Notes under the pieces: generated by a model
Seen by the model: the letters and a program-made list of their open reading frames with translations, nothing else
What the model was told of the DNA's origin: nothing
Database searches by the model: none
Shown here: positions 1-33,408 of the stretch, in pieces
Layout of the letters: each line of letters starts with the position of its first letter
Numbering within the stretch: the stretch's first letter is position 1
From: a virus
Reading direction: 5' to 3' (one strand)
Length of the DNA stretch: 33,408 bases
Virus genome (UHGV): UHGV-0124208
Made by a program: the position numbers and the translations under genes

Positions 1-1138
1 CGCTGAGCGGGAACACGGACGCGAGATCGTCAACAAACTCGCACATCAGCAGGTTCTGGTATTCGTCCGGGCTGTACTCCAAGCGTAGCTGGTCGAGGTC
101 GAACAGGTTACAGCCGCCGCGCACCGCATCTTCCACGGTGACTATCTGGCGGTATTGCCCGTCTGCGCACAGCAGGCCTGGGGCCAGATTGCTGTGGGAC
201 AGGTCGATGTCCACCTTGTCAGCTTTGTTGCGTCCACGGTTGAACAGCGCACCGGACCAGAACGGATAAGCACTGTGGGTCAGGCTGGATGGCGTGGAAA
301 AATAGGTTTGTCGCCATTTTTTGTGAATAGCCATCCCGGAAGCCACTTTGCGCAGCTCCTGGAATTTCGGTATCCAGAAATATTCATCCAGATACAGGTT
401 GCCGTGATAACTCTGGGCCGTGCGGGCATTGGTGCCGAGGAAGTAAAGCGTGGCTCCGTTAGGAAGCACCATCGGATCGCCTTTCAGCTCCACCTCGACT
501 TCTTTGGCGAAGTCGATGATGTATTGTTTAAAGACGTGGGCCTGAGCCTTACTGGCAGAAAGGAAAATCTGGTTACGTCCGGTAAGTAGGGCGTCAATCA
601 GGGCTTCACGGGCAAAATAGAAGGTCGCGCCGATCTGGCGTGACTTCAGCAGGTTGCGGATGCGGTTGGTTTTTCCGGCTTCCCACCAGTGGCGCTGGTA
701 GTTGAACATGGAGGAATGGAAGATTTCTTCCAGCTTCTCAATCTGCTCATCGGTGAAAACATTCTTTTCCGGCTGACGGCGTGGGCCTTTATTGCGGTTG
801 GCGACGTTAGGGTTTAAGTCGGCTTCGTTGCCGCCATTGTTAAACTTGCCGATCCGCGCGTGGCGCTCAGACTGGCGCGCCAGCAGGTCAATCTCTTTGA
901 AATCTTTCCCTTCTTTGTGCTCCTTCATAATGAGCTGGCAGTAGCGTGCGGCGGTGGTGAGCTGCATCTGATCCAGCGGCCCATAGTCACCCCACTTGTC
1001 GCGTTTTTTCCAGCTGTGAACGGTTGCAACTTTCTCGCCCAGCATTTCAGCAATGCGGGCTACGCGGTATCCCTGAAAGTACAGCAGCATGGCCTGCCGA
1101 CGGGGATCGAGATCTGCGGGTGTCAGTGTGGTGTTCAT
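1..1138 (-). CDS. P: Terminase large (ATPase) subunit gpP, N-terminal 379 codons; ORF runs off the window start and continues in frame at 32783..33408
   Basis: Manual translation of the minus strand from ATG (rc of cat at 1136-1138) gives [36 protein letters not shown]... with no stop down to position 1. It sits divergent from O, as in P2. Not in the ORF track because it lacks an in-window stop. Confidence 0.85.
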
Positions 1139-1184
1139 GGCACAAACCTACAGCCTTGAATGACGGCTTTCCCCGCCTGCGGTT

Positions 1185-1202
1185 TGTGTGGTTGTCGGTA
1201 CA
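1185..1202. promoter_or_regulatory. TGT-N12-ACA dyad (Ogr/Delta-type late-promoter activator site) in the divergent P/O control region
   Basis: Sequence TGTGTGGTTGTCGGTACA read directly; P2 late promoters carry a TGT-N12-ACA element near -55 (established knowledge). Which of the two divergent promoters it serves is not resolved. Confidence 0.5.
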
Positions 1203-1280
1203 AATACCGCGCATTGTTTCACTGCCCCCATCACCGCAACCATAAGGCTCCAGTAAGTTTTTTCTAACGGAGCACGGCTC

Positions 1281-2114
1281 ATGACAGTGAAAGCAAAGCG
1301 TTTTCGCATCGGGGTGGAAGGTGCCACCACCGACGGACGCGAAATCCAGCGTGAATGGCTGGAACAGATGGCAGCCAGCTACAACCCGGCGGTGTATACC
1401 GCGCTGATTAACCTTGAGCACATCAAGTCTTATCTGCCGGACAGCACCTTTAACCGCTACGGCAAGGTGACGGCGCTGTTTGCTGAAGAAATCACGGAAG
1501 GTCCGCTGGCAGGCAAGATGGCGCTGTATGCCGACGTTGAGCCAACGGAGTCCCTGGTGGAGCTGGTGAAAAAAGGCCAGAAATTATTCACCTCTATGGA
1601 AGTCAGCCCGAAGTTCGCTGATACGGGCAAAGCCTACCTGGTCGGCCTGGCTGCCACTGATGACCCTGCCAGTCTGGGCACTGAAATGCTGACATTCAGC
1701 GCCAGTGCAGCCCATAACCCACTGGCAAACCGCAAGCAGAATCCTGCCAATCTCTTTACCGCTGCAGAGGAAACGGTGATCGAACTGGAAGAAATCCAGG
1801 ACGACAAACCGTCCCTGTTTGCCCGTGTCACGGCGCTGTTTACCAAAAAAGATCAGTCCGATGACGCCCGGTTCTCTGATGTGCATAAGGCCGTGGAGCT
1901 GGTCGCCACTGAGCAGCAGAACCTGAGCGCACGCACCGAAAAATCCCTGTCTGAGCAGGAAGAACGCCTGTCTGAGCTGGAGACTGCCCTGCAGGCACAG
2001 CAAACCGCCTTTAACGAACTGGTGGACAAGCTGAGTCATGAAGACAGCCGCCAGGACTACCGCCAGCGTGCAACAGGCGGTAACGCCCCCGCTGACAGTC
2101 TGACCAATTGCTGA
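1281..2114 (+). CDS. O: Capsid scaffolding protein gpO
   Basis: 277-aa ORF directly upstream of the major capsid gene; position and size match P2 gpO (about 284 aa). Confidence 0.85.
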   Translation: MTVKAKRFRIGVEGATTDGREIQREWLEQMAASYNPAVYTALINLEHIKSYLPDSTFNRYGKVTALFAEEITEGPLAGKMALYADVEPTESLVELVKKGQKLFTSMEVSPKFADTGKAYLVGLAATDDPASLGTEMLTFSASAAHNPLANRKQNPANLFTAAEETVIELEEIQDDKPSLFARVTALFTKKDQSDDARFSDVHKAVELVATEQQNLSARTEKSLSEQEERLSELETALQAQQTAFNELVDKLSHEDSRQDYRQRATGGNAPADSLTNC

Positions 2115-2130
2115 TGGAGCACAAAACCCG

Positions 2131-3189
2131 ATGAAGAAGAATACCCGCTTTGCTTTTAACGCTTACCTGCAGCAGCTGGCGCGTCTGAACGGTGTGGCAG
2201 TTGAAGAACTGTCCAGCAAGTTCACCGTGGAGCCGTCTGTGCAGCAGACGCTGGAAGACCAGATCCAGCAATCCGCCGCTTTCCTGACGCTGATTAACGT
2301 CACGCCAGTGACCGAGCAGTCCGGTCAGCTGCTGGGGTTGGGTGTTGGTAGCACCATTGCCGGAACCACTGACACCACCGCGAAAGAGCGTGAACCTGTC
2401 GATCCTACGCTGATAGTCGATGTGGAATACAAATGCGAGCAGACCAACTTTGACACGGTGCTGACCTACGCGAAGCTGGACCTGTGGGCGAAGTTTCAGG
2501 ATTTCCAGGTGCGTATTCGTGACGCGATCGTGAAACGTCAGGCACTGGACCGCATCATGATCGGCTTTAACGGCGTGAAGCGTGCGAAAACCTCAAACCG
2601 TAGCGAAAACCCGCTGCTGCAGGATGTGAATAAAGGCTGGCTGCAGAAAATCCGTGAGGATGCACCGGATCACGTCATGGGCAGCACCACCACGGGCGGT
2701 GAAACCACACCGGGTGCGGTGAAAGTCGGGAAAGGTGGCGAATATGCCAACCTGGACGCCGTGGTGATGGATGCCGTCAATGAGCTTATCGACGTGGTCT
2801 ACCAGGACGATGACGATCTGGTGGTGATTTGCGGTCGTGAACTGTTGTCTGACAAGTATTTCCCGCTGGTCAACAAAGAGCAGGAGAACAGTGAAAAACT
2901 GGCTGCAGATATGATCATCAGCCAGAAACGCATGGGTGGCCTGCAGGCCGTGCGTGCGCCGTTCTTCCCGCCGAATGCGCTGCTGATCACCCGTCTGGAT
3001 AACCTGTCCATCTACTGGCAGGAGGATACCCGCCGCCGTTCAGTTATCGACAACCCGAAACGTGACCGGATTGAAAACTTTGAATCCGTTAACGAAGCCT
3101 ATGTGGTTGAGGACTACCGCTGCGCCGCACTGGTGGAAAACATCCAGATTGGCGACTTCAGCGCCGCCGCAGCAGAAACCGGAGCGTAA
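2131..3189 (+). CDS. N: Major capsid protein gpN
   Basis: 352-aa ORF (P2 N is about 357 aa); translation contains stretches I recall from P2 gpN (e.g. KFTVEPSV, DLWAKFQDFQVRIRDAIVKRQ, AADMIISQKR). Confidence 0.9.
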   Translation: MKKNTRFAFNAYLQQLARLNGVAVEELSSKFTVEPSVQQTLEDQIQQSAAFLTLINVTPVTEQSGQLLGLGVGSTIAGTTDTTAKEREPVDPTLIVDVEYKCEQTNFDTVLTYAKLDLWAKFQDFQVRIRDAIVKRQALDRIMIGFNGVKRAKTSNRSENPLLQDVNKGWLQKIREDAPDHVMGSTTTGGETTPGAVKVGKGGEYANLDAVVMDAVNELIDVVYQDDDDLVVICGRELLSDKYFPLVNKEQENSEKLAADMIISQKRMGGLQAVRAPFFPPNALLITRLDNLSIYWQEDTRRRSVIDNPKRDRIENFESVNEAYVVEDYRCAALVENIQIGDFSAAAAETGA

Positions 3190-3192
3190 TCC

Positions 3193-3843
3193 ATGAGCCT
3201 GAGTCCCGCACGGCAGCATCGCCTGCGCGTTCAGGCTGAACAGGCCGCCCGCGAGGGCGGCAGCGTTCGCCACGCGTCGGGCTATGACCTGATGCTGCTG
3301 CAACTGGCGGAAGACCGACGCCGTCTCAAGGGTGTTCAGTCCACGGTCAAAAAAGCGGAAATCAAAGTGGAGCTGCTGCCGAAGTACGCCGCCTGGGCGG
3401 AGGGTGTTCTGGCTGCCGGAGGCGCTCAACAGGATGACGTGCTGATGTACGTGATGCTGTGGCGTATTGATGCCGGAGATTATGCCGGGGCGCTGGAGAT
3501 CGGGCGTCATGCCCTGCGTCATGGCTGGGTGATGCCGCTGGGTAACCGCAACGTGCAGACCGTGCTGGCAGAGGAAATGGCAGACGCGGCACAGAGCGCA
3601 ATGCTTGCCACTACCGGCTTTGATGCCGATCTGTTGCTGCAGACGCTGGAGCTGACAGACGGTCTGGATATGCCGGACCAGTCACGGGCGCGTCTGCATA
3701 AAGCGATTGGCGCTGTCCTGAGTGAAAGTAATCCGGCTTCCGCCCTTAATCATCTCAACCATGCGTTACAGCTCGATCCCCGCTGTGGCGTGAAAAAAGA
3801 CAAACAGCAGCTGGAGCGCAGACTGCGCAATGACAGCCGCTGA
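3193..3843 (+). CDS. M: Terminase small subunit / endonuclease gpM
   Basis: 216-aa ORF after N; contains MYVMLWRIDAGDYAGALEIGRHAL, which resembles the P2 gpM core as I recall it. Confidence 0.8.
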   Translation: MSLSPARQHRLRVQAEQAAREGGSVRHASGYDLMLLQLAEDRRRLKGVQSTVKKAEIKVELLPKYAAWAEGVLAAGGAQQDDVLMYVMLWRIDAGDYAGALEIGRHALRHGWVMPLGNRNVQTVLAEEMADAAQSAMLATTGFDADLLLQTLELTDGLDMPDQSRARLHKAIGAVLSESNPASALNHLNHALQLDPRCGVKKDKQQLERRLRNDSR

Positions 3844-3938
3844 CAGAACGTGCCCCCGCGCACGGGCGGCACGGGGTGGCGAAAGGCACTGCCACATCAA
3901 AACCCCGTCCACCGCCCTTTATTTCAGGAGAAAGCAGC

Positions 3939-4403
3939 ATGAAGTTTGTTGCGCCAGAACAGGCACCGGAACAGGCGGAAATCATCAGAAATACGCCGTT
4001 CTGGCCTGATGTGGACCTGTCGGAGTTTCGCAGCGTGATGCGCACTGACGGCACGGTGACGCAGCCGCGTTTAAAACAGGTTGCGCTGTCGGCAATTTCG
4101 GAGGTCAACGCAGAGCTGTATGAGTTTCGCAGACGTCAGCAGATGCTGGGATATGCCTCGCTGGCAGAGGTTCCGGCGGAACAGCTGGACGGCAAAAGTG
4201 AGCGCATTCATCACTATTTCAACGCGGTTTACTGCTGGGCACGCGCCATGCTCAACGAGCGTTATCAGGACTATGACGCCACGGCATCCGGTGTGAAGCG
4301 GGGCGAGGAACTGGCGGAAGCAAGCGGTGATTTGTGGCGTGACGCCCGCTGGGCCATCAGCCGGGTGCAGGATGCGCCGCACTGCACAGTGGAGCTTATC
4401 TGA
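3939..4403 (+). CDS. L: Head completion/stabilisation protein gpL
   Basis: ATG at 3939 preceded by GGAGAAAGCAGC; the track start at 3876 is a GTG without an RBS. Product begins MKFVAPEQ... and contains NAELYEFRRRQ and LWRDARWAISRVQ, P2 gpL-like. Confidence 0.8.
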   Translation: MKFVAPEQAPEQAEIIRNTPFWPDVDLSEFRSVMRTDGTVTQPRLKQVALSAISEVNAELYEFRRRQQMLGYASLAEVPAEQLDGKSERIHHYFNAVYCWARAMLNERYQDYDATASGVKRGEELAEASGDLWRDARWAISRVQDAPHCTVELI

Positions 4404-4606
4404 TGAAAGTGCGTGCGCATCAGTATGACACGGTGGACGCGCTTTGCTGGCGTCATTACGGGCGCACGCAGGGTGTCACGGAGCAGGTACTGAAGGCAAA
4501 TCCGGGGCTTGCCGAATACGGCCCCTTTTTACCTCACGGGCTGCAGGTGGAGCTGCCGGACATACCGACAACCACCACCGTGCAGACCGTCCAGCTATGG
4601 GACTGA
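4403..4606 (+). CDS. X: Tail protein X
   Basis: 67-aa ORF; the motifs YGRTQGVTEQVLKANPGLAE and LPHGLQVELPD resemble P2 gpX; start overlaps the L stop. Confidence 0.85.
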   Translation: MKVRAHQYDTVDALCWRHYGRTQGVTEQVLKANPGLAEYGPFLPHGLQVELPDIPTTTTVQTVQLWD

Positions 4607-4609
4607 ATT

Positions 4610-4825
4610 ATGACGCTTGAGCGAATCAGTGCCTTTATCACGTATTGCATCGCCGTCGTGCTGGCCTGGCTGGGCGATTTGTCCATCAAGGATGCCTCAA
4701 CGCTGGGCGGCCTGATGATTGGTGTGCTGATGCTGGCTATCAACTGGTACTACAAACACAAAGCCTACCAGCTTCTGCGCGACGGGCAGATCTCGCGGGA
4801 GGACTATGAATCCATCAATCGTTAA
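4610..4825 (+). CDS. Holin, two predicted TM helices (pinholin-like)
   Basis: 71-aa ORF with two hydrophobic segments (AFITYCIAVVLAWLG; LGGLMIGVLMLAINWYY) and a charged C-terminus; immediately upstream of, and overlapping, the endolysin gene. Confidence 0.7.
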   Translation: MTLERISAFITYCIAVVLAWLGDLSIKDASTLGGLMIGVLMLAINWYYKHKAYQLLRDGQISREDYESINR

Positions 4826-5318
4826 ACGCTGCCTTGTCGGGGCCGTGCTGGCTATTGCTGCCGCGCTACCGGGTTTTCAGCAGCTTCACACCTCCGTGGA
4901 GGGGCTGAAACTGATTGCCGATTACGAAGGCTGTCGTCTGCAGCCGTATCAGTGCAGCGCGGGTGTCTGGACCGACGGCATTGGTAATACATCTGGCGTC
5001 ATTCCAGGCAAAACCATTACGGAACGACAGGCCGCGGAAGGGCTGATCTCCAACGTGCTGCGTGTGGAGCGGGCACTGGAAAGGTGTGTGAAGCAACAGC
5101 CACCGCAGAAAGTGTATGACGCGGTGGTGTCATTTACCTTCAACGTGGGGACAGGCAATGCCTGCAGTTCCACGCTGGTGAAATTGCTCAATCAGCGGCG
5201 CTGGGCGGATGCGTGCCGACAGTTGCCGCGCTGGGTTTATGTAAAAGGTGTGTTTAATCAGGGGCTGGATAACCGCCGTGCGCGGGAGATGGCCTGGTGT
5301 TTACAGGGAGCAAACTGA
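4806..5318 (+). CDS. Endolysin, lysozyme-type, with N-terminal signal-arrest-release (SAR) segment
   Basis: 170-aa ORF; N-terminal weakly hydrophobic CLVGAVLAIAAALPGF segment followed by an EG...D...T lysozyme-like catalytic pattern (LIADYEGCRLQPYQCSAGVWTDGIGNT). Confidence 0.8.
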   Translation: MNPSIVKRCLVGAVLAIAAALPGFQQLHTSVEGLKLIADYEGCRLQPYQCSAGVWTDGIGNTSGVIPGKTITERQAAEGLISNVLRVERALERCVKQQPPQKVYDAVVSFTFNVGTGNACSSTLVKLLNQRRWADACRQLPRWVYVKGVFNQGLDNRRAREMAWCLQGAN

Positions 5319-5319
5319 A

Positions 5320-5697
5320 ATGAAAAAGAAATTAATCAGCGGACTGTTTCTGATGTTATGGATGGCGCTGTTAATCGCAGCAATGGTGTATCCGCAGGGG
5401 ATTTTTCCGGTACTGGCAGCGTCCGGCGTTTGGGTAGCCTGTTTGCTGACATGGGCGGTAATTCCGGTAGCACTGGCTGCGTTAATTAAGAATGGCCCGC
5501 TCTGGCAGGAGTTGAGGGCATCTTTGCTGAAGACAATTACCCGAAAAGAAAACGTATTTATCAGCTGGGTGATGCGATTGCTGATTGTCGTCAGTCTCGC
5601 CTGGACGGGGTGGGCTATTACCCTGGTCTTTTATCTACTGACCGTTATTGCCTTCTGGATCACCCGTAATCAGATGGCGCAACAGGTAGCAGCATGA
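5320..5697 (+). CDS. lysA: LysA-like lysis-region membrane protein (about 4 TM)
   Basis: ATG at 5320 (MKKKLISGLF...) right after the endolysin stop; the product is almost entirely hydrophobic helices. Position matches P2 lysA. The track start at 5248 lies inside the endolysin gene. Confidence 0.65.
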   Translation: MKKKLISGLFLMLWMALLIAAMVYPQGIFPVLAASGVWVACLLTWAVIPVALAALIKNGPLWQELRASLLKTITRKENVFISWVMRLLIVVSLAWTGWAITLVFYLLTVIAFWITRNQMAQQVAA

Positions 5698-6122
5698 ACC
5701 GGTTGCTGCTGGTTGTGCTGGCGTTATTACTGGCGGCGCTGGGCTGGCAGACGTGGCGGCTGGCTGATGCCAGCCAGACCATCAGCACGCAGGCAGACGA
5801 GCTGCAGAGCAAAAGCCAGGCACTGGCAAAGAGCAACAGCCAGCTTATCAGCCTGTCCATTCTGACTGAAACCAATAACCGGGAGCAGGCGCGGCTCTAT
5901 GCCGAAGCAGAACAGACCAGCACACTGCTGAGTCAACGACAACACCGGATCGAGGAACTGAAACGTGAGAACGAGGATTTACGCCGCTGGGCTGATACTC
6001 CTTTGCCTGCTGACATTATCCGGCTGCGGGAACGTCCGACACTCACCGGAGGTGCAGCTTACCGTCAGTGGTTGTCCGCGAGTGACGCCGTGTCGGCTGG
6101 ATCAGGCAGCGCCGCGCACTAA
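5694..6122 (+). CDS. lysB: LysB / Rz-like inner-membrane spanin
   Basis: 142-aa ORF with an N-terminal TM anchor (LLLVVLALLLAALGW) then a coiled-coil-like Q/E/R/L-rich region; position matches P2 lysB. Confidence 0.75.
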   Translation: MNRLLLVVLALLLAALGWQTWRLADASQTISTQADELQSKSQALAKSNSQLISLSILTETNNREQARLYAEAEQTSTLLSQRQHRIEELKRENEDLRRWADTPLPADIIRLRERPTLTGGAAYRQWLSASDAVSAGSGSAAH

Positions 6123-6255
6123 CGGTGATCTGAACGCGTTGCTGGATGAAACGGAGGCCGCCTGGGCGGTCTGTGCAGACAAAGTGGACATGATTATTGC
6201 GTGTCAGGAGCGAAACAGTGAACAAACCACAATCCCTGCGCCACGCCCTCAATAA
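5965..6255 (+). CDS. lysC: LysC / Rz1-like outer-membrane lipoprotein spanin, overlapping lysB in the +1 frame
   Basis: Begins in a different frame inside the 3' end of lysB; product has a lipobox (LLTLSGC) and a Pro-rich tail. Start codon uncertain. Confidence 0.65.
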   Translation: MRTRIYAAGLILLCLLTLSGCGNVRHSPEVQLTVSGCPRVTPCRLDQAAPRTNGDLNALLDETEAAWAVCADKVDMIIACQERNSEQTTIPAPRPQ

Positions 6256-6649
6256 AGCGGTGCCTTATGTCCGCAATAACCCGGACAAACTGCATCTGTT
6301 TGTGGATAACGGTTCGCTGGTTGCCACGGGGGCCAGCTCCATGTCGTGGGAGTACCGTTACACCCTGAACGCGGTGATTGAGGATTTCAGCGGCGACCAG
6401 AATCTGCTGATGGCCCCGGTTTTGCTGTGGCTGAGGGATAACCAGCCCGATGCCATCAATAACCCGGCGTTACGGGAAAAACTATTCACCTTTGAGGTGG
6501 ATATTCTGCGCAACGATGTCTGTGATATCAGCCTGAACCTGCAACTGACGGAGCGTGTGTTGGTCAGCACTGACGGCAGTGTGTCGAGCGTTGAAGCTGT
6601 AGCGGAACCTTATGAACCTGAAGAAATGTGGACGGTGAAACGTGGCTGA
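6218..6649 (+). CDS. R: Tail completion protein gpR
   Basis: Start chosen at GTG 6218, preceded by AGGAG at 6205-6209; the track's TTG at 6197 is less likely. Product contains LHLFVDNGSLVATGA and LLWLRDNQPD, P2 R-like. Confidence 0.75.
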   Translation: MNKPQSLRHALNKAVPYVRNNPDKLHLFVDNGSLVATGASSMSWEYRYTLNAVIEDFSGDQNLLMAPVLLWLRDNQPDAINNPALREKLFTFEVDILRNDVCDISLNLQLTERVLVSTDGSVSSVEAVAEPYEPEEMWTVKRG

Positions 6650-7088
6650 ATTGCAGAAGGTGGACGACTGGCTGAGTGCCTTGCTGGCGAATCTGGAGCC
6701 AGCCGCAAGAAGCCGCATGATGCGCCAGCTGGCGCAGGAACTGCGCCGGACACAGCAGCAGAATATCAGGATGCAGCGCAACCCTGATGGCAGCAGTTAT
6801 GAACCGCGCAGGCTAACAGCAAGCAGCAAAAAGGGGCGCATCAAACGTCAGATGTTTACAAAGCTGCGCACCACAAAATACCTGAAAACTGCTGCCAGCG
6901 CCGATTCTGCCAGCGTGCAGTTTGAAGGTAAGGTGCAGCGCATTGCCCGCGTTCACCATTACGGCTTGCGTGATCGCGTCAGTCGCAAAGGACCTGAGGT
7001 CCGTTATGCAGAGCGTCGCCTTCTGGGTGTAAATGATGATGTTGAGGCAATGACCCGCGACATGATTCTGCAATGGCTGGCGGGGTGA
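6642..7088 (+). CDS. S: Tail completion protein gpS
   Basis: 148-aa ORF overlapping the R stop (GTG start as in the track); position and size as P2 gpS. Confidence 0.75.
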   Translation: MAELQKVDDWLSALLANLEPAARSRMMRQLAQELRRTQQQNIRMQRNPDGSSYEPRRLTASSKKGRIKRQMFTKLRTTKYLKTAASADSASVQFEGKVQRIARVHHYGLRDRVSRKGPEVRYAERRLLGVNDDVEAMTRDMILQWLAG

Positions 7089-7092
7089 TCTT

Positions 7093-7110
7093 TGTATCAG
7101 CACTGATACA
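7093..7110. promoter_or_regulatory. Perfect 18-bp palindrome TGTATCAGCACTGATACA (TGT-N12-ACA), candidate Ogr-dependent late promoter element for the V operon
   Basis: Read directly; centred about 55 bp upstream of the V ATG at 7157; matches the P2 late-promoter dyad pattern. Confidence 0.55.
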
Positions 7111-7156
7111 AGTTGCAGTACTGCCGCCTTTCTTCCCCTGATGGCAACCTTTCCCT

Positions 7157-7735
7157 ATGAACGCACAATTAACAGAAATCATGCGCCTTATCACCAACCT
7201 GATCCGCACTGGGGTAGTCACCGAAGTGGACCGGGAGAACTGGCTTTGCCGGGTGAAAACGGGCGACCTCGAAACCAACTGGATCAGCTGGCTGACGCTG
7301 CGTGCCGGGAATGCCCGGACATGGTGGCGACCATCGGAAGGTGAGCAGGTGGTGCTGCTGAGTCTGGGCGGAAATCTGGAAACCGCCTTTGCGCTGCCCG
7401 CTGTGTATTCGAATCAGTTCGCACCACCGTCGACGTCGGCGGACGCCTGCGTGACAGAACATCCTGACGGTGGCTGGTTTGAATACGACCCCGCCACCGG
7501 GCGCTGGTATGTCAGGGGCATCAAATCAATGGTCATTGAGGCCGCTGACAACATCACCATGAAAACCAGTGAGTTTGTACTGGAGGCTGACCGCACGCGT
7601 ATTAACAGCGAAGTAGTGATCAATGGTGGCGTTACCCAGGGCGGCGGAGCGATGAGTTCTAACGGGATCGTGGTTGATGCGCATCAGCATACAGGCGTCC
7701 TGAAAGGCGGCGACACAACCGGAGGTCCGGTATGA
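7157..7735 (+). CDS. V: Baseplate assembly / spike protein gpV
   Basis: 192-aa ORF; N-terminus (LIRTGVVTEVD) and the WWRPSEGEQVVLLSLGG stretch resemble P2 gpV. Confidence 0.85.
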   Translation: MNAQLTEIMRLITNLIRTGVVTEVDRENWLCRVKTGDLETNWISWLTLRAGNARTWWRPSEGEQVVLLSLGGNLETAFALPAVYSNQFAPPSTSADACVTEHPDGGWFEYDPATGRWYVRGIKSMVIEAADNITMKTSEFVLEADRTRINSEVVINGGVTQGGGAMSSNGIVVDAHQHTGVLKGGDTTGGPV

Positions 7736-8091
7736 CGCTTTATAGCGGGATGAACAATACCAGCGGCAAAGTCATTACTGATATTGACCATCTGCGCCAG
7801 TCGGTGCGGGACATTCTGCTGACGCCGCAGGGTAGCCGCATTGCCCGCCGGGAATATGGTTCCCTGCTGTCGGCACTGATAGATCAGCCACAAAATCCGG
7901 CGTTACGCCTGCAGGTTATGTCGGCTGTGTATGTGGCACTGAGTCGCTGGGAGCCACGGCTGACGCTGGATTCCATCACTATTAACAGCAATTTTGACGG
8001 TTCAATGGTGGTGGAGCTGACCGGGCTGCGGAGTAACGGTGTGCCTGTTTCCCTTTCCGTATCAACAGGAGCAGAGAATGGCAGTGATTGA
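7732..8091 (+). CDS. W: Baseplate wedge protein gpW
   Basis: 119-aa ORF overlapping the V stop (ATGA); contains LLTPQGSRIARREYGS, typical of the gpW / T4 gp25 family. Confidence 0.85.
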   Translation: MTLYSGMNNTSGKVITDIDHLRQSVRDILLTPQGSRIARREYGSLLSALIDQPQNPALRLQVMSAVYVALSRWEPRLTLDSITINSNFDGSMVVELTGLRSNGVPVSLSVSTGAENGSD

Positions 8092-8986
8092 CCTTTCGCA
8101 GTTGCCTGCGCCGCAGATTGTGGATGTGCCGGACTTTGAGACGCTGCTTGCCGAACGCAAGGCCGAATTTGTGGCGCTTCATCCGAAAGATGAGCAGGAA
8201 GCAGTGATCCGCACGCTGGAACTGGAATCTGAACCCGTTACCAAATTGTTGCAGGAGAACGCTTATCGTGAGTTGCTTCTGCGCCAGCGCATTAACGAAG
8301 CCGCGCAGGCGGTGATGGTGGCTTATGCCATAGGGAGCGATCTGGACCAGCTCGCTGCCAATTACAACGTGAAACGCCTGACGGTGACGCCTGCTGATAA
8401 TGACGCTATACCGCCCGTTGCGGCTGTGATGGAAAGTGATGAAGCGTTACGCCTGCGTGTGCCTGCAGCCTTTGAAGGGCTTTCAGTTGCGGGGCCAACT
8501 GCAGCTTATGAATTTCATGCCCGAAGCGCCGACGGTCGGGTGGCGGATGCCAGTGCAACCAGCCCGGCACCTGCAGAGGTGGTGCTGACTGTCCTTAGCC
8601 GCGAAGGCGATGGAACTGCAGAAAAAGACCTGCTGGACGTGGTGGAAAAAGCTCTGAACAGTGAGAACGTCCGCCCGGTGGCTGACCGTCTGACGGTTCG
8701 CAGCGCAGAAATCATCCCGTACCGCGTGGAAGCCACCATTTTTCTCTATCCGGGGCCGGAAGCAGAGCCGGTAATGGCAGCGGCAAAAGCCAGCCTGCAG
8801 AGGTACATCGCCAGTCAGACGCGGCTGGGTCGGGATATTCGCCGTAGCGCCATTTTTGCCGCCCTGCATGTGGAGGGTGTGCAGCGTGTGGAACTGGCTT
8901 CCCCGCTGGCGGATGTGGTCCTGAACAAAACGCAGGCGGCATCATGTACGCAGTGGAGCGTGACCAACGGGGGAACGGATGAATAG
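8078..8986 (+). CDS. J: Baseplate protein gpJ
   Basis: ATG at 8078 preceded by AGGAGCAGAGA gives a 302-aa product (P2 J is about 302 aa); the track start at 8039 is a GTG upstream extension. Confidence 0.85.
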   Translation: MAVIDLSQLPAPQIVDVPDFETLLAERKAEFVALHPKDEQEAVIRTLELESEPVTKLLQENAYRELLLRQRINEAAQAVMVAYAIGSDLDQLAANYNVKRLTVTPADNDAIPPVAAVMESDEALRLRVPAAFEGLSVAGPTAAYEFHARSADGRVADASATSPAPAEVVLTVLSREGDGTAEKDLLDVVEKALNSENVRPVADRLTVRSAEIIPYRVEATIFLYPGPEAEPVMAAAKASLQRYIASQTRLGRDIRRSAIFAALHVEGVQRVELASPLADVVLNKTQAASCTQWSVTNGGTDE

Positions 8987-9584
8987 TCTGCTGCCACCGG
9001 GTTCAACACCACTGGAGCGCCGACTGGCGCACACCTGCAGCGGGATTTCTGATCTGCAGGTGCCACTGCGTGACTTATGGAATCCGGCGACCTGTCCGGT
9101 CAGTTTCCTGCCTTATCTCGCCTGGGCATTCTCTGTGGATCGCTGGGACGAGAGCTGGACAGAAAGCGTCAAGCGCCAGGTGGTGAAGGATGCTTTTTAT
9201 ATTCATCAGCATAAAGGGACCACCAGTGCCGTGCGGCGGGTGGTGGAGCCGTTCGGCTTTCTGATCCGCATTATTGAGTGGTGGCAGACCGGAGAGGCAC
9301 CGGGCACGTTTCGCCTGGATATCGGCGTGCAGGACCAGGGCATCACTGAAGATACCTATCTGGAACTTGAGCGACTGATAAGCGATGCCAAACCATGTAG
9401 CCGCCACATGATCGGCATGTCCATCAATCTGCAGACCAGCGGACCGCATTGGGTGGGAGCCGCCAGCTATCTTGGCGAAGAAATCACGATCTATCCGTAT
9501 ATCAACGAAACGATTATTTCCGGTGGCACCGCGCATGAAGGCGGGGCGGTCCATGTTATTGACACAATGAGAGTGAATCCATGA
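8979..9584 (+). CDS. I: Baseplate / tail protein gpI
   Basis: 201-aa ORF overlapping the J stop; position between J and H as in P2. Confidence 0.8.
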   Translation: MNSLLPPGSTPLERRLAHTCSGISDLQVPLRDLWNPATCPVSFLPYLAWAFSVDRWDESWTESVKRQVVKDAFYIHQHKGTTSAVRRVVEPFGFLIRIIEWWQTGEAPGTFRLDIGVQDQGITEDTYLELERLISDAKPCSRHMIGMSINLQTSGPHWVGAASYLGEEITIYPYINETIISGGTAHEGGAVHVIDTMRVNP

Positions 9585-11044
9585 GCACAAAATTTTATAC
9601 CCTGCTGACGGATATTGGCGCGGCGAAACTTGCCAGCGCCGCCGCGATCGGTGTGCCGCTAAAAATTACCCATATGGCGGTGGGCGATGGCGGCGGAGTA
9701 TTGCCAACGCCGGACGCAAAGCAGACGGCACTGGTAAATGAGAAACGCCGGGCTGCGCTGAATATGCTTTATATCGACCCGCAGAATAGCAGCCAGATTA
9801 TTGCTGAACAGGTGATCCCTGAAAACGAGGGCGGTTGGTGGATACGTGAAGTGGGCCTGTTTGATGAGTCAGGGGCATTGATTGCCGTGGGGAACTGCCC
9901 GGAAAGCTATAAACCGCAACTGGCTGAAGGCAGCGGGCGTACCCAGACCGTGCGCATGGTGCTGATTACCAGCAGTACGGACAATATCACACTGAAAATT
10001 GACCCTGCCGTAGTGCTGGCAACCCGCAAGTATGTGGATGATAAGGTACTGGAGCTGAAGGTGTACGCGGATGATCAGATGGCAAAACATCTTGCCGCAC
10101 CGGACCCGCATTCACAGTATGCGCCAAAAGACAGCCCGACGTTTACCGGAACCCCCAAAGCGCCAACGCCAGCGGCGGGGAATAATACTACGCAGCTTGC
10201 GACCACCGCGTTTGTTCAGGCGGCACTGACGACCCTGATTAATGGTGCGCCAGCCACGCTGGACACGCTGAAAGAAATTGCCGCAGCCATTAACAATGAC
10301 CCGAAATTCAGTACCACCATTAACAATGCGCTGGCACTGAAAGCGCCGCTGTCGAGTCCGGCACTCACCGGAACGCCAACCGCACCTACTGCGGCACAGT
10401 CGGTCAACAATACACAGATTGCCACCACGGCATTTGTGAAATCGGCGATTGCGGCAATGGTGGGTTCTGCACCTGCGGCACTGGATACACTGAACGAACT
10501 GGCGGCGGCGCTGGGGAATGACCCGAACTTTGCCACGACAATGCTTAATGCACTGGCAGGTAAACAACCGCTGGACAATACGCTGACTAATTTGAGTGGA
10601 AAGGATGTAGCTGGTCTTCTCACATACCTTGGTTTAGGAGAAGGCTCTGCATTACCCGTAGGTGTGCCTGTTCCGTGGCCTTCAGTCACACCGCCAACAG
10701 GCTGGCTGAAATGCAACGGTGCAGCTTTTTCTGCCGAAGAGTATCCGGAACTGGCAAAAGTTTATCCGACAAATAAATTGCCAGATTTACGCGGCGAATT
10801 CATTCGTGGGTGGGATGATGGAAGAGGAATTGATTCAGGACGGACTCTCCTGTCTGCTCAGGACGGGAGCATTGAGGCACACGGCCATGATTACAATGGG
10901 GTCATCTATACTTCTAGCGGTCCTTCCTGGGCTAATACGACGGATGCGGGACACCGGGCATATTCGGGATTTACATCATCATATGGCGGAAGCGAAACCC
11001 GTCCACGAAATATTGCATTTAACTATATCGTAAGGGCTGCATAA
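9581..11044 (+). CDS. H: Tail fibre protein gpH; the C-terminal receptor-binding tip (from about residue 351) lies inside an invertible segment
   Basis: 487-aa ORF; N-terminus MSTKFYTLLTDIGAAKLA... is P2 H-like; internal about 73-aa tandem repeat; crossover site at 10617-10642 within the coding sequence. Confidence 0.85.
   Translation: MSTKFYTLLTDIGAAKLASAAAIGVPLKITHMAVGDGGGVLPTPDAKQTALVNEKRRAALNMLYIDPQNSSQIIAEQVIPENEGGWWIREVGLFDESGALIAVGNCPESYKPQLAEGSGRTQTVRMVLITSSTDNITLKIDPAVVLATRKYVDDKVLELKVYADDQMAKHLAAPDPHSQYAPKDSPTFTGTPKAPTPAAGNNTTQLATTAFVQAALTTLINGAPATLDTLKEIAAAINNDPKFSTTINNALALKAPLSSPALTGTPTAPTAAQSVNNTQIATTAFVKSAIAAMVGSAPAALDTLNELAAALGNDPNFATTMLNALAGKQPLDNTLTNLSGKDVAGLLTYLGLGEGSALPVGVPVPWPSVTPPTGWLKCNGAAFSAEEYPELAKVYPTNKLPDLRGEFIRGWDDGRGIDSGRTLLSAQDGSIEAHGHDYNGVIYTSSGPSWANTTDAGHRAYSGFTSSYGGSETRPRNIAFNYIVRAA
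10133..10573 (+). repeat. Tandem duplication (2 x about 73 codons) inside tail fibre H
   Basis: Protein residues 185-257 (SPTFTGTPKAPTPAAGNNTTQLATTAFVQAALTTLINGAPATLDTLKEIAAAINNDPKFSTTINNALALKAPL) and 258-331 (SSPALTGTPTAPTAAQSVNNTQIATTAFVKSAIAAMVGSAPAALDTLNELAAALGNDPNFATTMLNALAGKQPL) are clearly homologous. Confidence 0.85.
10617..10642. promoter_or_regulatory. Hin/Gin-type 26-bp inversion crossover site inside H (left boundary of invertible segment)
   Basis: TTCTCACATACC-TT-GGTTTAGGAGAA: imperfect dyad with a 2-bp core, same layout as hix/gix/cix sites; the right half encodes G-L-G-E in the H frame. Confidence 0.7.
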
Positions 11045-11646
11045 TGGATAACGCCGTATTAAATAGCGAGATTATTGCCACGAAGGCGGGGAATATTACC
11101 GTCTATAACTATGATGGTAAAACTCGGGAATATATTTCTACTTCAAATGAATATCTTGCCATTGGTGTCGGTATCCCTGCATATTCCTGTTTAGATTCAC
11201 CAGTTACACGTAAAGCTGGTTATGCAATCTGCCGTTCTGCAGATTTTAACTCATGGGAATATGTGCCAGATCATCGCGGTGAAATCGTTTTTAGCACCGA
11301 AACAGGAGAATCAAAAGAAATCACAGCACCAGGTGATTACCCTGAAAATACAACCACTATCGCCCCGTTAACGCCATACGATGAATGGGATGGTGAGAAA
11401 TGGGTGACGGATACCGAGGCACAGCATAGCGCCGCAGTAGACGCGGCAGAAGCACAGCGCCAGTCGCTGATTGATGCTGCAATGGCTTCCATTAGTCTGA
11501 TTCAGCTGAAATTACAGGCCGGGCGGAAGCTGACGCAGGCAGAAACCACCCGGCTTAACGCCGTGCTTGATTACATTGACGCGGTGACGGCAACAGATAC
11601 GAGCACCGCGCCGGATGTCATCTGGCCTGAACTGCCGGAGGCGTAG
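11044..11646 (+). CDS. G: Tail fibre assembly chaperone gpG (paired with the currently expressed H tip)
   Basis: 200-aa ORF overlapping the H stop (TAATGG); ends ...DVIWPELPEA, the typical Tfa C-terminus. Confidence 0.8.
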   Translation: MDNAVLNSEIIATKAGNITVYNYDGKTREYISTSNEYLAIGVGIPAYSCLDSPVTRKAGYAICRSADFNSWEYVPDHRGEIVFSTETGESKEITAPGDYPENTTTIAPLTPYDEWDGEKWVTDTEAQHSAAVDAAEAQRQSLIDAAMASISLIQLKLQAGRKLTQAETTRLNAVLDYIDAVTATDTSTAPDVIWPELPEA

Positions 11647-12058
11647 GCCATTCAATATCTGGCGCACCGGAAGTATCGACCAGTTCCAGTGCGTCCAGAT
11701 AATCCAGCCACAAATTATATTGCGCCAGTTCGTCACCTTTCAGACGACCAATAGCCGCTTTACCAGGCCATTGTTTACTGTTCATATAATCGTTGGCCTG
11801 ATTAATCAATTGCTGCTTTTCCAGTTCGGCTGCAGCAATCTGTTCCTCATGTGTTGGTGGTGGAATTTCAGACCATGCAGGAAAACCATTTTCTCCAGCG
11901 ATACGGATTTTTCCTTTCGGCGGTAATCCGGAAAACTCAATATACACCTGCTCATCAACTTCAACAGCATCATCTGGCCATGAGTCAGCTTGAGTGTAAT
12001 CCTCTTTCATCTCCAGCGGATAGAAAGAGTTTGTAGTCGCGGAATATATATAATTCAT
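11618..12058 (-). CDS. Alternative tail fibre assembly chaperone (G'), paired with the silent alternative H tip
   Basis: 146-aa minus-strand ORF convergent with, and overlapping, G; ends ...APDIEWPTPPAVQAR, the same Tfa C-terminal signature. Confidence 0.75.
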   Translation of the reverse strand: MNYIYSATTNSFYPLEMKEDYTQADSWPDDAVEVDEQVYIEFSGLPPKGKIRIAGENGFPAWSEIPPPTHEEQIAAAELEKQQLINQANDYMNSKQWPGKAAIGRLKGDELAQYNLWLDYLDALELVDTSGAPDIEWPTPPAVQAR

Positions 12059-12079
12059 TTCTCATTCCATATAGCTAAA

Positions 12080-12472
12080 TTAACAGCCTAACGCTAAAAA
12101 TGAAGCGCCGAGACCTGGAGTACCGGCTCTGGATATAAATTTAACCGGGTCGGAACTAAAACCTGCACAGGCAATATAACCAACAGCCCCGCTATCTGGT
12201 GTGTAGTCTTGTGAGACCAAAACACGCAGACATCTGTTCGGAAATGCAATCGGGAAATGGGTTACCACATCCTGTGCAATGCCTGGAGTGCTGATTGAGC
12301 CCCACTGAAGAATCAAACCAGATGGTAATTTTTGATATCCAGTACCTGAAACAGAAAGCGTGAAGCTACCCATATCAGGTATCTGATTCGCCCCTGTCCC
12401 CACATTCCTTTTTGCCGCTTCTCCCAAACCAACGTTTATGAAAATGCAGAGATAACGGCTAACTGGCATCAT
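12080..12472 (-). CDS. Alternative tail-fibre C-terminal tip segment (Hv'), promoterless; would fuse in frame to the H constant part after inversion
   Basis: Minus-strand ORF whose N-terminal region spans the 12419-12444 crossover site and encodes the same G-L-G-E junction as H; no independent start is expected (the ATG at 12472 is probably fortuitous). Confidence 0.65.
12419..12444. promoter_or_regulatory. Hin/Gin-type 26-bp inversion crossover site (right boundary of invertible segment)
   Basis: TTCTCCCAAACC-AA-CGTTTATGAAAA; its reverse complement aligns with the 10617 site (core TT, flanking half GGTTTGGGAGAA vs GGTTTAGGAGAA). Confidence 0.7.
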
Positions 12473-12499
12473 CTCCGGTTTTTATTCAGGGGGATGATC

Positions 12500-13066
12500 A
12501 TGCTTATTGGCTATGTACGCGTGTCAACAAATGACCAGAACACCGATTTGCAACGCAATGCACTGAACTGTGCGGGATGTGAGCGGATTTTTGAGGATAA
12601 AATCAGTGGCACCAAGTCCGACAGACCGGGGCTGAAAAAGCTGCTCAGGACACTATCGGCAGGAGACACGCTGGTTGTCTGGAAGCTGGACAGACTGGGG
12701 CGCAGTATGCGGCATCTTGTTACGCTGATAGAAGAGCTGCGCCAGCGTGGCGTGAATTTCCGAAGCCTGACTGACAGTATTGATACCAGCACCCCAATGG
12801 GCCGTTTCTTTTTTCATGTCATGGGTGCCCTGGCTGAAATGGAACGCGAACTGATAGTTGAACGTACCAGGGCGGGGCTGGCTGCAGCTCGTGCTAAAGG
12901 CAGAGTAGGTGGACGCCGTCCTAAGTTGACCAGCGAACAGTGGGCACAGATTGGGCGTTTACTCGAGGCCGGAGAATCAAGACAGCGTATTGCACTGATT
13001 TTTGATGTAGGCGTTTCTACCATTTATCGAAAATTTCCGGCAAATAAGAACAATAAATCTCCCTGA
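12500..13066 (+). CDS. Site-specific DNA invertase, serine recombinase of the Gin/Hin/Pin/Cin family
   Basis: MLIGYVRVSTNDQNTDLQRNAL...GDTLVVWKLDRLGRS...MGRFFFHVMGALAEMERELIVERT... is near-identical in motif content to Gin/Hin as I recall them (catalytic Ser in YVRVS). ATG 12500 chosen over 12494 for spacing to the GGGGG RBS. Confidence 0.9.
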   Translation: MLIGYVRVSTNDQNTDLQRNALNCAGCERIFEDKISGTKSDRPGLKKLLRTLSAGDTLVVWKLDRLGRSMRHLVTLIEELRQRGVNFRSLTDSIDTSTPMGRFFFHVMGALAEMERELIVERTRAGLAAARAKGRVGGRRPKLTSEQWAQIGRLLEAGESRQRIALIFDVGVSTIYRKFPANKNNKSP

Positions 13067-13114
13067 ATCAGCTTTATTTTGATTATCCCTGAAAGCAGAC
13101 AAATACCGTCATTT

Positions 13115-13132
13115 TGTGTGAATAACGGTACA
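13115..13132. promoter_or_regulatory. TGT-N12-ACA dyad, candidate Ogr-dependent late promoter element for the FI operon
   Basis: TGTGTGAATAACGGTACA read directly; closely resembles the dyad at 1185-1202; upstream of FI (ATG 13209). Confidence 0.5.
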
Positions 13133-13208
13133 ACTGCGCTTAGCTGTTTGTCAGGCACAATCACTTCAACATAGGGCGAAGCCTAATCCAATCAGGAGGT
13201 TCGCCACT

Positions 13209-14381
13209 ATGGCTCAGGATTACCACCACGGGGTGCGCGTTGTTGAAGTCAACGAAGGCACCCGATCCATTACCACGGTGAGCACCGCCATCGTGGGTAT
13301 GGTCTGCACGGGCGATGATGCCGATGCAAAAATGTTTCCTCTTAATAAACCCGTGCTGATCACTGATGTGCTGACTGCCAGCGGTAAAGCGGGTGAGTCA
13401 GGCACGCTGGCTCGTTCGCTGGATGCCATCGCTGACCAGGCAAAACCCGTGACCGTTGTTGTGCGTGTGCCGCAGGGTGAAACGGAAGAAGAAACCACGA
13501 CCAATATCATCGGAGCAGTGACCGCTGAAGGTAAAAAAACAGGCATGAAAGCCCTGTTATCTGCCCAGTCACAGCTCGGCGTTAAACCGCGCATTCTCGG
13601 CGTGCCAGGTCACGACACGAAGGCGGTAGCTACTGAGTTGCTGAGCGTGGCGCAAAGCCTGCGTGGATTTGCTTACCTGTCAGCGTATGGTTGCAAGACA
13701 GTGCAGGAAGCAATCACTTACCGTGAAAACTTCAGTCAGCGTGAAGGAATGCTGATCTGGCCCGACTTTACTGGCTGGGACACGGTGCTGAATGCCGAAG
13801 CAACGGCTTATGCCACCGCCCGTGCGCTTGGTCTGCGCGCCAAAATTGACGAGCAGACCGGATGGCACAAAAGCCTGTCCAACGTGGGCGTTAACGGTGT
13901 CACCGGAATTTCTGCTGATGTGTTCTGGGATCTGCAGGACCCGGCAACCGATGCGGGACTGCTGAACCAGAACGACGTCACCACCCTTATCCGCAAAGAC
14001 GGTTTTCGCTTCTGGGGTTCCCGCTGCCTGAGTGATGACCCGCTCTTTGCCTTCGAAAACTACACCCGCACGGCGCAGGTGCTGACGGACACGATGGCAG
14101 AAGCGCACATGTGGGCGGTGGATAAACCGCTGAATCCGTCGCTGGCCCGCGACATTATCGAGGGTATCCGCGCCAAAATGCGCAGCCTGGTCAGTCAGGG
14201 CTATCTCATTGGTGGTGATTGCTGGCTGGATGAGTCGGTGAACGACAAAGACACGCTGAAAGCCGGAAAACTCACCATCGACTACGACTACACGCCAGTG
14301 CCGCCACTTGAAAACCTGATGCTGCGTCAGCGCATCACCGATCAGTACCTGGTGAATTTCTCCAGCCAGGTCAGCGCGTAA
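13209..14381 (+). CDS. FI: Tail sheath protein gpFI
   Basis: 390-aa ORF with a good RBS (AGGAGG); size and position as P2 FI. Confidence 0.9.
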
Positions 14382-14390
14382 GGGGACAAC

Positions 14391-14906
14391 ATGGCTTTAC
14401 CACGCAAATTAAAACACCTGAACCTGTTTAATGACGGGAACAACTGGCAGGGGATCGTTGAGTCGCTGACGCTGCCGAAATTTACCCGCAAATATGAGAA
14501 GTATCGCGGCGGCGGAATGCCGGGTGCAGTGGATGTGGATCTGGGGCTGGATGACGGCGCACTGGATACGGAATTTTCCATTGGTGGTACTGAACTGCTG
14601 CTGTTTAAGCAGATGGGCAAAGCCACGGTGGATGGTATCCAGTTGCGCTTTACCGGCTCTATCCAGCGTGACGATACCGGGGAAGTGCAGGCCGTGGAGC
14701 TTGTGGTGCGTGGACGTCACAAAGAAGTGGATTCCGGCGAGTGGAAGACGGGCGAAAGCAACACCACCAAAGTGACCAGTACCAACAGCTACGCGAAGCT
14801 GACTATAAATGGTGAGGTGCTCTATGAAGTGGACCTTATCAACATGGTGGAAATTGTGGACGGTGTGGACCTGATGGAAGCGCACCGCAACGCCCTCGGC
14901 CTCTGA
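14391..14906 (+). CDS. FII: Tail tube protein gpFII
   Basis: 171-aa ORF immediately after the sheath gene; begins MALPRKLKHLNLFNDGNNWQG, P2 FII-like. Confidence 0.9.
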   Translation: MALPRKLKHLNLFNDGNNWQGIVESLTLPKFTRKYEKYRGGGMPGAVDVDLGLDDGALDTEFSIGGTELLLFKQMGKATVDGIQLRFTGSIQRDDTGEVQAVELVVRGRHKEVDSGEWKTGESNTTKVTSTNSYAKLTINGEVLYEVDLINMVEIVDGVDLMEAHRNALGL

Positions 14907-14960
14907 TGTATCTGAACGGCGCGGGATACCGCGCCAGAACCCAATTTACAGGACAGCAAA

Positions 14961-15263
14961 ATGAGCGATAAGCAGACTGAAAAGACTATTCAACTGGATA
15001 CCCCCATCAAGCGCGGTAAAACAGAAATCACCGAAATTGTGCTGCGTAAACCGCAGTCCGGTGCGCTGCGCGGTACACGCCTGCAGGCCATTATGGATAT
15101 GGATGTGAACGCGATGATGACCGTGATCCCCCGCATCTCCAGTCCGGCACTGACTGCACAGGAAATTGCAGAGATGGACCCGGCAGATCTCACTGCCATG
15201 TCGGTTGAGGTTGTCACTTTTTTGTTGAAGAAGTCGGTGCTTGCCGGTTTACCGACAGCCTAA
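14961..15263 (+). CDS. E: Tail assembly chaperone gpE (zero-frame product)
   Basis: 100-aa ORF preceding the tape-measure gene; contains the slippery heptamer near its 3' end. Confidence 0.8.
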   Translation: MSDKQTEKTIQLDTPIKRGKTEITEIVLRKPQSGALRGTRLQAIMDMDVNAMMTVIPRISSPALTAQEIAEMDPADLTAMSVEVVTFLLKKSVLAGLPTA

Positions 15264-15397
15264 CGGTTGACGATCTGGTGGCAGATATCGCCACCATTTT
15301 TCACTGGCCGCCATCCGTTACTGACGTTATGCCGCTGACCGAAGTGCTGGAATGGCGGTATAAAGCGATTCAGAGAAGCGGGGCCAACGATGAGTGA
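15218..15397 (+). CDS. E' extension reached by a programmed -1 frameshift at T_TTT_TTG (15218-15224), giving an E+E' fusion that ends inside the start of T
   Basis: Slippery heptamer read directly in the E zero frame (ACT TTT TTG). The -1 frame from 15224 is open for 57 codons (VEEVGACRFTD...RSGANDE) to TGA at 15395-15397. This has no ATG, so it is absent from the ORF track. The E/E' frameshift is established for P2. Confidence 0.7.
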   Translation, partial: FFVEEVGACRFTDSLTVDDLVADIATIFHWPPSVTDVMPLTEVLEWRYKAIQRSGANDE

Positions 15398-18300
15398 TAA
15401 CAACCTGCGGCTGCAGGTCATTCTTAATGCGGTTGACAAACTCACCCGCCCATTCCGTGTTGCACAGGCCAGTTCGAAAGAGCTGGCTGGCGCAATCAGA
15501 AACTCCCGTGACGCATTAAAGCAACTCAATCAGGCGGGTAATAGCCTGGAAAAATTTCGCAAGCTGCAGGCTGATAACAAGAAGTTAGGCGACAGGCTGA
15601 ACTATGCCAGACAGAAGGCTAATTTGCTTAGCTCTGAGCTGGAGGCGATGGAACAACCATCACAACGGCACCTTGTGGCTTTAGGTCGGCAAACGCTGGC
15701 AGTCCAACGCCTGGAAGAACAGCAAAAATATTTGCAGAAGCAAACGGCGCTTGTGCGTGCAGAACTGTACCGGGCGGGAATTTCTGCGAAAGATGATGCG
15801 GGAGCAACTGCCCGTTTAGCCCGTGAAACATCACGTTATAACCAGGAATTGTCGAAACAGGAGGCGCGGCTGAAGCGACTGGGTGAAGCTCAGCGCAGGA
15901 TGAATGCGGCGCGTGCCAGTTATGCCCGTTCGCTGGAGGTGCGCGATCGTATTGCAGGAGCCGGAGCCACTACCACGGCTGCAGGGCTGGCAATGGGGAC
16001 GCCAGTGATGGCGGCAGTAAAAAGCTATACCAGCATGGAAGATGCCATGAAAGGTGTGGCAAAGCAGGTCAATGGTCTGCGTGACGATAATGGAAACCGT
16101 ACTGCACGTTTTTATGAAATGCAGGATGCCATCAAGGCTGCCAGCGAACAGTTGCCGATGGAAAACGGTGCGGTGGACTTCGCTGCACTGGTTGAAGGTG
16201 GTGCGCGCATGAACGTCGCAAACCCTGACGACAGCTGGGAAGACCAGAAACGTGACCTGCTGGCCTTCGCCAGTACGGCAGCAAAGGCGGCAACAGCCTT
16301 TGAGCTGCCAGCGGATGAACTGTCAGAAAGTCTGGGGAAAATCGCCCAGCTCTACAAAATCCCTACCCGCAATATTGAACAGCTCGGTGATGCGCTGAAT
16401 TATCTGGATGATAACGCCATGTCGAAAGGTGCAGACATCATTGATGTCATGCAACGCCTGGGCGGTGTGGCTGATCGTCTGGATTATCGTAAAGCGGCGG
16501 CGCTGGGTTCCACCTTCCTGACACTGGGCGCTGCGCCAGAGGTTGCAGCCAGTGCAGCAAACGCGATGGTGCGTGAATTGTCCATTGCCACCATGCAAAG
16601 CAAGAGTTTCTTTGAAGGGATGAATCTGCTGAAACTCAATCCTGAAGTGATTGAAAAGCAGATGACGAAGGATGCGATGGGAACCATCCAGCGCGTGCTG
16701 GAGAAGGTGAACGCACTGCCGCAGGACAAGCGTCTGTCTGCCATGACCATGTTGTTTGGTAAAGAGTTTGGTGATGACGCGGCGAAACTGGCAAACAACC
16801 TTCCGGAACTGCAGCGCCAGCTAAAACTGACAGCGGGCAATGATGCGCTCGGTTCCATGCAGAAAGAATCCGACATCAACAAAGACTCACTTTCTGCTCA
16901 GTGGTTGCTGGTCAAAACCGGAGCGCAGAACACCTTCAGCAGCCTGGGCGAAACGCTGCGCCAGCCGCTGATGGATATTCTGTACACGGTGAAAAGCATC
17001 ACGGGGGCGTTGCGCCGCTGGGTGGAAGCTAACCCGGAACTGACAGGCACACTGATGAAAGCAGCGGCTGTTGTGGCTGCGGTTACTGTCGGCCTCGGCA
17101 CCTTAGCGGTGGCGCTGGCTGCAGTGCTGGGGCCGCTGGCAGTGATCCGTCTGGGATTCTCTGTGCTGGGTATCAAAACGTTACCTTCCGTTACGGCAGC
17201 AGTAACTCGAACCAGCAGCGCGTTGTCCTGGTTAGCTGGCGCACCACTGATACTGCTGCGACGCGGACTTGCTTCATCGGGCAACGCTGCGGGTCTACTT
17301 ACTGCACCGTTGTCATCTTTGCGCCGCACGGCATCACTGACGGGAAATGTCATGAAAACTGTAGCAGGTGCGCCGGTTGCACTTTTGCGGTCTGGATTAT
17401 CCGGTTTACGTGCTGTTGCTGTGATGTTTATGAATCCTCTGGCGGTACTGCGCGGTGGACTGGTCGCCGCAGGCACGGTGCTGCGAGTACTGGTATCTGG
17501 TCCACTGGCGATGCTGCGCGTTGCCCTGTATGCCGTATCTGGTCTGTTAGGTGCTCTGCTCAGTCCGATAGGTCTTGTGGTTACTGCACTGGCGGGCGTG
17601 GCGCTGGTTGTCTGGAAATACTGGCAACCCATCACCGCATTTCTTGGTGGCGTGGTGGAAGGATTCAAAGCGGCGGCAGGTCCCGTCAGTGCAGCATTCG
17701 AACCACTTAAGCCTGTGTTTCAGTGGATTGGCGACAAAGTGCAGGCGCTCTGGGGCTGGTTTACTGATCTGCTGACGCCCGTTAAGTCGACCTCTGCCGA
17801 ACTGCAGAGTGCAGCGGCAATGGGGCGGCGATTCGGGGAGGCACTGGCGGAAGGGCTGAATATGGTCATGCATCCGCTGGACTCCCTGAAATCCGGCGTT
17901 TCCTGGTTGCTGGAGAAACTCGGCGTTGTCAGTAAAGAGGCCGCAAAGGCGAAACTACCGGAAAGTGTGACGCGTCAGCAACCTGCGACGGTGAATACAG
18001 ACGGTAAAGTGATGATGCCATCGGGTGGTTTTCCGTCATGGGGATATGGCTTTGCGGGGATGTATGACAGCGGCGGCTATATCCCGCGCGGGCAGTTTGG
18101 CATCGTCGGTGAAAACGGGCCGGAAATTGTTAACGGCCCGGCAAACGTGACCAGCCGGAGAAATACAGCTGCACTGGCTGCCGTTGTCGCCGGAATGATG
18201 GGTGTTGCTGCCGCGCCAGCAGAGCTTCCACCGTTACATCCTTTGGCACTTCCCGCGAAAGGTGGAGAAGCAATTGTGAGTCGCGCAGCCACTGTGCCGC

Positions 18301-18467
18301 TCGTTCAACGGATTGAGGCACCGACGCAGATCATCATTCAGACGCAGCCAGGACAAAGTGCGCAGGATATTGCGCGGGAGGTGGCACGCCAGCTTGATGA
18401 ACGTGAACGCAGGCTAAAGGCAAAAGCCAGGAGTAACTACAGCGATCAGGGGGGATACGACGCATGA
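15390..18467 (+). CDS. T: Tail tape-measure protein gpT
   Basis: 1025-aa ORF after E/E'; long coiled-coil N-terminal region and hydrophobic central segments typical of tape-measure proteins. Confidence 0.9.
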   Translation: MSDNNLRLQVILNAVDKLTRPFRVAQASSKELAGAIRNSRDALKQLNQAGNSLEKFRKLQADNKKLGDRLNYARQKANLLSSELEAMEQPSQRHLVALGRQTLAVQRLEEQQKYLQKQTALVRAELYRAGISAKDDAGATARLARETSRYNQELSKQEARLKRLGEAQRRMNAARASYARSLEVRDRIAGAGATTTAAGLAMGTPVMAAVKSYTSMEDAMKGVAKQVNGLRDDNGNRTARFYEMQDAIKAASEQLPMENGAVDFAALVEGGARMNVANPDDSWEDQKRDLLAFASTAAKAATAFELPADELSESLGKIAQLYKIPTRNIEQLGDALNYLDDNAMSKGADIIDVMQRLGGVADRLDYRKAAALGSTFLTLGAAPEVAASAANAMVRELSIATMQSKSFFEGMNLLKLNPEVIEKQMTKDAMGTIQRVLEKVNALPQDKRLSAMTMLFGKEFGDDAAKLANNLPELQRQLKLTAGNDALGSMQKESDINKDSLSAQWLLVKTGAQNTFSSLGETLRQPLMDILYTVKSITGALRRWVEANPELTGTLMKAAAVVAAVTVGLGTLAVALAAVLGPLAVIRLGFSVLGIKTLPSVTAAVTRTSSALSWLAGAPLILLRRGLASSGNAAGLLTAPLSSLRRTASLTGNVMKTVAGAPVALLRSGLSGLRAVAVMFMNPLAVLRGGLVAAGTVLRVLVSGPLAMLRVALYAVSGLLGALLSPIGLVVTALAGVALVVWKYWQPITAFLGGVVEGFKAAAGPVSAAFEPLKPVFQWIGDKVQALWGWFTDLLTPVKSTSAELQSAAAMGRRFGEALAEGLNMVMHPLDSLKSGVSWLLEKLGVVSKEAAKAKLPESVTRQQPATVNTDGKVMMPSGGFPSWGYGFAGMYDSGGYIPRGQFGIVGENGPEIVNGPANVTSRRNTAALAAVVAGMMGVAAAPAELPPLHPLALPAKGGEAIVSRAATVPLVQRIEAPTQIIIQTQPGQSAQDIAREVARQLDERERRLKAKARSNYSDQGGYDA

Positions 18468-18949
18468 TGATGGTGCTGGGATTGTACGTGTTTATGCTGC
18501 GCACCGTTCCGTATCAGGAACTGCAGTATCAACGCAGCTGGCGACATGCGGCAAACAGCCGGGTAAACCGTCGTCCGTCCACGCAGTTTCTGGGACCGGA
18601 AAACGACATGCTGACGCTTTCCGGTGTTCTTATGCCGGAGATAACAGGCGGCAGGCTGTCGTTGCTGGCACTGGAGCAGATGGCAGAACAGGGGAAAGCA
18701 TGGCCCCTGATTGAAGGCAGCGGCACGATTTACGGCATGTATGTGATTGAGGGACTGAATCAGACTAAAACGGAGTTTTTCCGCGACGGTATGCCGCGCA
18801 GGATTGAGTTCACCCTTTCGCTAAAACGGGTGGATGAATCCCTGTCCGATATGTTCGGTGATCTCAGTACTCAACTGAATAATCTGCAGGACACGGCAAC
18901 GTCTGCCTTAAGCGATATCAGTAAAACGGTGGGAGGGCTGCTGTCGTGA
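18464..18949 (+). CDS. U: Tail protein gpU
   Basis: 161-aa ORF overlapping the T stop; position as P2 U. Confidence 0.85.
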   Translation: MMMVLGLYVFMLRTVPYQELQYQRSWRHAANSRVNRRPSTQFLGPENDMLTLSGVLMPEITGGRLSLLALEQMAEQGKAWPLIEGSGTIYGMYVIEGLNQTKTEFFRDGMPRRIEFTLSLKRVDESLSDMFGDLSTQLNNLQDTATSALSDISKTVGGLLS

Positions 18950-20046
18950 ATTTCAGCTCTGAACTGCTTAACAAAGGCAACAAAACTCCCGCATTCAGCA
19001 TCAGTATTGAGGGGAAGGATATCACCACTGTGCTGGATAACCGCCTGATGAGTCTGACGTTGACGGACAATCGGGGCTTTGAAGCAGACCAGCTTGATCT
19101 GGAGCTGGACGACGCCGACGGAAAAATCGTGCTGCCGCGCCGTGGTGCGGTCATCACGCTGGCGCTGGGCTGGAAGGGGCAGCCGCTTTTCCCGAAAGGG
19201 GCATTCACGGTGGACGAGATTGAACACACTGGCGCACCGGATCGCCTGACTATCCGGGCGCGAAGTGCTGATTTTAGGGAAACGCTGAATACCCGCCGTG
19301 AAAAATCGTGGCATAAGACCACCGTCGGGGAAGTGGTGAAGGAAATAGCCGCGCGGCACAAGCTGAAGATGGCACTGAGTAAAGACCTGTCGGATAAGCC
19401 CGTGGAGCATATAGACCAGACTAATGAGAGTGACGGCAGTTTTCTGATGCGGCTGGCGCGACAGTACGGTGCCATCGCGTCGGTGAAAAATGGCAATCTG
19501 TTATTCATCCGGCAGGGGCAGGGCAAAAGCGCCACTGGTAAACCTCTGCCAGTGATCACTATCACACGCAAGGACGGCGACAGTCACCGATTTACCCTGG
19601 CAGATCGCGGAGCCTACACGGGCGTAATTGCCAGCTGGTTGCATACCCGCGAACCTGCGAAGAAAGAAAGCACCACGGTGAAGCGTAAGCGCAGAACTAA
19701 GAAGCAGAAGAAAGAGCCAGAAGCGAAGCAGGGCGATTACCTGGTGGGTACGGATGAAAACGTGCTGGTACTTAATCGCACTTATGCCAACCGGAGCAAC
19801 GCCGAACGAGCGGCGAAAATGCAGTGGGAACGCCTGCAACGCGGCGTTGCGTCATTTTCTCTACAACTGGCAGAAGGGCGGGCAGATCTCTACACGGAAA
19901 TGCCTGTGAAGGTCAGTGGTTTTAAACAGCCGATAGATGATGCGGAATGGACCATTACGACTCTGACGCATACCGTAAGCCCGGATAATGGTTTTACGAC
20001 CAGTCTGGAGCTTGAAGTGAGGATTGATGATTTCGAAATGGAATGA
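18946..20046 (+). CDS. D: Tail protein gpD
   Basis: 366-aa ORF overlapping the U stop; last gene of the tail operon, as P2 D. Confidence 0.85.
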   Translation: MNFSSELLNKGNKTPAFSISIEGKDITTVLDNRLMSLTLTDNRGFEADQLDLELDDADGKIVLPRRGAVITLALGWKGQPLFPKGAFTVDEIEHTGAPDRLTIRARSADFRETLNTRREKSWHKTTVGEVVKEIAARHKLKMALSKDLSDKPVEHIDQTNESDGSFLMRLARQYGAIASVKNGNLLFIRQGQGKSATGKPLPVITITRKDGDSHRFTLADRGAYTGVIASWLHTREPAKKESTTVKRKRRTKKQKKEPEAKQGDYLVGTDENVLVLNRTYANRSNAERAAKMQWERLQRGVASFSLQLAEGRADLYTEMPVKVSGFKQPIDDAEWTITTLTHTVSPDNGFTTSLELEVRIDDFEME

Positions 20047-20136
20047 TTCTTCGCAATGGAGAACTTTTAAGTTTGCAAAATGGAATAATGCGGTATCATT
20101 ATTGTGAATTTAGCAAAAATGGGGAGAACTCGAAAA

Positions 20137-20355
20137 ATGATGATTTGCCCACTGTGTGGAAGTGCCGCCCATACTCGCAGCAGTTTTCAGGTATCTTCAT
20201 TGACCAAAGAGCGTTACAACCAGTGCCAGAACATTAACTGCAGCCATACTTTTGTTACCCATGAAACTTTTGTTCGTTCGATTGCAACGCCAAAAGAGTC
20301 AAATCCGGTTCAGCCGCATCCAATGAAATCAGGACAGGTAGCGCTCTCTCTTTGA
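20137..20355 (+). CDS. ogr: Ogr/Delta-family zinc-finger late transcription activator
   Basis: From ATG 20137: MMICPLCGSAAHTRSS...KERYNQCQNINCSHTF... (72 aa) with CxxC...CxxxxC spacing like P2 Ogr; the track start at 20104 is a GTG extension. Confidence 0.9.
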   Translation: MMICPLCGSAAHTRSSFQVSSLTKERYNQCQNINCSHTFVTHETFVRSIATPKESNPVQPHPMKSGQVALSL

Positions 20356-20520
20356 CGCTGCCGCCATTTTGTCGCCATCGTTAAAAAACAGTGCTTCTAA
20401 CATCATGATCTTAAACACCATAAATTTCAGGCAACAAAAAACCCATTTATGTAAACGGGTTAATGAAAACAATAAGTTAGAGTAAAAACAATAAGTTGGG
20501 TTGGTGGTCAGTGGTGGTTA
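20356..20520. other. Probable attP region between ogr and int
   Basis: AT-rich non-coding segment in the P2 attP position. It contains a near-palindrome ACCCATTTATGTAAACGGGT (20441-20460) and tandem AAAACAATAAGTT repeats (20466-20478, 20484-20497). It is flanked by a 21-bp direct repeat (20357-20377 and 20540-20560). The core itself is not identified. Confidence 0.5.
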
Positions 20521-21573
20521 TTACGGGGTAATGCCAACCGCTGCCGCCACTTTGTCGCCACTTGGCAGCGTTGCCAGAGGATTGAAACGGAGCGCCGTTT
20601 CCAGATGATCTGGTGCCAGATGTGCGTAACGCATAGTCATTTTTATATCGTGGTGTCCGAGAATTTTTTGTAAGGCGAGAATGTTTCCACCCGACATCAT
20701 GAAGTGCGCCGCAAACGTATGGCGCAGAACGTGTGTGAGTTGACCGCGAGGGAGCACGATAGACGTTTTTTCCATCACGGATAAAAATTGAAAATAGCAG
20801 TCTGTAAAGAAATTGAACCCATCAAGCGCCATGATCTCTTCGTAAAGCTCTTTACTGATAGGGATGCTTCTGTTTTTCTTCCCCTTCGTTCTGACAAAGG
20901 TAATTCGGTATTTGGTCACCTGTGAGCGGGTAAGATTTACGGCTTCACGCCAGCGTGCGCCTGTGCTTAAGCATATCTTAACTACCAGTGCCAGAATTGG
21001 GTCCTGACGTTTGCAATCAGCCAGCAATTCAACAATCTGCTCATGGGTAAGCCATGCCATCTCTTTTTCTGCGATGGTGAATTTTCGCATGTTCTCCAGT
21101 GGGTTCGGATACGACCATTCGCCCAGACGGGATAGTTCGCTAAAAACACTACTTAGATAGCTTTGCTCCAGGTTAATGGTGACCGGGCTTGCTCCTTTCT
21201 TCCATTTCTCGCTGAAGTAGATCTCGCCTGTCAGGCGTTTATCTCGATAGTGGGCAAACATTTTAGAGGTGAGATCGGTTGCAAGAGGATTACCCAGAGC
21301 GTCAACCATCAACAGCAATTTGTCATAGACATGCTGCCCAGCTGTCAGAGATTTACCATGTAGTTTGAACCATAGCTCAACCACGTCTTTCAGTGTTCGA
21401 CGATCCACTGATTCACCCAGCCAGGGCTTTGCTTCGGTTTCTTCTATCGTGTGGCGCTCAAAAGCCAGAGCTTCGCCTTTGGTGGCGAATTGTTTACGCA
21501 CCCGACGCCCACTACGTCCGGCGGGGTAACATTCGCAAAGCCATTTTCCTGTGGTGAGTTTTCGTACTGCCAT
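20521..21573 (-). CDS. int: Tyrosine integrase
   Basis: 350-aa minus-strand ORF; the C-terminus has HVLRHTFAAHF...GHHDIKMTMRYAHL (the R..HxxR..Y tyrosine-recombinase signature); adjacent to attP as in P2. Confidence 0.9.
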   Translation of the reverse strand: MAVRKLTTGKWLCECYPAGRSGRRVRKQFATKGEALAFERHTIEETEAKPWLGESVDRRTLKDVVELWFKLHGKSLTAGQHVYDKLLLMVDALGNPLATDLTSKMFAHYRDKRLTGEIYFSEKWKKGASPVTINLEQSYLSSVFSELSRLGEWSYPNPLENMRKFTIAEKEMAWLTHEQIVELLADCKRQDPILALVVKICLSTGARWREAVNLTRSQVTKYRITFVRTKGKKNRSIPISKELYEEIMALDGFNFFTDCYFQFLSVMEKTSIVLPRGQLTHVLRHTFAAHFMMSGGNILALQKILGHHDIKMTMRYAHLAPDHLETALRFNPLATLPSGDKVAAAVGITP

Positions 21574-21597
21574 AAAAAAGCCCTCATGTCAGAGGGC
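21574..21597 (-). terminator. Intrinsic-terminator-like hairpin plus U6 on the minus-strand transcript, ending immediately 5' of the int start codon
   Basis: Plus strand aaaaaa-GCCCTC-atgtca-GAGGGC; on the int-sense RNA this is GCCCUC-UGACAU-GAGGGC-UUUUUU-AUG. The 3' arm also contains the only SD-like sequence (GAGGG) for int. Confidence 0.55.
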
Positions 21598-21646
21598 TAA
21601 ATTTAACTGTATGTTTGACCAGTGGTCAATGTATGTAAATATTAAA

Positions 21647-23416
21647 TCATACGTCAGGGGTAATCCAGTCGACTAAAGCCTCAATACTTTCGAAATCTGC
21701 ACAGATATCTGAAAGAGGTTGTGTATCTGCTTTTGTTTTGAAATCAGCCCATACTGATTCATTTTTTTCTGTAAGACCCAAATGGTTTTCTATCGAACCA
21801 TTTAGCCAAATCCAAATATTTGCATTTCTCAGTTTTGCGGCTAATGATGACAAAAATTCTCTGGCGCCGGGCTTTTGAGACATAATAGCAAATGCTTCAG
21901 CTGCGGTAGTGTTACTACCCTTTGTAGGCAAACCGGATCCATCGAGAGTGCATTCTCCATTAGCATGCATACTTCTCAAGATTTCTTTTAGTCGTAAAAT
22001 ATCCTCGTCATTATGTTCTAAGAAGTTGTTCCTTATTGCACCGCGGAACGCAAAATCTAAATCAACAATTGCTTTTGTAGGTATATCCATTGAATTTAGA
22101 ATTTGCATCGTTTTAGATATACTTTCAACGGACCCTGTTTCAATTAGTGCTATTTGCATCTGACCTAATGTTTTATTTTTAACTTTGTTAAAAATAAATG
22201 GGAGCAGAGTAGTCTCTGTTTTACCTTCTGTTAGTATTACATTGTTAGCAAACAAAACTTTTGAAGACTGTGTTAATGAAAATAAATGGGTTGCTTGTGC
22301 TGGTCGTTGTTCGATTACTTTATTGACTGCTTCTTTTAATGTTAATCTGCAATGAGTGCCACGCTGACTGTTTTTTCTGATTAACACAGTGTCTTTTGCT
22401 AAGTCAGAGGTAATCATTTGAGATGAATGGGTAGAGAAAATTATTTGATATCCATGATGAGATAGTGTTTTTAGAGATTCTCTAATTTGTTCGATAGCAA
22501 ATGGGTGAAGATATAACTCAGGTTCATCTATTAACAGTAGAGTAGTTGTTTTAATATCATCACCGTTGGTTATATCAGCTAAATGTCTTATTAGAGACAT
22601 CTGAATCGAACGCTGTGTGCCATGACCATAAGAAGAACAGTCACGAGCAATGCCGGGAAATGAATCTTCATATACTTTTACAGTCCCAGATTTAAATATA
22701 TCCTTGAAGTCAGGGAGTTCGAAGTGTAGTTTTAAACTTATCCCAGGGAAGAAATCAGCAAGTTTACTACTTATTGAATCATCAATATCATTGAGGTCCG
22801 ATATTCGTTTATTACCGGTTGCAGTCATTCTTCTATTAACGGCATTTAAATGGCTTAGTATCCTTTGAGTGTGCTTCTCTTCTATTTTGCAACTCAATTC
22901 TGCCAGCAACTTACCTATTGTAGTTCCTGTTTTTGATTTTGAAGAATCATCCGCTGCATTTTCCATTGCACCTATACGTATTGGGTCTGGAAATAAAGCT
23001 TTTATCGCATTCTCAATACCCGTTGGTGATGTCCTGAATTCGTTATTTTCTGGGTTTTTAATTAATAATCTGACGTCTTTTGCACTTTGAGCACCAACAG
23101 TCTGTTGACGCTTAAATATCAATACCCCATCAATAATGTAGGGTGAAATTCTAGTTCTGTTTTCTTCTGTTAAAGCTGACAAAATATCTTCAGTAATACC
23201 CTTAACTGTACCTATAACTTCTATAGGGTTATCTGGATTAGTATAATCATCAGAGGACAAAAGTTTTTTCTTAAAAAGCCATTCAATAGCATTTAAAATC
23301 GTTGACTTACCAGCATTGTTGTAACCGATTAAAGGCGTGAATGAAGAAAAATTGATATCAATATCTTTGCAAGATCTAAAGTTTTTTATAGAAATCTTTG
23401 AAAGATGATGATTCAT
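21647..23416 (-). CDS. old: OLD-family ATP-dependent nuclease (N-terminal ABC-type ATPase + C-terminal Toprim), P2 Old-like, single-gene
   Basis: 589-aa ORF. N-terminal Walker A in ISIKNFRSCK...LIGYNNAGKSTILNAI; central FGHGTQRSIQM and LLIDEPELYLHP (Walker B-like); C-terminal VILTEGKTET...VDLDF Toprim-like acidic motifs. AT-rich relative to flanks. Located between cI and int. Confidence 0.75.
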   Translation of the reverse strand: MNHHLSKISIKNFRSCKDIDINFSSFTPLIGYNNAGKSTILNAIEWLFKKKLLSSDDYTNPDNPIEVIGTVKGITEDILSALTEENRTRISPYIIDGVLIFKRQQTVGAQSAKDVRLLIKNPENNEFRTSPTGIENAIKALFPDPIRIGAMENAADDSSKSKTGTTIGKLLAELSCKIEEKHTQRILSHLNAVNRRMTATGNKRISDLNDIDDSISSKLADFFPGISLKLHFELPDFKDIFKSGTVKVYEDSFPGIARDCSSYGHGTQRSIQMSLIRHLADITNGDDIKTTTLLLIDEPELYLHPFAIEQIRESLKTLSHHGYQIIFSTHSSQMITSDLAKDTVLIRKNSQRGTHCRLTLKEAVNKVIEQRPAQATHLFSLTQSSKVLFANNVILTEGKTETTLLPFIFNKVKNKTLGQMQIALIETGSVESISKTMQILNSMDIPTKAIVDLDFAFRGAIRNNFLEHNDEDILRLKEILRSMHANGECTLDGSGLPTKGSNTTAAEAFAIMSQKPGAREFLSSLAAKLRNANIWIWLNGSIENHLGLTEKNESVWADFKTKADTQPLSDICADFESIEALVDWITPDV

Positions 23417-23459
23417 TTTAGACTCCTCCAGTAAGTATTTAAAAGTAATGTCTGCAATG

Positions 23460-24398
23460 TTATTGTATTGTTAAGATAATGCTGGCTATAATTTGAATAT
23501 CCTCAATGGAACACTCAAAATCCTTACTCCCACCAGAAACAAGAATTTTGTTCTTAGGTAAACGAGTTAACTCTTTTAAAGATAACTCATTGTCAATTCC
23601 TACTAACCATTTTCCATCTCTAATTAGGTGAAATTCTTTATCACATATGACATGTTTTTCTCCATTGCTTACAAACATCAAGCTGCTAGTTTCTTGCTTC
23701 GGAAGTAGACACCGATCCATGGATAAAAAACCTGACTCGACAAGCACGCCATTGACCAAATTGAACTTATTTAAAATTACAGTGTTTTCTTCTTGTGAAC
23801 TATTTGGTGTTTCGATTCCTGTAACTAGCCAGGCGAGATCCGCTTTGGTTTCTAATGCGCATTTAATCACCCAATCCGCAGGGAAAGAATCTCGCATGTA
23901 TCGTGTGGCTAATGTGCTTTTTGAAATACCAAGGTGGTCGGCTAAGGCTTGGCGGGTTTTAAACCCGTAAGCATTAACAATCCTCTCTATCGCGGCTTTT
24001 CCTCCGTTAGTAAGCTCAATGTGATTCTCAATGCGGCGCTTAAAGGATGATTGATGAGCGTTGCTGTTAAACCCCTCATGTGGGACTGTTTCATCATGTT
24101 GTTCCACATAAGGGGGGAAACTTTCTTCTGCATTGTTAGAACCAAAGGCCAGCCATTCTAGGGATGCGCCAGTTTCCATTGAACATATAACAACCCAATC
24201 AGCAGGGAAGGTATCGCGTGCATATCTATTAGCCATTGTGCTTTGTGAAATACCAAGATGCTTACAGAAGGCTTGGCGTGATTTGAAACCATAGGCCTTG
24301 AGTATCCTCTCAATGACTTTTTGCCCTCCACGATTCTGCATGACCATAGCTTTCAGACTATCTTCAATATGGCGAAATGTGATTTTTTGAGTTGACAT
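23460..24398 (-). CDS. cI: Immunity repressor CI, coliphage 186 type, with a tandemly duplicated N-terminal DNA-binding domain
   Basis: 312-aa ORF. Residues about 28-85 (VIERILKAYGFKSRQAFCKHLGISQSTMANRYARDTFPADWVVICSMETGASLEWLAFG) and about 128-185 (AIERIVNAYGFKTRQALADHLGISKSTLATRYMRDSFPADWVIKCALETKADLAWLVTG) are two copies of the 186 CI N-terminal domain motif; about 125-aa C-terminal domain. Divergent from apl-cII. Confidence 0.75.
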   Translation of the reverse strand: MSTQKITFRHIEDSLKAMVMQNRGGQKVIERILKAYGFKSRQAFCKHLGISQSTMANRYARDTFPADWVVICSMETGASLEWLAFGSNNAEESFPPYVEQHDETVPHEGFNSNAHQSSFKRRIENHIELTNGGKAAIERIVNAYGFKTRQALADHLGISKSTLATRYMRDSFPADWVIKCALETKADLAWLVTGIETPNSSQEENTVILNKFNLVNGVLVESGFLSMDRCLLPKQETSSLMFVSNGEKHVICDKEFHLIRDGKWLVGIDNELSLKELTRLPKNKILVSGGSKDFECSIEDIQIIASIILTIQ

Positions 24399-24420
24399 AT
24401 TCTTTATGTGAACCTATTCT
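24392..24420 (+). promoter_or_regulatory. Candidate rightward lytic promoter (pR-like) for apl-cII, overlapping the cI start codon
   Basis: TTGACA (24392-24397), 17-bp spacer, TATTCT (24415-24420); about 65 bp upstream of the apl ATG. Sequence-only call. Confidence 0.4.
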
Positions 24421-24485
24421 CCGTTTTGTGATGTTTTGTCACGATTAATACCGGCTCACCACAAGCCAATAGGAGATGTTGCATC

Positions 24486-24707
24486 ATGACCCCTAACATT
24501 TCAATAACTCTGAATACGCCACACGTCACAATTGAGCGTTATAGCGAACTTACTGGTCTTTCTATCGACACCATCAACGATATGCTGGCTGATGGTCGTA
24601 TCCCTCGCCATCGCCTTCGGAAAGACAAGAAAAGAGAAAAGGTAATGATCAACCTTGCTGCTCTTACCGTTGATGCACTTACTGATTGCAATGTTGTATT
24701 CAACTAG
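24486..24707 (+). CDS. apl: Apl/Cox-like small HTH protein (excisionase / lytic-switch repressor)
   Basis: 73-aa ORF, first gene of the rightward operon opposite cI; contains an HTH-like segment [24 protein letters not shown]. Confidence 0.7.
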
Positions 24708-24739
24708 TTCCATTTTGGGATGCATCAGGAGTGTCGACT

Positions 24740-25249
24740 ATGTTTGATTACCAAGTTTCCAAACATCCACATTTTGATGAAGCCTGTCGTGCATTTGCAC
24801 TGCGCCACAACCTGGTGCAACTGGCAGAACGTGCAGGCATGAATGTACAGATTCTGCGGAACAAGCTGAACCCAGCTCAACCTCATTTATTAACCGCACC
24901 AGAAATCTGGCTGCTTACCGATCTGACTGAAGATTCAACGCTGGTAGATGGTTTTCTGGCACAGATTCATTGTCTGCCATGTGTTCCGATTAATGAGGTA
25001 GCGAAAGAGAAACTGCCGCATTACGTTATGAGTGCAACTGCAGAGATAGGGCGTGTCGCGGCAGGTGCGGTTTCTGGCGATGTAAAAACCAGTGCAGGCC
25101 GTCGTGATGCGATCAGCAGCATTAACTCTGTTACACGACTGATGGCGCTGGCTGCTGTTTCATTGCAGGCCCGTTTACAGGCTAATCCTGCGATGGCGAG
25201 TGCAGTTGATACCGTGACTGGCCTCGGTGCCTCATTCGGTTTGCTGTGA
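24740..25249 (+). CDS. cII: CII-like lysogeny-establishment activator (186 CII family)
   Basis: From ATG 24740 (RBS AGGAG): [45 protein letters not shown]...[25 protein letters not shown]..., which matches 186 CII as I recall it; 169 aa. Confidence 0.8.
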
Positions 25250-25256
25250 GGTGCTT

Positions 25257-25457
25257 ATGCTGACGAAAGAACCATCATTTGCATCGCTGCTGGTAAAACA
25301 AAGCCCGGCAATGCACTACGGTCACGGCTGGATCATGGGGGAGGATGGTAAACGCTGGCATCCGTGCCGTTCACAAGATGAATTGCTGGCAGAACTATCT
25401 ACGAAAAAACGGGGGAACAAATGGCTATTGAAGGCGCTGCGGCGACTGTTCCATTAA
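25257..25457 (+). CDS. Small early protein, function unknown (occupies the position of fil in 186)
   Basis: 66-aa ORF from ATG 25257 (MLTKEPSFASLLVKQ...); the assignment is positional only. Confidence 0.5.
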   Translation: MLTKEPSFASLLVKQSPAMHYGHGWIMGEDGKRWHPCRSQDELLAELSTKKRGNKWLLKALRRLFH

Positions 25458-25762
25458 GCCCCGGTGAACGCCTGAATGGACTTAACCATATTGCGGAGTT
25501 AAGGGCGAAAGTATTTGGCCTGAATATTGAGTCAGAGCTTGAGCGGTTTATTAAAGATATGCGTGATCCACGGGATATCAATAACGAACAAAATAAACGG
25601 GCACTGGCTGCTATATTCTTTATGGCAAAAATTCCAGCTGAACGTCATAGCATCAGCATTAATGAGCTGACCACTGACGAAAAGCGGGAGTTGATTAAAG
25701 CAATGAATCATTTTCGTGCAGTGGTGAGCTTATTTCCCAGACGGCTAACCATGCCGAATTAA
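25421..25762 (+). CDS. Hypothetical early protein
   Basis: 113-aa ORF with RBS GGGGGAACAA before ATG 25421; no family recognised. Confidence 0.5.
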   Translation: MAIEGAAATVPLSPGERLNGLNHIAELRAKVFGLNIESELERFIKDMRDPRDINNEQNKRALAAIFFMAKIPAERHSISINELTTDEKRELIKAMNHFRAVVSLFPRRLTMPN

Positions 25763-25829
25763 CCAACTAATGAAATTGATGGCGTAAACCCGCCGGGTAT
25801 CCCTTTATCTAAATTCAGGAGAATTGATT

Positions 25830-26063
25830 ATGCGTAATATTGAAACCCTCACGACTAAAACCGGACCGGATGATGCAGGGCTTAATAGTTTACTGACAGA
25901 GGCTCGTCTGGAAGAACGCCGGGCAAGGGCTGAAGCAATGGCAGCTCGCCTTGATAGCCTGGCGTGTCATATCACATCCCGCCAGCTAAACCACGTCGAA
26001 GCAGCAGAACTACTTCGTGTAACTGCTGAAGCAATCCAGAACGAAGCGCAGGAGATCCACTAA
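25830..26063 (+). CDS. Hypothetical early protein
   Basis: 77-aa ORF from ATG 25830 (RBS AGGAG at 25817-25821); no family recognised. Confidence 0.5.
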   Translation: MRNIETLTTKTGPDDAGLNSLLTEARLEERRARAEAMAARLDSLACHITSRQLNHVEAAELLRVTAEAIQNEAQEIH

Positions 26064-26290
26064 TGGCTGATGCAATGGATCTTGTACAGCAGCGCGTTGA
26101 AGAAGAACGCCAGCGCCATATCCGTGCTGCCCGTGCCAAAACGCCGGGCGTGTCCCGCGTGCTTTGCATTGAGTGTGAAGCGCCAATTCCGCCAGCACGC
26201 CGCCGCGCCATTCCAGGTGTGCAGCTTTGCATTACCTGTCAGGAAATCGCAGAGCTGAAAGGCAAACATTACAACGGAGGTGCTGTATGA
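26063..26290 (+). CDS. TraR/DksA-family C4 zinc-finger protein
   Basis: 75-aa ORF with CIECEAPIP...CITCQ (CxxC-N17-CxxC), characteristic of phage TraR-like proteins (P2 orf82-like position). Confidence 0.75.
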   Translation: MADAMDLVQQRVEEERQRHIRAARAKTPGVSRVLCIECEAPIPPARRRAIPGVQLCITCQEIAELKGKHYNGGAV

Positions 26291-27144
26291 GCACCATCCT
26301 GAAATGGGCGGGAAATAAAACCGCAATTATGTCCGAACTGAAAAAACACCTTCCTGCTGGCCCGCGACTGGTTGAACCTTTCGCGGGTTCCTGTGCTGTG
26401 ATGATGGAGACGGATTATCCAAGCTATCTGGTTGCGGATATTAATCCTGATTTAATCAACCTCTATAAAAAGGTTGCCGCTGATTGTGAATCGTTTATAT
26501 CTCGCGCCAGAGTTTTATTTGAGATCGCAAACAGGGAGGTGGCTTATTACAACATAAGGCAGGAGTTTAATTACTCCACTGAAATTACTGATTTCATGAA
26601 AGCGGTATATTTCCTGTATCTCAATCGTCACGGTTACCGTGGTTTATGTCGCTATAACAAGAGCAGGCATTTCAACATTCCCTACGGTAATTATAAAAAT
26701 CCGTATTTCCCTGAAAAAGAACTTCGCACATTTGCAGAAAAAGCCCAGCGAGCAACGTTTGTCTGCGCCAGCTTTGATGAAACGCTGGCGATGTTGAAGG
26801 CGGGGGATGTGGTGTATTGCGATCCGCCGTATGACGGTACGTTTTCCGGCTATCACACTGATGGTTTCACTGAAGATGACCAGTATCACCTGGCATCCGT
26901 TCTTGAACATCGGTCATCAGAAGGACATCCGGTCATTGTTTCTAACAATGACACATCCCTGATTCGTTCGCTGTATCGCAATTTTACTCACCACTATATC
27001 AAGGCAAAACGCAGCATCGGCGTGTCAGCTGGCGAGGGTAAATCTGCAACAGAAATCATTGCTGTTTCCGGGCCGAGTTGCTGGTTGGGATTTGATCCTT
27101 CGCGTGGCGTGGATAGTTCTGCCGTGTACGGAGTGTGTGTATGA
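26287..27144 (+). CDS. DNA N6-adenine methyltransferase (Dam/D12 class)
   Basis: From ATG 26287: [11 protein letters not shown]...EPFAGSCAV... (AdoMet-binding region) and VYCDPPYDG (DPPY catalytic motif); overlaps the upstream stop (ATGA) and the A start. Confidence 0.85.
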
Positions 27145-29555
27145 GTCATGACGATATGAACAATTGCAGCGGCTTTAACGAGGCCGCCGCAGCATTTTCA
27201 TGGAACGGCCCGAAAAAGGCCATTAACCCTTATCTGGACCCGGCGGAAGTTGCGCCGGAGTCTGCACTTTCAAACCTGATCACTCTGTACGCTGCCGATA
27301 ACGAGCAGGAACAACTGCGCCGCGAGGCACTGAGTGAGCAGGTCTGGGAGCGTTATTTCTTTAATGAATCCCGTGATCCTGTCCAGCGCGAAATGGAGCA
27401 GGATAAGCTCATTAGCCGGGCAAAGCTGGCGCATGAGCAGCAGCGTTTTAATCCGGACATGGTCATTCTGGCGGACGTAAACGCCCAGCCTTCCCATATC
27501 AGCAAGCCGCTGATGCAACGTATTGAATACTTCAGCAGCCTGGGCAGGCCAAAGGCTTATTCCCGCTATTTGCGTGAGACGATTAAGCCATGTCTGGAGC
27601 GACTGGATTGTGTACGTGACAGTCAGCTATCTGTTTCTTTCCGTTTTATGGCAAGCCATCAAGGGCTGGAGGGTCTGCTGATCCTGCCTGAAATGAGCCA
27701 GGATCAGGTGAAACGCCTGTCCACCCTGGTAGCAGCGCATATGAGCATGTGTCTTGAGGACGCTTGTGGTGATTTGTATGCCACCGATGACGTTAAGCCA
27801 GAAGAAATCCGCAAGACATGGGAAAAGGTGGCAGCGGAAACCCTGCGTCTGGATGTTATCCCGCCTGCGTTTGAGAAACTTCGTCGGAAAAGAAACCGCC
27901 GCAAACCAGTGCCCTATGAACTCATCCCGGGTTCGCTGGCGCGTATGTTGTGTGCCGACTGGTGGTATCGGAAATTATGGAAGATGCGTTGCGAATGGCG
28001 GGAAGAGCAGTTGCGTGCTGTCTGCCTGGTCAGCAAAAAAGCATCCCCCTATGTCAGCTATGAAGCCGTGATGCATAAACGTGAGCAGCGCCGTAAGTCG
28101 CTGGAGTTTTTTCGTTCTCATGAACTGGTGAACGAAGACGGCGACACGCTGGATATGGAAGATGTGGTAAACGCCAGCAGCAGCAACCCGGCGCATCGCC
28201 GCAATGAGATGATGGCCTGTGTTAAAGGTCTGGAGCTTATCGCGGAAATGCGCAGTGACTGTGCCGTTTTCTACACTATCACCTGTCCGTCGCGTTTCCA
28301 TTCCACGCTCAATAACGGCAGACCAAACCCGACCTGGACAAACGCGACGGTAAGACAAAGTAGCGATTATCTGGTCGGCATGTTTGCTGCATTTCGTAAG
28401 GCTATGCATAAAGCCGAGTTGCGCTGGTATGGCGTGCGGGTAGCTGAGCCGCATCATGACGGTACTGTGCACTGGCATCTCATGTGTTTCATGCGTAAAA
28501 AAGACCGCCGCGCCATCACTGCATTACTGCGTAAGTTTGCCATCCGTGAAGACCGCGAGGAGCTGGGCAATAACACGGGACCACGCTTTAAGTCTGAGCT
28601 GATAAACCCGCGCAAAGGTACGCCAACAAGCTATATCGCGAAATACATCAGTAAGAACATTGACGGGCGTGGTCTGGCTGGGGAGATCAGCAAGGAAACG
28701 GGTAAATCCCTGCGTGATAACGCTGAATACGTTAATGCCTGGGCGTCTCTGCATCGTGTTCAGCAATTCCGCTTCTTTGGCATTCCGGGGCGTCAGGCTT
28801 ACCGTGAACTGCGATTGCTGGCTGGTCAGGCGGCAAGGCAACAGGGTGACAAAAAAGCAGGTGCGCCGGTACTGGATAACCCGCGTCTTGATGCAATCCT
28901 GGCTGCTGCTGATGCTGGTTGTTTTGCCACCTACATCATGAAGCAGGGCGGCGTTCTGGTTCCCCGCAAATATCACCTCATCAGAACTGCTTATGAAATC
29001 AACGAAGAACCGACCGCATATGGCGATCACGGTATTCGTATTTATGGCATCTGGTCACCCATTGCAGAGGGCAAGATCTGCACTCATGCGGTGAAGTGGA
29101 AAATGGTTCGTAAGGCCGTTGACGTTCAGGAGGCGGCAGCCGACCAGGGCGCTTGCGCCCCTTGGACTCGTGGCAATAACTGTCCCCTTGCTGAAAATTT
29201 GAACCAACAAGGGAAAGACAAATCAGCTGATGGGGACTCCAGAACGGATATTACCCGTATGAATGACAAGGAGTTGCACGATTACCTGCACAGTATGAGC
29301 AAAAAAGAGCGCCGGGAACTGGCTGCAAGGTTACGCCAGGTGAAACCGAAACGGCGTAAAGACTACAAACAGCGAATTACAGACCATCAGCGACAGCAGC
29401 TCGTCTATGAACTGAAGTCCAGGGGATTTGATGGCAGCGAGAAAGAAGTCGATTTGCTCCTTCGCGGCGGCAGTATTCCGTCAGGAGCAGGCCTGCGTAT
29501 CTTCTATCGGAACCAGCGTCTGAAGGAAGATGATAAGTGGCGGAACCTGTATTAA
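27141..29555 (+). CDS. A: Replication initiator gpA (rolling-circle HUH endonuclease)
   Basis: About 804-aa ORF (ATG 27141) containing [13 protein letters not shown] (HUH-type motif of P2 gpA-family initiators); position as P2 A. Confidence 0.85.
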
Positions 29556-29649
29556 TTACGCGGGTTAACAATTCGTGCTCTTAATAATACCAGGCATATC
29601 AGGCCGATGAACGTAAAAAAACGTTTTACATCAGTAAGATTATTATATA

Positions 29650-29665
29650 CTGTAAATATAAACAG
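29650..29665. promoter_or_regulatory. LexA operator (SOS box) upstream of the DinI/Tum-like operon
   Basis: CTGTAAATATAAACAG = CTGT-N8-ACAG with an AT-rich centre, flanked TA...TG (consensus TACTGTATATATATACAGTA); 43 bp upstream of ATG 29708; a -35-like TTTACA at 29625-29630. Confidence 0.75.
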
Positions 29666-29707
29666 TGGTTATGTATACAGTATTGTTTTGGTGTCATAGG
29701 AGGAAAG

Positions 29708-29896
29708 ATGCAGGACTATTTTTTGGAGTCTTTGAAGCTCCAGCGCATTGATTTTTTTCTTAAGCTTGTAGCGGCTAGTGAGTGTAGTGATGAAGAGAAG
29801 GGGCTGGCTCTGCAGTGGGTTTCTGAATTGACTGATGAACTCATGGCAAAAATCAGAAGCCACGAATACAACCGCTCAATGGATGTCATCAGCTGA
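29708..29896 (+). CDS. Small SOS-regulated protein, first gene of the Tum-like module (function unknown; candidate antirepressor component)
   Basis: 62-aa ORF with RBS AGGAGG, directly downstream of the LexA box. Confidence 0.55.
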   Translation: MQDYFLESLKLQRIDFFLKLVAASECSDEEKGLALQWVSELTDELMAKIRSHEYNRSMDVIS

Positions 29897-29906
29897 GGTG
29901 ACTTTT

Positions 29907-30140
29907 ATGCGCATTGAAATAATGATCGATAAAGAGCAGAAGATTAGCCAGTCTACCCTGGACGCACTTGAATCCGAGCTTTACCGCAATCTGCGCCCCC
30001 TGTATCCCAAAACGGTAATTCGCATTCGCAAAGGTAGCTCTAACGGTGTGGAACTAACCGGACTGCAACTGGATGAAGAAAGAAAACAAGTGATGAAAAT
30101 TATGCAGAAGGTGTGGGAGGACGACAGCTGGCTGCATTAA
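29907..30140 (+). CDS. DinI-family protein (Tum C-terminal-domain-like)
   Basis: From ATG 29907: MRIEIMIDKEQKISQSTLDALESELYRNLRPLYPKTVIRIRKGSSNGVELTGLQLDEERKQVMKIMQKVWEDDSWLH, which aligns by eye with E. coli DinI (MRIEVTIAK...; ...ILQETWESADDW). Confidence 0.75.
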   Translation: MRIEIMIDKEQKISQSTLDALESELYRNLRPLYPKTVIRIRKGSSNGVELTGLQLDEERKQVMKIMQKVWEDDSWLH

Positions 30141-30332
30141 GAAATGTTGCCCCCAGGAGGATTCATTCTGATGGGGGCTAGTTTGGGCAATGAGTGAAAT
30201 AAGGCGTAAGGTGGGCGGTTATTTTGATAAGTGATCGTCCGCTTTGTGTCAGAAGCAGAAGTGGGAGTGTCTGAGACTCTCTAAAAGTTGATGATTCACT
30301 TACAAAACCATTTTCCTGATGGATGCTTACAC

Positions 30333-30668
30333 TTACGAATGATCATTCTGTTTAGTCTTCATGAGAAAATCCCGAATCTTTGCCAAGTTTGAATTTTCGG
30401 GGATTGAATCCATGTACGGATCACGCTCAAACACTAATTGCTCAGATTCAACGAAAGCCTGCCACTCTACTGGGTCTAGCTCAAATCCCATTGCTGTCAT
30501 ATCACTTTCATCTTCCCCCTCGATCCAGTGGACTAAATAAAACAATTCATCATCAGGAGAATCATCCTCACCATCAACAATATCAACATCGGTTACAGTG
30601 ATACGTAGGGTGGGATCGATTTTTGAGACATAAATTCCTAACTGTGGTATAGGGGGAATATTGTTCAT
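30333..30668 (-). CDS. Highly acidic small protein of unknown function (accessory / moron gene)
   Basis: 111-aa minus-strand ORF with a strong RBS (AAAGGAGTTTCC before ATG); D/E-rich (e.g. DVDIVDGEDDSPDDE, EGEDESD); AT-rich; lies between the DinI-like gene and the putative cos site. Confidence 0.65.
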   Translation of the reverse strand: MNNIPPIPQLGIYVSKIDPTLRITVTDVDIVDGEDDSPDDELFYLVHWIEGEDESDMTAMGFELDPVEWQAFVESEQLVFERDPYMDSIPENSNLAKIRDFLMKTKQNDHS

Positions 30669-31047
30669 GGAAACTCCTTTTATTGGTGTTTGCTATTTGA
30701 ATAAAAATACGCCAAACAGAGTGTTAACTGTGAATATGGAAAGAATCGTTGTAAGTACCCCGCTTAGGTGTCCCATTCTATTTTAGAGGTTCTCGTGCAT
30801 ATGGATTATGTTATCTGAAAGTTAACTTCCGCTTCCCGTTCACAGCGAACATTCATCTTTGTAAACCCGTATGATCCGTTTTTCAAGTGGCCATTCAGAT
30901 ACGGATTTTCACTTCCTTGACAGTGCATGACTATGCTGCATGAAATCGCATGATCGATTGAGGATCGTCTTTGCTCAGATCCGCCAGAACTGGCGGGCTT
31001 TTGCTCATGTCATGCATGTGCATGAAAACCACTGCATAAAGCGGGCA

Positions 31048-31066
31048 GGCGTGGCGGGGATACGAG
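31048..31066. other. Candidate cos (cohesive-end) site
   Basis: GGCGTGGCGGGGATACGAG: the first 13 nt match the 19-nt cohesive end I recall for 186 (GGCGTGGCGGGGAAAGCAT; P2 GGCGAGGCGGGGAAAGCAC). Lies in the only sizeable non-coding stretch between A and Q. The last 6 nt differ, so the exact ends are uncertain. Confidence 0.45.
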
Positions 31067-31155
31067 CGCGCGCTGATGGGGGACGCAGTGCTTTTGGCAT
31101 AGTTATGAGGTAGAATTTCAAAATACTTTTTAGCGCTGTTGGAGGTATAGACAAA

Positions 31156-31701
31156 ATGGACGTTATAACTGGAGTTGCAGAGTTTTTTCGAAAAGTACCT
31201 GCAGCATTTCTTGTGGCTATTACATGTGTTTTAGGTCTTATACTTTTTCTGCCAGACTCTTTGGCAGTAAAAGTGGCTGTTGATGGCTTTCGTAATGAGT
31301 ATAGGATTTTTATTGGACCTGCATTTTTACTGTCTGTATCTTATTTAGTTGCAAGAGTCTATCTCTCTTTCTATGACTTACTTGGTGAAAGGCAGGCTAA
31401 GAAGGTACGCACTTCCTACCTTGAGAAGCTAACAGCAGAAGAAAAAGGATATTTAAAGTCTTATATTACCGAAGGTGTTAATTCACTTATGTGTGGGCCT
31501 GAGGATGGGGTCATGGGGGGACTTGTGGCTAAGGGGATTACTTATAGAGCCACCAGTGTTGGGGATATGATCTACGGTTTTGCTTTCAACTTACAGCCAT
31601 GGGCGCGTGAACATTTAGAGAAAAATAGTCATTTATTAGATGGGGCTATTGGGCGTGCAATGACTCCAAGAGAAAAATTAAACTTTAGATTGGGACGCTA
31701 A
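31156..31701 (+). CDS. Membrane protein with two N-terminal TM helices, unknown function (accessory gene between cos and Q)
   Basis: 181-aa ORF with RBS GGAGG; hydrophobic segments AAFLVAITCVLGLILFLP and IFIGPAFLLSVSYLVARVYL followed by a soluble domain; AT-rich; followed by a strong hairpin. Confidence 0.65.
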   Translation: MDVITGVAEFFRKVPAAFLVAITCVLGLILFLPDSLAVKVAVDGFRNEYRIFIGPAFLLSVSYLVARVYLSFYDLLGERQAKKVRTSYLEKLTAEEKGYLKSYITEGVNSLMCGPEDGVMGGLVAKGITYRATSVGDMIYGFAFNLQPWAREHLEKNSHLLDGAIGRAMTPREKLNFRLGR

Positions 31702-31730
31702 CCAGTCACACATTACCAATGTGTGACTGG
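31702..31730. terminator. Perfect 13-bp stem / 3-nt loop hairpin between the convergent 181-aa gene and Q (putative bidirectional terminator)
   Basis: CCAGTCACACATT-acc-AATGTGTGACTGG read directly, followed on the plus strand by a T-rich run (TGGTGGTTATTTCTTTTATT). Confidence 0.6.
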
Positions 31731-31745
31731 TGGTGGTTATTTCTT

Positions 31746-32783
31746 TTATTCAATGTCAAATTTATATGGTTCAAAAGAAATAACCTTTTCCCCCAACCAC
31801 TCATTTAGTTCTTCGAGTCTTTTTTGTAGCGGTATTAACTCATTACGGACAAAGACGCGGCTGGCTTTTTCCACATCACCAAAGCCGCCGGTATTGTTGG
31901 GAATAATCCCCATCATCTGCGGCGGTACGCGGTGTGCTGCCATCATGTCATCGCGGCTCACGTTCTTAATGTTCAGAAATTCATCCTTTGCTGCAACCTC
32001 AGACAGTGGGATGATCTGGATGCCGTCTTTTTTACCGTTGGGCGAATACATAAACAGGTTGCGGAAGTTGCCCGGACCTTTGGCGCTTTTCATCGCGTTG
32101 CGGAGGTTGTTCACATCCTCCTGGTTCTGCGCGGCGTCAGTCATATACATGATGAAGCCTGCATGGCTGCCGTTGATGTAATACTTACGGCGGAACAGCG
32201 TGGCGGACTCGTTGAGCAGGGCTGACGGAATGGCAGAAAGATAACCGGGCAGGCCGTAGATCTCCTGATTAATATCCGGTTCCATCAGATGAAAAATGCT
32301 GCCTTTCGTGAACTGATACGGCTGGGTTGTCATACCGTATTGCACAAACCAGTAGGTATCCAGGTCTAATCCGCGTCGGGTGTATTTTGCCAGCGCAGGT
32401 TCAAGGGCGATCACTTCACCGAAGCGGTTCGTGCGTTTCTCCAGATAGGCATTGCCAAATACCAGATAGTCCTGCACAAAACGCGAAAAAGCCTGCTGGC
32501 TGAGCAGAGGATGAGGGATATAGGTACTGGTCAGAATGTTACACTTTACTGCAATCGGGGAACTGTGATGCACGGCAGCGCGGAAGGTGCGCGCCAGTCC
32601 GTTAAAGCTGACGGGAGGCTCATACCAGCGGTCCATCTGTACGCATTCCACATAGTCCAGCAGTTCACGGCGGTCCAGAACAGGAACGGGATCGCCGAAG
32701 CTGAATGCTTCGGCTGTAGTTTGACTTTTAAGCTGGATCTGATTCGTCGCCGCAGCGCGGTTCTTCTTACTCTTTCCCATCAA
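31746..32783 (-). CDS. Q: Portal protein gpQ
   Basis: 345-aa minus-strand ORF immediately downstream of, and overlapping, the terminase gene; size and order as P2 Q. Confidence 0.85.
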   Translation of the reverse strand: MMGKSKKNRAAATNQIQLKSQTTAEAFSFGDPVPVLDRRELLDYVECVQMDRWYEPPVSFNGLARTFRAAVHHSSPIAVKCNILTSTYIPHPLLSQQAFSRFVQDYLVFGNAYLEKRTNRFGEVIALEPALAKYTRRGLDLDTYWFVQYGMTTQPYQFTKGSIFHLMEPDINQEIYGLPGYLSAIPSALLNESATLFRRKYYINGSHAGFIMYMTDAAQNQEDVNNLRNAMKSAKGPGNFRNLFMYSPNGKKDGIQIIPLSEVAAKDEFLNIKNVSRDDMMAAHRVPPQMMGIIPNNTGGFGDVEKASRVFVRNELIPLQKRLEELNEWLGEKVISFEPYKFDIE

Positions 32784-33408
32784 AAAATCTCCACAATATT
32801 GCTGGTATTGGCGGATTCGCCCTGCAGCGGTTCGTTAAACAGTGCGTGCATCGTTGCCCAAGCCAGATCGGCGTGGCTGGCTTCTTCGCTGCGGCTGGCT
32901 TCATAGGTCGGGCGGTTGCCACTGGCGGTGGTGGCGCGACGGATTGCCATGAATGACTGCGCAATGTCGGTGTGCCCGGCGTCAAACTCCAGACGGCGGT
33001 GGCTGATAATGTCGTAGGCCTTGAGTACCAGGGCGTTTTTAACGTTGGGGTTGTAGACAAACTCCCGGACGGCAGGAAAGAACGCTTTCACGTTCTCATA
33101 AACCCCGTGACCAACGCCGGTTGAGTCGATACCGATGTATGTCACGTTGTACTGTTCAGTCAGTTTTTTGATGGCGTTAGCCTGGGCGCGGAAGTCCATC
33201 CCGCGCCACTGGTGACGCTCAAGAATGCGGAACTTACCGCCCGGCACGGCTGGCGGTGCCACCACCACGCACCCGGCGCTGTCGCCGTTTTGCGTACCTT
33301 TTGCCGGGTCATAACCGATCCACACTTCGCGCCAGCCAAACGGGCGCAGGGCCAGTGCATGAAAGTCGGTCCAGACTTCCCAACTGTCCACCATGCACGC
33401 CTGCAGCT
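32780..33408 (-). CDS. P: Terminase large subunit gpP, C-terminal portion (208 codons + 2 nt); N-terminal part is at 1..1138
   Basis: Minus-strand ORF open to the window end; positions 33407-33408 plus position 1 form a GAG codon, so the two pieces join in frame (379 + 1 + 208 = 588 codons; P2 gpP is about 590 aa). Confidence 0.85.
   Translation of the reverse strand, partial: LQACMVDSWEVWTDFHALALRPFGWREVWIGYDPAKGTQNGDSAGCVVVAPPAVPGGKFRILERHQWRGMDFRAQANAIKKLTEQYNVTYIGIDSTGVGHGVYENVKAFFPAVREFVYNPNVKNALVLKAYDIISHRRLEFDAGHTDIAQSFMAIRRATTASGNRPTYEASRSEEASHADLAWATMHALFNEPLQGESANTSNIVEIF

Follow-up and report, generated by a model that had tools for sequence, protein, structure and literature searches.

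The window, by which we mean the whole stretch of 33,408 bp that was analysed, carries 45 valid gene models that fill 93.6% of its length, run in the order of phage P2 and consist entirely of phage backbone or hotspot cargo. Of 42 P2 proteins used as tblastn queries, 28 have a homologue in the window, with their order kept, and the size of the window is comparable to that of P2 (33,593 bp) and to the attL-attR interval of Klebsiella phage 4LV2017 (~33.4 kb). The features are the following:

1-1138, minus strand: large terminase (gpP homologue), N-terminal part, codons 1-379 and the third base of codon 380; Terminase_5 and Terminase_6N; 64% identity to P2 gpP residues 4-381
1281-20046, plus strand: late morphogenesis and lysis block in P2 order, by homology to P2 and relatives (O N M L X holin lysozyme lysA-like lysB lysC R S V W J I H G, invertible segment and invertase, FI FII E/E' T U D)
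10617-12444, no strand assigned: invertible tail-fibre segment with 26-bp Gin/Cin-type crossover sites at 10617-10642 and 12419-12444; Caudo_TAP twice, Gp53-like_C
12494-13066, plus strand: serine DNA invertase; Resolvase and HTH_7 (2.3e-53)
20137-20355, plus strand: Ogr/B-type zinc-finger late activator; 51% identity to P2 Ogr
20421-20446, plus strand: attP core TAAATTTCAGGCAACAAAAAACCCAT, 26 bp, unsplit, between ogr and int at the junction of the relatives' att arms
20521-21573, minus strand: tyrosine integrase, 350 aa; 35% identity to P2 Int, called integrase in relatives
21647-23416, minus strand: Old-family ATPase-TOPRIM nuclease, cargo in a 35% GC island between int and cI; PADLOC Old (6e-234), 36.6% identity to P2 Old, full length
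23460-24398, minus strand: 186-type CI repressor with tandemly duplicated N-terminal HTH, 312 aa
24486-30140, plus strand: early operon, by homology to P2 and relatives (apl/cox, cII, fil, DUF5347, DUF2732, TraR/DksA zinc finger, Dam-type methylase, replication endonuclease A at 27141-29555, orf62, DinI/Tum-like)
30333-30668, minus strand: 111-aa protein, function unassigned, cos-proximal cargo; profile match to phrog_17127
31048-31066, plus strand: predicted 19-nt cohesive-end sequence (cos) GGCGTGGCGGGGATACGAG, a single joined copy, by alignment with the P2 and 186 cohesive ends as annotated
31156-31701, plus strand: SieB-family superinfection-exclusion protein, cargo between cos and Q
31746-32780, minus strand: portal protein (gpQ homologue), 344 aa; 61% identity to P2 gpQ over 342 residues
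32780-33408, minus strand: large terminase, C-terminal part, from the first two bases of codon 380 to the stop at 32782-32780, in the same frame as 1-1138; Terminase_6C

The sequence-only reading had proposed that the window is a closed circular phage genome in which the terminase gene wraps in frame across the ends, and each step of that argument was reproduced. The minus-strand ORF that begins with an ATG at 1138 exits at position 1, re-enters at 33408 in the same frame and stops at 32782-32780, the final 626 nt (32783-33408) encoding the terminase C-terminus. Nucleotides 33407-33408 and position 1, which read CTC on the plus strand, form a single GAG codon for Glu380 within ...PLSELQA..., and the joined ends give a gpP of 588 codons that is open throughout. 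In the alignment that had been put forward as a check, the joined ORF matched P2 gpP residues 4-590 in one 590-column HSP with 63% identity, without stop or frameshift. Pfam profiles on the joined protein were covered end to end (Terminase_5 at 11-68, 3e-27; Terminase_6N at 162-382, 7.5e-65; Terminase_6C at 410-571, 1.7e-49); these three full-length domains identify it as a gpP-type large terminase, and the Terminase_6N domain straddles the window junction. Joining the ends makes whole the gene that the boundary interrupts, as in a complete, circularly permuted phage genome. The order of P followed by Q is also that of P2: Q lies immediately downstream of the terminase (32780-31746), and the portal ATG shares one base with the terminase stop.

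In every relative compared (n = 4), positions 33408 and 1 of the window correspond to neighbouring bases: 14577 and 14578 in 4LV2017, 15955 and 15954 in KP12, 1674 and 1673 in an IMG/VR contig, and 23820 and 23819 in an E. coli chromosomal prophage. The record ends are thus adjacent in independent relatives with neither gap nor overlap, as a complete circularly permuted genome would have them. A 469-nt query across the junction was covered without interruption in 54 of 54 phage records, an exact 40-mer spanning the junction is internal to 111 IMG/VR stretches, and a public protein collection holds the identical 588-aa protein as an uninterrupted terminase on 554 contigs. When window segments were joined at random, 11 of 5000 joins (0.2%) had a frame that stayed open for 208 codons or more to each side, a figure that leaves homology out of account. 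No terminal direct repeat of at least 8 nt was present at the window ends, and therefore the window amounts to exactly one genome unit. The in-frame joining ends, together with the internal attP and cos, would be equally compatible with a unit-length cut of a head-to-tail array, either a tandem double lysogen or a replication/packaging concatemer, rather than a monomeric circle; nothing specific favours such an array. The cut would have to be exactly one unit and base-precise, which is expected of circular-contig trimming and not of random windowing, and P2-type phages, which replicate to monomeric circles, are not known to form long concatemers. We consider this origin very unlikely. The window opens within the terminase gene at an arbitrary point, which reflects assembly or record handling and not biology.

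The attP core has a P arm on its left and, on its right, a P' arm with two AAAACAATAAGTT(A/G)G direct repeats. The attR arm of 4LV2017 ends at 20446 and its attL arm begins at 20428, and the same core is found at both ends of the E. coli chromosomal prophage, which is integrated between ybjL and rcdA. In agreement with the earlier claims that the window contains no host DNA and holds attP in the phage and not the prophage configuration, the attR-side and attL-side arms are joined at one core between ogr and int, homology to the integrated relatives ends at the att core on both sides, and the ybjL and rcdA flanks are missing from the window. Judged against these two integrated relatives, an unsplit attP with both arms at one core and no bacterial flanks is the excised configuration. 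Scans of the window for tRNA genes and Rfam families were empty; the attP of 186 contains a tRNA fragment, whereas that of the window does not.

Close relatives are common in chromosomes, with matching segments in ~1,150-1,330 of 5,426 complete E. coli genomes, and the window could on that account be read as an integrated prophage with host flanks whose in-frame ends reflect coincidence or an assembly artefact. However, the homology of the integrated relatives breaks at the att core, these relatives are flanked by ybjL and rcdA, and the window has neither flank; attP is unsplit; four independent relatives have the ends side by side, and a known protein matches the joined one exactly; and the observed open frame was reached by 0.2% of random joins. 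Both the prophage with flanks and the chance join were rejected on the unsplit attP, the att breaks of the relatives and the identical public terminase, which leaves integration a vanishingly small probability.

The cos cut positions are predictions from alignment to the circularised ends of P2 (NC_001895) and 186 (NC_001317). Column for column, the 19 nt match P2 at 14 positions and 186 at 15, and the flanks are conserved. A search of the window with the P2 cos 19-mer, allowing up to 3 mismatches, gave no match. The sequence lies within a conserved island at ~30922-31076, the only stretch between 30100 and 31800 to be conserved across 45 P2-like phages. The sequence-only reading had not located cos. 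The predicted site, homologous to those of P2 and 186, would lie on the far side of Q from P, as in Peduoviridae, and a 546-bp cargo gene is placed between cos and Q.

The remaining backbone points to the same family. Q and P diverge from O-N-M-L, the tail genes run on to D and ogr, and the whole is collinear with Peduoviridae. An Ogr/B activator is accompanied by TGT-N12-ACA sites at the late promoters: three of the seven such motifs in the window, at 1185-1202, 7093-7110 and 13115-13132, fall one to each late intergenic region. Within the invertible segment, an active fibre tip and its assembly gene are on the plus strand, whereas the minus strand carries the alternative pair, with the assembly gene at 11618-12058 and the tip at 12080-12472; homology to 4LV2017 stops in this segment, at 10650. 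The pair of crossover sites was found by a custom 26-mer scan. A generic inverted-repeat search returned solely a chance 16-mer in the fibre region, which was discarded.

The A protein shares 32% identity with P2 A over 600 residues and is annotated as a replication endonuclease in a relative, in accordance with an A-type rolling-circle endonuclease. The domains of the Old protein (AAA_15/AAA_21 and OLD-like_TOPRIM) and its neighbours int and cI, with no helicase partner adjacent, identify it, together with its full-length similarity to P2 Old, as a stand-alone OLD nuclease of the P2 Old type. Searched against genome contigs, this protein matched just two distantly related sequences (22-24% identity), and an integrated copy was not among them; in the complete E. 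coli genome collection an integrated copy of the old region was found. The Old nuclease, the SieB-like protein and the tandem-HTH CI, which make up all the cargo looked up, are exact known Enterobacteriaceae proteins.

This gene content bears on whether the circle might be a stably maintained extrachromosomal phage-plasmid instead of a transient excised or replicative form. Some P2-like elements have been deposited as 'plasmids' (9-10 places on plasmid records), and some P2-like hotspots carry putative partition systems (Rousset et al. 2022, PMC9122126). No partition or plasmid-type replication module was found among the 45 genes, most backbone genes being assigned via homology to P2 or annotated relatives, and the cargo comprises Old, the SieB-like protein, Dam and the 111-aa protein of unassigned function. 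Moreover, neither the integrase nor attP is disrupted, and nearly identical modules occur integrated in chromosomes. A phage-plasmid is accordingly an extremely improbable reading. That a P2/186-like phage truly persists in its host outside the chromosome as this circle, perhaps with a contribution from the unusual immunity region (the tandem-HTH CI, and the Old nuclease located within the lysogeny operon), is a highly doubtful speculation that the sequence does not require.

The window shares with P2 and 186 (Peduovirus/Eganvirus) the gene order Q-P / O-N-M-L...D-ogr-attP-int-repressor-early-A-cos, a homologous 19-nt cos, an Ogr-type activator with TGT-N12-ACA sites and the slippery TTTTTTG of E/E'. 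Its head, tail and replication proteins are 31-68% identical to those of P2, and its lysogeny module is of the 186 type, with CI, Apl, CII, Fil and a DinI/Tum-like gene. The window differs in its cargo: old lies between int and cI and not beside cos, and a SieB-like gene is present between cos and Q. In addition, the HTH domain of CI is duplicated, and attB is different, being the ybjL-rcdA intergenic region. The tape measure has 1025 aa in the window and 815 aa in P2. Whereas 186 retains a mere relic crossover site, the window has a functional-looking invertase and invertible fibre segment.

Closer relatives are the Klebsiella phage 4LV2017 (Elveevirus, NC_047818) and KP12 clone KP12_3 (OM835953), with ~96% nucleotide identity in the backbone over 81-86% of the first 25 kb and the same att core as the window. 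4LV2017 was deposited in prophage order (attL...attR) and has a retron between cos and Q. KP12_3 is, like the window, a circularly permuted record with ogr, attP and int contiguous. Between int and cI the two carry other genes, and the old gene of the window is absent from both. The P2-like prophage of E. coli Z1323HEC0067 (NZ_CP148378.1, 4210.4-4244.6 kb) shows 100% identity across attP'-int-old-cI (window 20420-24500) and 96-98% across most of the remainder; it has the same att core and is integrated between ybjL and rcdA, but it differs in its cos-proximal cargo and in having a disrupted tail-fibre gene. No single record in the collections of phages, plasmids and complete E. coli genomes contained the exact whole mosaic of backbone and cargo modules.

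Closure at the ends, an intact attP, a joined cos and a full gene set are all observed in the window. Taken together, these results make it very probable that the window is a single, whole genome unit of a temperate myophage of the P2/186 type (Peduoviridae), whose hosts are E. coli and related Enterobacteriaceae, and that it is represented as a circle linearised at an arbitrary base within the large-terminase gene. 'Closed circular' is here a property of the sequence representation, physical topology being beyond proof by sequence alone. With attP and the predicted cos, the two cis sites that set the alternative linear forms of the phage, both internal and unbroken, the sequence corresponds to the excised or circularised form; recombination of attP with attB by integrase would produce the prophage. 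Because cos is internal and joined, the DNA packaged in the virion is expected to be linear from cos. On the model of established P2/186 biology, from which these steps are drawn, the circle present after infection or excision would replicate from the A-protein nick site, Ogr would activate the late promoters via the TGT-N12-ACA sites, the M and P terminase would make a 19-nt staggered cut at cos during packaging, and Int with Apl would move the element into and out of the ybjL-rcdA intergenic attB.

The finding is ordinary: it is correct but routine, and already known in kind. Its value lies mainly in bookkeeping, and it raises no new biological question. Annotation should treat the terminase as a single gene that crosses the origin, the record could be rotated to begin at cos (31048), and every low-GC island in the window is to be read as phage cargo, not as flanking host DNA. 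For the family, the window represents one further mosaic member of a very common group; roughly one complete E. coli genome in four carries related segments.

The sequence-only reading had proposed that a minus-strand terminase gene wraps in frame across the ends of the window, and translation of the joined sequence reproduced all of its coordinates and numbers. The ORF starts with an ATG at 1138, runs to position 1 and continues in the same frame from 33408 to a stop codon at 32782-32780, giving 588 codons; the coding part at the window end is 32783-33408 (626 nt). The junction triplet (33407, 33408, 1) reads CTC on the plus strand and GAG on the minus strand, which confirmed the junction codon as GAG, encoding Glu380 in ...PLSELQA.... 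Pfam analysis of the joined 588-aa protein located the following domains:

Residues 11-68: Terminase_5, complete domain
Residues 162-382: Terminase_6N, ATPase, spanning the junction (profile covered 1-214/215)
Residues 410-571: Terminase_6C, complete domain

Alignment of residues 4-590 of gpP, the large terminase of P2, with the joined DNA gave a single HSP of 590 columns at 63% identity, with neither stop nor frameshift. The public protein collection contains an identical 588-aa protein, named terminase ATPase subunit family protein (Enterobacteriaceae), which is carried by 554 contigs, the longest of 5.1 Mb. The window ends share no direct repeat of 8 nt or longer.

A query of 469 nt with the junction at its centre matched 54 of 54 phage records at full length and in a single piece, most of them at 96.8% identity. 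Bases 33408 and 1 map to neighbouring bases in all four independent relatives compared:

14577/14578: Klebsiella phage 4LV2017
15955/15954: KP12 clone 3
1674/1673: L117, an IMG/VR metagenome contig
23820/23819: L121, a chromosomal prophage of E. coli

Moreover, 111 IMG/VR stretches contain the exact junction-spanning 40-mer in their interior, and random joins of window segments, used as a chance control, left a frame open for at least 208 codons on both sides in 11 of 5000 trials. Because the domains are intact, gpP aligns throughout, the two bases are adjacent in relatives, the protein is known and chance joins are rare, the closure of the window ends is, as judged from sequence, exact and no coincidence. 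A unit-length piece taken out of a tandem array would be indistinguishable; it requires, however, a window of exactly one unit, and we regard it as very improbable.

Two integrated relatives were used to locate the attachment site. The deposited record of phage 4LV2017 follows the prophage order: its annotated attL adjoins int and its attR comes after ogr. The arms of this phage align to the window up to 20446 on the attR side and from 20428 on the attL side. A closer relative, L121, is integrated between ybjL and rcdA in the chromosome of E. coli Z1323HEC0067; it is 100% identical to window 20420-24500 and carries the core at both ends, where homology to the window stops on either side.

20421-20446: att core common to attP, attL and attR, TAAATTTCAGGCAACAAAAAACCCAT
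20137-20355: ogr, neighbour of the core
20521-21573, minus strand: int, neighbour of the core

In the window the attL- and attR-side arms are fused at one core and both bacterial flanks are absent, in agreement with the earlier proposals that attP/int is in the phage configuration and that there is no host DNA. A prophage with host flanks is refuted, since attP is unsplit, the homology of relatives breaks at the core and the joined terminase is a known intact protein. A phage-plasmid is scarcely credible, because int and attP are intact and no partition or plasmid-replication gene was found among the window's 45 genes. Only three IMG/VR contigs, all of them from metagenome accessions, contain the joined attP 40-mer. 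The E. coli integration site is the ybjL-rcdA intergenic region (L121 positions 3412-3430 and 37531-37549). By eye, with no folding, a terminator-like hairpin looks possible on both the attB side (AAAAAACCCATCAACC...GGTTGATGGG) and the attP side (AACCCATTTATGTAAACGGGTT); as these putative hairpins have the core's AAAAAACCCAT in common, integration may swap one terminator stem for another.

The stretch between genes A and Q is variable, and the query 30100-31800 was conserved only at ~30922-31074, which matches 45 P2-like phages (Klebsiella, Salmonella, Escherichia, Yersinia, Erwinia).

31048-31066: predicted cos, GGCGTGGCGGGGATACGAG, aligned to the annotated 19-nt cohesive ends of P2 and 186

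This sequence matches column for column the cohesive ends of P2 (GGCGAGGCGGGGAAAGCAC) and 186 (GGCGTGGCGGGGAAAGCAT), and its flanks are conserved (left GTGCAT.AAAACC...AAG.GGGC, right GCGCGC). The predicted cos is present as a single, joined copy, and the window end is 2.3 kb away from it. Because attP and cos are both internal and unbroken, the sequence corresponds to neither the linear virion form nor the linear prophage form; it is the circle, and the base at which it was opened is arbitrary.

Closure, intact attP, joined cos and a full gene set are seen directly. By established P2/186 biology, the circle would replicate from an A-protein nick, Ogr would switch on four late operons, the M+P terminase would cut cos with a 19-nt stagger for packaging through the Q portal, and Int, together with Apl, would integrate the genome at the ybjL-rcdA attB and excise it again. 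Packaging in P2-type phages is understood to start from monomeric circles, which would make a closed circle carrying intact attP and cos a natural intermediate; equally, an assembler could turn virion DNA whose ends had annealed or been ligated into such a circle.

The 45 gene models have valid starts and stops and cover 93.6% of the window. Collinear homologues were found for 28 of the 42 P2 proteins tested: Q, P, O, N, M, L, X, lysB, lysC, R, S, V, W, J, I, H, FI, FII, E, T, U, D, ogr, int, orf82, A and Old. Holin, lysozyme and tail-fibre assembly protein G were assigned via annotated relatives and Pfam. The slippery heptamer T_TTT_TTG of E/E' lies at 15218-15224, and TGT-N12-ACA, a motif that occurs only seven times in the window, is present in each of the three late intergenic regions, at 1185, 7093 and 13115. 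The lysogeny and early genes are of the 186 type, with CI (Phage_CI_repr + Phage_CI_C), Apl/Cox, CII, Fil and a DinI/Tum-like gene. Window scans found no tRNA genes or Rfam families.

The tape-measure gene (15390-18467, plus strand) encodes 1025 aa compared with 815 aa in P2, aligns to gpT in only two segments, and is also found, at 3078 nt, in 4LV2017 and the E. coli prophage. For lysC (Rz1-like spanin; 6007-6255, plus strand), a candidate CTG start was placed by analogy with the 249-nt gene of an E. coli relative; the longest ORF in this frame starts at an alternative candidate, GTG 5965. A Gin/Cin-type invertible tail-fibre switch occupies 10617-13066, with a 26-bp crossover site, TTCTCACATACCTTGGTTTAGGAGAA, at 10617-10642, its inverted partner at 12419-12444, alternative fibre tip and assembly genes on the minus strand of the invertible segment, and an intact serine invertase at 12494-13066; in phage 186 the crossover site is only a relic.

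Cargo adjoining cos is a known P2 hotspot. In the window, cos splits this hotspot: a SieB-family superinfection-exclusion gene (31156-31701, plus strand) lies between cos and Q, a slot holding a retron in 4LV2017, and a 111-aa protein (30333-30668, minus strand; phrog_17127), with no match in Pfam or PADLOC, is encoded upstream of cos on the opposite strand. A full-length Old homologue (21647-23416, minus strand; PADLOC Old 6e-234; 36.6% identity to P2 Old) lies inside a 35% GC island at about 21.6-24.4 kb, between int and cI, whereas old is cos-proximal in P2. Since KP12 and 4LV2017 carry unrelated genes at this position, int-cI probably serves these enterobacterial 186-like phages as a second hotspot for cargo; a cI-int hotspot was described by Rousset et al. 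2022 only for Vibrio P2-related phages (PMC9122126). The CI repressor (23460-24398, minus strand) is 312 aa long, compared with 192 aa in phage 186, owing to a tandem duplication of its N-terminal HTH domain; between the copies, identity is 55% in protein and 72% in DNA (23848-23990 vs 24172-24314). We know of no study of operator binding by a two-HTH CI. The Old, SieB-like and CI proteins each have exact public matches, carried by 141 to 1000 or more contigs (631 for CI, which is thus a common protein).

Backbone identity to phages that were deposited under Klebsiella is ~96%, whereas the cargo modules match chromosomal prophages of E. coli at 99-100%. Of 5,426 complete E. coli genomes, 1,155-1,327 carry related segments; no single record in the phage, plasmid or complete E. 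coli genome collections contains the exact mosaic. Some public relatives are oddly annotated (OM835953.1, MK416020.1, MK416009.1 and others): KP12 clone KP12_3, a circularly permuted P2-like contig, is filed under Vequintavirinae, and 'oxidoreductase' is the name given to the large terminase in several records of Klebsiella prophages. All in all, the window belongs to the Peduoviridae as an ordinary representative whose immunity is of the 186 type, and the finding of a complete circular phage genome is correct, already known in kind and useful for annotation.

Follow-up and report, generated by a model that had tools for sequence, protein, structure and literature searches.

The three TGT-N12-ACA dyads described here, judged from sequence comparison, are in all likelihood (probability about 0.9) binding sites for the activator Ogr that control four activator-dependent late promoters. 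The window, that is the whole stretch of 33,408 nucleotides that was analysed, is a P2-like (Fels-2/Elveevirus-type) phage genome, and the dyads stand in it where the first-pass annotation expected operon starts: one between the late operons P/Q and O–S, one ahead of V–G and one ahead of FI–D. The fit to the Ogr/Delta activator-site pattern that it had proposed is upheld by positions that match those of P2, by retention of the dyads in every usable relative and by the presence of a cognate ogr gene. The sequence and geometry of the dyads, their conservation and the presence of ogr were observed directly.

The dyads and their cognate activator

All three 18-mers were found exactly at the places first assigned to them (Table 1), and the first and third are indeed nearly identical, with 14 of 18 bases in common and all four differences in the central spacer. 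The dyad upstream of V had been called a perfect 18-bp palindrome, which does not hold: its reverse complement is TGTATCAGTGCTGATACA and only 16 of the 18 positions are symmetric. Its arms, 8 bp long or 9 bp if the flanking T/A is counted, surround a non-symmetric central CA, and of the three dyads it has the highest symmetry.

Table 1. Coordinates of the dyads, genes and predicted promoter elements in the window
Feature	Position	Strand	Sequence	Remarks
Putative Ogr dyad common to divergent pP and pO	1185..1202		TGTGTGGTTGTCGGTACA	Centre 1193.5; flanks T/A (TTGT...ACAA)
Putative pV activator dyad	7093..7110		TGTATCAGCACTGATACA	Centre 7101.5; starts 5 bp past the S stop codon (7086-7088)
Putative pF activator dyad	13115..13132		TGTGTGAATAACGGTACA	Centre 13123.5; 49 bp past the invertase stop codon
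P start codon (terminase large subunit); predicted pP +1	1136..1138	-	ATG	A at 1138; leaderless mRNA predicted
Predicted pP -10 hexamer	1145..1150	-	TAGGTT (TAnnnT)	Ends 6 nt before P ATG
Candidate weak pO -35	1214..1219	+	TTGTTT in GCaTTGTTTCAC	Suggested by conservation
Predicted pO -10 region	1237..1243	+	CAACCAT	Hexamer CAACCA or AACCAT
O start	1281	+		tblastn with P2 proteins
Predicted pV -10 hexamer	7145..7150	+	CAACCT	6 nt before V ATG
V start codon; predicted pV +1 (leaderless)	7157..7159	+	ATG	As annotated for P2 V
Predicted pF -10 hexamer	13167..13172	+	CAACAT	Inside conserved block AaCATAgg
FI start	13209	+	ATG	tblastn with P2 proteins; AGGAGG just before
Predicted sigma-70-like promoter of ogr	20072..20099	+	TTTGCA, 16 nt, TATCAT	
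ogr	20137..20355	+		72 aa, Ogr/Delta-family zinc-finger late activator

The gene at 20137, called ogr in the first-pass annotation, is confirmed as an Ogr/Delta-family gene by a match to Pfam PF04606 (Ogr_Delta; E 5e-22). Its product is 51% identical to P2 Ogr, with which Cys4, Cys7, Cys30 and Cys35 align in the arrangement C4-X2-C7-X22-C30-X4-C35, and its predicted promoter is placed with respect to ogr just as the -35/-10 signals annotated in P2 are. Gene assignments by tblastn with P2 proteins showed that the P2 late gene order is present in the window. [quoted passage not shown]

Occurrence of the dyads in the window and among relatives

The bare TGT-N12-ACA pattern specifies only six bases and is not enriched window-wide, with 7 matches against about 9 expected (8.98 +/- 3.07 in shuffles), so the case for the dyads rests on position and conservation. 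One could thus take them for functionless chance matches to a short degenerate pattern, the more so as the four other matches of the seven (at 1127, 14425, 16420 and 22369) lie within coding sequence or, at the P/O locus, are not conserved, and fit the extended consensus poorly. Against this, all three dyads stand at P2-predicted positions, and by our own arithmetic the chance of the six-base pattern falling within +/-3 bp of such a position is about 0.002 per promoter. A weight matrix derived from the relatives' sites gave exactly three strong hits in the window, of 24.8, 24.6 and 21.6 bits, the three dyads being the only ones above 20 bits, in a test that is partly circular since the matrix contains sites identical to the window's own. 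In shuffles, the best score of the same matrix averaged 8.9 (sd 3.3), and 1 of 200 shuffles reached 22.4.

The decisive evidence against chance comes from the relatives: all 79 usable V loci, all 79 usable FI loci and, counted at species level, all 42 P/O loci from other enterobacterial species have a dyad where one is expected. The V loci, which represent 37 distinct upstream regions and 13 distinct dyads, place the dyad centre 54.5-57.5 bp before the V ATG within otherwise unrelated sequence, and the FI loci, in which 37 different dyads occur across 69 different upstream regions, place the dyad start 87-94 nt before the FI ATG. Pairwise identity of the flanks upstream of V and FI is only 31-35%, spacers and flanks both differing. 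The 100% identity of TGT and ACA arises by construction, the sites having been picked by the pattern, and the informative point is that no locus was found without a site. In the alignment of 42 P/O intergenic sequences the most conserved columns are TTGT and ACAA, and the consensus of the pooled sites reaches T-TGT-(G/A)(T/C)...ACA-A. A chance origin appears effectively refuted by these comparative data, and we give it next to no credence.

The V-proximal dyad deserves separate consideration, since its 16/18 symmetry would allow a 9-bp RNA stem and since a terminator separates S from V in P2. It could function mainly as an RNA hairpin that terminates the O-operon transcript or makes it more stable, or as the DNA site of another protein, rather than as the pV site. 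We consider this very improbable: the stem is AU-rich and is not followed by a U-tract, its fold is unremarkable (z = -1.45, 19 of 200 shuffles folding equally well), and a terminator scan lists only a weak hairpin at 7065-7086 and not 7093-7110. Moreover, what the relatives keep is TGT, ACA and the spacing from the V ATG, not the inner symmetry (0-6 of 6 inner pairs, mean 2.6), and the pV site of P2 is equally far from its own V ATG. As a candidate intrinsic terminator, for which a GC-rich stem and a U-tract were sought, 7093-7110 was rejected.

Binding by Ogr also has to be weighed against binding by a host regulator of the CRP/FNR type (TGTGA-N6-TCACA). The outer bases of the dyads look like CRP half-sites (TGTGT.../...ACA), and class I CRP activation typically uses a site some 55-60 bp upstream. 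In CRP sites, however, TGT and ACA are 10 bp apart, and the gap is 12 bp at all three dyads and in every relative examined. The N12 spacing defines P2-family late promoters (PMC3931495), and the phage encodes its cognate Ogr activator. Regulation of these sites by CRP or FNR thus seems barely conceivable, and Ogr remains by far the better candidate.

Core promoters and the starts of the late transcripts

At all four promoters, pP, pO, pV and pF, a -10-like hexamer (TAGGTT, CAACCA, CAACCT and CAACAT, respectively) has its centre exactly 46 bp from that of the dyad, the choice of hexamer being uncertain by 1-4 nt at pO (CAACCA or AACCAT) and at pF. These hexamers agree with TATAAT only at A2 and T6, and a scan detected no sigma-70 consensus promoter at any of the three dyad sites, as expected for activator-dependent promoters; lacking a good sigma-70 consensus, the core promoters are predicted to be weak. 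The first three hexamers have homologues in P2: TAGCCT, 6 nt ahead of the mapped pP start; GAAACT, likewise 46 bp from its dyad centre; and CAATCT, 7 nt before the P2 V ATG. Upstream of the pO hexamer by 17 nt, the TTGTTT block forms conserved columns across the 42 P/O intergenic sequences. Transcription from pO is predicted to start near 1249-1250 (up to about 1253) and that from pF at about 13179-13183, and O leaders carry a Shine-Dalgarno-like motif in 19/19 distinct sequences.

The geometry differs on the two sides of the shared dyad. From its centre to the A of the P ATG the distance is 55.5 bp in the window and in all 42 enterobacterial relatives, whereas the distance to the O ATG varies from 81.5 to 100.5 bp (a 19-bp range). 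Of 25 distinct 20-mers upstream of P, 24 have a TAnnnT that ends 6 nt short of the ATG, and the only candidate Shine-Dalgarno sequence there, an AAGG motif, is too distant to act, its end lying 15 nt ahead of the start codon. From the fixed distance, the position of TAnnnT and the missing Shine-Dalgarno sequence we predict a leaderless terminase mRNA. The start codon of P is ATG in all relatives, and the N-terminal motif DLDPRRQA (residues 9-16) is conserved, P2 included, while Met17 is Leu in several relatives, which indicates that the first ATG is the real start of P. Before V, a Shine-Dalgarno-like motif occurs in only 2 of 15 distinct upstream 20-mers, and in P2 the transcription start of V is annotated at its ATG. 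Taken on sequence grounds, the P and V transcripts probably both begin exactly at the start codon. They would then resemble the leaderless phage mRNAs of P2 gene V and lambda cI in starting with AUG and having no Shine-Dalgarno sequence; P2 is cited among the few leaderless cases of the E. coli type (PMC4633059). We found no description of a leaderless terminase large-subunit gene in the literature, and the one proposed here is a prediction.

With a range of 54.5-57.5 bp between V ATG and dyad centre in the relatives, a +1 at the ATG would not be exact everywhere unless the spacing between dyad and start can flex.

A more conventional arrangement would have the 1185-1202 dyad serve pO only, with P transcribed from another upstream start that provides a leader, or by way of 1127-1144, and translated in the usual manner. 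Its attraction is that leaderless translation is weak in E. coli, at about 10% of the leadered level (PMC4633059), that a leader of 23 nt (about 22 nt in 186) with GAGG precedes P in P2, 186 and PSP3 alike, and that a GenBank relative annotates a shorter P beginning at Met17. It is nevertheless unlikely, if less so than the readings set aside above. The constant distance is on the P side of the dyad and not on the O side, TAnnnT stands exactly 6 nt before the P ATG in homology to the mapped pP -10 of P2, and Met17 is not conserved whereas residues 9-16 are shared with P2. An earlier start would fall inside or beyond the dyad, where the scan gives no -10/-35 candidates. As for 1127-1144 (TGTGGTGTTCATGGCACA), this bare match overlaps the P start codon, scores 13.8 bits with the weight matrix and was seen in only 14 of 43 related P/O regions, and all possible starts of P are upstream of it. 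The GAGG leader of P2, 186 and PSP3 is inserted exactly at the point of the window's P ATG, which corresponds to the P2 +1. We therefore keep to a dyad that would act in both directions.

The low efficiency of leaderless translation sits oddly with an essential terminase gene, though terminase is needed in low amounts only.

Comparison with known phages and proposed late transcription

The first-pass annotation had remarked that only one dyad was found for the two divergent P and O promoters. A second bare match does exist at 1127-1144, but the single shared site stands, and by analogy it is the normal layout and not a gap, as one shared activator site is annotated in the P2 RefSeq record and likewise in that of 186. 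In P2, where the same operons as in the window are under late control, one 'activator binding site; pO, pP promoters' is annotated 55.5 bp from both mapped starts, and between the pF start and its dyad centre there are 56.5-58.5 bp. The P2 dyad is TGT-N12-(A/C)CA, with a CCA right arm at pO/pP and pF, whereas the window has a perfect ACA at all three dyads; P2 pV has no exact N12 dyad, its gap from TGT to ACA reading as 11 or 14 nt. P2 also has orf30 and the terminator between S and V where the window has the pV dyad directly after S, and fun(Z) before pF in place of a DNA invertase gene. Phage 186, in which the B protein acts on the late promoters p12/pV, p32 and pJ, has one B site (3798-3817) for divergent p12 and pV and another upstream of pJ; its S and V homologues are 69 bp apart, and a TGT-containing element precedes the ATG of the V homologue by about 56 bp. 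Unlike the window, it has imperfect right arms (CCA) as well as its leader before the P homologue.

The prophage-type genome of Klebsiella phage 4LV2017 (Elveevirus) is 96.8% identical to the window over 8 kb, and in its record P is annotated 16 codons too short. In the Fels-2 (Felsduovirus) genome, also of the prophage type, the P/O intergenic region is the same, of 142 bp, and holds a perfect dyad at 55.5 bp from the P ATG. Fels-2 has a second dyad at 55.5 bp from the ATG of V and a third upstream of FI, and it shares the invertase and tail-fibre layout. The late promoters at the dyads are unannotated in both records, and we found no published start-site, footprint or Ogr-dependence work on Fels-2-type phages in the literature.

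TGT-N12-ACA, the site type of the window, is also that of the Delta-activated late promoters Psid and PLL of satellite P4 (PMC3931495, citing Julien & Calendar 1995). P4 Delta belongs to the same activator family (Pfam Ogr_Delta) as the window's Ogr, and the window contains no satellite (P4-type) genes. Delta is a covalently duplicated Ogr-like protein, whereas the window's activator is a single 72-aa unit.

Carrying over binding, activation, alpha-subunit contact and start sites from P2 and 186, we propose that Ogr would be made late in infection from its own sigma-70-type promoter, bind each TTGT-N12-ACAA dyad and recruit the RNA polymerase of the host by way of its alpha subunit. Landing on the weak core promoters at the -10-like hexamers, the polymerase would start transcription about 55-56 bp from the dyad centre. 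The 1185-1202 dyad would work both ways, leftward for P-Q (terminase large subunit, portal) and rightward for O through S (scaffold, capsid, small terminase, lysis, tail completion), while 7093-7110 would drive V-W-J-I-H-G and 13115-13132 FI-FII-E-T-U-D. With +1 predicted at the A of the ATG, the P and V operons would open with leaderless mRNAs, and the leaders of O and FI would be about 30 nt long and contain Shine-Dalgarno sequences. The arrangement as a whole is a textbook P2-type late-promoter layout for the head, tail and lysis operons.

Genome layout

A tblastn search with all P2 proteins recovered the P2 late gene order in the window (see table). Gene P, encoding the terminase large subunit on the minus strand, is divided between the window ends (1138 to 1, then 33406 to 32783), which shows the window to be a complete but circularly permuted genome of about 33.4 kb. 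Its first 8 kb are 97% identical to Klebsiella/Escherichia prophage-type phages such as 4LV2017 (genus Elveevirus, family Peduoviridae), and its architecture matches that of Fels-2. Within the P2 family, this phage is new and uncharacterised, and its regulatory layout is ordinary and well understood.

Other genes were recognized along the genome. An OLD-family ATPase/TOPRIM nuclease sharing 37% identity with P2 Old is encoded between int and the CI repressor gene (21647-23416, minus strand), whereas old lies at the opposite genome end in P2. The repressor ORF is of the 186 type (23460-24398, minus strand, 312 aa), with two Phage_CI_repr HTH domain matches and a CI C-terminal domain. The early region contains a Dam-type (D12 class) adenine methylase (26227-27144, plus strand), and the gene for a SieB-like superinfection-exclusion protein adjoins the end of Q (31156-31701, plus strand). 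Finally, we observed an invertible tail-fibre region at 10617-13066 with the same invertase and tail-fibre layout as Fels-2. The inverted-repeat search for its crossover sites was empty at a seed of 9, and the sites were found with a laxer search.

Features of the window and their positions
Feature	Position	Strand	Remark
Q, P		-	tblastn with P2 proteins
O N M L X, lysis genes, R S, V W J I H, FI FII E T U D, ogr			after Q/P, in the order listed; tblastn
int, old-like gene, A			after ogr; tblastn
hix/gix-like crossover sites	10617-10643 (inside H), 12418-12444		27 nt, 81% complementary, core AAACCAAGGTTT
Second tail-fibre assembly gene	12058-11618	-	within invertible segment
Alternative H C-terminus	12472-12080	-	within invertible segment
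Hin/Gin-type invertase gene	12494-13066		after invertible segment
pP hexamer TAGGTT	1150-1145	-	centre 46 bp from dyad centre
pO hexamer CAACCA	1237-1242		centre 46 bp from dyad centre
pV hexamer CAACCT	7145-7150		centre 46 bp from dyad centre
pF hexamer CAACAT	13167-13172		centre 46 bp from dyad centre

Probable late-promoter dyads and their predicted activator

The first-pass annotation had placed TGT-N12-ACA dyads at 1185-1202 (pP/pO), 7093-7110 (pV) and 13115-13132 (pF). These coordinates are exact, all three are 18-mers of this form, and the observation is confirmed. The first and third dyads, described as nearly identical, have 14 of 18 bases in common, every difference being in the central spacer. 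The pV dyad had been called a perfect palindrome, which was overstated: it is symmetrical at only 16 of 18 positions, its central CA not being self-complementary. In one relative (L092), the pV dyad carries a C-to-T change that would give a perfect palindrome. A terminator or hairpin at this near-palindrome is unlikely, as a U-tract is absent, the fold is unremarkable (z = -1.45) and the inner symmetry is not retained in relatives.

The bare TGT-N12-ACA pattern is not enriched in the window (7 matches for 8.98 +/- 3.07 expected), so that pattern counts alone prove nothing and were not used as evidence. When the window was scanned with a weight matrix built on 87 distinct pooled sites (see below), only the three dyads exceeded 20 bits (24.8, 24.6 and 21.6, for a mean best shuffle score of 8.9), in a test that is partly circular. 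The matches at 14425, 16420 and 22369, located within FII, T and the old-like gene, respectively, were discarded; the first scores -1.7 bits and the other two fall outside the 25 best hits. A weak TGC-N12-ACA variant at 19848-19865, inside the 3' end of D and about 290 bp upstream of ogr, was also rejected, its 10.1 bits being within the shuffle range.

Only one dyad had been reported for P and O. Strictly, there is a further bare match at 1127-1144, which we rejected as a second site: its sequence runs across the start codon and first codons of P, its score is 13.8 bits, and two thirds of relatives do not have it. A single shared site, for its part, is the expected layout and no deficiency. 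The deposited P2 record gives three activator sites for four mapped starts, with one site annotated for "pO, pP promoters"; its dyad, TGTGTCAGTGATAAGCCA, has its centre at 3071.5 and is thereby equidistant (55.5 bp) from the P start (3016) and the O start (3127). For P2 pV, the V ATG itself provides, with its first base, the transcription start, and the pF site precedes its start by 56.5-58.5 bp. In the 186 record too, the divergent pV and p12 share a single annotated B-protein site.

At the four predicted late promoters of the window, the distance from the dyad centre to the centre of a -10-like hexamer is exactly 46 bp (see table), and the P2 hexamers TAGCCT, GAAACT and CAATCT are homologous to these elements. 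No sigma-70 consensus promoter was found at any of the four places, as expected for activator-dependent promoters. The ogr ORF (20137-20355) encodes a protein with 51% identity to P2 Ogr (Pfam Ogr_Delta, E 5e-22) that keeps the C4-X2-C7-X22-C30-X4-C35 arrangement. It has its own sigma-70-like promoter (TTTGCA-16-TATCAT, 20072-20099), as does P2 ogr. PMC3931495 summarises the TGT-N12-ACA consensus and the four late operons of P2. Position, conservation and the cognate ogr gene all support the proposed reading of the dyads as Ogr activator sites. By analogy with P2, Ogr acting at three sites would serve four late promoters.

The gap between S and V is only 68 bp (7089-7156), and no convincing terminator was found in it, so that transcription from pO probably continues into the V operon. 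At this place, P2 has orf30 and a terminator.

Conservation among relatives

The comparison drew on 80 IMG/VR loci for each of O, V and FI, and on 60 loci taken from one genome per species. Upstream of V, a TGT-N12-ACA dyad starts 63-66 nt before the ATG in 79/79 usable loci (37 distinct 200-nt upstream regions, 13 distinct dyads). For FI, the 79 usable loci, with 37 distinct dyads in 69 distinct upstream regions, again carry it without exception, 87-94 nt before the ATG. The P/O dyad is present in 42/42 enterobacterial relatives, and conservation in the alignment is highest for TTGT and ACAA, for both -10 regions and for TTGTTT, a block at the pO -35 position. Pooling 87 distinct sites gave the consensus T-TGT-(G/A)(T/C)(C/G)(A/G)...ACA-A. 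These comparative data exclude that the dyads are chance matches. CRP-type sites are excluded as well, the TGT-ACA half-site spacing being always 12 bp and not 10.

When each distinct dyad was represented once, the 40 nt preceding it showed near-random pairwise identity (31% for V, 35% for FI). Phages that are otherwise 91-100% identical have unrelated DNA directly before the pV and pF dyads (L082-L161 for the V regions, L162-L241 for the FI regions), which points to these junctions as hot spots for cargo-gene insertion. In P2, orf30 and fun(Z) are cargo inserts at the equivalent junctions. Different phages have evidently acquired different cargo genes upstream of V and FI, yet retained the dyad, its distance and a -10-like element.

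Predicted leaderless transcripts of P and V

In 42/42 relatives, the spacing between the dyad centre and the A of the P ATG is exactly 55.5 bp; the distance from the dyad centre to the O ATG varies from 81.5 to 100.5 bp in the same set. Of 25 distinct sequences, 24 have a TAnnnT hexamer whose end is 6 nt before the P ATG. No Shine-Dalgarno was found at a usable distance before P in the distinct upstream sequences of relatives, and one is present in all O and FI leaders. P2, 186 and PSP3 differ in having an additional 23-nt leader with GAGG before P, and the mapped pP +1 of P2 aligns with the P ATG of the window. The first ATG is the true start of P, since residues 9-16 (DLDPRRQA) are conserved, P2 included. 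Met17, the start annotated in KY271398, was rejected on the same ground and because it is not conserved, being Leu in several relatives. In that record (phage 4LV2017, locus L302, 1-1390), gpP is annotated 16 codons downstream of the conserved ATG (window 1090 vs 1138), a mis-start likely due to the true start having no Shine-Dalgarno.

Taken together, the fixed distance, the hexamer, the lack of a usable Shine-Dalgarno and the position of the true ATG at the P2 +1 predict a leaderless P-Q transcript. We thus propose, with a probability slightly above one half, that P lost the 23-nt leader in the Fels-2/Elveevirus lineage and that P-Q is transcribed from the common Ogr site, leaderless from its AUG. 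The V transcript of the window is predicted to be leaderless too: the dyad centre is 55.5 bp from the V ATG, the hexamer ends 6 nt before it, and the P2 V transcript is annotated as leaderless, P2 being cited among leaderless cases (PMC4633059). Our literature search found no description of a leaderless P and no start-site data for Fels-2 genes.

These results leave the understanding of P2-type late control unchanged. They provide a confident annotation of four late promoters and operon boundaries in a very common Klebsiella/Enterobacteriaceae prophage family, and correct the terminase gene start in at least one deposited relative. The natural dyad variants (13 pV, 37 pF, 23 pP/pO) lead to an extended consensus, T-TGT-R-Y-S-R...ACA-A, which could inform work on Ogr binding and help to predict helper-satellite (P4-like) cross-activation. 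As a prediction, the leaderless terminase mRNA is a modest and testable addition to the few leaderless genes of enterobacterial systems. If true, it would explain why gene callers mis-start P, as in 4LV2017, and leaderless genes would stand at the head of two late operons out of four (P-Q and V-G). Both divergent starts would then be placed, to the base pair, 55.5 bp from a single dyad, and low terminase and portal expression versus scaffold and capsid expression could be set from one common activator site in a lineage of P2-like phages, Fels-2/Elveevirus, that is widespread as prophages across Enterobacteriaceae.

Follow-up and report, generated by a model that had tools for sequence, protein, structure and literature searches.

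A Pin-type DNA inversion system as the probable tail-fibre tip switch of a P2/186-like Escherichia coli phage

Introduction

Among the closest described relatives of the locus reported here is the P segment of e14, a cryptic prophage of E. coli K-12, with its invertase PinE. Our segment lies in the virus genome UHGV-0124208 (the window, meaning the whole stretch of 33,408 nucleotides that was analysed), and it shares with the P segment the order of tip, Tfa chaperone, convergent Tfa', silent tip' and invertase. The two segments also share a 29-bp overlap of the chaperone genes and are nearly equal in length (1797 bp in e14 and 1802 bp here). However, e14 is a defective lambdoid element with a pseudogene fibre, whereas the window holds a complete P2/186-like late operon in which the constant part of H is intact. 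Furthermore, StfP of e14 is only distantly related to our second tip (25% identity).

A locus of the enteropathogenic strain EPEC E2348/69 (2977580-2979467) has the same cassette pair in the same order, with 88% nucleotide identity over 2 kb and an invertase that is 80% identical (PMC4272514). It differs in having lost the constant part of H, and what is left is a prophage remnant beside a truncated integrase. With two sites, the window allows two states; a second EPEC locus from the same study has three sites and can adopt four states.

The G segment of Mu, inverted by Gin, likewise yields fibres with a constant N-terminus and exchangeable C-termini, and each C-terminus has a chaperone of its own. 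As here, its invertase gene lies just beyond the right-hand site and its sites are 26 bp long with a 2-bp core. It differs in its size (about 3 kb), in its much larger variable parts and in its gix core (TC/GA). The Mu tips and chaperones are essentially unrelated to those of the window, Tfa C-termini excepted, while Gin is 75% identical to the window's invertase. The C segment of P1, with Cin, follows the same scheme as the Mu G segment. The EPEC study also cites work on Fin of Fels-2 (Kutsukake 2006) and on carotovoricin (Nguyen 2001).

We conclude that the 1.8-kb segment is very probably a tail-fibre tip switch driven by a DNA invertase of the Pin type, within the Fis/enhancer class. The phage that carries it is apparently complete, P2/186-like and a phage of E. 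coli. The mechanism is textbook, the device itself is already known and there is little new biology in it.

Results

The cassette holds two tips and two convergent chaperone genes. The coding features are as follows:

9581-10628, plus strand: constant part of H, residues 1 to about 350, ending at the crossover core (Pfam Phage_tail_fib over residues 1-150)
10643-11044, plus strand: tip 1 of H, the variable tip now expressed, 133 aa, Collar-domain and StfE-like (Pfam Collar; PHROG tail collar fibre)
11044-11646, plus strand: G, tail-fibre assembly chaperone of tip 1, TfaE-like, 200 aa (Pfam Caudo_TAP)
11618-12058, minus strand: G', chaperone of tip 2, TfaP-like, 146 aa (Pfam Caudo_TAP)
12080-12418, minus strand: tip 2, the silent alternative, 112 aa after GLGE (Pfam Gp53-like_C)
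12500-13066, plus strand: DNA invertase of the Pin/Gin family, 188 aa (Resolvase, PF00239, and HTH_7, PF02796)

H has 487 aa, and its constant part is 49% identical to H of P2. Nucleotide homology to related phages, at 95-96%, ends at 10643, where tip 1 begins. Tip 1 is 61% identical to StfE of e14 and akin to the collar regions of T4 gp37 and gp12. Tip 2 weakly resembles the fibre tips of R-type pyocins as well as 4mtm; its listed ORF extends to 12472, and the first 14 codons of that ORF lie outside the invertible segment. Because the tips are unrelated in fold and family (Collar versus Gp53-like_C), they likely bind different receptors.

Each tip is followed by its own assembly chaperone, and the two sets are convergent, with G and G' overlapping by 29 bp. 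This agrees with a first-pass annotation of the sequence, which had given each tip a convergent chaperone gene; both genes fall into Caudo_TAP and the PHROG tail-fibre-assembly families. G is 90.5% identical to TfaE of e14, and G' is 61% identical to TfaP.

An inversion in silico gives an open H' of 466 aa that shares residues 1-354 with H. The crossover thus lies inside the fibre ORF and leads to in-frame alternative C-termini, as in the Mu G, P1 C and e14 P switches. The in-frame swap that had been proposed is therefore borne out, and so is its alternative tip of about 112 aa (112 aa computed), while the estimate of about 134 aa for the present tip becomes 133 aa. The same annotation had called both tips AT-rich relative to the constant part, which is only partly right. 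GC content is 0.549 in constant H and 0.475 in tip 2, but the effect is weak for tip 1 (0.505, against a window mean of 0.514). The lowest values, 0.41-0.43, belong to the N-terminal halves of the chaperone genes.

The crossover sites are of the Pin/e14 type. Two 26-bp imperfect dyads in inverted orientation, each with a 2-bp core, had been proposed as crossover sites, and both are present:

10617-10642, unstranded: left crossover site inside H, 12 + TT core + 12, encoding ..YLGLGE
12419-12444, unstranded: right crossover site, 12 + AA core + 12, matching the e14 right site at 26/26 positions

The left site reads TTCTCACATACC TT GGTTTAGGAGAA and the right site TTCTCCCAAACC AA CGTTTATGAAAA. The cores (10629-10630 and 12431-12432) match, as is expected of sites for Hin, Gin, Cin and Pin invertases, and the segment between them measures 1802 bp. 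Both sites encode the G-L-G-E peptide that had been noted at the crossover. The left site agrees with the reverse complement of the right site at 21/26 positions, and internal dyad symmetry is 9/12 and 8/12, respectively. As a bare inverted repeat, the pair stands barely above the chance pairs of the region (I1, 27 nt, 81%; I2, 26 nt, 77%). Its significance comes instead from the match to independently known sites: the left site matches the left site of the e14 P segment at 21/26 positions, and the right site is the same as that of e14. The left site departs from its relatives at a few positions, for example with A instead of G at 10636.

The e14-type sites do not recur within 7 mismatches elsewhere in the 33-kb window, and 0 of 100 shuffled sequences gave a match at ≤6 mismatches. 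Across the whole window, just these two 26-mers reach the half-site consensus at ≥14/20. Gin-type sites were considered and rejected, as Mu gix queries had no match in the window at ≤7 mismatches.

The invertase is full-length and most similar to PinE. The first-pass annotation had placed an invertase gene after the cassette, and the gene found there is full-length. We chose the start at 12500, which is preceded by GGGGGA, over the ATG at 12494. The protein aligns over its full length with the Gin structures 3uj3 and 4m6f (E=1e-92), and it is 87% identical to PinE and 75% identical to Mu Gin. R7, S9, D64, R65 and R68 are all observed, as in small serine recombinases; with Ser9 in place, the enzyme is not catalytically dead by that measure. 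We take Hin numbering minus 1 to be Gin numbering. Residues that set invertases apart from resolvases are, in Hin, Q151, R154 and L155 for Fis contact and basic residues at 47, 48 and 51 for enhancer DNA contact (PMC3798978). K46, K47, R50, Q150, R153 and L154 (Gin numbering) are present in the window's protein, in the same pattern as in Mu Gin. An identical protein is encoded on 996 contigs. In NCBIfam, none of the five proteins has a specific model, and the matches of the invertase all lie under the curated cut-offs.

The Gin/Hin-type assignment made at first thus held for the family, with a closer subtype. On sequence, Pin-type (as in the e14 P segment) is a more exact label than Gin or Hin, because identity is higher to PinE than to Gin and because the right-hand site is the same as that of e14.

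A candidate enhancer lies in the 5' end of the invertase gene:

12521-12584, unstranded: putative recombinational enhancer with two G-N13-C Fis-type 15-mers (12521-12535 and 12570-12584)

Together the two 15-mers cover 64 bp, some 96 bp away from the right site's centre, and they occupy the codon positions that their counterparts have in Mu gin. The arrangement fits the known cis-acting enhancer of 65 bp, which carries a Fis site at either end and natively lies at the start of the invertase gene, about 100 bp from hix (PMC3798978). Both 15-mers are weak, and the second has a GC-rich centre. Both also sit within strongly conserved coding sequence, so their conservation is not independent evidence for an enhancer. 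We infer that inversion would depend on Fis and this enhancer, as in the class at large, whose members also require negative supercoiling and invert but do not delete segments.

A simple sigma-70 scan of 12444-12500 for an invertase promoter was empty, and the overall count of hits equalled the shuffle expectation. A terminator-like hairpin at 12461-12480, just beyond the right site, is not claimed as a feature; the RNA fold of 12445-12499 is ordinary (z = -1.31), and scanning gave 8 sites of this kind where 4.2 +/- 2.1 are expected. A hairpin in this position could terminate the late operon in both orientations.

The cassette occupies the Z/fun slot of P2. The interval from G to the pF promoter/FI is occupied in reference P2 by fun(Z). 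The same interval of the window carries G', tip 2 and the invertase, with FI at 13209, and the cassette is therefore in the Z/fun slot as had been proposed. The right-hand edge of the slot is marked by a motif match:

13115-13132, plus strand: TGT-N12-ACA late-activator-type site of pF

This site lies 94 bp before FI, against 91 bp for the annotated P2 site. According to Egorov et al. 2024 (bioRxiv 10.1101/2024.10.15.618418), the Z/fun hotspot of P2-like phages often carries a DNA invertase gene, neighbouring genes are inverted and tail-fibre cassettes are exchanged. Our locus is in the corresponding place, with G on one side and the pF/FI late operon on the other. Reference P2 differs in that its slot holds the T5-exclusion gene fun(Z) and its H has a single fixed tip.

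Both orientations are found, with breakpoints in the sites. Comparative evidence indicates that the segment inverts at the sites first named. An exact match to the predicted flipped H' (466 aa) exists in NCBI: MGT6405974.1, from an E. coli contig of 321,926 bp. Unflipped H is represented by three accessions, whose contigs measure about 322-323 kb; it is known from only four contigs. Furthermore, there are two isogenic pairs, the 13P477T records L001/L002 and the isolates NQ3/LS4 (L004/L005). In these pairs we observed flanks that are 100% identical, an interior that is reverse-complemented and junction overlaps that fall within the 26-bp sites, with breakpoints at the site cores. In 13P477T both orientations coexist, yet the adjacent invertase is annotated as frameshifted; inversion there therefore requires a trans-acting invertase, unless the frameshift is a sequencing error.

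Both orientations are also common among genomes. Of 5,426 complete E. coli genomes, roughly 236 carry this cassette family; 136 show the orientation of the window and 100 that of the query inverted in silico. Among IMG/VR stretches, classified after retrieval with window-derived patterns, the tip-1-type cassette shares the strand of the invertase in 18 cases and lies on the other strand in 19. A 28-mer taken from tip 2 matched a single IMG/VR contig and is too specific a probe. In the metagenome contigs, only one orientation was assembled.

The EPEC locus at 2977580-2979467 has been shown to flip by sequencing and PCR (Goldberg 2014, PMC4272514). It is 88% identical in nucleotides to window positions 10994-13041, with equal gene order. 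The published endpoints coincide with the core positions of the homologous sites.

Discussion

The arrangement suggests the following mechanism. Dimers of the invertase would bind both 26-bp sites, cut the 2-bp cores and rotate half of the synapse, which would invert the 1802-bp segment. With the left site within H, the constant 354 residues would be joined in frame to either tip. The orientation seen would give the H constant part with tip 1 (Collar/StfE-like, 133 aa), followed by G; the flipped state would give it with tip 2 (gp53-like, 112 aa) and then G'. As the late promoter 5' of the V-W-J-I-H operon is fixed, only the cassette facing it would be expressed. A lysogen population could then release two virion types with different receptor-binding tips, as a form of host-range bet-hedging. 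By analogy with the known switches, the two tips would be expected to confer different host ranges.

The chief selected role might instead lie in the lysogen, where a fibre-tip protein made by the prophage would mask surface receptors and block superinfecting phages, as has been reported of PinQ/StfE2 of e14. According to Kirigo et al. 2025 (PMC12529663), StfE2 is produced once the e14 P segment has inverted, and it prevents T2 from adsorbing. The homology to that segment (61%, 90.5% and 87% identity of tip 1, G and the invertase to StfE, TfaE and PinE) favours such a role, as do the exclusion/defence genes old and sieB that the phage also has. However, the cassette sits in a seemingly complete phage, whose late genes are all present and whose genome closes into a circle. 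Its fibre has kept an intact constant part, which cannot be said of e14 and the EPEC remnant. Moreover, in P2 the late promoter that drives H is silent in lysogens. We thus regard receptor masking as quite unlikely to be the chief role.

It is still less likely that the locus is a frozen relic, with inherited sites and invertase, inversion lost in this phage and the database orientations left by old events. The few departures of the left site from its relatives, such as the A at 10636, and the single orientation assembled in metagenome contigs would agree with such a loss. Against it, the flipped H' of this exact allele exists although H is known from four contigs only, and the isogenic pairs differ solely by the inversion. 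The invertase, moreover, is not truncated, keeps every key residue and occurs in identical form on 996 contigs. Recombination dependent on RecA at short inverted repeats, or artefacts of assembly, might also underlie the inversions among genomes, given that the region has chance inverted repeats of like length and identity. We find this barely credible: a 26-bp repeat at 21/26 is far below efficient RecA substrates, the breakpoints fall at the cores of sites of a known recombinase type, beside the cognate invertase, and the experimentally mapped EPEC endpoints fall on these same cores.

An invertase-driven tip switch could have a second role beyond host-range bet-hedging, as part of a cross-talking network of defence and phase variation that includes this prophage. 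We consider this rather unlikely. If true, the invertase could act in trans on the invertible segments of other resident prophages (e14, Mu-like and other P2-like ones), which share near-identical sites, and one fibre-tip product could also mask receptors against superinfecting phages, as proposed for PinQ/StfE2. The 26-bp sites may, in addition, serve as joints for the exchange of tip and chaperone cassettes between unrelated phages, because homology to relatives ends exactly at 10643.

The locus is a clean example of a textbook mechanism that was correctly read from sequence alone. For phages of this kind, both tips need to be considered when host range is predicted, and lysogen assemblies may prove heterogeneous here. 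Automated annotation mis-splits the silent cassette as a spurious stand-alone “gp53-like domain-containing protein”.

Results and Discussion

The tail-fibre region of UHGV-0124208 carries two inverted crossover sites. Each is a 26-bp imperfect dyad with a 2-bp core, lying where the first-pass annotation had placed it, and the two match at 21 of 26 positions.

Features of the cassette region
9581-11044, +, H, tail-fibre gene (Phage_tail_fib N-terminus and Collar domain)
10617-10642, site 1, left crossover site, TTCTCACATACC TT GGTTTAGGAGAA
11044-11646, +, G, chaperone gene for the present tip, tip 1 (Caudo_TAP)
11618-12058, -, G', second, convergent chaperone gene, for the silent tip, tip 2 (Caudo_TAP)
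12080-12472, -, fibre-tip ORF (Gp53-like_C domain)
12419-12444, site 2, right crossover site, TTCTCCCAAACC AA CGTTTATGAAAA
start 12500 (after GGGGGA), between fibre-tip ORF and FI, small serine recombinase gene (Resolvase and HTH_7)
12521-12535 and 12570-12584, G-N13-C 15-mers, spanning 64 bp
13209, FI, tail sheath gene, last in the region

Taken simply as an inverted repeat, the two sites score barely above chance pairs from the same 3.8 kb. The E. coli K-12 cryptic prophage e14 has a P segment whose right crossover site is identical to site 2 at all 26 positions (26/26) and whose left site agrees with site 1 at 21/26. Within the window, the half-site consensus TTCTCNNAAACC picked out these two 26-mers and no others; in every related locus compared it picked out the two equivalent positions. 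Elsewhere in the 33-kb window there was no e14-type site within 7 mismatches, and 0 of 100 shuffled sequences held a match at ≤6 mismatches. Judged from sequence, the sites are specific despite their marginal inverted-repeat score.

In four IMG/VR stretches (L060, L087, L088 and L101), 33 nt comprising the right site and its outer flank occur twice, inverted and ~1.7-1.9 kb apart; the inverted repeats there thus exceed the 26-bp site. Reference P2 lacks an invertase. Its H gene contains a gix-like 26-mer, TTATCGAATATC TC GGTTTACAGGAA (L008 858-883; record 13857-13882), that scores 15/20 on the consensus and has the same right half as Mu gixL; by sequence it looks like a relic crossover site.

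The recombinase is a Pin-type invertase. From the start at 12500 it is 188 aa long, can be aligned over its whole length to crystal structures of Gin (E = 1e-92), and retains R7, S9, D64, R65 and R68. Its identity is 87% to PinE, the e14 invertase, and 75% to Mu Gin. The first-pass annotation of a Gin/Hin-family invertase gene following the cassette holds at the family level, although Pin/e14-type is the better label given these identities and the e14 match of site 2. [quoted passage not shown] The codon positions of the two G-N13-C 15-mers are those found in Mu gin, and ~96 bp separate them from the site 2 centre; the arrangement matches the geometry described for the Hin enhancer. As the motifs are weak and lie within conserved coding sequence, they fit a putative enhancer without proving it.

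Inversion would exchange one tip for another in frame. When 10629-12432 is inverted in silico, H remains open and yields H', a 466-aa protein comprising residues 1-354 (ending ..YLGLGE) and a 112-aa tip, as had been predicted, with G' next on the same strand. The annotated 130-aa “gp53-like” ORF is thus a silent cassette plus a leader outside the invertible segment. In the present state, a 133-aa tip (not ~134 aa, as first estimated) is followed by G. Tip 1 shares 61% identity with e14 StfE and looks like the collar region of gp37 and gp12 in T4. Tip 2 has distant relatives in the fibre tips of R-type pyocins and in 4mtm. The two are mutually unrelated. Caudo_TAP domains in both G and G' bear out the proposal that each tip has its own convergent Tfa chaperone gene. 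The 3' ends of G and G' overlap by 29 bp (11618-11646), as do those of e14 tfaP and tfaE (L013 3518-3546), and the overlap encodes conserved ..PD(V/I)xWP.. C-termini, one per strand. The claim that both tips are AT-rich was overstated: GC is 0.549 in constant H and 0.514 across the whole window, and the tips stand at 0.505 (tip 1) and 0.475 (tip 2). Apart from this and the tip length, the first-pass observation and interpretation were correct.

Four independent lines of evidence show that the segment inverts. First, the exact H' is present in NCBI (MGT6405974.1) on a 321,926-bp E. coli contig; the exact H occurs on four contigs only, the longest of 323,043 bp (under three same-series NCBI accessions). 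Second, strain 13P477T has two records (L001, L002), and isolates NQ3 and LS4 have near-identical chromosomes (L004, L005); within each pair the flanks are 100% identical and the interior is reverse-complemented. Third, both orientations are common. Of 5,426 complete E. coli genomes, 136 align collinearly with the window (≥80% of 9581-13300 covered) and 100 with a query flipped in silico; in IMG/VR stretches, the tip-1-type cassette and the invertase share a strand in 18 cases and lie on opposite strands in 19.

The 13P477T records are two ‘plasmid’ records of one assembly, which thus holds both orientations. The neighbouring invertase is annotated as frameshifted in each (L001 4461-5019, L002 4461-5019), implying either trans-acting invertases or sequencing errors.

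The fourth line is a homologous locus known to flip. P2-like prophage loci of EPEC E2348/69 invert in clonal cultures, as detected by paired-end sequencing and PCR, and the simple locus (NC_011601 2977580-2979467) is 93% forward (Goldberg et al. 2014, PMC4272514). This locus has the gene order of the window and 88% nucleotide identity to 10994-13041, and its published endpoints are the core positions of sites homologous to ours. It differs in lacking the constant part of H, its left crossover site abutting a truncated integrase gene (L123 2744-3094); inversion therefore persists in a prophage remnant unable to make a complete fibre.

The cassette is very probably a Pin-type site-specific inversion switch: the invertase would invert the segment between sites 1 and 2, so that the phage could make virions bearing one receptor-binding tip or the other, each tip relying on a dedicated chaperone for folding. 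The two arrangements are poorly explained by RecA-dependent recombination, or by artefacts of assembly; the junction overlaps in both the 13P477T and NQ3/LS4 pairs fall within the 26-bp sites. The idea of a frozen relic that has lost inversion is similarly weak: rather than a single orientation beside a dead invertase, both orientations were found and S9 is retained. For PinQ and StfE2, a part in defending the lysogen by masking receptors has been proposed (PMC12529663). Such a role might by analogy apply here, and is also a weak alternative to a switch acting on virions.

The cassette occupies the P2 Z/fun slot, as first annotated, in a whole P2/186-like phage. Between G and the pF promoter, reference P2 has fun(Z); in the window this interval is taken up by G', the invertase and tip 2, and FI is preceded, 94 bp upstream, by a TGT-N12-ACA site. 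A DNA invertase with inversion of adjacent genes is often seen in this P2-like hotspot (Egorov et al. 2024, bioRxiv 10.1101/2024.10.15.618418). Elements of this kind, their position in P2-like phages and their activity have been described before, and the finding has little novelty.

The window is the complete phage genome in circularly permuted form, with a 591-aa terminase-large ORF (-) spanning the end-to-start junction (33408/1). Over the stretches compared, both a prophage of E. coli GCA_053264795.1 and contigs of human gut metagenome run SRR1778451 are 100% identical to it. The metagenome contigs, of 33,535 bp (window +127) and 33,438 bp (window +30), are consistent with circular contigs with k-mer overlap, and hence with excised or replicating phage.

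Other accessory genes were also observed. A full-length Old-family ATPase-TOPRIM nuclease gene (21647-23416, -; PADLOC Old, 776 bits) has the integrase (20521-21573, -) and CI repressor genes on either side; this is the third P2-like hotspot and differs from the classical position of old/tin. The CI-type repressor ORF (23460-24398, -) encodes 312 aa, with the Phage_CI_repr HTH in two matched stretches plus Phage_CI_C. A 186-type CI is expected to be shorter; over-extension of the ORF or duplication of the HTH may account for the length. A SieB superinfection-exclusion homologue (31156-31701, +) occupies the old/tin hotspot ahead of the portal gene. Directly upstream of gpA is a gene for a D12-class Dam methyltransferase (26227-27144, +).

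Follow-up and report, generated by a model that had tools for sequence, protein, structure and literature searches.

A probable programmed -1 ribosomal frameshift joining tail genes E and E' in a Fels-2-like relative of phage P2

The virus genome UHGV-0124208, a stretch of 33,408 nucleotides referred to here as the window, very probably contains the programmed -1 ribosomal frameshift that joins E to E+E' in the tail operons of P2-like phages, in the version found in phages of the Fels-2/Cartapus type; the slippage itself is predicted from the sequence. The anatomy of the site, the homology of both reading frames to known tail proteins and the conservation of slipperiness are established for this locus. 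A frameshift of this kind is an ordinary and already known feature of P2-like tail operons, and the sections of the argument below concern the evidence that it is present here, the form it would take, and the way in which it has been recorded, or missed, in the databases.

The initial annotation had placed a T_TTT_TTG heptamer near the end of gene E in the correct phase, followed by a -1 frame open for 57 codons up to a stop overlapping the start of gene T, and both statements agree with the coordinates obtained (Table 1). Base 15218 is the third base of the ACT codon for Thr86, and the next zero-frame codons are TTT (15219-15221, Phe87) and TTG (15222-15224, Leu88), so that the heptamer is read as T_TTT_TTG in the frame of E, the phase required for tandem -1 slippage. 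The zero frame and the -1 frame overlap over 15209-15263, with the heptamer inside the overlap. Read from the slip codons, the -1 frame gives FF-VEEVGACRFTDSLTVDDLVADIATIFHWPPSVTDVMPLTEVLEWRYKAIQRSGANDE, in which VEEVGACRFTDSLTVDDLVADIATIFHWPPSVTDVMPLTEVLEWRYKAIQRSGANDE represents the 57 residues beyond the two slip codons, and its stop overlaps the ATG of T as ATGAGTGA. The predicted fusion is join(14961..15224, 15224..15397), with a length of 145 aa.

Table 1. Coordinates of the E/E' locus and of other features of the window discussed in the text.
Feature	Position	Strand	Remarks
Inverted repeats, imperfect	10618-10643 / 12418-12443		21/26 matching; core TTGGTTTAGGAGAA; each fibre variant has one at its GLGE motif
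Two ORFs: alternative tail-fibre C-terminal cassette and second fibre-assembly ORF	12080-12472 and 11618-12058	-	
Serine invertase, Hin/Gin/Cin type	12494-13066	+	Pfam Resolvase, 2e-53, and HTH_7; adjoins tail-fibre genes
Gene FII, tail tube protein	14391-14906	+	Directly 5' of E; Pfam PF04985 Phage_tube, 6e-60
Shine-Dalgarno AGGA of gene E	14950-14953	+	
Gene E, zero-frame product	ATG 14961 to TAA 15261-15263	+	100 aa; tail assembly protein, gpE homologue; from ORF list and translation
TGA closing the -1 frame	15206-15208	+	Frame open from 15209, 9 nt upstream of the heptamer
GAGG, SD-like tetramer (candidate stimulator)	15207-15210	+	7 nt upstream of the heptamer
Slippery heptamer T_TTT_TTG	15218-15224	+	T run 15218-15223, G at 15224; from sequence and phase
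E' extension, -1 frame	15224-15397	+	57 codons and TGA 15395-15397
Weak 8-bp hairpin AAGUCGGU-GCUU-GCCGGUUU (candidate)	15231-15250	+	6 nt downstream of the heptamer; MFE fold
GTG-start ORF, 39 aa, 'GpE family phage tail protein' of the databases	15278-15397	+	3' two-thirds of E'
Gene T, tail tape measure protein	15390-18467	+	Pfam PF10145 PhageMin_Tail, 1.9e-18; from ORF list
In-phase G_GGG_GGA at the T/U junction	18449 (18449-18467)		12 nt before the T stop
Gene U	18464-18949		In the -1 frame of T

As to position, two overlapping ORFs sit between the gene for the tube protein FII and the gene for the tape-measure protein T, and the wider order of sheath FI, tube FII, E/E', tape measure T, U and D is that of the P2 FETUD operon. 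The succession of tube, chaperone pair and tape measure is diagnostic. As to homology, E matches the Pfam family PF10109, Phage_TAC_7 (E=1e-18, residues 9-88, above the gathering cut-off), described in Pfam as 'tail assembly chaperone proteins E, or 41 or 14'; the E part of the fusion matches phrog_103, 'tail protein', at 2e-42, and the record of the Escherichia phage Cartapus labels E 'tail assembly protein'. The peptide of the -1 frame, taken alone, matches PF06528, Phage_P2_GpE (E=4e-19, 68 bits against a cut-off of 23), and phrog_1756 covers residues 85-145 of the fusion, thus reaching back to the slip site. In an alignment of E' with 17 relatives, columns of D, E, W, R, A and R are invariant. 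None of the NCBIfam models match E or E+E', and a sequence search of the PDB with the fusion gave nothing at E values up to 1, and for these reasons the functional roles rest on analogy. Rfam and tRNA scans over the whole window detected no RNA family and no tRNA.

The closest comparison is offered by P2 itself, whose record (AF063097) enters gpE+E' as a joined CDS ('shares amino terminus with gpE; -1 frameshift; essential tail protein') and marks, by a misc_feature, the 'site of -1 translational frameshift'; the sequence reads GGT_TTT_TTG. The P2 locus is like that of the window in having TTTTTTG in the same phase, a -1 frame that opens 9 nt upstream and an E' whose end overlaps the start of T, with FII on the 5' side, T on the 3' side and both domains in the same Pfam families. 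It differs in sequence, with approximately 49% identity over the fusion (tblastn), and in the lengths of the products: E is 100 aa in the window and 91 aa in P2, because the zero frame runs 39 nt past the heptamer in the former versus 21 nt in the latter, and the fusions are 145 and 142 aa, respectively. Two published accounts describe the -1 shift of P2 at TTTTTTG, which yields from one start both E (91 aa) and E+E' (142 aa) (PMC3091744; Christie et al., 2002, as cited there), an E' that has no ribosome-binding site of its own, in an arrangement that parallels lambda (PMC3931495), and a slip site conserved in P2-like phages, and they have the fusion of P2 made at a low, fixed frequency, with both products essential for tail assembly (PMC3091744; PMC3931495). 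A joined CDS is also annotated in the records of PSP3, KL3, and L-413C. In Fels-2 (NC_010463), STM2699 and STM2697.1 have the heptamer, phase and overlap geometry of the window, and the record, that of the closest classified relative, notes that 'gpE+E' forms if translational slippage occurs'; the -1 frame happens to be open there for 123 codons versus 62 in the window. In Cartapus, CARTA_26 and CARTA_27 have the heptamer, phase and overlap of the window, with E' entered only as a 39-aa CDS, without a join. The assignments of E and E' to tail-chaperone homologues, and of the site to a known conserved feature of P2-type operons, both made in the initial annotation, thus find support in the two Pfam matches and in an identical P2 site, of the same phase and annotated as a -1 frameshift, that relatives keep.

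Conservation was followed in three sets of sequences. A tblastn search with the predicted fusion matched 425 phage records, in 388 of which one place covered at least 80% of the query, as two joined pieces that correspond to two reading frames. For an anatomy set of 20 sequences, the window and 19 relatives drawn from Peduoviridae genera, a Vhmlvirus and a Zymomonas plasmid prophage, with E+E' identity down to approximately 40%, the zero-frame stop, the -1 frame and the in-phase heptamers were located in each relative. Each of the 20 has, at the corresponding position, a slippery heptamer that is in phase and lies just 5' of the conserved E' peptide. It is TTTTTTG in Cartapus, Fels-2, SEN8, P2, Kapieceevirus, ENT90, YenM_201.16, PSP3, two Burkholderia phages, a Ralstonia phage, phiCTX, Alfacinha3 and SEN4, TTTTTTC in Vibrio MAR, TTTTTTT in Zymomonas, GGGAAAG in Mannheimia 587AP1, where the site was noted by its annotators, CCCTTTC in Reipivirus and AAATTTT in Xuanwuvirus. 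The heptamer has thus turned over with its phase kept in the loci L092, L094 and L097, from Reipivirus (CCCTTTC), Baylorvirus (GGGAAAG) and Xuanwuvirus (AAATTTT), respectively. The length of the E tail also differs between genera, with the stop located 15-69 nt beyond the heptamer.

For the close relatives, we collected 82 full-length gapless loci from IMG/VR and GenBank, representing 45 distinct haplotypes. The check on heptamer conservation in close relatives, proposed together with the original reading, came out in its favour, as 81 of these 82 near-identical loci have TTTTTTG and one has TTTTTTA (L041 1750, IMGVR_UViG_2778261510_000014), which is still slippery. Across the 45 haplotypes, variable sites fall on zero-frame positions 3, 1 and 2 in the proportions 41:8:4 in the part that is E only, and on -1-frame positions 3, 1 and 2 in the proportions 14:8:3 in the part that is E' only. 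Of the seven variable sites in the overlap of E and E' (15218-15263), five fall on position 3 in the -1 frame, which corresponds to position 2 in the frame of E. Downstream of the heptamer the -1 frame is thus the more strongly constrained of the two, and the 12 C-terminal residues of E (LKKSVLAGLPTA) seem to be under less constraint than the beginning of E'.

With respect to the phage as a whole, the window is a Fels-2-like relative of P2, of the Fels-2/Cartapus type, as judged from sequence identity. Over the region, the DNA of Escherichia phage Cartapus (OV696611, Elveevirus, Peduoviridae) is 99.3% identical, that of Fels-2 85% and that of Klebsiella phages of the genus Kapieceevirus approximately 79%, and no DNA-level match of the region to P2 was found. 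Cartapus, which resides as prophage 4 in the adherent-invasive E. coli strain LF82, has been described as P2-related and near Fels-2 (PMC9928086). The window approximates a complete P2-like genome in length (Cartapus has 33,368 nt), and its first 25 kb are approximately 96% identical to the Klebsiella phages KP12 and 4LV2017 over 81-86% of that length, so that the phage type is common to E. coli and Klebsiella. A genome of the Fels-2/Elveevirus type, the window also has a tail-fibre invertase, and P2 is not known to have one. Together with the two minus-strand ORFs and the inverted repeats (Table 1), the region 10618-13066 looks like an invertible host-range segment of the Mu/P1 style, of approximately 1.8 kb. 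A further observation concerns the other end of gene T, where slippage at the in-phase G_GGG_GGA would produce a T-U fusion. At the corresponding position Fels-2 reads G_GGG_GGG; P2 lacks such a run, and its U is preceded by a separate GGAGG in the intergenic region. The run in the window was set aside as a second frameshift site, being absent in P2 and located where the ribosome-binding site of U is expected; most likely it is the ribosome-binding site of U, or simply a series of Gln-Gly-Gly codons.

For the phage of the window, we infer both the slippage with its efficiency and the roles of the products as chaperones, in the following terms. Most ribosomes translating E would stop at TAA 15261, giving the 100-aa E, and a minority would slip one base back with TTT (Phe87) in the P site and TTG (Leu88) in the A site. 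The tRNAs would re-pair with TTT-TTT at 15218-15223, and translation would restart at GTT 15224 in the -1 frame and end at TGA 15395, giving a 145-aa E+E' in which a 57-aa C-terminal domain, E', follows the N-terminus of E; its predicted tryptic junction peptide, ISSPALTAQEIAEMDPADLTAMSVEVVTF[L/F]VEEVGACR, has 39 residues. By analogy with gpE/gpE+E' of P2 and gpG/gpGT of lambda, E and E+E' would be tail assembly chaperones present in a fixed molar proportion; the E part common to both would bind or coat the tape-measure protein T, and the E' domain of the rare long form would recruit the tube protein FII, so that the tail would polymerise to the right length. For P2, the efficiency of frameshifting is reportedly roughly 10%.

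In lambda, the mechanism has been worked out. According to one published summary, the short and long products are needed in a fixed ratio, gpG:gpGT being approximately 30:1 (PMC5009743, summarising Levin, 1993; Xu, Hendrix & Duda, 2004, 2013, 2014), both bind the tape measure, with the T domain binding the major tail protein, and neither is present in the mature virion (PMC5009743). Like the window, lambda has a pair of overlapping ORFs between the genes for the major tail protein and the tape measure, and the -1 shift occurs close to the 3' end of the first ORF. However, the two share no sequence similarity: the Pfam scan detected no lambda-type TAC family, with only Phage_TAC_7 and Phage_P2_GpE matching, so the locus is analogous to lambda gpG/gpGT in architecture and not a member of the same group. 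The slippery sequence of lambda is G_GGA_AAG, and the tail is contractile in the phage of the window versus non-contractile in lambda. In E. coli dnaX, a -1 frameshift takes place at A_AAA_AAG, flanked by a Shine-Dalgarno sequence upstream and a hairpin downstream. The window resembles dnaX in having a bacterial tandem-slippage heptamer; it also has an SD-like GAGG upstream and a small hairpin downstream, but these two elements are neither strong, significant nor conserved, and while the dnaX shift truncates the protein, that of the window would extend it.

The candidate stimulators deserve a closer look in this respect. The GAGG tetramer has a predicted anti-SD duplex of -6.3 kcal/mol, and motifs such as GAGGTGG or AAGGTG are found in many relatives, if not in all, being absent in the loci of the Zymomonas plasmid and of E. 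coli 503458. In most enterobacterial relatives, G-ending Glu/Lys codons are favoured at this SD-like spot, 4-7 nt upstream of the heptamer. The conservation of the motif is, however, confounded by the conservation of the E/K-V-V residues that are encoded there. Downstream, the fold of 15225-15300 has z = -1.9, with 10 of 200 shuffles folding as well, and that of 15190-15340 has z = -1.4. The hairpin persists in Fels-2 and Kapieceevirus only by way of transitions that turn G-U pairs into G-C or A-U, and is absent in distant relatives, and heptamer-anchored folds of 18 sequences (the window and 17 relatives) revealed no common downstream structure. On these z scores and with no common fold, a downstream stimulatory structure was rejected as a family feature; the hairpin may conceivably act as a stimulator specific to this lineage, a weak possibility. 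A stimulatory structure is likewise not reported for P2 and Burkholderia phages (PMC3091744).

Two variants of the mechanism bear on these elements and on the junction itself. In one, tRNA-Phe would slip in the P site only, on U_UUU, during the wait on UUG, placing Phe instead of Leu at residue 88 of the fusion, and in the other the efficiency of frameshifting would be tuned in cis, in a way not described for P2, through GAGG(T) and the hairpin in the lineage of Fels-2, Elveevirus and Kapieceevirus. Taken jointly, they seem to us rather unlikely.

Programmed ribosomal slippage has also to be weighed against slippage of the transcribing enzyme, in which RNA polymerase would stutter on the T6 run and add an extra U to some of the mRNAs, from which the same E+E' would be made by standard translation. 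The site is indeed a homopolymeric run, one inserted base would give the -1 frame, and some relatives (Kapieceevirus, the Zymomonas plasmid) have runs of T7. However, efficient transcriptional slippage in bacteria needs runs of approximately 9 or more A/T, against which T6 is short. Moreover, the GGGAAAG, CCCTTTC, and AAATTTT of relatives are not homopolymeric, and suit tandem tRNA slippage, not stuttering, while the X_XXY_YYZ phase relative to the frame of E is strict in 20 of 20 sequences, which only the ribosomal model requires. That the heptamer changes with phase and slipperiness kept fits selection for ribosomal slippage and speaks against polymerase stuttering, which we consider very improbable.

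More improbable again is an E' that would be an independent small gene of 39 aa starting at GTG 15278, with the heptamer being incidental, even though current database entries imply as much. The 39-aa ORF begins at an in-frame GTG, is long enough to contain the whole of the Pfam GpE model (37 positions), and is annotated as a 'GpE family phage tail protein' in Cartapus and in PGAP RefSeq entries of E. coli, with the same coordinates (CARTA_27, 'GpE tail protein'; WP_000763311.1). Yet the sequence upstream of this GTG, acggttgacgatctgGTG, contains no Shine-Dalgarno motif, and GTG is not a conserved start, because the residue aligned with it varies among relatives (V, M, A, I or W), Ralstonia having Ala, Vibrio MAR Trp, and both Mannheimia and Alfacinha3 Ile. 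The -1 frame is, moreover, open and conserved back to the heptamer, with the conservation of E' starting 5' of the GTG, at FFVxExG, in line with the extent of the phrog_1756 match; the in-phase slippery heptamer is kept across families, and P2 reportedly produces its E' by extending E. The 39-aa ORF is thus most likely, as judged from these comparisons, a truncated mis-annotation of E'. The contention that E' lacks a start codon and so escapes ORF callers needs to be qualified accordingly: it stands for the full-length E', as the -1 frame contains no ATG, GTG or TTG between 15209 and 15277, but fails for the shorter ORF, which annotators routinely list as a gene, as in Cartapus and in the PGAP entries. 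The in-frame starts within the -1 ORF are GTG 15278, ATG 15329, and GTG 15344. The consequences are widespread: the locus is present at high identity in 974 of the 5426 complete E. coli genomes of the collection searched (approximately 18%), and every RefSeq or phage record sampled for it has E' only as the 39-aa ORF, without the E+E' join (for an E. coli RefSeq example of this split annotation, see L100, 579-698).

The last possibility, that of a T-rich codon pair that happens to precede an open alternative frame without function, can draw on the commonness of such sequences, as TTTTTTG is found 7 times per strand in the window (14 on both strands) and, among ORFs of 90 aa or longer, 9 of the 52 in-phase X_XXY_YYZ heptamers have a -1 frame that passes the zero-frame stop (mostly in spurious ORFs nested in real genes), but it is practically negligible in the face of a -1 peptide that matches Pfam at 4e-19, an arrangement that tblastn matches in two pieces in 388 phage records and a site kept in every relative examined. 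As the anatomy of the heptamer is by itself not rare, the case rests on position, on the homology of both frames and on conservation, three independent lines of evidence, each of which was tested and each of which holds.

Overall, the value of these observations lies mainly in annotation, where join(14961..15224,15224..15397), entered beside the 39-aa ORF or in its place, would give the correct product. In terms of biology, this is one more well-conserved tail-chaperone frameshift, and it raises no new question, while the turnover of the heptamer at a fixed phase across the Peduoviridae illustrates selection on slipperiness itself.

Follow-up and report, generated by a model that had tools for sequence, protein, structure and literature searches.

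Gene organisation and sequence elements between ogr and int

The DNA analysed here is the 33,408-nucleotide genome of the virus UHGV-0124208, which is referred to below as the window. Within it, a late activator gene, homologues of which are annotated as 219-bp ogr genes, is followed by the end of an integrase gene (int) encoded on the opposite strand; the elements lying between and around these two genes, and the genes beyond int that bear on attachment site function, are collected in Table 1. The ogr stop codon occupies 20353–20355, and the left copy of a direct repeat begins at the next base, 20356. A preliminary description of this region had listed a 21-bp direct repeat, two copies of a 13-mer and a near-palindrome, and each of these elements was found where it had been placed. 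The 21-mer occurs as GCTGCCGCCATTTTGTCGCCA (20357–20377) and GCTGCCGCCACTTTGTCGCCA (20540–20560), and was extended by a repeat finder to 22 nucleotides (CGCTGCCGCCATTTTGTCGCCA, 20356–20377; CGCTGCCGCCACTTTGTCGCCA, 20539–20560), the two copies being identical at 21/22 positions and 183 bp apart. A search for the 21-mer allowing up to three mismatches recovered this pair and nothing else from the 33.4-kb window, where 100 shuffles give an expectation of 0.00. The right copy is located inside the last ~13 codons of int. The 13-mer AAAACAATAAGTT is present in exactly two copies (20466–20478 and 20485–20497; 19 bp from start to start), and the near-palindrome consists of ACCCATTTA (20441–20449), a TG dinucleotide (20450–20451) and TAAACGGGT (20452–20460).

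Table 1. Genes and elements at and around the phage attachment site, in window coordinates (a point in the strand column denotes an element given without strand)
Feature	Position	Strand	Remarks
ogr	20137–20355	+	Ogr/Delta zinc-finger late activator; Pfam Ogr_Delta, E = 5e-22
Putative P-arm Int sites	20356–20380	+	TGCCGCCATTT (20359–20369) and TGTCGCCATCG (20370–20380); CGCCA at 20362 and 20373; consensus match
Short palindrome	20398–20413	.	TAACATCATGATCTTA; inverted repeat in the P arm; weak IHF-like match, 2 mismatches
attP common core	20420–20446	.	ATAAATTTCAGGCAACAAAAAACCCAT; 27-bp identity with the attB allele of strains such as Nissle 1917 and ATCC 11775
Predicted intrinsic terminator downstream of int	20430–20461	-	Stem AACCCGUUUA/UAAAUGGGUU (20440–20461), then UUUUGUUGCC
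Crossover segment	20433–20446	.	AACAAAAAACCCAT; last 14 nt of rybB; only block identical to K-12-type attB
Two AAAACAATAAGTT copies	20466–20498	+	Contain the IHF-consensus-like sites AAACAATAAGTTA and AAACAATAAGTTG
TGGTGGT, two copies	20502–20518	+	10 bp apart, just beyond the int stop codon; read from the sequence
int	20521–21573	-	Tyrosine integrase with 186-type arm-binding N-terminus; Pfam Int_N and Phage_integrase
Putative P′-arm Int sites	20539–20563	+	TGCCGCCACTT (20542–20552) and TGTCGCCACTT (20553–20563); CGCCA at 20545 and 20556
Old-type protein	21647–23416	-	589 aa; PADLOC 'Old' model matched end to end, E = 6e-234
CI repressor	23460–24398	-	312 aa; two Phage_CI_repr HTH domains, then one CI C-terminal domain
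Cox-like excisionase/repressor	24486–24707	+	73 aa; PHROG 575 'Cox-like excisionase and repressor', E = 1e-31

Strand exchange in lysogens maps to a 14-bp segment

A 1.2-kb query spanning the region was compared with 5,426 complete E. coli genomes. Matches were found in 1,334 of these and were nearly all split, with an int-side piece starting from 20420 and a separate ogr-side piece. In NZ_CP148378 the prophage lies between rcdA and ybjL, its int side adjoining rcdA and its ogr side adjoining ybjL; attL and attR of this lysogen both contain the window core, their common sequence being AAATTTCAGGCAACAAAAAACCCAT. The attB of K-12 reads ATAAGTTTTAGATAACAAAAAACCCAT, and its exact identity to attP is confined to AACAAAAAACCCAT at 20433–20446. 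In strain GB089 (NZ_CP013663), attL carries host (K-12)-type bases to the left of 20433, whilst the attR on the ogr side retains the phage-type left flank (ATAAATTTCAGGC), such that at every polymorphic position left of 20433 host-type bases segregate to attL and phage-type bases to attR. To the right of 20446, phage and host differ throughout. The segregation on one side and the divergence on the other therefore confine strand exchange to 20433–20446. The proposal that the ogr–int interval is attP, with a crossover inside 20356–20561, thus holds when checked against prophage junctions, as the exchange does not fall outside that interval.

The distribution of joined and unjoined sites was examined with constructed queries. 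A chimeric query, in which the K-12-type left flank is joined to the phage P′ arm, matched over its full length at 100% identity in many genomes; the attL junction is present in 1,105 of the 5,426 E. coli genomes (at least 80% of the chimeric query covered). A synthetic attB bearing the 27-bp core was likewise found uninterrupted and at 100% identity in many genomes, those of Nissle 1917 and ATCC 11775 among them, and an uninterrupted attB is present in 4,227 E. coli genomes. The attL annotated independently for Klebsiella phage 4LV2017 is GCAGGCAACAAAAAACCCAT, and several Klebsiella prophage records start exactly at the base equivalent to window position 20447.

At least two attB alleles occur downstream of rybB in E. 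coli, one of the K-12 type (ATAAGTTTTAGATAAC…) and one equal to the phage core (ATAAATTTCAGGCAAC…; L005 1462–1490, compared with 20420–20446), and lysogens were found for both.

Two E. coli chromosomes, NZ_CP069542.1 (3571587–3580786) and NZ_CP042893.1, contain an intact ogr–attP–int junction that is bordered by tail genes at one end and by early genes at the other. This arrangement of an intact junction between tail and early genes indicates tandem double lysogens at rybB. The downstream copy in the tandem arrangement has a different immunity region, in which CI is 189 aa long and Old is absent.

The 3′ end of rybB is the bacterial target

As its bacterial attachment site the phage uses the 3′ terminus of rybB, an sRNA gene situated between rcdA and ybjL. 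Both annotation and sequence place rybB in the rcdA–ybjL interval of K-12, and the Rfam model detects RybB at full length (79/79, 105.3 bits) in K-12 and at the ogr-side attR of the lysogen, with identical scores. The last 14 nucleotides of the RybB model, AUGGGUUUUUUGUU, are the reverse complement of 20433–20446 and represent the end of the RybB terminator stem together with the U-tail. Since the phage carries this end of the descending terminator arm and the U-tail, rybB is rebuilt intact at the ogr-side junction (attR). Integration at rybB follows the same logic as integration at the ends of tRNA and tmRNA genes.

The preliminary description had remarked that no tRNA-like sequence was evident and that the target was not obvious. 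The former observation stands, as ARAGORN finds no tRNA in the 33.4-kb window and the core belongs to rybB rather than to a tRNA gene; the latter is superseded, the target being the 3′ end of rybB. A permissive Rfam scan of 20200–20700 gave only chance-level matches, as expected given that just 14 nucleotides of RybB are carried at attP. The assignment agrees with the literature. For the P2-like prophages of E. coli W, B and Crooks, the insertion site given is rybB (PMC3032704), and a hotspot at rybB has been described that harbours, in 109 genomes, no prophages other than Felsduovirus (PMC10121019). In E. coli HS, rcdA flanks the P2-like prophage, and PhiECO1/2/3 and PhiSEN1 have one common site.

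We regard it as quite unlikely that lysogeny rewires the host sRNA RybB or phage gene expression, whether through the changed 3′ flank of RybB or through Int acting as a roadblock, and neither effect is indicated by the data. In hosts with a K-12-type attB, integration would replace the sequence just downstream of the RybB U-tail (GUUAUCUAAAAC becoming GUUGCCUGAAAUUU), and would place ogr and the late operon so that they read toward rybB. If such effects did occur, altered termination of, or read-through from, RybB could affect the sigma-E envelope-stress response, and Int bound at arm sites within its own coding end and abutting the ogr stop codon could serve as a transcriptional roadblock or autoregulator.

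The direct repeats match 186-type integrase arm sites

Each copy of the 22-bp repeat corresponds to a pair of head-to-tail 11-bp motifs, TGCCGCCAYTT followed by TGTCGCCA, which are in direct orientation and one helical turn apart. Published arm-site consensus sequences are tgTGGaCa for P2-type and tgccGCCActt for 186-type integrases (PMC3448106, Nilsson et al. 2011), and the first P′ motif, TGCCGCCACTT, is an exact match to the latter. The P′ sites are located inside the last codons of int (…SGDKVAAAVGITP).

For comparison we used the attP regions of ESSI2_ev129, PsP3 and the Yersinia phages GCS667 and MHG38, whose Int proteins are 55–86% identical to that of the window. In the window and in all four of these attPs (4/4), each flank of the core bears two CGCCA motifs with a spacing of exactly 11 bp, and all of them point the same way; in each of the four, the 3′ end of int contains the P′ pair. 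The P-arm pair of ev129 is kept though its neighbouring gene encodes a serine acetyltransferase and not Ogr. The N-terminus of the window Int has W11, E14 and Y16, as do the Ints of PsP3 and the Yersinia Eganvirus phages, whereas the corresponding residues of P2 Int are Y, D and R; the three residues have been proposed to discriminate between 186-type and P2-type arm sites (PMC3448106). Ints 99–100% identical to that of the window are common in E. coli genomes.

From the consensus match and the equally phased pairs in related attPs we infer that the 22-bp repeats are arm-type Int sites, in agreement with the role first suggested for the 21-bp repeats. The location of the P′ pair inside int, and of the P pair abutting the ogr stop codon, accounts for what appears as a 22-bp 'direct repeat'. 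In the predicted arrangement, the N-terminal domain of Int would bind the arm sites whilst its core-binding and catalytic domains hold the core, and the bridging of arms and core by Int would form the intasome.

IHF-like sites and candidate excisionase operators

The two copies of AAAACAATAAGTT had also been put forward as Int sites; they are without the GCCA arm motif and match the IHF consensus instead. Both agree with the consensus, WATCAANNNNTTR, at 12/13 positions, and they are the only 12/13 matches within 20340–20580, the density of such matches being 0.57 per kb window-wide. In ev129, PsP3 and the Yersinia phages, too, the stretch from the core to the P′ arm sites contains plus-strand IHF-like matches, one of them perfect, and the att site of 186 is bound by Int, IHF and Apl (PMC7498355). 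The AAAACAATAAGTT pair probably represents IHF-type bending sites in the P′ arm, a reading we favour over that of Cox operators. Being repeats of a single 13-mer at a distance of 19 bp, the IHF-like sites do not count as independent, and simultaneous occupation of both by two IHF dimers would be difficult. The P arm has no match to the IHF consensus with at most one mismatch; by contrast, other 186-type attPs have a minus-strand IHF match (at most one mismatch) at the equivalent P-arm position.

The Cox-like protein encoded beyond cI is presumed to be the RDF acting at this attP, and would supply the directionality of excision. A comparison of attP (20378–20538) with the cI–cox switch (24380–24500) for a shared Cox operator motif gave only trivial A/T-rich 6–7-mers and one GTGGTGA. 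The two copies of TGGTGGT just beyond the int stop codon are the only candidate RDF operator in attP, and a speculative one. In the 186-like Yersinia attPs, four copies of TTTGCCA spaced 10–11 bp apart lie directly upstream of the P′ arm sites (L008 281–325, and the equivalent in L010); by their spacing these probably correspond to the Apl operator array described for 186.

A predicted int terminator overlaps the core

On the minus strand, positions 20461–20440 can form a hairpin of nine pairs, AACCCGUUUA CA UAAAUGGGUU, followed by the T-run of UUUUGUUGCC, and this element was matched by a terminator pattern scan. The hairpin is contained in the minimum free energy fold, and one of its pairs is a G-U pair on the minus strand that corresponds to an A-C mismatch on the plus strand. 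A perfect palindrome is present at the terminator-hairpin position in ESSI2_ev129. The fold z-score of the hairpin is unremarkable (-1.04), as expected for a short AU-rich stem, and so provides no independent proof. The most plausible role of the near-palindrome is that of an intrinsic terminator stem, at which transcription of the int strand would end; this call draws on the scan match, on the G-U pair formed by one strand only and on analogy to the terminator of RybB. The 3′ arm and T-run of this predicted terminator overlap the core, and would double as core sequence by copying the end of the RybB terminator.

Alternative assignments of the internal elements

The near-palindrome had been proposed to be a pair of core-type sites, that is, inverted C and C′ sites for Int (ACCCATTTA-TG-TAAACGGGT) flanking the overlap region. 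Tyrosine recombinases typically act on core sites that form imperfect inverted repeats, and this dyad does touch the core, but the crossover at 20433–20446 lies to the left of the dyad centre (20450/51), which is itself outside the exchanged segment. In addition, the corresponding place in attB is taken by another hairpin, that of the RybB terminator (CCCATCAACC…GGTTGATGGG), leaving the right half of the dyad without a counterpart in attB; the G-U pair found on the minus strand only, and the T-run that follows the stem, are likewise terminator-like. We therefore consider paired core sites very unlikely and retain the terminator assignment. An operator role for the AAAACAATAAGTT pair has somewhat more to recommend it, since the RDF sites of P2 and 186 are direct repeats within attP (PMC7498355, PMC3936717) and among the direct repeats of the P′ arm the AAAACAATAAGTT copies stand out most. 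Arrays bound by RDFs, however, need at least three adjacent repeats spaced 10–11 bp apart (PMC7498355, PMC3936717), as compared with two at 19 bp here; P2-like RDFs use the same recognition sequence at the switch, yet no copy of AAAACAATAAGTT occurs in the cI–cox region; and motifs similar to AAAACAATAAGTT are found at the same position in PsP3 and the 186-like Yersinia attPs, beside the separate array of four TTTGCCA copies. It is thus unlikely, although not negligibly so, that these are operators of the Cox-like excisionase rather than IHF sites.

For the left 22-mer, a further explanation is that it is a dead relic of the 3′ end of int, a functionless scar of duplication or module swapping that happens to lie next to ogr. 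Its reverse complement (20356–20377) reads GDKMAAAS, to be compared with the Int C-terminus SGDKVAAAVGITP, and the late module is 96% identical to that of Klebsiella phages having another int, with a break at 20321; the identity of the late module in the presence of a different int implies that the attP–int cassette has been exchanged between phages. Against this, the similarity stops sharply at both ends of the 22-mer, the phased CGCCA pair recurs in the P arms of ev129 (with its other neighbouring gene), PsP3 and the Yersinia phages, each within its own sequence variants, and the motif matches the published arm-site consensus (PMC3448106). P2, moreover, has the same two-plus-two layout built from a different motif and located outside its int ORF. 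On the strength of the phased motif pairs beside other genes and the consensus match, we rejected the relic as an explanation and regard it as extremely unlikely; the left 22-mer is accordingly treated here as the P-arm counterpart of the sites in int.

Comparison with known attachment sites

We are highly confident that 20356–20563 is the attP of a P2-like phage with a 186-type integrase. The arm, IHF and RDF assignments within it are putative, drawn from consensus matches and comparative position.

A close parallel in layout is the attP of coliphage 186 and PsP3 (Eganvirus), which is likewise located between the late activator gene and int. It has the same tandem GCCA-centred arm motifs, 11 bp apart and directly oriented in both arms, the same placement of the P′ pair in the 3′ end of int, IHF-like motifs between the core and the P′ arm, and an Int with the W/E/Y residues. 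The 186/PsP3-type Ints are, however, only 55–57% identical to that of the window, and the core of 186 and its Yersinia relatives is a tRNA 3′ end whereas that of the window is 14 nucleotides of rybB. The RDF also differs, being Cox-like (PHROG 575) in the window, where no Apl-type operator array is recognised, and the terminator hairpin, which lies in the P arm of 186-type attPs, overlaps the core here.

In P2, too, the core is situated between ogr and int and has on either side two arm sites that are direct repeats at 11-bp spacing. Its arm motif, TGTGGACA, is of the TGTGGAC(A) type and not GCCA-centred, its P′ sites are outside the int ORF, its Int has the Y/D/R N-terminus, and its core and host site are others. 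According to a reference cited in PMC3936717, P2 Int acts together with IHF and Cox. Phages that integrate at tRNA or tmRNA gene ends, such as Fels-2 and SopEPhi at ssrA, resemble the window phage in that the core duplicates the 3′ end of a gene for a small stable RNA, which is restored upon integration; in the window, by contrast, the target is an Hfq-dependent sRNA, and only the descending terminator arm and the U-tail are duplicated, with no tRNA-like structure.

The rybB-integrating prophages PhiECO1/2/3 and PhiSEN1 (Nilsson et al. 2011) and Rybb*W/B/Cr (Archer et al. 2011) belong to the same phage group and use the same site, and the Felsduovirus hotspot #29 (Hochhauser et al. 2023) is the same site too, rybB between rcdA and ybjL. 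Nothing of substance distinguishes the window attP from those of these prophages. Individual prophages vary in a few spacer bases of the P arm and in what is carried between int and cI, which is Old in the window and a small ORF in others. As the attP layout, the rybB target and the arm-site consensus have all been published, this is an ordinary, already known element, and the attP finding implies no new biology; what is added here is a set of exact coordinates and new assignments for the internal elements.

The value of these additions lies in annotation, the true core (20420–20446), the crossover (20433–20446), the arm sites and the host target rybB now being fixed. They also point to a possible pitfall of calling prophage boundaries from repeats: the conspicuous 22-bp repeat is distinct from the att core, its two copies being internal to the prophage, at 66 bp and 114 bp from the junctions. 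With a prophage at rybB in about one fifth of complete E. coli genomes, correct boundaries are of practical use.

Modular exchange and cargo around attP

The late-gene module (1–20321) is matched at ~96% identity by prophages of Klebsiella pneumoniae (Kp4845-2 and others), the integrase of which is only 54% identical to that of the window. This similarity breaks at 20321, within the 3′ end of ogr, and the position of the break indicates that the attP–int(–immunity) block is a mosaic cassette common to E. coli and Klebsiella phages.

Within this block, the 589-aa protein encoded between int and cI has AAA_15/AAA_21 and OLD-like TOPRIM domains and is an anti-phage nuclease of the Old type, which the phage carries as cargo. 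In other prophages having this int, the position of Old holds just a small ORF, which identifies the int–cI gap as a variable cargo slot. The CI proteins of related prophages are ~189 aa in length with a single HTH domain; the 312-aa CI of the window looks like the outcome of an internal duplication of the DNA-binding domain.

Follow-up and report, generated by a model that had tools for sequence, protein, structure and literature searches.

Phages P2 and 186 keep their repressor and integrase genes side by side, as the first-pass annotation of the present DNA had stated, with a 115-bp gap in P2 and a 1-nt overlap in 186. In the viral genome UHGV-0124208 (33,408 nucleotides, analysed whole and hereafter called the window), an additional gene lies between cI and int, which raises the question of what it encodes, how it is expressed and what purpose it serves. 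The answer that we consider probable is that this gene, old, encodes a stand-alone Class 1 OLD enzyme, a divergent homolog of P2 Old, carried as single-gene cargo in the cI–int slot of a 186-like (Peduoviridae) E. coli phage, where it would be expressed in lysogens and act in abortive defence.

Organization of the locus

The features of the region are as follows:

20521–21573, minus strand: int, tyrosine integrase, 350 aa (Int_N and Phage_integrase in Pfam)
21574–21646, minus strand: conserved int leader, which bounds the cargo slot at a fixed point on the int side
21647–23416, minus strand: old ORF, 589 aa (ORF listing, PADLOC Old, Pfam, P2 Old alignment, AF2 model)
23417–23459, minus strand: cI–old spacer, 43 bp, carrying the old ribosome-binding site GGAGG
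23460–24398, minus strand: cI, immunity repressor (186 type), 312 aa; a tandem pair of Phage_CI_repr HTH domains and a single Phage_CI_C domain
24392–24420, plus strand: putative pR, early lytic promoter, TTGACA-17-TATTCT (consensus scan and 186 annotation)
24476–24504, minus strand: putative pL, lysogenic promoter, TTGAAA-17-CAACAT (placed relative to the apl ATG as in 186)
24486–24707, plus strand: apl/cox-like excisionase-repressor ORF, 73 aa ('regulator' or 'Cox' in sibling records)
24686–25249, plus strand: cII (Phage_CP76 in Pfam)

The ORF listing places int, the 589-aa old ORF and cI in series on the minus strand, in one shared orientation. The AT-richness already attributed to old is evident in its GC content (35.2%, against 51.4% for the window, 48.7% for int and 52.7% for gpA), and the gene is of foreign base composition. 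The repressor matches Phage_CI_repr over two stretches (E = 1.5e-58) as well as Phage_CI_C, and an internal repeat is present within this double-HTH protein. A Pfam search with the apl/cox-like ORF returned no match. In 186-type phages, cII activates the establishment promoter. The prophage adjoins rcdA/ybjJ in E. coli genomes.

The earlier description of a single-gene system agrees with the ORF listing, in which old is the only ORF of at least 90 aa between cI and int; the gene is therefore without a helicase partner in that interval. Neither a helicase nor a reverse transcriptase nor a separate Toprim partner was found at the locus.

Assignment of the old product to the Class 1 OLD family

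The sequence of the old product identifies it as a Class 1 OLD-family ABC-ATPase/Toprim nuclease. In the profile search that the first-pass annotation had proposed, residues 3–585 aligned with positions 2–578 of the 578-position PADLOC Old profile (E = 6.3e-234, 776 bits), well ahead of AriA (120 bits) and the GajA models (70–98 bits). The two predicted domains were likewise recovered by Pfam, as N-terminal AAA_15/AAA_21 (AAA_15, E = 1.7e-33) and as OLD-like_TOPRIM at residues 388–454 (E = 1.5e-16). Comparison with P2 old by tblastn aligned 99% of the query at 36.6% identity; for the C-terminal 110 residues the figure drops to 18%. The protein belongs to a large proteobacterial clade whose members are 46–56% identical to it and 34–42% identical to P2 Old.

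The AF2 model (pLDDT 85) superposes over the entire chain on Thermus scotoductus (Ts) OLD (PDB 6p74), which ranks first among its PDB fold matches, followed by GajA and the retron-Eco8 OLD protein. The model contains a helical insertion at about residues 166–242, where pLDDT is lower (65–88) and identity to P2 Old is 36%.

To assess the active sites, the comparison took the 11 residues of P2 OLD that Schiltz 2020 had mutated and that proved essential there; 10 of them are kept in the old product, as K37, D297, H304, H330, E397, E401, D452, D454, E543 and K551. The ATPase motifs were scored as Walker A Lys, Walker B Asp-Glu, D-loop His and H-loop His; K37, D297-E298, H304 and H330 align with P2 K37, D299, H306 and H332. 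On the Toprim side, E397, K399, E401, D452, D454, E543 and K551 supply the catalytic Glu, the DxD motif, the metal-B acidic residue and the Lys. In an alignment of 122 homologs, all the mapped residues are invariant except K551, which is K in 121, and E298 is likewise E in 121.

The sole exception among the tested residues is the metal-B ligand D541 of P2, replaced by S541 in the window protein. This column holds A, S or T in 121 of the 122 homologs, so that Asp is specific to P2, and the D541A mutant of P2 OLD retains partial toxicity (Schiltz 2020). For both reasons, the substitution was rejected as an inactivating change.

Proposed mechanism

The mechanism reported for P2 OLD (bioRxiv 10.64898/2026.07.10.737580, PMC7049728) may be extended by analogy to the window protein. 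In a lysogen, Old would wait as an autoinhibited oligomer, the P2 type being a tetramer, until its ABC ATPase/dimerisation part sensed aberrant DNA made by a superinfecting phage, the candidate triggers being replication-origin ssDNA hairpins and unprocessed ends under RecBCD inhibition. The Toprim site would then open, host tRNAs (DNA, in the older view) would be cleaved, and the infection would be aborted. Both this tRNA- or DNA-cleaving mechanism and the defence activity itself are inferred. Trigger and substrate specificity may differ from those of P2, given the 37% overall identity and the far lower identity at the C-terminus.

It is possible, if the less probable option, that the protein and its defence role are as described and that the effector step is the cleavage of phage or host DNA by a 5′–3′ exonuclease or nickase, and not of tRNA. 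Cleavage of this kind has been measured in vitro for P2 OLD, Ts OLD and GajA, the last two being the best structural relatives of the window protein. Furthermore, Schiltz 2020 demonstrated metal-dependent degradation of DNA by a Class 1 OLD enzyme and an in vivo need for the same residues, and these are present here, except for D541. However, according to a 2026 preprint, neither phage nor plasmid DNA is broken down in vivo by P2 OLD, which instead cuts the anticodon arms of a subset of tRNAs, with resistant phage tRNAs acting as suppressors. The sequence features do not discriminate between the two substrates, and the OLD target in vivo is still debated, the tRNase evidence coming from that preprint.

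Expression of old

The distance from the cI stop to the old ATG, given earlier as about 43 bp, is exactly 43 bp, with the GGAGG Shine-Dalgarno sequence 9 nt before the ATG, and the scan found no minus-strand terminator-like site in this gap. Over cI and the spacer as a whole, the scan likewise found no minus-strand terminator and no usable promoter. Lacking a usable promoter of its own and lying 43 bp behind cI with no terminator between them, old is most likely made from leftward lysogenic transcripts and would be co-transcribed with cI. These transcripts would start at pL in lysogens and at the cII-dependent pE during establishment. The consensus scan did not detect pL, which scores poorly against the sigma-70 consensus; the putative assignment follows its position, the same relative to the apl ATG as that of the annotated 186 pL. 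As in 186, the putative pR is convergent with pL.

We regard it as distinctly unlikely that old is expressed independently of cI, from its own promoter or from one in the 3′ part of cI, its position then reflecting an insertion site permitted by recombination and no regulatory coupling. P2 old does have its own promoter, with mapped old–tin mRNA starts, so that OLD genes need no repressor operon, and AT-rich cargo could hide promoters below the scan threshold. The one weak promoter-like match in the gap (TTTAAA-17-TAAAAT, 23443–23415) was rejected as the old promoter, since its −10 element overlaps the old ATG and the transcript would have neither start codon nor Shine-Dalgarno sequence. No further promoter-like site was found on the minus strand from the cI start to old, and such matches are no commoner in the region than in shuffled sequence (13 against 11.4 ± 3.6). 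Homologs in other genera keep gaps of 20–52 bp to cI, which also counts against independent expression.

The placement of old in a lysogenic operon, as first annotated, stands as regards the tight cI–old junction; the annotation overlooked a terminator-like hairpin that follows the old stop and precedes the int ATG, which makes a free run into int improbable. The int leader contains a promoter-like sequence (TTGACC-17-TTAAAT, 21629–21600) and, at 21598–21579 on the minus strand, the hairpin AGCCCTC-N6-GAGGGCT, followed by T6 into the int ATG; the int Shine-Dalgarno sequence (GAGGG) is part of its 3′ arm. The hairpin has a folding energy of −13.3 kcal/mol (z = −3.0), and in a second lineage a hairpin is kept although its sequence differs (−16.2 kcal/mol, z = −4.4). 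An Rfam search of the whole window found no known RNA family, so the hairpin does not correspond to a described one. The leader is kept in siblings that carry other cargo. With this conserved element and the int Shine-Dalgarno sequence within it separating old from int, transcription of the operon probably does not continue unhindered into int, and leftward transcripts would mostly be stopped or attenuated before it.

The cI–int cargo slot in sibling prophages

Where sibling prophages share this int and cII, the slot holds PD-Lambda-1, a KAP NTPase, an AriA/Old-like ATPase/Toprim protein or hypothetical genes, and one near-empty slot has just a 63-aa ORF. Roughly 1,300 E. coli genomes carry this int/cII family, and in a spread sample (1,328 E. 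coli genomes) the span from int to cII varies between 2.9 and 5.1 kb. Homology of the flanks breaks off near 21640 on one side and at 24386 (or 23848) on the other. The interval is a variable cargo site with conserved flanks and mostly defence-type, unrelated cargo. No direct repeats were found around old, and nothing hence indicates that it arrived by transposition or by site-specific insertion; an exchange of cassettes through recombination within the conserved flanks is the better reading.

The identical cI–old module is present in 14 of 5,426 genomes, from unrelated sources and at 99.6–100% identity. The cI–old–int order recurs in four enterobacterial genera, with Old identities of 83% in Citrobacter, 77% and 52% in Klebsiella michiganensis and 62% in Serratia among the loci found elsewhere. 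A peptide-pattern scan of representative genomes yielded two distant, uninformative loci only. In the second K. michiganensis case, the double-HTH cI (50% identity) and the adjacent Old (52%) have diverged almost equally. An obligate link between a double-HTH cI and Old was nevertheless rejected, because Old homologs at 62–83% identity follow ordinary cI genes of 185–189 aa.

The first-pass annotation held that this locus does not usually figure in lists of P2 defence hotspots, a view that is out of date. According to the accessible text of the three sources, a cI–int hotspot was described in P2-related Vibrionaceae phages (Rousset 2022, PMC9122126), a third P2-like hotspot adjoining CI was reported in 2024 (iLund4u preprint, 10.1101/2024.10.15.618418), and 8% of P2 defence systems lie between integrase and primase (NAR 2026, PMC13586616). 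Within that accessible literature, no Old homolog is named specifically between cI and int, and the bounding int-leader hairpin is not mentioned.

It is very unlikely that Old serves its own phage or prophage, either through an addiction-like penalty on recBC-deficient or cured cells or in the control of replication or recombination. P2 Old does kill recB/recC hosts, OLD homologs have been reported to regulate replication in archaea (10.64898/2026.07.10.737580), and homologs adjoin int in integrative elements of unrelated kinds, among them a Vibrio island and a Pf-like filamentous prophage. However, sibling slots carry the validated or candidate defence genes listed above, and old has the low GC content usual in accessory genes that are exchanged. 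In most siblings the slot is without cargo, and they are widespread prophages even so, which indicates that old is dispensable for the phage life cycle. That old is an inactive remnant is scarcely credible, as its frame is full-length, every ATPase and Toprim motif other than the D541 ligand is intact, the Ser at that position falls within the A/S/T range of the homologs, and the module is nearly invariant across its 14 genomes.

Defence cargo expressed with the repressor is thus the preferred reading of old. A broader proposal, which we put forward with considerable doubt, joins three elements: in 186-like phages, the interval from cI to the hairpin would form an insulated slot dedicated to expression in the lysogen alone; the OLD clade occupying it would have a different trigger or substrate than P2 OLD, in view of its 37% identity, divergent C-terminus and missing D541; and the matched divergence of cI and Old in K. 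michiganensis would reflect long-term co-inheritance of a repressor–defence module. If the slot were so insulated, any cargo between the cI stop and the int-leader terminator would be expressed together with the repressor from pL/pE, shut down once pR/Apl take over at induction and kept from driving int.

Comparison with known systems

The find is correct but fairly ordinary, since the gene family and the cargo slot have both been described already, and by itself the gene opens no new question, being recognised by standard tools such as PADLOC. Its value is that of a well-bounded E. coli example added to a recently described minor hotspot, and of a divergent natural variant with which the generality of the newly proposed OLD mechanism, in which tRNAs are cleaved once aberrant or replicating DNA has been sensed, can be tested.

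Among Class 2 OLD systems, Gabija GajA shares the ATPase–Toprim fold. However, old has no UvrD-like GajB helicase ORF, its neighbours are cI and int, and the GajA matches are partial and about eight-fold lower than that to Old, for which reasons a Gabija identity was rejected. PARIS was also rejected: the best AriA stretch covers only residues 126–335 (two stretches, 120 bits, against 776 for Old), and there is no second gene. The ATPase and the Toprim (DUF4435) nuclease of PARIS are normally separate polypeptides; single-gene fusions occur, so that the fused architecture alone would not exclude this system. Similarly, a retron Eco8-type OLD effector was rejected on a score of 60.8 bits to NCBIfam retron_eff_Eco8 (cut-off 250), with no reverse transcriptase ORF and no Rfam match.

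Ts OLD, the structural prototype of Class 1, is the best PDB sequence match (E = 2.2e-13) and the best fold match (E = 4e-22, TM 0.55/0.62), apparently with the same three-part architecture. It is chromosomal and shares 16% identity with the window protein. Ts OLD has been reported to be dimeric and to have variant Walker B and Q-loop residues, whereas the window protein has the canonical D297-E298 and Q105.

P2 Old, named 'Old' in PADLOC and Old_exonuclease in DefenseFinder, is a Class 1 OLD nuclease of nearly the same length (about 586 aa, against 589), collinear with the window protein over 99%. Both combine an ABC ATPase bearing a helical insertion (predicted in the window protein) with a Toprim domain, and both genes are single-gene lysogenic-conversion cargo of P2-family temperate phages. 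The differences lie in sequence (37% identity overall, 18% in the C-terminal 110 residues, S for D541) and in context: the P2 gene lies between gpA and the portal gene beside cos, while the window gene lies between cI and int, with neither a tin partner nor a usable promoter of its own. The conserved flanks and varied cargo of the window's siblings are those of the P2-type cI–int (int–primase) hotspot. P2-family phages have thus acquired members of the Old family at two different cargo sites, beside cos with its own promoter in P2 and behind the repressor in the window.

Gene Layout of the cI–int Interval

In the window, three consecutive genes lie on the minus strand:

20521-21573, minus strand: int, 350 aa, first of the three
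21647-23416, minus strand: old ORF, 589 aa, middle of the three
23460-24398, minus strand: cI, 312 aa, last of the three

The cI stop codon is 43 bp from the old ATG, which has a GGAGG box 9 nt on its 5´ side. The GC content of old is 35.2%, compared with 51.4% for the window and 48.7–52.7% for int and gpA. ORF listing and GC computation confirmed the coordinates, length, orientation, spacing and AT-richness described in the first-pass annotation. It was also right that the repressor and int genes adjoin each other in related phages: cI and int overlap by 1 nt in 186 and the two genes are 115 bp apart in P2, whereas old is inserted between them in the window.

Identification of Old as a Class 1 OLD Nuclease

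Profile searches bore out the proposed OLD/Toprim assignment. The N-terminal portion matches AAA_15/AAA_21/AAA_23 and residues 388–454 match OLD-like_TOPRIM in Pfam, while the PADLOC Old model aligns positions 2–578 of its 578 with residues 3–585 (E = 6.3e-234, 776 bits). The only full-length match by tblastn among phage records is P2 old (36.6% identity over 99% of the query). An AlphaFold2 model (mean pLDDT 85, from 42 homologs) matches, best first, the Class 1 OLD of Thermus scotoductus (6p74, E = 4e-22), GajA and the OLD subunit of retron-Eco8 in the PDB, and a sequence-level PDB search agrees with this ranking.

The sister systems fit less well. PARIS is disfavoured by the far better score of the Old profile, since AriA, GajA and other ATPase–Toprim models in PADLOC reach at most 120 bits. 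The GajA scores and the lack of an adjoining helicase gene dismiss Gabija. A retron-Eco8 effector is rejected in the same way: no reverse transcriptase gene is found, Rfam detects no ncRNA in the window, and no NCBIfam family exceeds its cut-off (retron_eff_Eco8, 61 bits against 250). No separate Toprim gene adjoins old among the window ORFs either, in agreement with the earlier view of a single-gene system. Because of these profile, fold and no-partner results, together with the residues described below, the product of old corresponds in every testable respect to a stand-alone Class 1 OLD nuclease, its activity being predicted. The Old family is the founder of the OLD/Gabija/PARIS group.

The residues required for the killing of recBC cells by P2 OLD were identified by mutation (Schiltz et al. 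2020). In pairwise and 122-sequence alignments they map to K37, D297, H304, H330, E397, E401, D452, D454, E543 and K551 of window Old, all invariant in the family save K551 (K in 121 of 122). The sole exception is P2 D541, replaced by S541. This column holds A in 104 sequences, S in 15, T in two and D in P2 only, and P2 D541A kept partial toxicity (Schiltz et al. 2020); the aspartate is therefore a P2 peculiarity, and S541 is not a lesion.

The protein collection contains 1,858 relatives at E ≤ 1e-20. A wide range of ~585-aa proteins of Gamma- and Betaproteobacteria share 46–56% identity with window Old but only 34–42% with P2 Old. Window Old thus typifies the main clade, and P2 Old is the outlier. 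The two phage lineages gained their OLD genes independently, at different sites.

Expression Signals and the cI Repressor

A consensus scan of the 43-bp cI–old gap detected no minus-strand terminator, as the first-pass annotation had stated. The only promoter-like match in the gap, TTTAAA-17-TAAAAT (23443-23415), has a −10 element overlapping the old ATG, and therefore would yield no translatable old mRNA. Upstream, two putative promoters occupy, relative to the apl ATG, the positions of annotated 186 pL and pR:

24504-24476, minus strand: putative pL, TTGAAA-17-CAACAT
24392-24420, plus strand: putative pR, TTGACA-17-TATTCT

Since the scan found no other minus-strand promoter-like site between putative pL and old, leftward lysogenic transcripts are most likely the source of old mRNA.

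Between old and int, a 73-bp leader (21574-21646, minus strand) is conserved in all sibling phages and prophages, whatever their cargo. It comprises a promoter-like TTGACC-17-TTAAAT, a hairpin (AGCCCTC-N6-GAGGGCT; −13.3 kcal/mol, z = −3.0) and a T6 run abutting the int ATG. A second lineage (Klebsiella phage 4LV2017 and an E. coli locus, L005) has, at the corresponding position, a hairpin of different sequence (−16.2 kcal/mol, z = −4.4), and a Serratia locus has a weaker one without the T-run. Because int has no SD-like sequence other than GAGGG, which lies within the 3´ arm, the hairpin could terminate cI–cargo transcripts, mask int translation, or both. The proposed lysogenic operon is thus retained as, most likely, a bicistronic cI–old unit, with int insulated from it by the hairpin and T6.

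Window cI carries two tandem Phage_CI_repr HTH domains, ~52% identical, and one Phage_CI_C domain, with a DNA repeat inside the gene (23848-24005 / 24172-24329), whereas 186 cI has one HTH domain. Double-HTH repressors of 307–313 aa also occur in 4LV2017, two E. coli loci (L005 and Tig207) and K. michiganensis (50% identity); in EPEC E2348/69 a repressor of this type follows an ordinary cI of 189 aa.

A Cargo Slot between cI and int

The same int/cII family is found in ~1,328 genomes. In a spread sample of these, the int-to-cII span is 2.9–5.1 kb and the annotated cargo includes DUF4041/SNIPE proteins, KAP NTPase, AAA ATPases, DUF2971, Panacea-domain and hypothetical proteins. Individual siblings carry:

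vB_EcoM-813R9 and KP12: PD-Lambda-1 (E = 3e-120)
EPEC E2348/69: KAP NTPase
E. coli isolate Tig207, locus positions 1431-3413, minus strand: 660-aa ABC-ATPase with AriA/Old-like profile matches and a Toprim-like EGxT motif
Klebsiella phage 4LV2017: one unknown gene
E. coli 98193 and 2024CK-00475: two unknown genes
APEC E18006: a 63-aa ORF only

The Tig207 ATPase sits behind a 311-aa double-HTH cI and gives a single local alignment with window Old (25% identity, 159 residues). Sibling homology extends from int to ~21640 and resumes at the cI start (24386) or within cI (23848), and no direct repeats flank old; these breakpoints indicate that recombination in the conserved flanks swaps cargo, often along with some or all of cI.

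Three other genera share the cI–old–int order, with a cI–old gap of 20–52 bp; their Old proteins are 83% (Citrobacter freundii), 77% and 52% (Klebsiella michiganensis) and 62% (Serratia) identical to window Old. Outside these genera, Old homologs of 52–54% identity adjoin integrase genes: in Pseudomonas aeruginosa within a Pf-like filamentous prophage (L016, 5001-6761), and in Vibrio within an island (L018, 5001-6737) that also carries an Mrr/nSTAND3 protein. Integrase-adjacent Old therefore recurs beyond P2-like phages.

Phage Genome and Host Context

Joining the ends of the window (33408/1) restores a minus-strand, 591-aa terminase-like ORF; the window is therefore a complete, circularly permuted 186-like genome, and a prophage cut at att is ruled out. 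The usual order is kept: gpD, ogr, attP, int, cI, apl, cII, Dam methylase, gpA and the portal gene. Direct repeats of 22 nt, CGCTGCCGCCAyTTTGTCGCCA, lie after ogr (20356-20377) and within the 3´ end of int (20539-20560), an arrangement reminiscent of the Int arm sites P and P´ on either side of attP in P2. After the tail-fibre gene, a resolvase-type DNA invertase (12494-13066, plus strand) lies beside opposite-strand ORFs (11618-12058 and 12080-12472), and the arrangement at 11044-13066 resembles an invertible segment for host range. The corresponding prophage in E. coli genomes adjoins rcdA/ybjJ; the exact cI–old module is present in 14 of 5,426 complete genomes, under the RefSeq name "ATP-dependent nuclease".

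The canonical gpA–portal hotspot (29556-31745, 42% GC) contains three ORFs, none with a PADLOC match:

29835-30140, plus strand: DinI-like protein
30333-30668, minus strand: unknown 111-aa ORF
31156-31701, plus strand: SieB-like superinfection-exclusion protein

The phage may carry exclusion genes at two sites, this hotspot and the cI–int slot.

Mode of Action and Comparison with Known Systems

According to a 2026 preprint (10.64898/2026.07.10.737580), P2 OLD forms an autoinhibited tetramer through a dimerisation insertion, and its triggers are ssDNA hairpins of phage replication origins or, if RecBCD is compromised, aberrant DNA; once activated, it cuts the anticodon arm off a subset of tRNAs, causing translation arrest. 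Window Old keeps the common architecture and the catalytic residues, so the same sequence of events, from autoinhibition through DNA triggering to removal of the tRNA anticodon arm, is the most likely action by analogy with the family. The main alternative is that window Old cleaves DNA rather than tRNA. Triggers and targets may differ from those of P2 OLD, given the 37% identity and the divergent C-terminus.

The claim that the locus is not normally listed among P2 defence hotspots did not stand. A cI–int hotspot is described in P2-related Vibrionaceae phages (Rousset 2022, PMC9122126), a third P2-like hotspot borders CI (iLund4u preprint, 10.1101/2024.10.15.618418), and the integrase–primase interval holds 8% of P2 defence systems, with some systems found at more than one hotspot (2026 NAR survey, PMC13586616). 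In the available text of the literature searched, no Old homolog is named at the cI–int slot, so the combination is a new instance. It is not a new kind: the family, recognised by PADLOC, and the location, a hotspot, are both already known.

Follow-up and report, generated by a model that had tools for sequence, protein, structure and literature searches.

Organization of the int locus

The window, i.e., the whole analysed stretch of 33,408 nucleotides, carries an integrase gene (int) preceded on the same strand by an old homologue and by cI, the first gene of the leftward lysogenic transcription unit:

20521-21573, minus strand: int, tyrosine integrase of 350 aa (Pfam Int_N 3e-32, Phage_integrase 7e-22)
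21647-23416, minus strand: old homologue, upstream cargo, OLD-family ATPase/TOPRIM nuclease of 589 aa (PADLOC Old 6e-234; Pfam AAA_15 and OLD-like_TOPRIM)
23460-24398, minus strand: cI repressor of 312 aa with two HTH domains (Pfam Phage_CI_repr in two stretches, 1.5e-58, and Phage_CI_C)

The start codon assigned to int (21573-21571) is correct: MAVRKL... aligns with the starts of homologous integrases in 77 loci. A hairpin lies just before it:

21579-21598, minus strand: hairpin with 5' arm AGCCCTC (21598-21592), loop TGACAT (21591-21586) and 3' arm GAGGGCT (21585-21579)
21574-21579, minus strand: T6 run (U-tract), directly 3' of the stem and adjoining the int ATG
21581-21585, minus strand: GAGGG, the sole Shine-Dalgarno (SD)-like element, wholly within the 3' arm and 7 nt before the int ATG

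The minus strand across the int start reads TTAAAT TT AGCCCTC TGACAT GAGGGCT TTTTT ATG GCA, and the interval treated in the earlier note, 21574-21597, is exactly GCCCTCTGACATGAGGGCTTTTTT. The stem comprises 7 bp (21598-21592 with 21585-21579, closing A-U pair included) and is G+C-rich, five of its seven pairs being G-C; the loop has 6 nt. The first T of the T6 run is the partner in the closing A-U pair and five T remain unpaired. Stem and loop fall within the ranges of intrinsic terminators (about 5-14 bp and 3-8 nt, respectively) and the U-tract is immediately 3' of the stem. The earlier note had described a terminator-like hairpin whose U-tract runs into the int ATG and whose 3' arm holds the only SD-like element. 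The sequence confirms both, i.e., AGCCCTC-TGACAT-GAGGGCT followed by T6, and GAGGG as the only such element within the 20 nt searched before the ATG.

Folded as RNA, the 30-nt hairpin segment reaches −13.3 kcal/mol (z = −3.94; 1 of 200 dinucleotide shuffles folds equally well), and the hairpin still forms in a 121-nt context. It is the top-ranked terminator-like site in 19500-25500. The pattern class is only about two-fold enriched in that interval (12 found versus 5.7 expected), thus the scan alone is weak evidence. The hairpin lies 49 nt past the old stop codon on the int-sense strand, and the scan of 19500-25500 gave no second minus-strand terminator-like site between cI and int. Transcripts of cI-old should therefore tend to stop at the hairpin, as the earlier note had also predicted.

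A search of 21300-21900 against Rfam gave no known RNA family, only sub-threshold matches to RyhB (26 bits, threshold 55) and Trp_leader (19 bits, threshold 41). Both matches reach from the vicinity of the −35 to the int ATG, and the terminator-like hairpin with its U-run is therefore their probable cause. An RNase III site like that of sib was ruled out: the stem is too short (7 bp) and is on the wrong side of int (upstream).

Conservation of the hairpin

Per-sequence folding finds the hairpin at the same position in 32 of 34 distinct relatives. When these 32 were scored against shuffles, 30 had z < −2 (mean z −5.0, mean dG −11.0 kcal/mol); the related loci are phylogenetically non-independent, and fewer independent events stand behind such counts than the figures suggest. 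For int genes not preceded by the cassette described below, the corresponding 27 nt give z = −0.09 and −1.5 kcal/mol. Two cassette loci, L029 and L048, have no hairpin. Conservation across relatives is the strongest evidence that the hairpin is not due to chance, and the hairpin upstream of int is confirmed as real and conserved.

About a dozen unrelated stem sequences are found among the relatives and the pairing is kept, e.g., AGCCCTC/GAGGGCT, GCTCTCC/GGAGGGC, CACATTCTC/GAGAATGTG, CCCCCTT/AAGGGGG and CTCCTAA/TTAGGAG. The 3' arm contains an SD-like purine run in every lineage having the hairpin. In a fixed register, 74% of cells are paired versus 67% in shuffles (0 of 500 shuffles reach 74%) and the covariation score is 0.30 versus 0.22 (2 of 500 reach 0.30). 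The fixed register of the hairpin beats every slid register. The MAFFT alignment of the leaders, based on sequence only, does not keep the hairpin registers across lineages, and realignment with a covariance model gives only moderate fixed-register covariation; the main reliance is therefore placed on per-sequence folding against shuffles. G-U pairs show no significant bias towards the sense strand: 20 hairpins favour the int-sense strand and 12 the antisense strand (Wilcoxon p = 0.12).

These data bear on whether the inverted repeat could be a DNA-level protein site, or a chance palindrome, with no RNA function. The region is dense with protein-binding motifs and, in the window, the stem is equally stable on both strands (−13.3 versus −13.2 kcal/mol), as a DNA site would allow. 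Across lineages, however, the pairing is conserved and the sequence is not, which is the signature of a nucleic-acid structure and not of a protein site. The single shuffle in 200 that folds as well argues against a chance palindrome, and this whole explanation is considered very improbable.

Promoter-like cassette upstream of int

The hairpin is the last element of a series found before the int ATG. In order, these are a CII-operator-like palindrome, a −35, a LexA-like box, a −10 and the hairpin with the SD element in its 3' arm:

21629-21654, unstranded: palindrome ACGTATG-N12-CATACAT, 186 CII operator pattern; distal half overlapping the old stop, proximal half abutting the −35
21624-21629, minus strand: −35-like TTGACC, 17 nt upstream of TTAAAT, 5/6 consensus positions
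21605-21624, minus strand: LexA (SOS) box-like 20-mer CACTGGTCAAACATACAGTT (CTG-N10-CAG), spanning the promoter spacer
21601-21606, minus strand: −10-like TTAAAT, immediately 3' of the CAG in the LexA-like box and ending 2 nt before the stem
21591-21595, minus strand: predicted int transcription start zone, in the 5' arm and loop, 6-10 nt past the −10

The −35 and −10 are conserved with a spacer of 16-17 nt. CATTGA at the −35 is invariant in alignment A1, and the −35 position of relatives reads TTGAC(A/C), TTTACA or TTGAAT. At the −10 position, 41 distinct sequences show the conserved pattern T-(A/T)-A-A-A-T, and the gap from −10 to stem is 0-4 nt in all lineages. In the window, a promoter scan flags TTGACC-18-TAAATT. 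The int gene thus appears to have a promoter of its own, one that has apparently not been described.

In E. coli, transcription starts are selected 6-10 nt after the −10. The −10 ends 2 nt before the stem, thus the expected start site, at about 21593-21595, falls inside the 5' arm, and the promoter-derived int mRNA would therefore lack the hairpin. The start zone is placed solely by the −10 geometry and by analogy with the annotated 186 pE, whose geometry it matches (the promoter interval extends to 8 nt past the −10). It must be noted, as a point against this zone, that the window positions 6-10 nt past the −10 are all pyrimidines, i.e., poor initiating nucleotides.

The earlier note had assumed that int is expressed only by read-through from cI-old and had concluded that the hairpin limits Int in general. 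The conserved promoter-like cassette directly upstream of int speaks against that conclusion.

LexA-like box

The box takes in the final base of the −35 and the initial two of the −10. Among the LexA-like 20-mers of the 33-kb window it ranks third, behind two that serve as an internal comparator:

29648-29682, plus strand: overlapping pair of LexA-like boxes, located before the tum-like operon with a DinI/Tum-like ORF

These two boxes show that the window phage has the 186-type SOS module. At int, the approximate heterology index of the window box is 8.8, at the edge of the known range (0.7-8.6), the matrix being built from operator sequences. The box has the pattern CTGG-N8-ACAG versus CTGT-N8-ACAG in the 16-bp LexA palindrome, G+C in a centre that is A+T-rich in that palindrome, and 13 of 20 consensus positions. 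Relatives carry near-consensus LexA boxes such as TACTGTTTTTTTATACAGTA, with an approximate heterology index of 1.5-7. CTG-N10-CAG is present in 45 of the 47 loci carrying the conserved −35/hairpin sequence (lost in L019 and L072), and ACTG and ATACAGT, parts of which the search pattern does not cover, hardly vary across 41 distinct sequences. The sequence of the int promoter thus suggests repression by LexA. For the window phage itself LexA control is uncertain, since its box is the weakest of the family.

CII-operator-like palindrome

The 186 CII operator, ATGTTTG-N13-CAAACAT, whose inverted 7-mers are spaced by two helical turns, was taken from the GenBank annotation of NC_001317. The window contains a perfect copy that serves as reference:

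24740-24766, unstranded: CII operator ATGTTTG-N13-CAAACAT at the cII start codon (pE equivalent), at a position homologous to the annotated 186 site

The site at the int promoter has one mismatch to ATGTWTG/CAWACAT, an A (not T) at the W position, and a spacing of N12 in place of N13. Allowing at most one mismatch, the scan of the window gave 3 matches to the CII pattern versus 0.07 expected. A CII-like site lies 53-60 nt before the int ATG in 33 cassette loci, window included, and perfect copies are found in relatives L004, L006, L034, L040, L048 and L063. The operator is separated from the −10 by 22 nt in the window, by 21-22 nt in relatives and by 21 nt at 186 pE. These motifs suggest activation of the int promoter by CII. 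The weak −35 typical of pE is not found here (TTGACC, 5/6, 17-nt spacing); since the int promoter has a good −35, unlike pE, it need not depend on CII. LexA, when bound, should block CII-driven int expression in an ordinary infection.

The palindrome upstream of the −35 (ATGTAT...ATACAT) was also considered as a second RNA hairpin and rejected, its folding being no better than that of shuffles (mean z −1.0). Its half-sites are nearly fixed at N12-N13, which matches the annotated 186 CII operator as opposed to an RNA hairpin.

A third CII-like palindrome lies within cI (23652-23678). Neither strand has a −10 spaced from it as at pE, and relatives of the same cI type gave no counterpart.

Association of the cassette with int

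About 45 prophages, from many enterobacterial genera, have the hairpin together with int, independently of the upstream gene. Homology to relatives begins about 65-80 nt upstream of the int ATG regardless of the neighbour gene, and the cargo boundary lies upstream of the CII-like palindrome. The genes preceding hairpin and int encode Old, PD-Lambda-1, a KAP NTPase (PDC-S20), AbiU, a HEPN protein, unknowns, cI itself and ogr; at least ten different cargo genes are followed by hairpin and int, and in phages with an inverted int this place is taken by ogr. On this sequence evidence the hairpin element is part of the int module, not of old. In 14 loci, int is downstream of gpD-ogr, usually behind a separate terminator, and therefore needs its own promoter. 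The 186-type loci, in which the cI stop abuts the int ATG, carry no cassette. Among 5426 complete E. coli genomes, 1110 have a match to the int-leader sequence, which is also present in many other Enterobacterales. One close E. coli relative, CFSAN064036, shows 100% identity over the queried segment.

Of 45 cassette loci, 23 have a T-run of at least 4 after the hairpin, and each of these has the order cI-cargo-int; the other 22 have no such run. Only the lineage group of the window shows the T-run. A separate upstream terminator is lacking in 21 of the 23 T-run loci and present in 13 of the 22 others. The U-tract is missing, and the SD-pairing hairpin kept, in lineages of Rahnella, Pantoea, Serratia and Yersinia and in phages ev040/ev129. 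Termination is thus not the conserved feature.

The same data weigh on the view that the hairpin is a plain intrinsic terminator of the cI-old unit, its overlap with the int SD element being functionless. Such a terminator would have the canonical features seen here and would be expected where the hairpin stands, 49 nt past the old stop and as the sole minus-strand terminator-like site between cI and int; moreover, morons often carry their own terminator. This view does not account for (i) the retention of the hairpin next to int after ogr and after ten or more unrelated upstream genes; (ii) a cargo boundary located upstream of the CII-like palindrome; (iii) the many lineages that keep the SD-containing hairpin but no U-tract; (iv) the SD element in the 3' arm of every hairpin lineage. 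A plain terminator is considered quite unlikely.

Energetics and proposed mechanism

In read-through RNA, opening the SD window requires a mean of 11.0 kcal/mol across relatives and 12.9 kcal/mol in the window, in agreement with the occluded SD element that the earlier note had predicted for such RNA. In RNAs starting 6-8 nt past the −10 the mean cost is 2.7-4.8 kcal/mol (window, 4.2-8.1 kcal/mol). Window RNAs starting at 21595, 21594 and 21593 fold with −5.8, −2.5 and −2.0 kcal/mol, respectively, versus −13.3 kcal/mol for the full hairpin.

The hairpin might instead lie within the int mRNA, with a start upstream of the stem, and act as a constitutive or regulated translational attenuator of all int transcripts (e.g., thermosensor, factor target). 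In essence this is the view of the earlier note, whether or not int has a dedicated promoter. The strong sequestration of the SD element in RNA with both arms (mean 11 kcal/mol to open) fits such a role, and integrases are typically low-level proteins. The nearest purines to the −10 are A21598 and G21597, and initiation unusually near the −10 would include the whole hairpin. However, the stem is 0-4 nt past the −10 in all lineages and initiation 6-10 nt downstream corresponds to the 5' arm or the loop. In addition, where a U-tract is present, a hairpin in the promoter's own transcript would end this transcript after about 25 nt, and an int located after ogr and a separate terminator has no evident upstream source of mRNA. 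An attenuator of this kind is considered unlikely.

The reading that is somewhat probable is that the hairpin is an insulator blocking upstream transcripts, int being expressed from its own nested promoter with LexA-like and CII-like sites. The hairpin would form the downstream end of a compact int expression cassette moving with int. Upstream transcripts would carry both arms; their sources would be cI-old in the window and, for the remaining lineages, ogr or late genes. In the lineage group of the window they would meet in vivo an intrinsic terminator just before the ATG, and in those that read through the SD element would be sequestered. Transcripts started at the predicted promoter would begin inside the 5' arm and lack the anti-SD arm; thus they would form no hairpin and undergo no termination, and their SD element would be free. 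The hairpin would in this way uncouple Int synthesis from the constitutive lysogenic and defence genes and make it depend on the activity of the int promoter. Repression through LexA binding would supply Int for excision during SOS, alongside the LexA-controlled tum-like antirepressor; activation through CII binding would supply Int for integration, as at lambda pI.

Comparison with known systems

The insertion sequences IS10/Tn10 (and IS50) reportedly show a 'fold-back inhibition' directed against external promoters, an account given by Davis, Simons and Kleckner in 1985 (Cell 43:379). The likeness is that the recombinase gene of a mobile element is shielded from read-through, its initiation region pairing with sequence upstream of its own start. 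Only transcripts of foreign origin fold, and the element's own promoter yields an open mRNA, which is predicted for the present case. In IS10, translation signals are sequestered in secondary structure (PMC13181058). The differences are that a phage tyrosine integrase is concerned here, that in the lineage group of the window the U-tract makes the hairpin an intrinsic terminator, that the promoter has LexA-like and CII-like sites and a start placed by prediction, and that no antisense RNA is evident.

In lambda, the CII-activated pI supplies Int for lysogeny, and int transcripts of another operon are made unproductive by RNA structure. This structure, the long RNase III hairpin of sib, follows int and acts via 3' decay. 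In both cases Int output would depend on which promoter made the transcript, as predicted here. The present hairpin differs in having 7 bp, in being upstream of int and in that it would act by termination and SD occlusion. The analogy with int retro-regulation drawn in the earlier note thus stands for the outcome, i.e., a promoter-dependent fate of the transcript, and not for the mechanism, which would act at the 5' end. Lambda CII is unrelated to 186-type CII. CII is active at lambda pI (PMC7708051).

The likeness to 186 (NC_001317) lies in pE and p95, annotated as the CII-activated promoter and the LexA-repressed tum promoter, respectively: the CII operator and TACTG-N10-CAGTA box patterns are the same and the box is over the promoter core. 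The window phage has both canonical 186 sites, at the cII start and at the tum-like promoter. In 186, int has no promoter of its own and the cI stop overlaps the int ATG, whereas here both motifs precede int. A single CII-activated promoter has been described for 186 (PMC7708051). P2 differs by a distinct C-int spacer and another hairpin, with no U-tract and no LexA box.

LexA also controls the promoters of integron integrases (intI), as is said to have been found by Guerin et al. (Science, 2009). There too, the gene of a tyrosine recombinase has a LexA box overlapping its promoter and recombination is coupled to SOS. The recombinase family and the biology are different, and neither a nested terminator, nor an anti-SD hairpin, nor a CII input is described there.

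With canonical Rho-independent terminators the hairpin shares the G+C-rich 7-bp stem, the 6-nt loop, the six U and the location downstream of a stop codon. It differs from them in that the U-tract enters a start codon, the 3' arm is the SD element of the next gene and a −10 ends 2 nt before the stem.

Literature searches on LexA in connection with P2-like phages or int promoters, on the regulation of P2 int, on tum and CII of 186 and on defence hotspots gave neither a LexA or CII site at an int promoter in P2/186-like phages nor a description of this hairpin.

Implications

The 186/P2 switch is a model system. It is tentatively proposed, with a chance somewhat short of even, that in a widespread 186-like lineage the co-transcription of cI and int has been replaced by a LexA- and CII-controlled int promoter that lies within a terminator/anti-SD hairpin, Int being obtained only from transcripts which this promoter initiates. 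If so, common natural relatives would control their integrase unlike 186, whose Int is taken as a product of the cI operon, and the 186 family would have a second CII-activated and a second LexA-controlled promoter. Read-through would be stopped and the ribosome-binding site masked by one and the same hairpin, which the promoter would bypass by starting inside it; this would be a 5'-end counterpart of the lambda pI/sib logic.

Defence genes could then enter the region between cI and int with recombination still under control, and it would become understandable that the cI-int slot accepts highly expressed genes such as those of Old, PD-Lambda-1 and AbiU without constitutive Int. SOS-dependent competence for excision would be predicted for prophages in about a fifth of E. 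coli genomes. The cassette would also offer, if the reading is true, a compact natural "insulated promoter" part.

Genomic context

The window genome is that of a P2/186-like (Peduoviridae) phage, in vegetative gene order. The genes around the hairpin are the following:

18946-20046, plus strand: gpD
20104-20355, plus strand: ogr
20521-21573, minus strand: int
21647-23416, minus strand: old, an OLD-family nuclease gene
23460-24398, minus strand: cI
24486-24707, plus strand: cox/apl
beyond cox/apl, plus strand: cII, of the 186 type

The hairpin lies in the 73 nt that separate the stop codon of old from the start codon of int, and is part of a cassette (i.e., CII-operator-like palindrome, -35, LexA-like box, -10, hairpin with the Shine-Dalgarno (SD) element, int ATG). 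The old gene encodes a full-length homologue of P2 Old (PADLOC Old, 6e-234), placed between cI and int and not at the P2 old position. The product of cI, the repressor, has 312 aa, with two tandem Phage_CI_repr helix-turn-helix domains and a CI C-terminal domain. In most relatives it has about 190-200 aa and a single domain; the duplicated form is common to phage 4LV2017 (L003) and another relative, L021. The int transcript probably ends at a second terminator-like hairpin of the minus strand (20440-20461, AACCCGTTTACATAAATGGGTT then a T-run), which is just 3' of int, where attP is presumed to be.

The hairpin before int

The minus strand reads TTAAAT-TT-AGCCCTC-TGACAT-GAGGGCT-TTTTT-ATG, i.e., a 7-bp stem (closing A-U pair counted), a 6-nt loop and a six-T run (21579-21574), the first T of which closes the stem, followed at 21573 by the int ATG. 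This segment folds as RNA at -13.3 kcal/mol (z = -3.94, equalled by 1 of 200 shuffles) and is the top terminator-like site within 19500-25500. The sole SD-like element near the ATG, GAGGG (21585-21581), is inside the 3' arm. The hairpin, its U-tract and the SD in its 3' arm are exactly as described in the earlier note. The note also proposed that the hairpin terminates transcripts coming from cI-old and occludes the int ribosome-binding site in read-through RNA. This is plausible and the comparative data support it, but it is incomplete, since int is most likely served by a dedicated, regulated promoter that is nested in the hairpin.

Association with int

Judged by comparison of loci, the hairpin goes with int and not with old. 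In BLAST against phage genomes, relatives share int but have another upstream gene, or cI directly upstream, and in all of them homology restarts about 65-80 nt 5' of the int ATG. A scan of one genome per species gave 77 int loci (protein identity 48-99%). About 45 of the 77 have the same upstream cassette, these being loci with common ancestry and not independent events. Their genera include Escherichia, Klebsiella, Raoultella, Citrobacter, Enterobacter, Kluyvera, Serratia, Yersinia, Rahnella, Pantoea, Brenneria and Mixta. Among 5426 complete E. coli genomes, 1110 have a match to the int-leader query. An inverted int, positioned after gpD-ogr, is seen in 14 loci. The cassette is absent from 186-type loci, in which the stop codon of cI abuts the int ATG.

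The genes found 5' of the cassette are Old, PD-Lambda-1, KAP NTPase (PDC-S20), AbiU, a HEPN protein and unknowns. Since the same slot holds these different genes among relatives, the cI-int gap is a hotspot for defence genes. Such a cI-int hotspot was reported in Vibrio K139-like relatives of P2 (PMC9122126), and a hotspot "between integrase and primase" in P2-like prophages (PMC13586616); LexA and a terminator at this locus are mentioned in neither of the two papers.

Conservation of the pairing

The segment from the conserved -10 hexamer to the ATG was folded for 34 distinct sequences. A hairpin forms in 32 of them; the 32 scored against shuffles have a mean of -11.0 kcal/mol and a mean z of -5.0 (z < -2 in 30). 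As a control, the corresponding 27 nt before int genes that lack the cassette give -1.5 kcal/mol and z = -0.09. There are about a dozen unrelated stem types: AGCCCTC/GAGGGCT, GCTCTCC/GGAGGGC, ACCCCT/AGGGGT, CTCCTAA/TTAGGAG, TAGCCC/GGGCTA, CCCCCTT/AAGGGGG, CACATTCTC/GAGAATGTG, CCTCCATT/AATGGAGG and ACAGTCCTC/GGGGGCTGT, among others. In every type the 3' arm contains the SD, which is purine-rich, and the 5' arm a pyrimidine run resembling an anti-SD. Pairing is thus kept without conservation of sequence, which argues for a nucleic-acid structure and not for a protein-binding site.

In a fixed register (covariance-model alignment), 74% of cells are paired vs. 67% after shuffling (reached by 0 of 500 shuffles), and the covariation score is 0.30 vs. 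0.22 (2 of 500); the result is better than in every slid register. This signal has the same direction as the fold test and is weaker because registers vary among lineages. The strand preference of G-U pairs is not significant.

What is conserved across these loci is not the U-tract. A run of at least four T after the stem is found in 23 of the 45 cassette loci, all in cI-cargo-int context, and is missing in the Rahnella, Pantoea, Mixta, Serratia and Yersinia lineages and in phages ev040/ev129. Over the approximately 130 nt scanned 5' of the cassette, no further terminator-like hairpin occurs in 21 of the 23 T-run loci, whereas 13 of the 22 loci without the T-run have a separate canonical terminator (e.g., AGCCCGCTCAGCGGGCT-TTTTT). 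From this split, insulation from upstream transcription seems required, and would come either from the SD hairpin itself, as in the window, or from a separate element.

Candidate int promoter and LexA-like box

Promoter elements were read from 41 distinct sequences anchored on the region 5' of the hairpin. A near-invariant ACATTGAC holds the -35 (TTGACC in the window, 21629-21624). There is also a CTG-N10-CAG motif, in which ACTG and ATACAGT are near-invariant and which is directly followed by a T-(A/T)-A-A-A-T hexamer (TTAAAT, 21606-21601, with a 17-nt spacer in the window). The motif matches the E. coli LexA box TACTG(TA)5CAGTA at 13-18 of 20 positions, and several relatives have near-consensus boxes, e.g., TACTGTTTTTTTATACAGTA and CACTGTTTATATATACAGTA. 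On an approximate heterology index, built from operator sequences known from the literature, characterized sites have values of 0.7-8.6, the box of p95 (the LexA-repressed tum promoter of phage 186) 1.0, the relatives 1.5-7 and the window box (CACTGGTCAAACATACAGTT, 21624-21605) 8.8, the weakest of the family.

The latter is the third best LexA-like 20-mer in the whole window, behind two overlapping boxes (29648-29682, plus strand) that precede a tum-like operon located where 186 has p95-tum. The phage thus combines the SOS module of the 186 type with a LexA-like box in the candidate int promoter. The tum-like operon looks split into a 62-aa ORF (phrog_698, 29708-29896) and an overlapping 101-aa DinI-like ORF (29835-30140), the latter 41% identical to residues 71-145 of 186 Tum, which is a single 146-aa product.

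Two relatives (L019 and L072) have lost CTG-N10-CAG, one by a point change to GTG and the other by deletion, and have kept hairpin, T-run and int; these could be prophages in decay, or else natural variants that do not depend on LexA. In the window, the -35 and the left half of the box form a perfect 7-1-7 palindrome, TTGACCA-C-TGGTCAA (21615-21629, minus strand), predicted to fold in read-through RNA; being only partly kept in relatives, it is probably incidental.

CII-operator-like palindrome

A palindrome, ACGTATG-N12-CATACAT, lies 5' of the -35. Its reading as an RNA hairpin was rejected, the folding being not significant and the spacing fixed. In the GenBank record of 186 (NC_001317), CII binding is annotated at 23435-23462, i.e., ATGTTTG-N13-CAAACAT at the cII start codon. 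The -10 (TAAAGT) of the CII-activated promoter pE is 21 nt beyond the proximal half-site, and the promoter as annotated extends to 8 nt past this -10. A scan of the window for ATGTWTG-N12-14-CAWACAT, allowing one mismatch, gave three matches, vs. 0.07 expected:

24740-24766: perfect CII site at the cII start, equivalent of pE
21654-21629: CII-like site before int, one mismatch, N12 spacing
23652-23678: CII-like site inside cI, ATGTTTT-N13-CAAACAT, one mismatch

A CII-like site ends 53-60 nt 5' of the int ATG in 33 cassette loci, window included, while 186-type loci have one at the cII start only. The distance from operator to -10 is 21-22 nt in the int cassette, as in pE; unlike pE, the int promoter has a good -35. 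For the cI-internal site, neither strand has a -10 at the spacing seen in pE. The scan gave no counterpart of this site in L003 or L021, whose cI is of the same form. The site may be a chance match or specific to the lineage.

Rahnella-type prophages with int after gpD-ogr (L030, L032, L033, L036, L037 and L041) have an extra palindrome 5' of ogr, ATGTATG-N13-CATACAA, ending about 40 nt before the ogr start in L036 (2097-2123). This hints that the late activator gene is under additional control, CII-like or related.

Predicted start site and proposed mechanism

The -10 is 0-4 nt from the stem in all lineages (2 nt in the window). Transcription in E. coli usually initiates 6-10 nt past the -10. 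This range and the end of the 186 pE interval predict that int transcription starts near 21591-21595, i.e., within the 5' arm or loop; the candidate positions are all pyrimidines. RNAs starting at 21595, 21594 and 21593 fold at -5.8, -2.5 and -2.0 kcal/mol, respectively, vs. -13.3 when the hairpin is complete. In the window, opening the SD region costs 12.9 kcal/mol in read-through RNA vs. 4.2-8.1 in promoter-initiated RNA, with means of 11.0 vs. 2.7-4.8 over 34 distinct cassettes.

The most economical reading is that the hairpin tells transcripts apart by their origin: RNAs coming from cI-old (or from ogr and the late genes) would be terminated and/or untranslatable, and those from the predicted int promoter would be open. 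We infer promoter activity, start site, control by LexA and CII, and termination from the sequences. During an ordinary infection the two candidate inputs would be in conflict, LexA repressing a promoter that CII would activate. An insulator hairpin bypassed by a nested int promoter is the reading that we favour, with some reserve, and this model is directly testable.

Comparison with known systems

In lambda, promoter-specific int expression (CII-activated pI, sib) has the same outcome as proposed here; the window hairpin differs in that it would act at the 5' end, through a short hairpin. Control of a tyrosine recombinase promoter by LexA is known from integron intI. The protection of IS10/IS50 from external promoters (Davis, Simons and Kleckner 1985, as cited in PMC13181058) has the logic proposed for the int hairpin. 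No description of this cassette was found in the searchable literature, the coverage of which is incomplete, and we rate it as known kinds of elements assembled in a manner not described for the P2/186 family.

P2 (L085, 1477-1591) has a 115-nt C-int spacer with another hairpin, GGTGGCT-AAATTTC-AGCCACC. The latter is followed by an A-rich and not a U-rich stretch, there is no LexA-like box, and the GGAGG SD is apparently unpaired. The P2, 186-type and cassette junctions differ, and the family thus has three designs of the cI/C-int junction.

Follow-up and report, generated by a model that had tools for sequence, protein, structure and literature searches.

The cI gene of UHGV-0124208 (23460..24398, minus strand; an intact ORF of 312 codons plus stop) encodes a tandem-HTH immunity repressor that is a double-headed member of the phage 186 CI repressor family. 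The window, by which we mean the whole 33,408-nt stretch of DNA that was analyzed, is an entire P2/186-like prophage, and the protein identical to the product of this gene is named 'Repressor protein CI [Escherichia coli]' (P0001). Phage 186 CI is among the best-studied models of cooperative gene control; its dimers, seven of them to a wheel, wrap and loop the DNA, and each subunit contributes one DNA-binding head. The 312-aa CI breaks this one-head-per-subunit rule of the family, as is evident from both Pfam and alignment of the protein with itself. The double-headed variant is real, conserved and widespread; since known phages already carry it, it is not new as a category.

Domain architecture of the 312-aa CI

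Pfam identifies two copies of the Phage_CI_repr head (PF07022; residues ~23-88 and 131-196, E 1.5e-58, the cut-off of this family being 22 bits) and a single Phage_CI_C domain (PF16452; residues 210-308, E 1.4e-22), and pairwise alignment of the N1 and N2 halves gives 43 identities over 78 positions (55%, E 3e-32). An earlier note on this DNA had described two homologous 186-type helix-turn-helix segments and one C-terminal domain, which is borne out, and its sizes of about 58 residues for the repeats and about 40 for the linker were close, the domains being ~63-68 residues long and the linker ~38-43. It had also stated that 186 CI possesses just one such domain; this proves correct, as Pfam places a single PF07022 domain in 186 CI itself and the 186 CI structure (PDB 2fjr) aligns to residues 136-308 only (173 residues, E 2e-28). 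The pairwise alignments proposed there, of the halves with each other and with 186 CI, thus yield homologous heads, with 186 CI matching the second head and the C-terminal domain.

The gene is read leftward, and all of its segments lie on the minus strand. The N-terminal leader (codons 1-22, MSTQKITFRHIEDSLKAMVMQN; 24333..24398) is encoded by DNA that overlaps the -35 hexamer of pR and the region upstream of it. It is followed by the outer head, N1 (residues 23-88; 24135..24332), a Phage_CI_repr helix-turn-helix domain supported by Pfam, identity to the single-head CI P0073, the head tree and pN/pS, and then by an inter-head linker (residues 89-130; 24009..24134) that is predicted to be disordered from its pLDDT. 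The inner head, N2 (residues 131-196; 23811..24008), is a second Phage_CI_repr domain, assigned by Pfam, the 2fjr alignment, the alignment and tree of heads, and pN/pS; by sequence comparison it is orthologous to the single head of ordinary 186-type CIs. The hinge (residues 197-209) and C-terminal domain (residues 210-312), together 23463..23810, have the 186 CI oligomerization fold according to PF16452 and Foldseek.

An AlphaFold2 model built on 42 homologues contains two five-helix domains (helices 25-85 and 133-193, pLDDT ~85-90), a stretch with pLDDT <50 at residues 89-124, and a β-rich C-terminal domain at 206-311 with pLDDT >90. The pTM of 0.40 gives no confident inter-domain arrangement, and with the linker disordered, the packing between domains in the model was set aside. 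In Foldseek comparisons the C-terminal domain superimposes on that of 186 CI (2fkd_A) with an rmsd of 1.2 Å, a TM score of 0.89 and 33% identity; the C-terminal domains of LexA and lambda CI are weak fold matches with 9-18% identity. A Pfam search of the 312-aa CI found no match, even at E up to 0.1, to Peptidase_S24, the domain typical of the self-cleaving LexA and lambda CI repressors with their Ser-Lys dyad and Ala-Gly cleavage site.

Could the second head be an artefact, either because two adjacent cI genes were wrongly assembled or called as one, or because a repeat had collapsed? Neighboring cI genes do exist in two relatives (L072 and L112, discussed below). However, the DNA segments encoding N1 and N2 are only 63% identical (39% at third codon positions) and their longest exact common word is 12 nt, which excludes a collapsed or expanded repeat. 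The same unbroken frame is found in 45 of the 120 listed clusters at 90% identity, in complete genomes and in isolated phages, and the identical protein is present on several independent contigs. With the frame intact in dozens of independent records, an assembly artefact is ruled out, and we regard the probability of any such explanation as next to nil.

Probable chimeric origin of the protein

Where might the additional head have come from? Over its first 92 residues, the 22-residue leader among them, the 312-aa CI shares 79% identity with residues 1-92 of P0073, a 208-aa single-head CI from Salmonella enterica diarizonae whose group spans 207-209 aa, and the leader is common to single-head CIs of the P0073 type. 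The 185-aa CI P0033 matches residues 127-312 over its full length, from Met1 to the last residue, at 72% identity; the P0033/P0036 type is a 185-aa single-head CI found in Citrobacter and others. Each of these two types has one head and resides in the same 186-like immunity region as the 312-aa CI, and they look like its two parental types. Their pR-proximal sequences differ from each other, and the studied phage has the P0073-like version.

The relationships among heads agree with these pairwise identities. The best 120 database clusters (at 90% identity) comprise 45 two-headed and 75 one-headed proteins, and in an alignment of all heads the N1 heads have a mean identity of 72% among themselves and 57% to N2 heads; N2 heads match the heads of single-head CIs at 72% identity. 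In a neighbor-joining tree, 36 of 44 outer heads group with P0073-type single heads in one clade (bootstrap 98/100), and the inner heads are placed among ordinary single heads. The linker of other tandem proteins ends in K-F-P-I-E-x-x-I-N-P-N-Q-G-G, which matches the N-terminus of 198-aa single-head CIs, M-S-T-S-K-Y-P-N-E-I-K-I-N-P-N-Q-G-G. The layout is therefore the head of repressor A, a tether, and then the complete repressor B.

The 312-aa CI reads as a chimera consisting of a P0073-like leader and head, a disordered tether of ~40 residues and a complete P0033-like CI, the outer head being contiguous with a P0073-like pR block and the DNA to the right of ~24436 being as in single-head phages. 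We think it rather probable, although far from certain, that it arose by in-frame recombination and that both heads bind DNA on a 186-like oligomer, the outer head reading pR-proximal operators and the inner head adding contacts, with TumA-like induction. An immunity cassette consisting of the 5' end of cI and pR would have recombined in frame into a resident cI to produce the double-headed CI, in which both heads would be working DNA-binding domains on a 186-like C-terminal dimer or wheel, with four heads per dimer. The outer head would read the pR-proximal operators to which N1 is linked. The inner head could contribute further contacts, whether at resident-type sites that are weaker or more distant or at the operators of resident-type phages entering the cell. 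As to the direction of change, P0073-type single-head CIs could also be deletion derivatives of tandem proteins.

The candidate lytic promoter and operators

The gene order is int, the OLD-like gene and cI leftward, then apl and cII rightward. The candidate lytic promoter pR (24392..24420, plus strand) has a -35 TTGACA at 24392-24397, a 17-nt spacer and a -10 TATTCT at 24415-24420, with 10/12 matches in a consensus scan. Its -35 hexamer overlaps the cI ATG, its position relative to the cI start is that of the annotated pR in phage 186, and it is kept in all tandem and single-head relatives examined. In the annotation of phage 186, three CI operators extend from the cI start codon to just beyond the -10, all of them before ~+6.

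The DNA around pR is mosaic. E. coli CFT073 and 67-1, which have a tandem CI, and MB7671, which has a 198-aa single-head CI, encode identical Apl proteins, and from ~24438 rightward their sequence is almost the same as that of the studied phage. Codons 1-21 of cI are 75% identical to the P0073-type locus versus 40% to the 198-aa type, whereas for bases 24436-24485 the values are 44% and 96%, respectively. Everything right of ~24436 (the remaining spacer, apl and cII) matches phages with an ordinary single-head CI. The mosaic junction is near 24436, just downstream of pR, and there close relatives differ by 1-2 nt in length. Outer-head DNA is contiguous with the pR promoter block, and both resemble the P0073-type switch. 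Given this linkage and the analogy with the 186 pR operators, which lie between the cI start and ~+6, we infer that the pR operators would sit within the same P0073-like block as the coding sequence of the outer head. Adjacency alone predicts linkage of N1 and pR, so the linkage is no proof of recognition.

What might the operators look like? At the junction, single-head relatives that share apl, the MB7671 type among them, have a perfect palindrome, GTACCCAATTGGGTAC, where the studied phage has TTTGTGATGTTTTGTCACG; tandem phages have TTTGTGA(A/T)GTT..GTCACGA there. The candidate operator element of the studied phage, TTTGTGATGTTTTGTCACGA (24425..24444, plus strand), is directly downstream of pR and includes the mosaic junction, its left half being common to the P0073-type switch and its right half to the 198-aa-type switch. 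TTTGTGA(A/T)GTT..GTCAC occurs in every main-clade tandem locus, with a gap of 7-9 nt from GTGA to TCAC. Three copies of TGTGA lie in the same orientation (24378, 24407 and 24427), and that at 24427 is invariant among relatives. Between the copies at 24407 and 24427 the distance is 20 bp, reminiscent of the 186 pR operators with their two-turn spacing (PMC3675496). Another reading of the GTGA-N7-TCAC at 24428-24442 is a pair of direct repeats, GTTTTGTGAT / GTTTTGTCAC, separated by roughly one helical turn. As candidate operators, the TGTGA motifs and the GTGA-N7-TCAC element are no more than suggestive. The GTCAC half may be an Apl site rather than a CI site, because it is in the block common to all phages with the same apl, and the variation in spacing of 7-9 nt fits a recombination scar as well as an operator. 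The earlier note had proposed that a tandem-HTH repressor implies a different operator geometry or specificity. That the pR-proximal sequence differs from that of single-head relatives sharing apl is in its favor, and the proposal is plausible, the operators being at the stage of candidates.

Several more specific assignments were considered and put aside. As a dyad operator, GTGA-N7-TCAC (24428-24442) is a candidate only, its spacing being 7-9 nt in close relatives and its right arm common to single-head phages; as a CRP site, its N7 spacing, on a reading of the sequence, does not suit TGTGA-N6-TCACA. The direct repeat TGTGATKTTTTG has two exact copies (24378 and 24427), but its window-wide count with 2 mismatches equals chance. 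The 186 A-type operator ATCTCTCAATTGGGAGAT, which is at pR in 186, and the B-type ATTCAC-N5-GTGAAT, which is at FL and FR, were not found in those forms in the studied phage, and searches with the 186 operator motifs TTCAC-N5-GTGAA and CAATTG-centered palindromes gave nothing above chance. The same was true of perfect palindromes with 6-nt arms between 23300 and 25400, and of the 198-aa-type palindrome GTWCCCANTTGGGKAC searched across the window. No convincing match to distal FL- or FR-like sites was obtained; an FR-like site in the apl-cII spacer, TAGTTCCATTTTGRGA, is conserved equally with 185-aa, 198-aa and tandem CIs and so is not specific to a CI type.

Immunity region and probable mode of induction

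To the left of cI are genes for an OLD-like ATPase-TOPRIM protein and an integrase, and to the right are an apl-like gene, cII (PF06892) and genes for a DUF5347 protein, a Dam methylase and a replication protein. The ORF at 24486..24707 (plus strand), in the position of 186 apl and the first of the lytic operon, encodes an apl/cox-like putative excisionase-regulator; its product has no Pfam match and is annotated in relatives as the hypothetical protein WP_000188448.1. It is followed by a cII-like putative establishment activator (24740..25249, plus strand; PF06892 Phage_CP76, E 3e-42).

Far to the right, at 29650..29896 on the plus strand, pattern matching, ORF calling and layout point to a LexA-box-like site (29650-29665, CTGTAAATATAAACAG) followed by a 62-aa tumA-like ORF (29708-29896), and a DinI-like, tumB-like ORF comes next (29835..30140, plus strand; PF06183 DinI, E 1.2e-22). 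The single LexA-pattern match is not above chance by itself. The split tumA/tumB layout is as annotated in Salmonella phage PSP3, and such an arrangement has been described for PSP3 and Fels-2 (PMC3121763). The same paper documents trans-acting antirepressor cross-talk between prophages in Salmonella and reports that Tum blocks DNA binding by 186 CI (PMC3121763). The 62-aa tumA-like product is a probable SOS-controlled antirepressor of the 312-aa CI. Since the LexA-box-like site, the 62-aa ORF and the DinI-like ORF form a PSP3-type tumA/tumB arrangement, induction by an SOS-controlled antirepressor is likely, by analogy with 186. Inactivation of lambda CI occurs by RecA-stimulated self-cleavage; the 312-aa CI would not cleave itself but, like its counterparts in 186 and PSP3, be countered by a TumA-like antirepressor under LexA control.

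Selection on the heads and their likely function

Do both heads bind DNA? Calculated from 26 distinct main-clade tandem genes, pN/pS is 0.12 for the outer head N1, the lowest of the CI regions, 0.23 for the inner head N2, 0.57 for the leader, 0.66 for the C-terminal domain, 0.78 for the linker and 0.87 for the hinge. The leader codons also have a low synonymous divergence, with a pS of 0.32 versus 0.61-0.67 in the other regions. In the recognition helix, the motif S-x-S-T-[ML]-A-x-R-Y hardly varies in either head. The linker has a mean identity of 30% among relatives, and its length is 39-46 residues in 42 of 45 tandem proteins. Moreover, the N1 type is the sole head of P0073-type CIs, which are found in complete 186-like immunity regions. 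Because of the low pN/pS of the heads, the invariance of the motif, the maintained tether length and the use of the N1 type as the only head of P0073-type repressors, we regard both heads as working DNA-binding domains on a length-constrained flexible tether.

Other uses of two heads have to be weighed against this. A single chain could act as a pseudo-dimer, its two heads filling the two half-sites of one operator so that one chain would equal a 186 CI dimer; with two operators on each C-terminal dimer, the wheel would have twice as many DNA sites and the operators would be spaced differently. The tether has sufficient length for this, constrained to 39-46 residues, the recognition helices of N1 and N2 are similar, though not identical, and the element downstream of pR can be read as two half-sites, either as GTGA..TCAC or as the direct repeats given above. 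On the other hand, close relatives whose heads are nearly identical differ in half-site spacing (7-9 nt), the right half-site is in a block also found in single-head phages, and AlphaFold gives no packing between the heads, so that we consider this arrangement unlikely, at something like one chance in a handful. A different view would be that only N1 binds, N2 being kept mainly as a structural spacer or a partner of the C-terminal domain that no longer reads specific DNA. The pR operators that would be expected for N2-type heads (GTACCCAATTGGGTAC of the 198-aa type and TCAC-N5-GTGA of the 185-aa type) are indeed absent from the tandem switch, and N1 is more strongly conserved than N2. However, a mere spacer should drift like the linker, whereas N2 is under clear purifying selection and its recognition helix is nearly invariant, which makes the loss of specific binding by N2 quite improbable.

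The outer head might alternatively be a regulatory or decoy module, a docking site or sink for Tum-type antirepressors that tunes inducibility or shields the prophage from the antirepressors of other prophages. Consistent with such a role are the LexA-box-like site and the tumA-like and DinI-like ORFs that follow it, together with the antirepressor cross-talk in trans and the effect of Tum on 186 CI already mentioned. Against it, the helix-turn-helix motif of N1 is intact and N1 is the most conserved part of CI, and heads of this type are the only DNA-binding heads of P0073-type repressors; we therefore give a decoy function very little credence. DNA binding by both heads of a chimeric repressor remains the reading that we favor, and if one head were redundant, the finding would shrink to a curiosity of domain architecture.

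Comparison with known repressors

The 186 CI (192 aa; PDB 2FJR and 2FKD) has the same Pfam families as the 312-aa CI, a PF07022 head and a PF16452 C-terminal domain, and its genomic setting is also the same: int comes first, cI is read leftward and apl-cII-fil rightward from a divergent pR, and far to the right is the LexA-controlled Tum region, for which the studied phage has a candidate counterpart. Whereas 186 CI has one head, the 312-aa CI adds a 22-residue leader, a second head and a ~40-residue tether in front. Lambda CI and P2 C are functional analogues, HTH-headed immunity repressors at a divergent or face-to-face promoter switch, and lambda CI, like the 312-aa CI, couples its heads to an oligomerizing C-terminal domain; but both belong to other sequence families and have one head per chain. 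P2 C is reported to bind direct repeats (PMC2995052).

The earlier note had named a two-domain N-terminus in known 186-family repressors as a point against its proposal, and this applies in part: the layout is present in many family members, among them phage PSP3, the CFT073 prophage and Klebsiella phages in GenBank. The CIs of Salmonella phage PSP3 (NP_958086, 286 aa) and CFT073 have two PF07022 domains and one PF16452 domain. CFT073 CI belongs to the same clade as the 312-aa CI, with a near-identical apl and right half of the switch. PSP3 shares the split tumA/tumB with the studied phage, but its heads are just 34-51% identical to the studied heads. The extra length of the PSP3 and CFT073 CIs was recorded as 'a longer C-terminal domain' (PMC3448106, 2011); the added length was seen there, but not identified as a second head. 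The tandem CIs of PSP3, the CFT073 prophage and the Klebsiella phages are annotated merely as 'repressor protein CI', and in the searchable literature, which covers few subscription journals, no description of a duplicated head was found, PMC3448106 alone mentioning the extra length. The function of a double-headed CI has apparently not been studied.

Two different heads per subunit, 28 per wheel if a wheel forms, provide a natural test of how valency and tether length affect operator choice, DNA wrapping and switch stability. The chimeric origin points to an easy route by which temperate phages could alter or broaden their immunity with no need to evolve a repressor from scratch. With tandem-CI prophages in uropathogenic CFT073 and in clinical Klebsiella, the architecture is also relevant to how prophages are induced and superinfection is excluded in strains of medical importance.

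Distribution and recurrence

The identical 312-aa protein occurs in E. coli genomes and IMG/VR contigs. The outer-head region is matched in ~253 of 5,426 complete E. coli genomes, and two of these matches, one taken midway down the ranking and one towards its end, both proved to be tandem CIs; by this sequence count the layout would be present in about 4% of complete E. coli genomes. GenBank Klebsiella phages with a tandem CI include 4LV2017 and ST437-OXA245phi4.2, among others. An exhaustive search with a one-head query against 1.84 billion representative proteins returned only 165 relatives, and ~30 of the best 150 of these 165 had two matched stretches. The two-stretch relatives that were checked, from Citrobacter, Enterobacter, Pantoea, Edwardsiella and Shewanella, have two PF07022 domains and a PF16452 domain.

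The outer heads do not share a single source. The outer head of PSP3 CI is closest to its own inner head (51% identity, versus only 34% to the studied outer head), which argues for a separate origin of the PSP3 protein. The outer heads of two smaller tandem groups come from other clades; in Edwardsiella, the outer head shares 82% identity with a single head from Hafnia. Because tandem lineages have outer heads of different origin, the tandem layout would seem to have had several origins. Possible intermediates are apparent at two loci. In L072, a complete 189-aa cI is directly upstream of a tandem cI, and in L112, a two-head ORF without a C-terminal domain overlaps a complete single-head cI, giving three heads over two ORFs.

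The double-headed CI could be viewed as a dual-immunity repressor, in which the outer head acts at the phage's own pR to maintain lysogeny and the inner head silences 186-like phages that superinfect the cell and belong to a second immunity group. The repeated origins in Enterobacterales and Shewanella would then reflect selection for broader superinfection immunity, and the stacked cI genes of L072 and L112 would represent steps on a general path to repressors with additional heads. We put this forward tentatively, as a possibility with perhaps one chance in four of being right.

One of the known tandem repressors also differs between its annotation and its reading frame. The CFT073 CI (PhiECO3, WP_001181139) is annotated as 289 aa, and the full frame is 308 aa; the annotated start is probably too late.

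The cI gene and its relatives

The start of the gene for the two-headed CI repressor may be conserved for more than its coding content. Among the tandem cI genes compared, pS is 0.32 in codons 1-22 (24333-24398 in the window) versus 0.61-0.67 elsewhere in the gene, so that synonymous divergence in this segment is approximately half that of the remaining gene, and this low pS suggests that the first 66 nucleotides of cI are under constraint at the DNA level. The cause could be, for example, sequences upstream of the candidate lytic promoter pR or an UP element, or a CI site containing AATGTGA. The CI of E. coli CFT073 (C_RS04425; locus L049, 2107-3033) is given as 289 aa in RefSeq and that of strain GYX208DH4E-2 as 292 aa. 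From the conserved upstream ATG that overlaps TTGACAT, the CFT073 protein would be 308 aa, leader included, and its annotated start is probably mis-called.

In the phages with the single-head, 198-aa type of CI, a perfect 16-bp palindrome, GTACCCAATTGGGTAC, lies directly downstream of pR (2736-2751 of locus L051, E. coli MB7671, and other loci of this type), and a half-site-like sequence, TTGGGTAC, is found 59 bp to its left, within cI codons 5-7 (2677-2692 of L051, and again other loci of this type). Both are likely operators of the 198-aa immunity type.

In an IMG/VR contig (L072, 1375-2924), a 307-aa tandem cI is preceded by a complete single-head cI (189/191 aa), which lies 50 bp upstream in the same orientation, with a remnant TTGACAT between the two genes; such a pair might represent an intermediate stage in the gain of heads. 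Three head modules are spread across two ORFs in L112 (1995-3151). The first ORF, of 198 aa, has two heads but lacks a C-terminal domain, and its last 4 nt are shared with the start of the second, a complete single-head cI of 187 aa. This layout might reflect a three-head repressor interrupted by a frameshift, an error in the sequence, or a split that is real. Two heads followed by a stop shortly past the second, without the C-terminal domain, are also found in L002 (Dryocola sp. BD586) and in P0041 (229 aa) and P0049 (227 aa); these could be genes in decay or, alternatively, freestanding DNA-binding proteins with two heads. The large proteins P0214, P0219, P0225, and P0239 (834-1426 aa) each match the head domain weakly at 6-7 places. 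For P0214, many HTH families give matches, the best being the resolvase-type HTH_7, and these four are probably unrelated multi-HTH proteins.

Neighboring regions

The apl-cII spacer (24708-24739) carries the sequence TAGTTCCATTTTG(G/A)GA, which is conserved between apl and cII at about 60 loci irrespective of CI type. In phage 186, FR and the pE promoter region occupy this position. Between cI and int, on the minus strand, a 589-aa gene (21647-23416) encodes AAA_15/AAA_21 ATPase domains together with an OLD-like TOPRIM domain and so resembles an OLD-family nuclease. The cargo at this spot differs among relatives: GmrSD and HEPN in 67-1, DUF4041 in MB7671, and a hypothetical protein in CFT073. 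Such changing cargo fits the anti-phage hotspot of P2-like phages described in PMC9122126.

On the plus strand, the 29650-30140 region contains a LexA-box-like site, CTGTAAATATAAACAG, upstream of a 62-aa ORF (29708-29896), and a DinI-like ORF (29835-30140) in a different frame from it, an arrangement that agrees with the split tumA/tumB layout of PSP3 and Fels-2. A 181-aa ORF (31156-31701, plus strand) matches PF14163, the family of the superinfection exclusion protein SieB, with E 4.5e-25.
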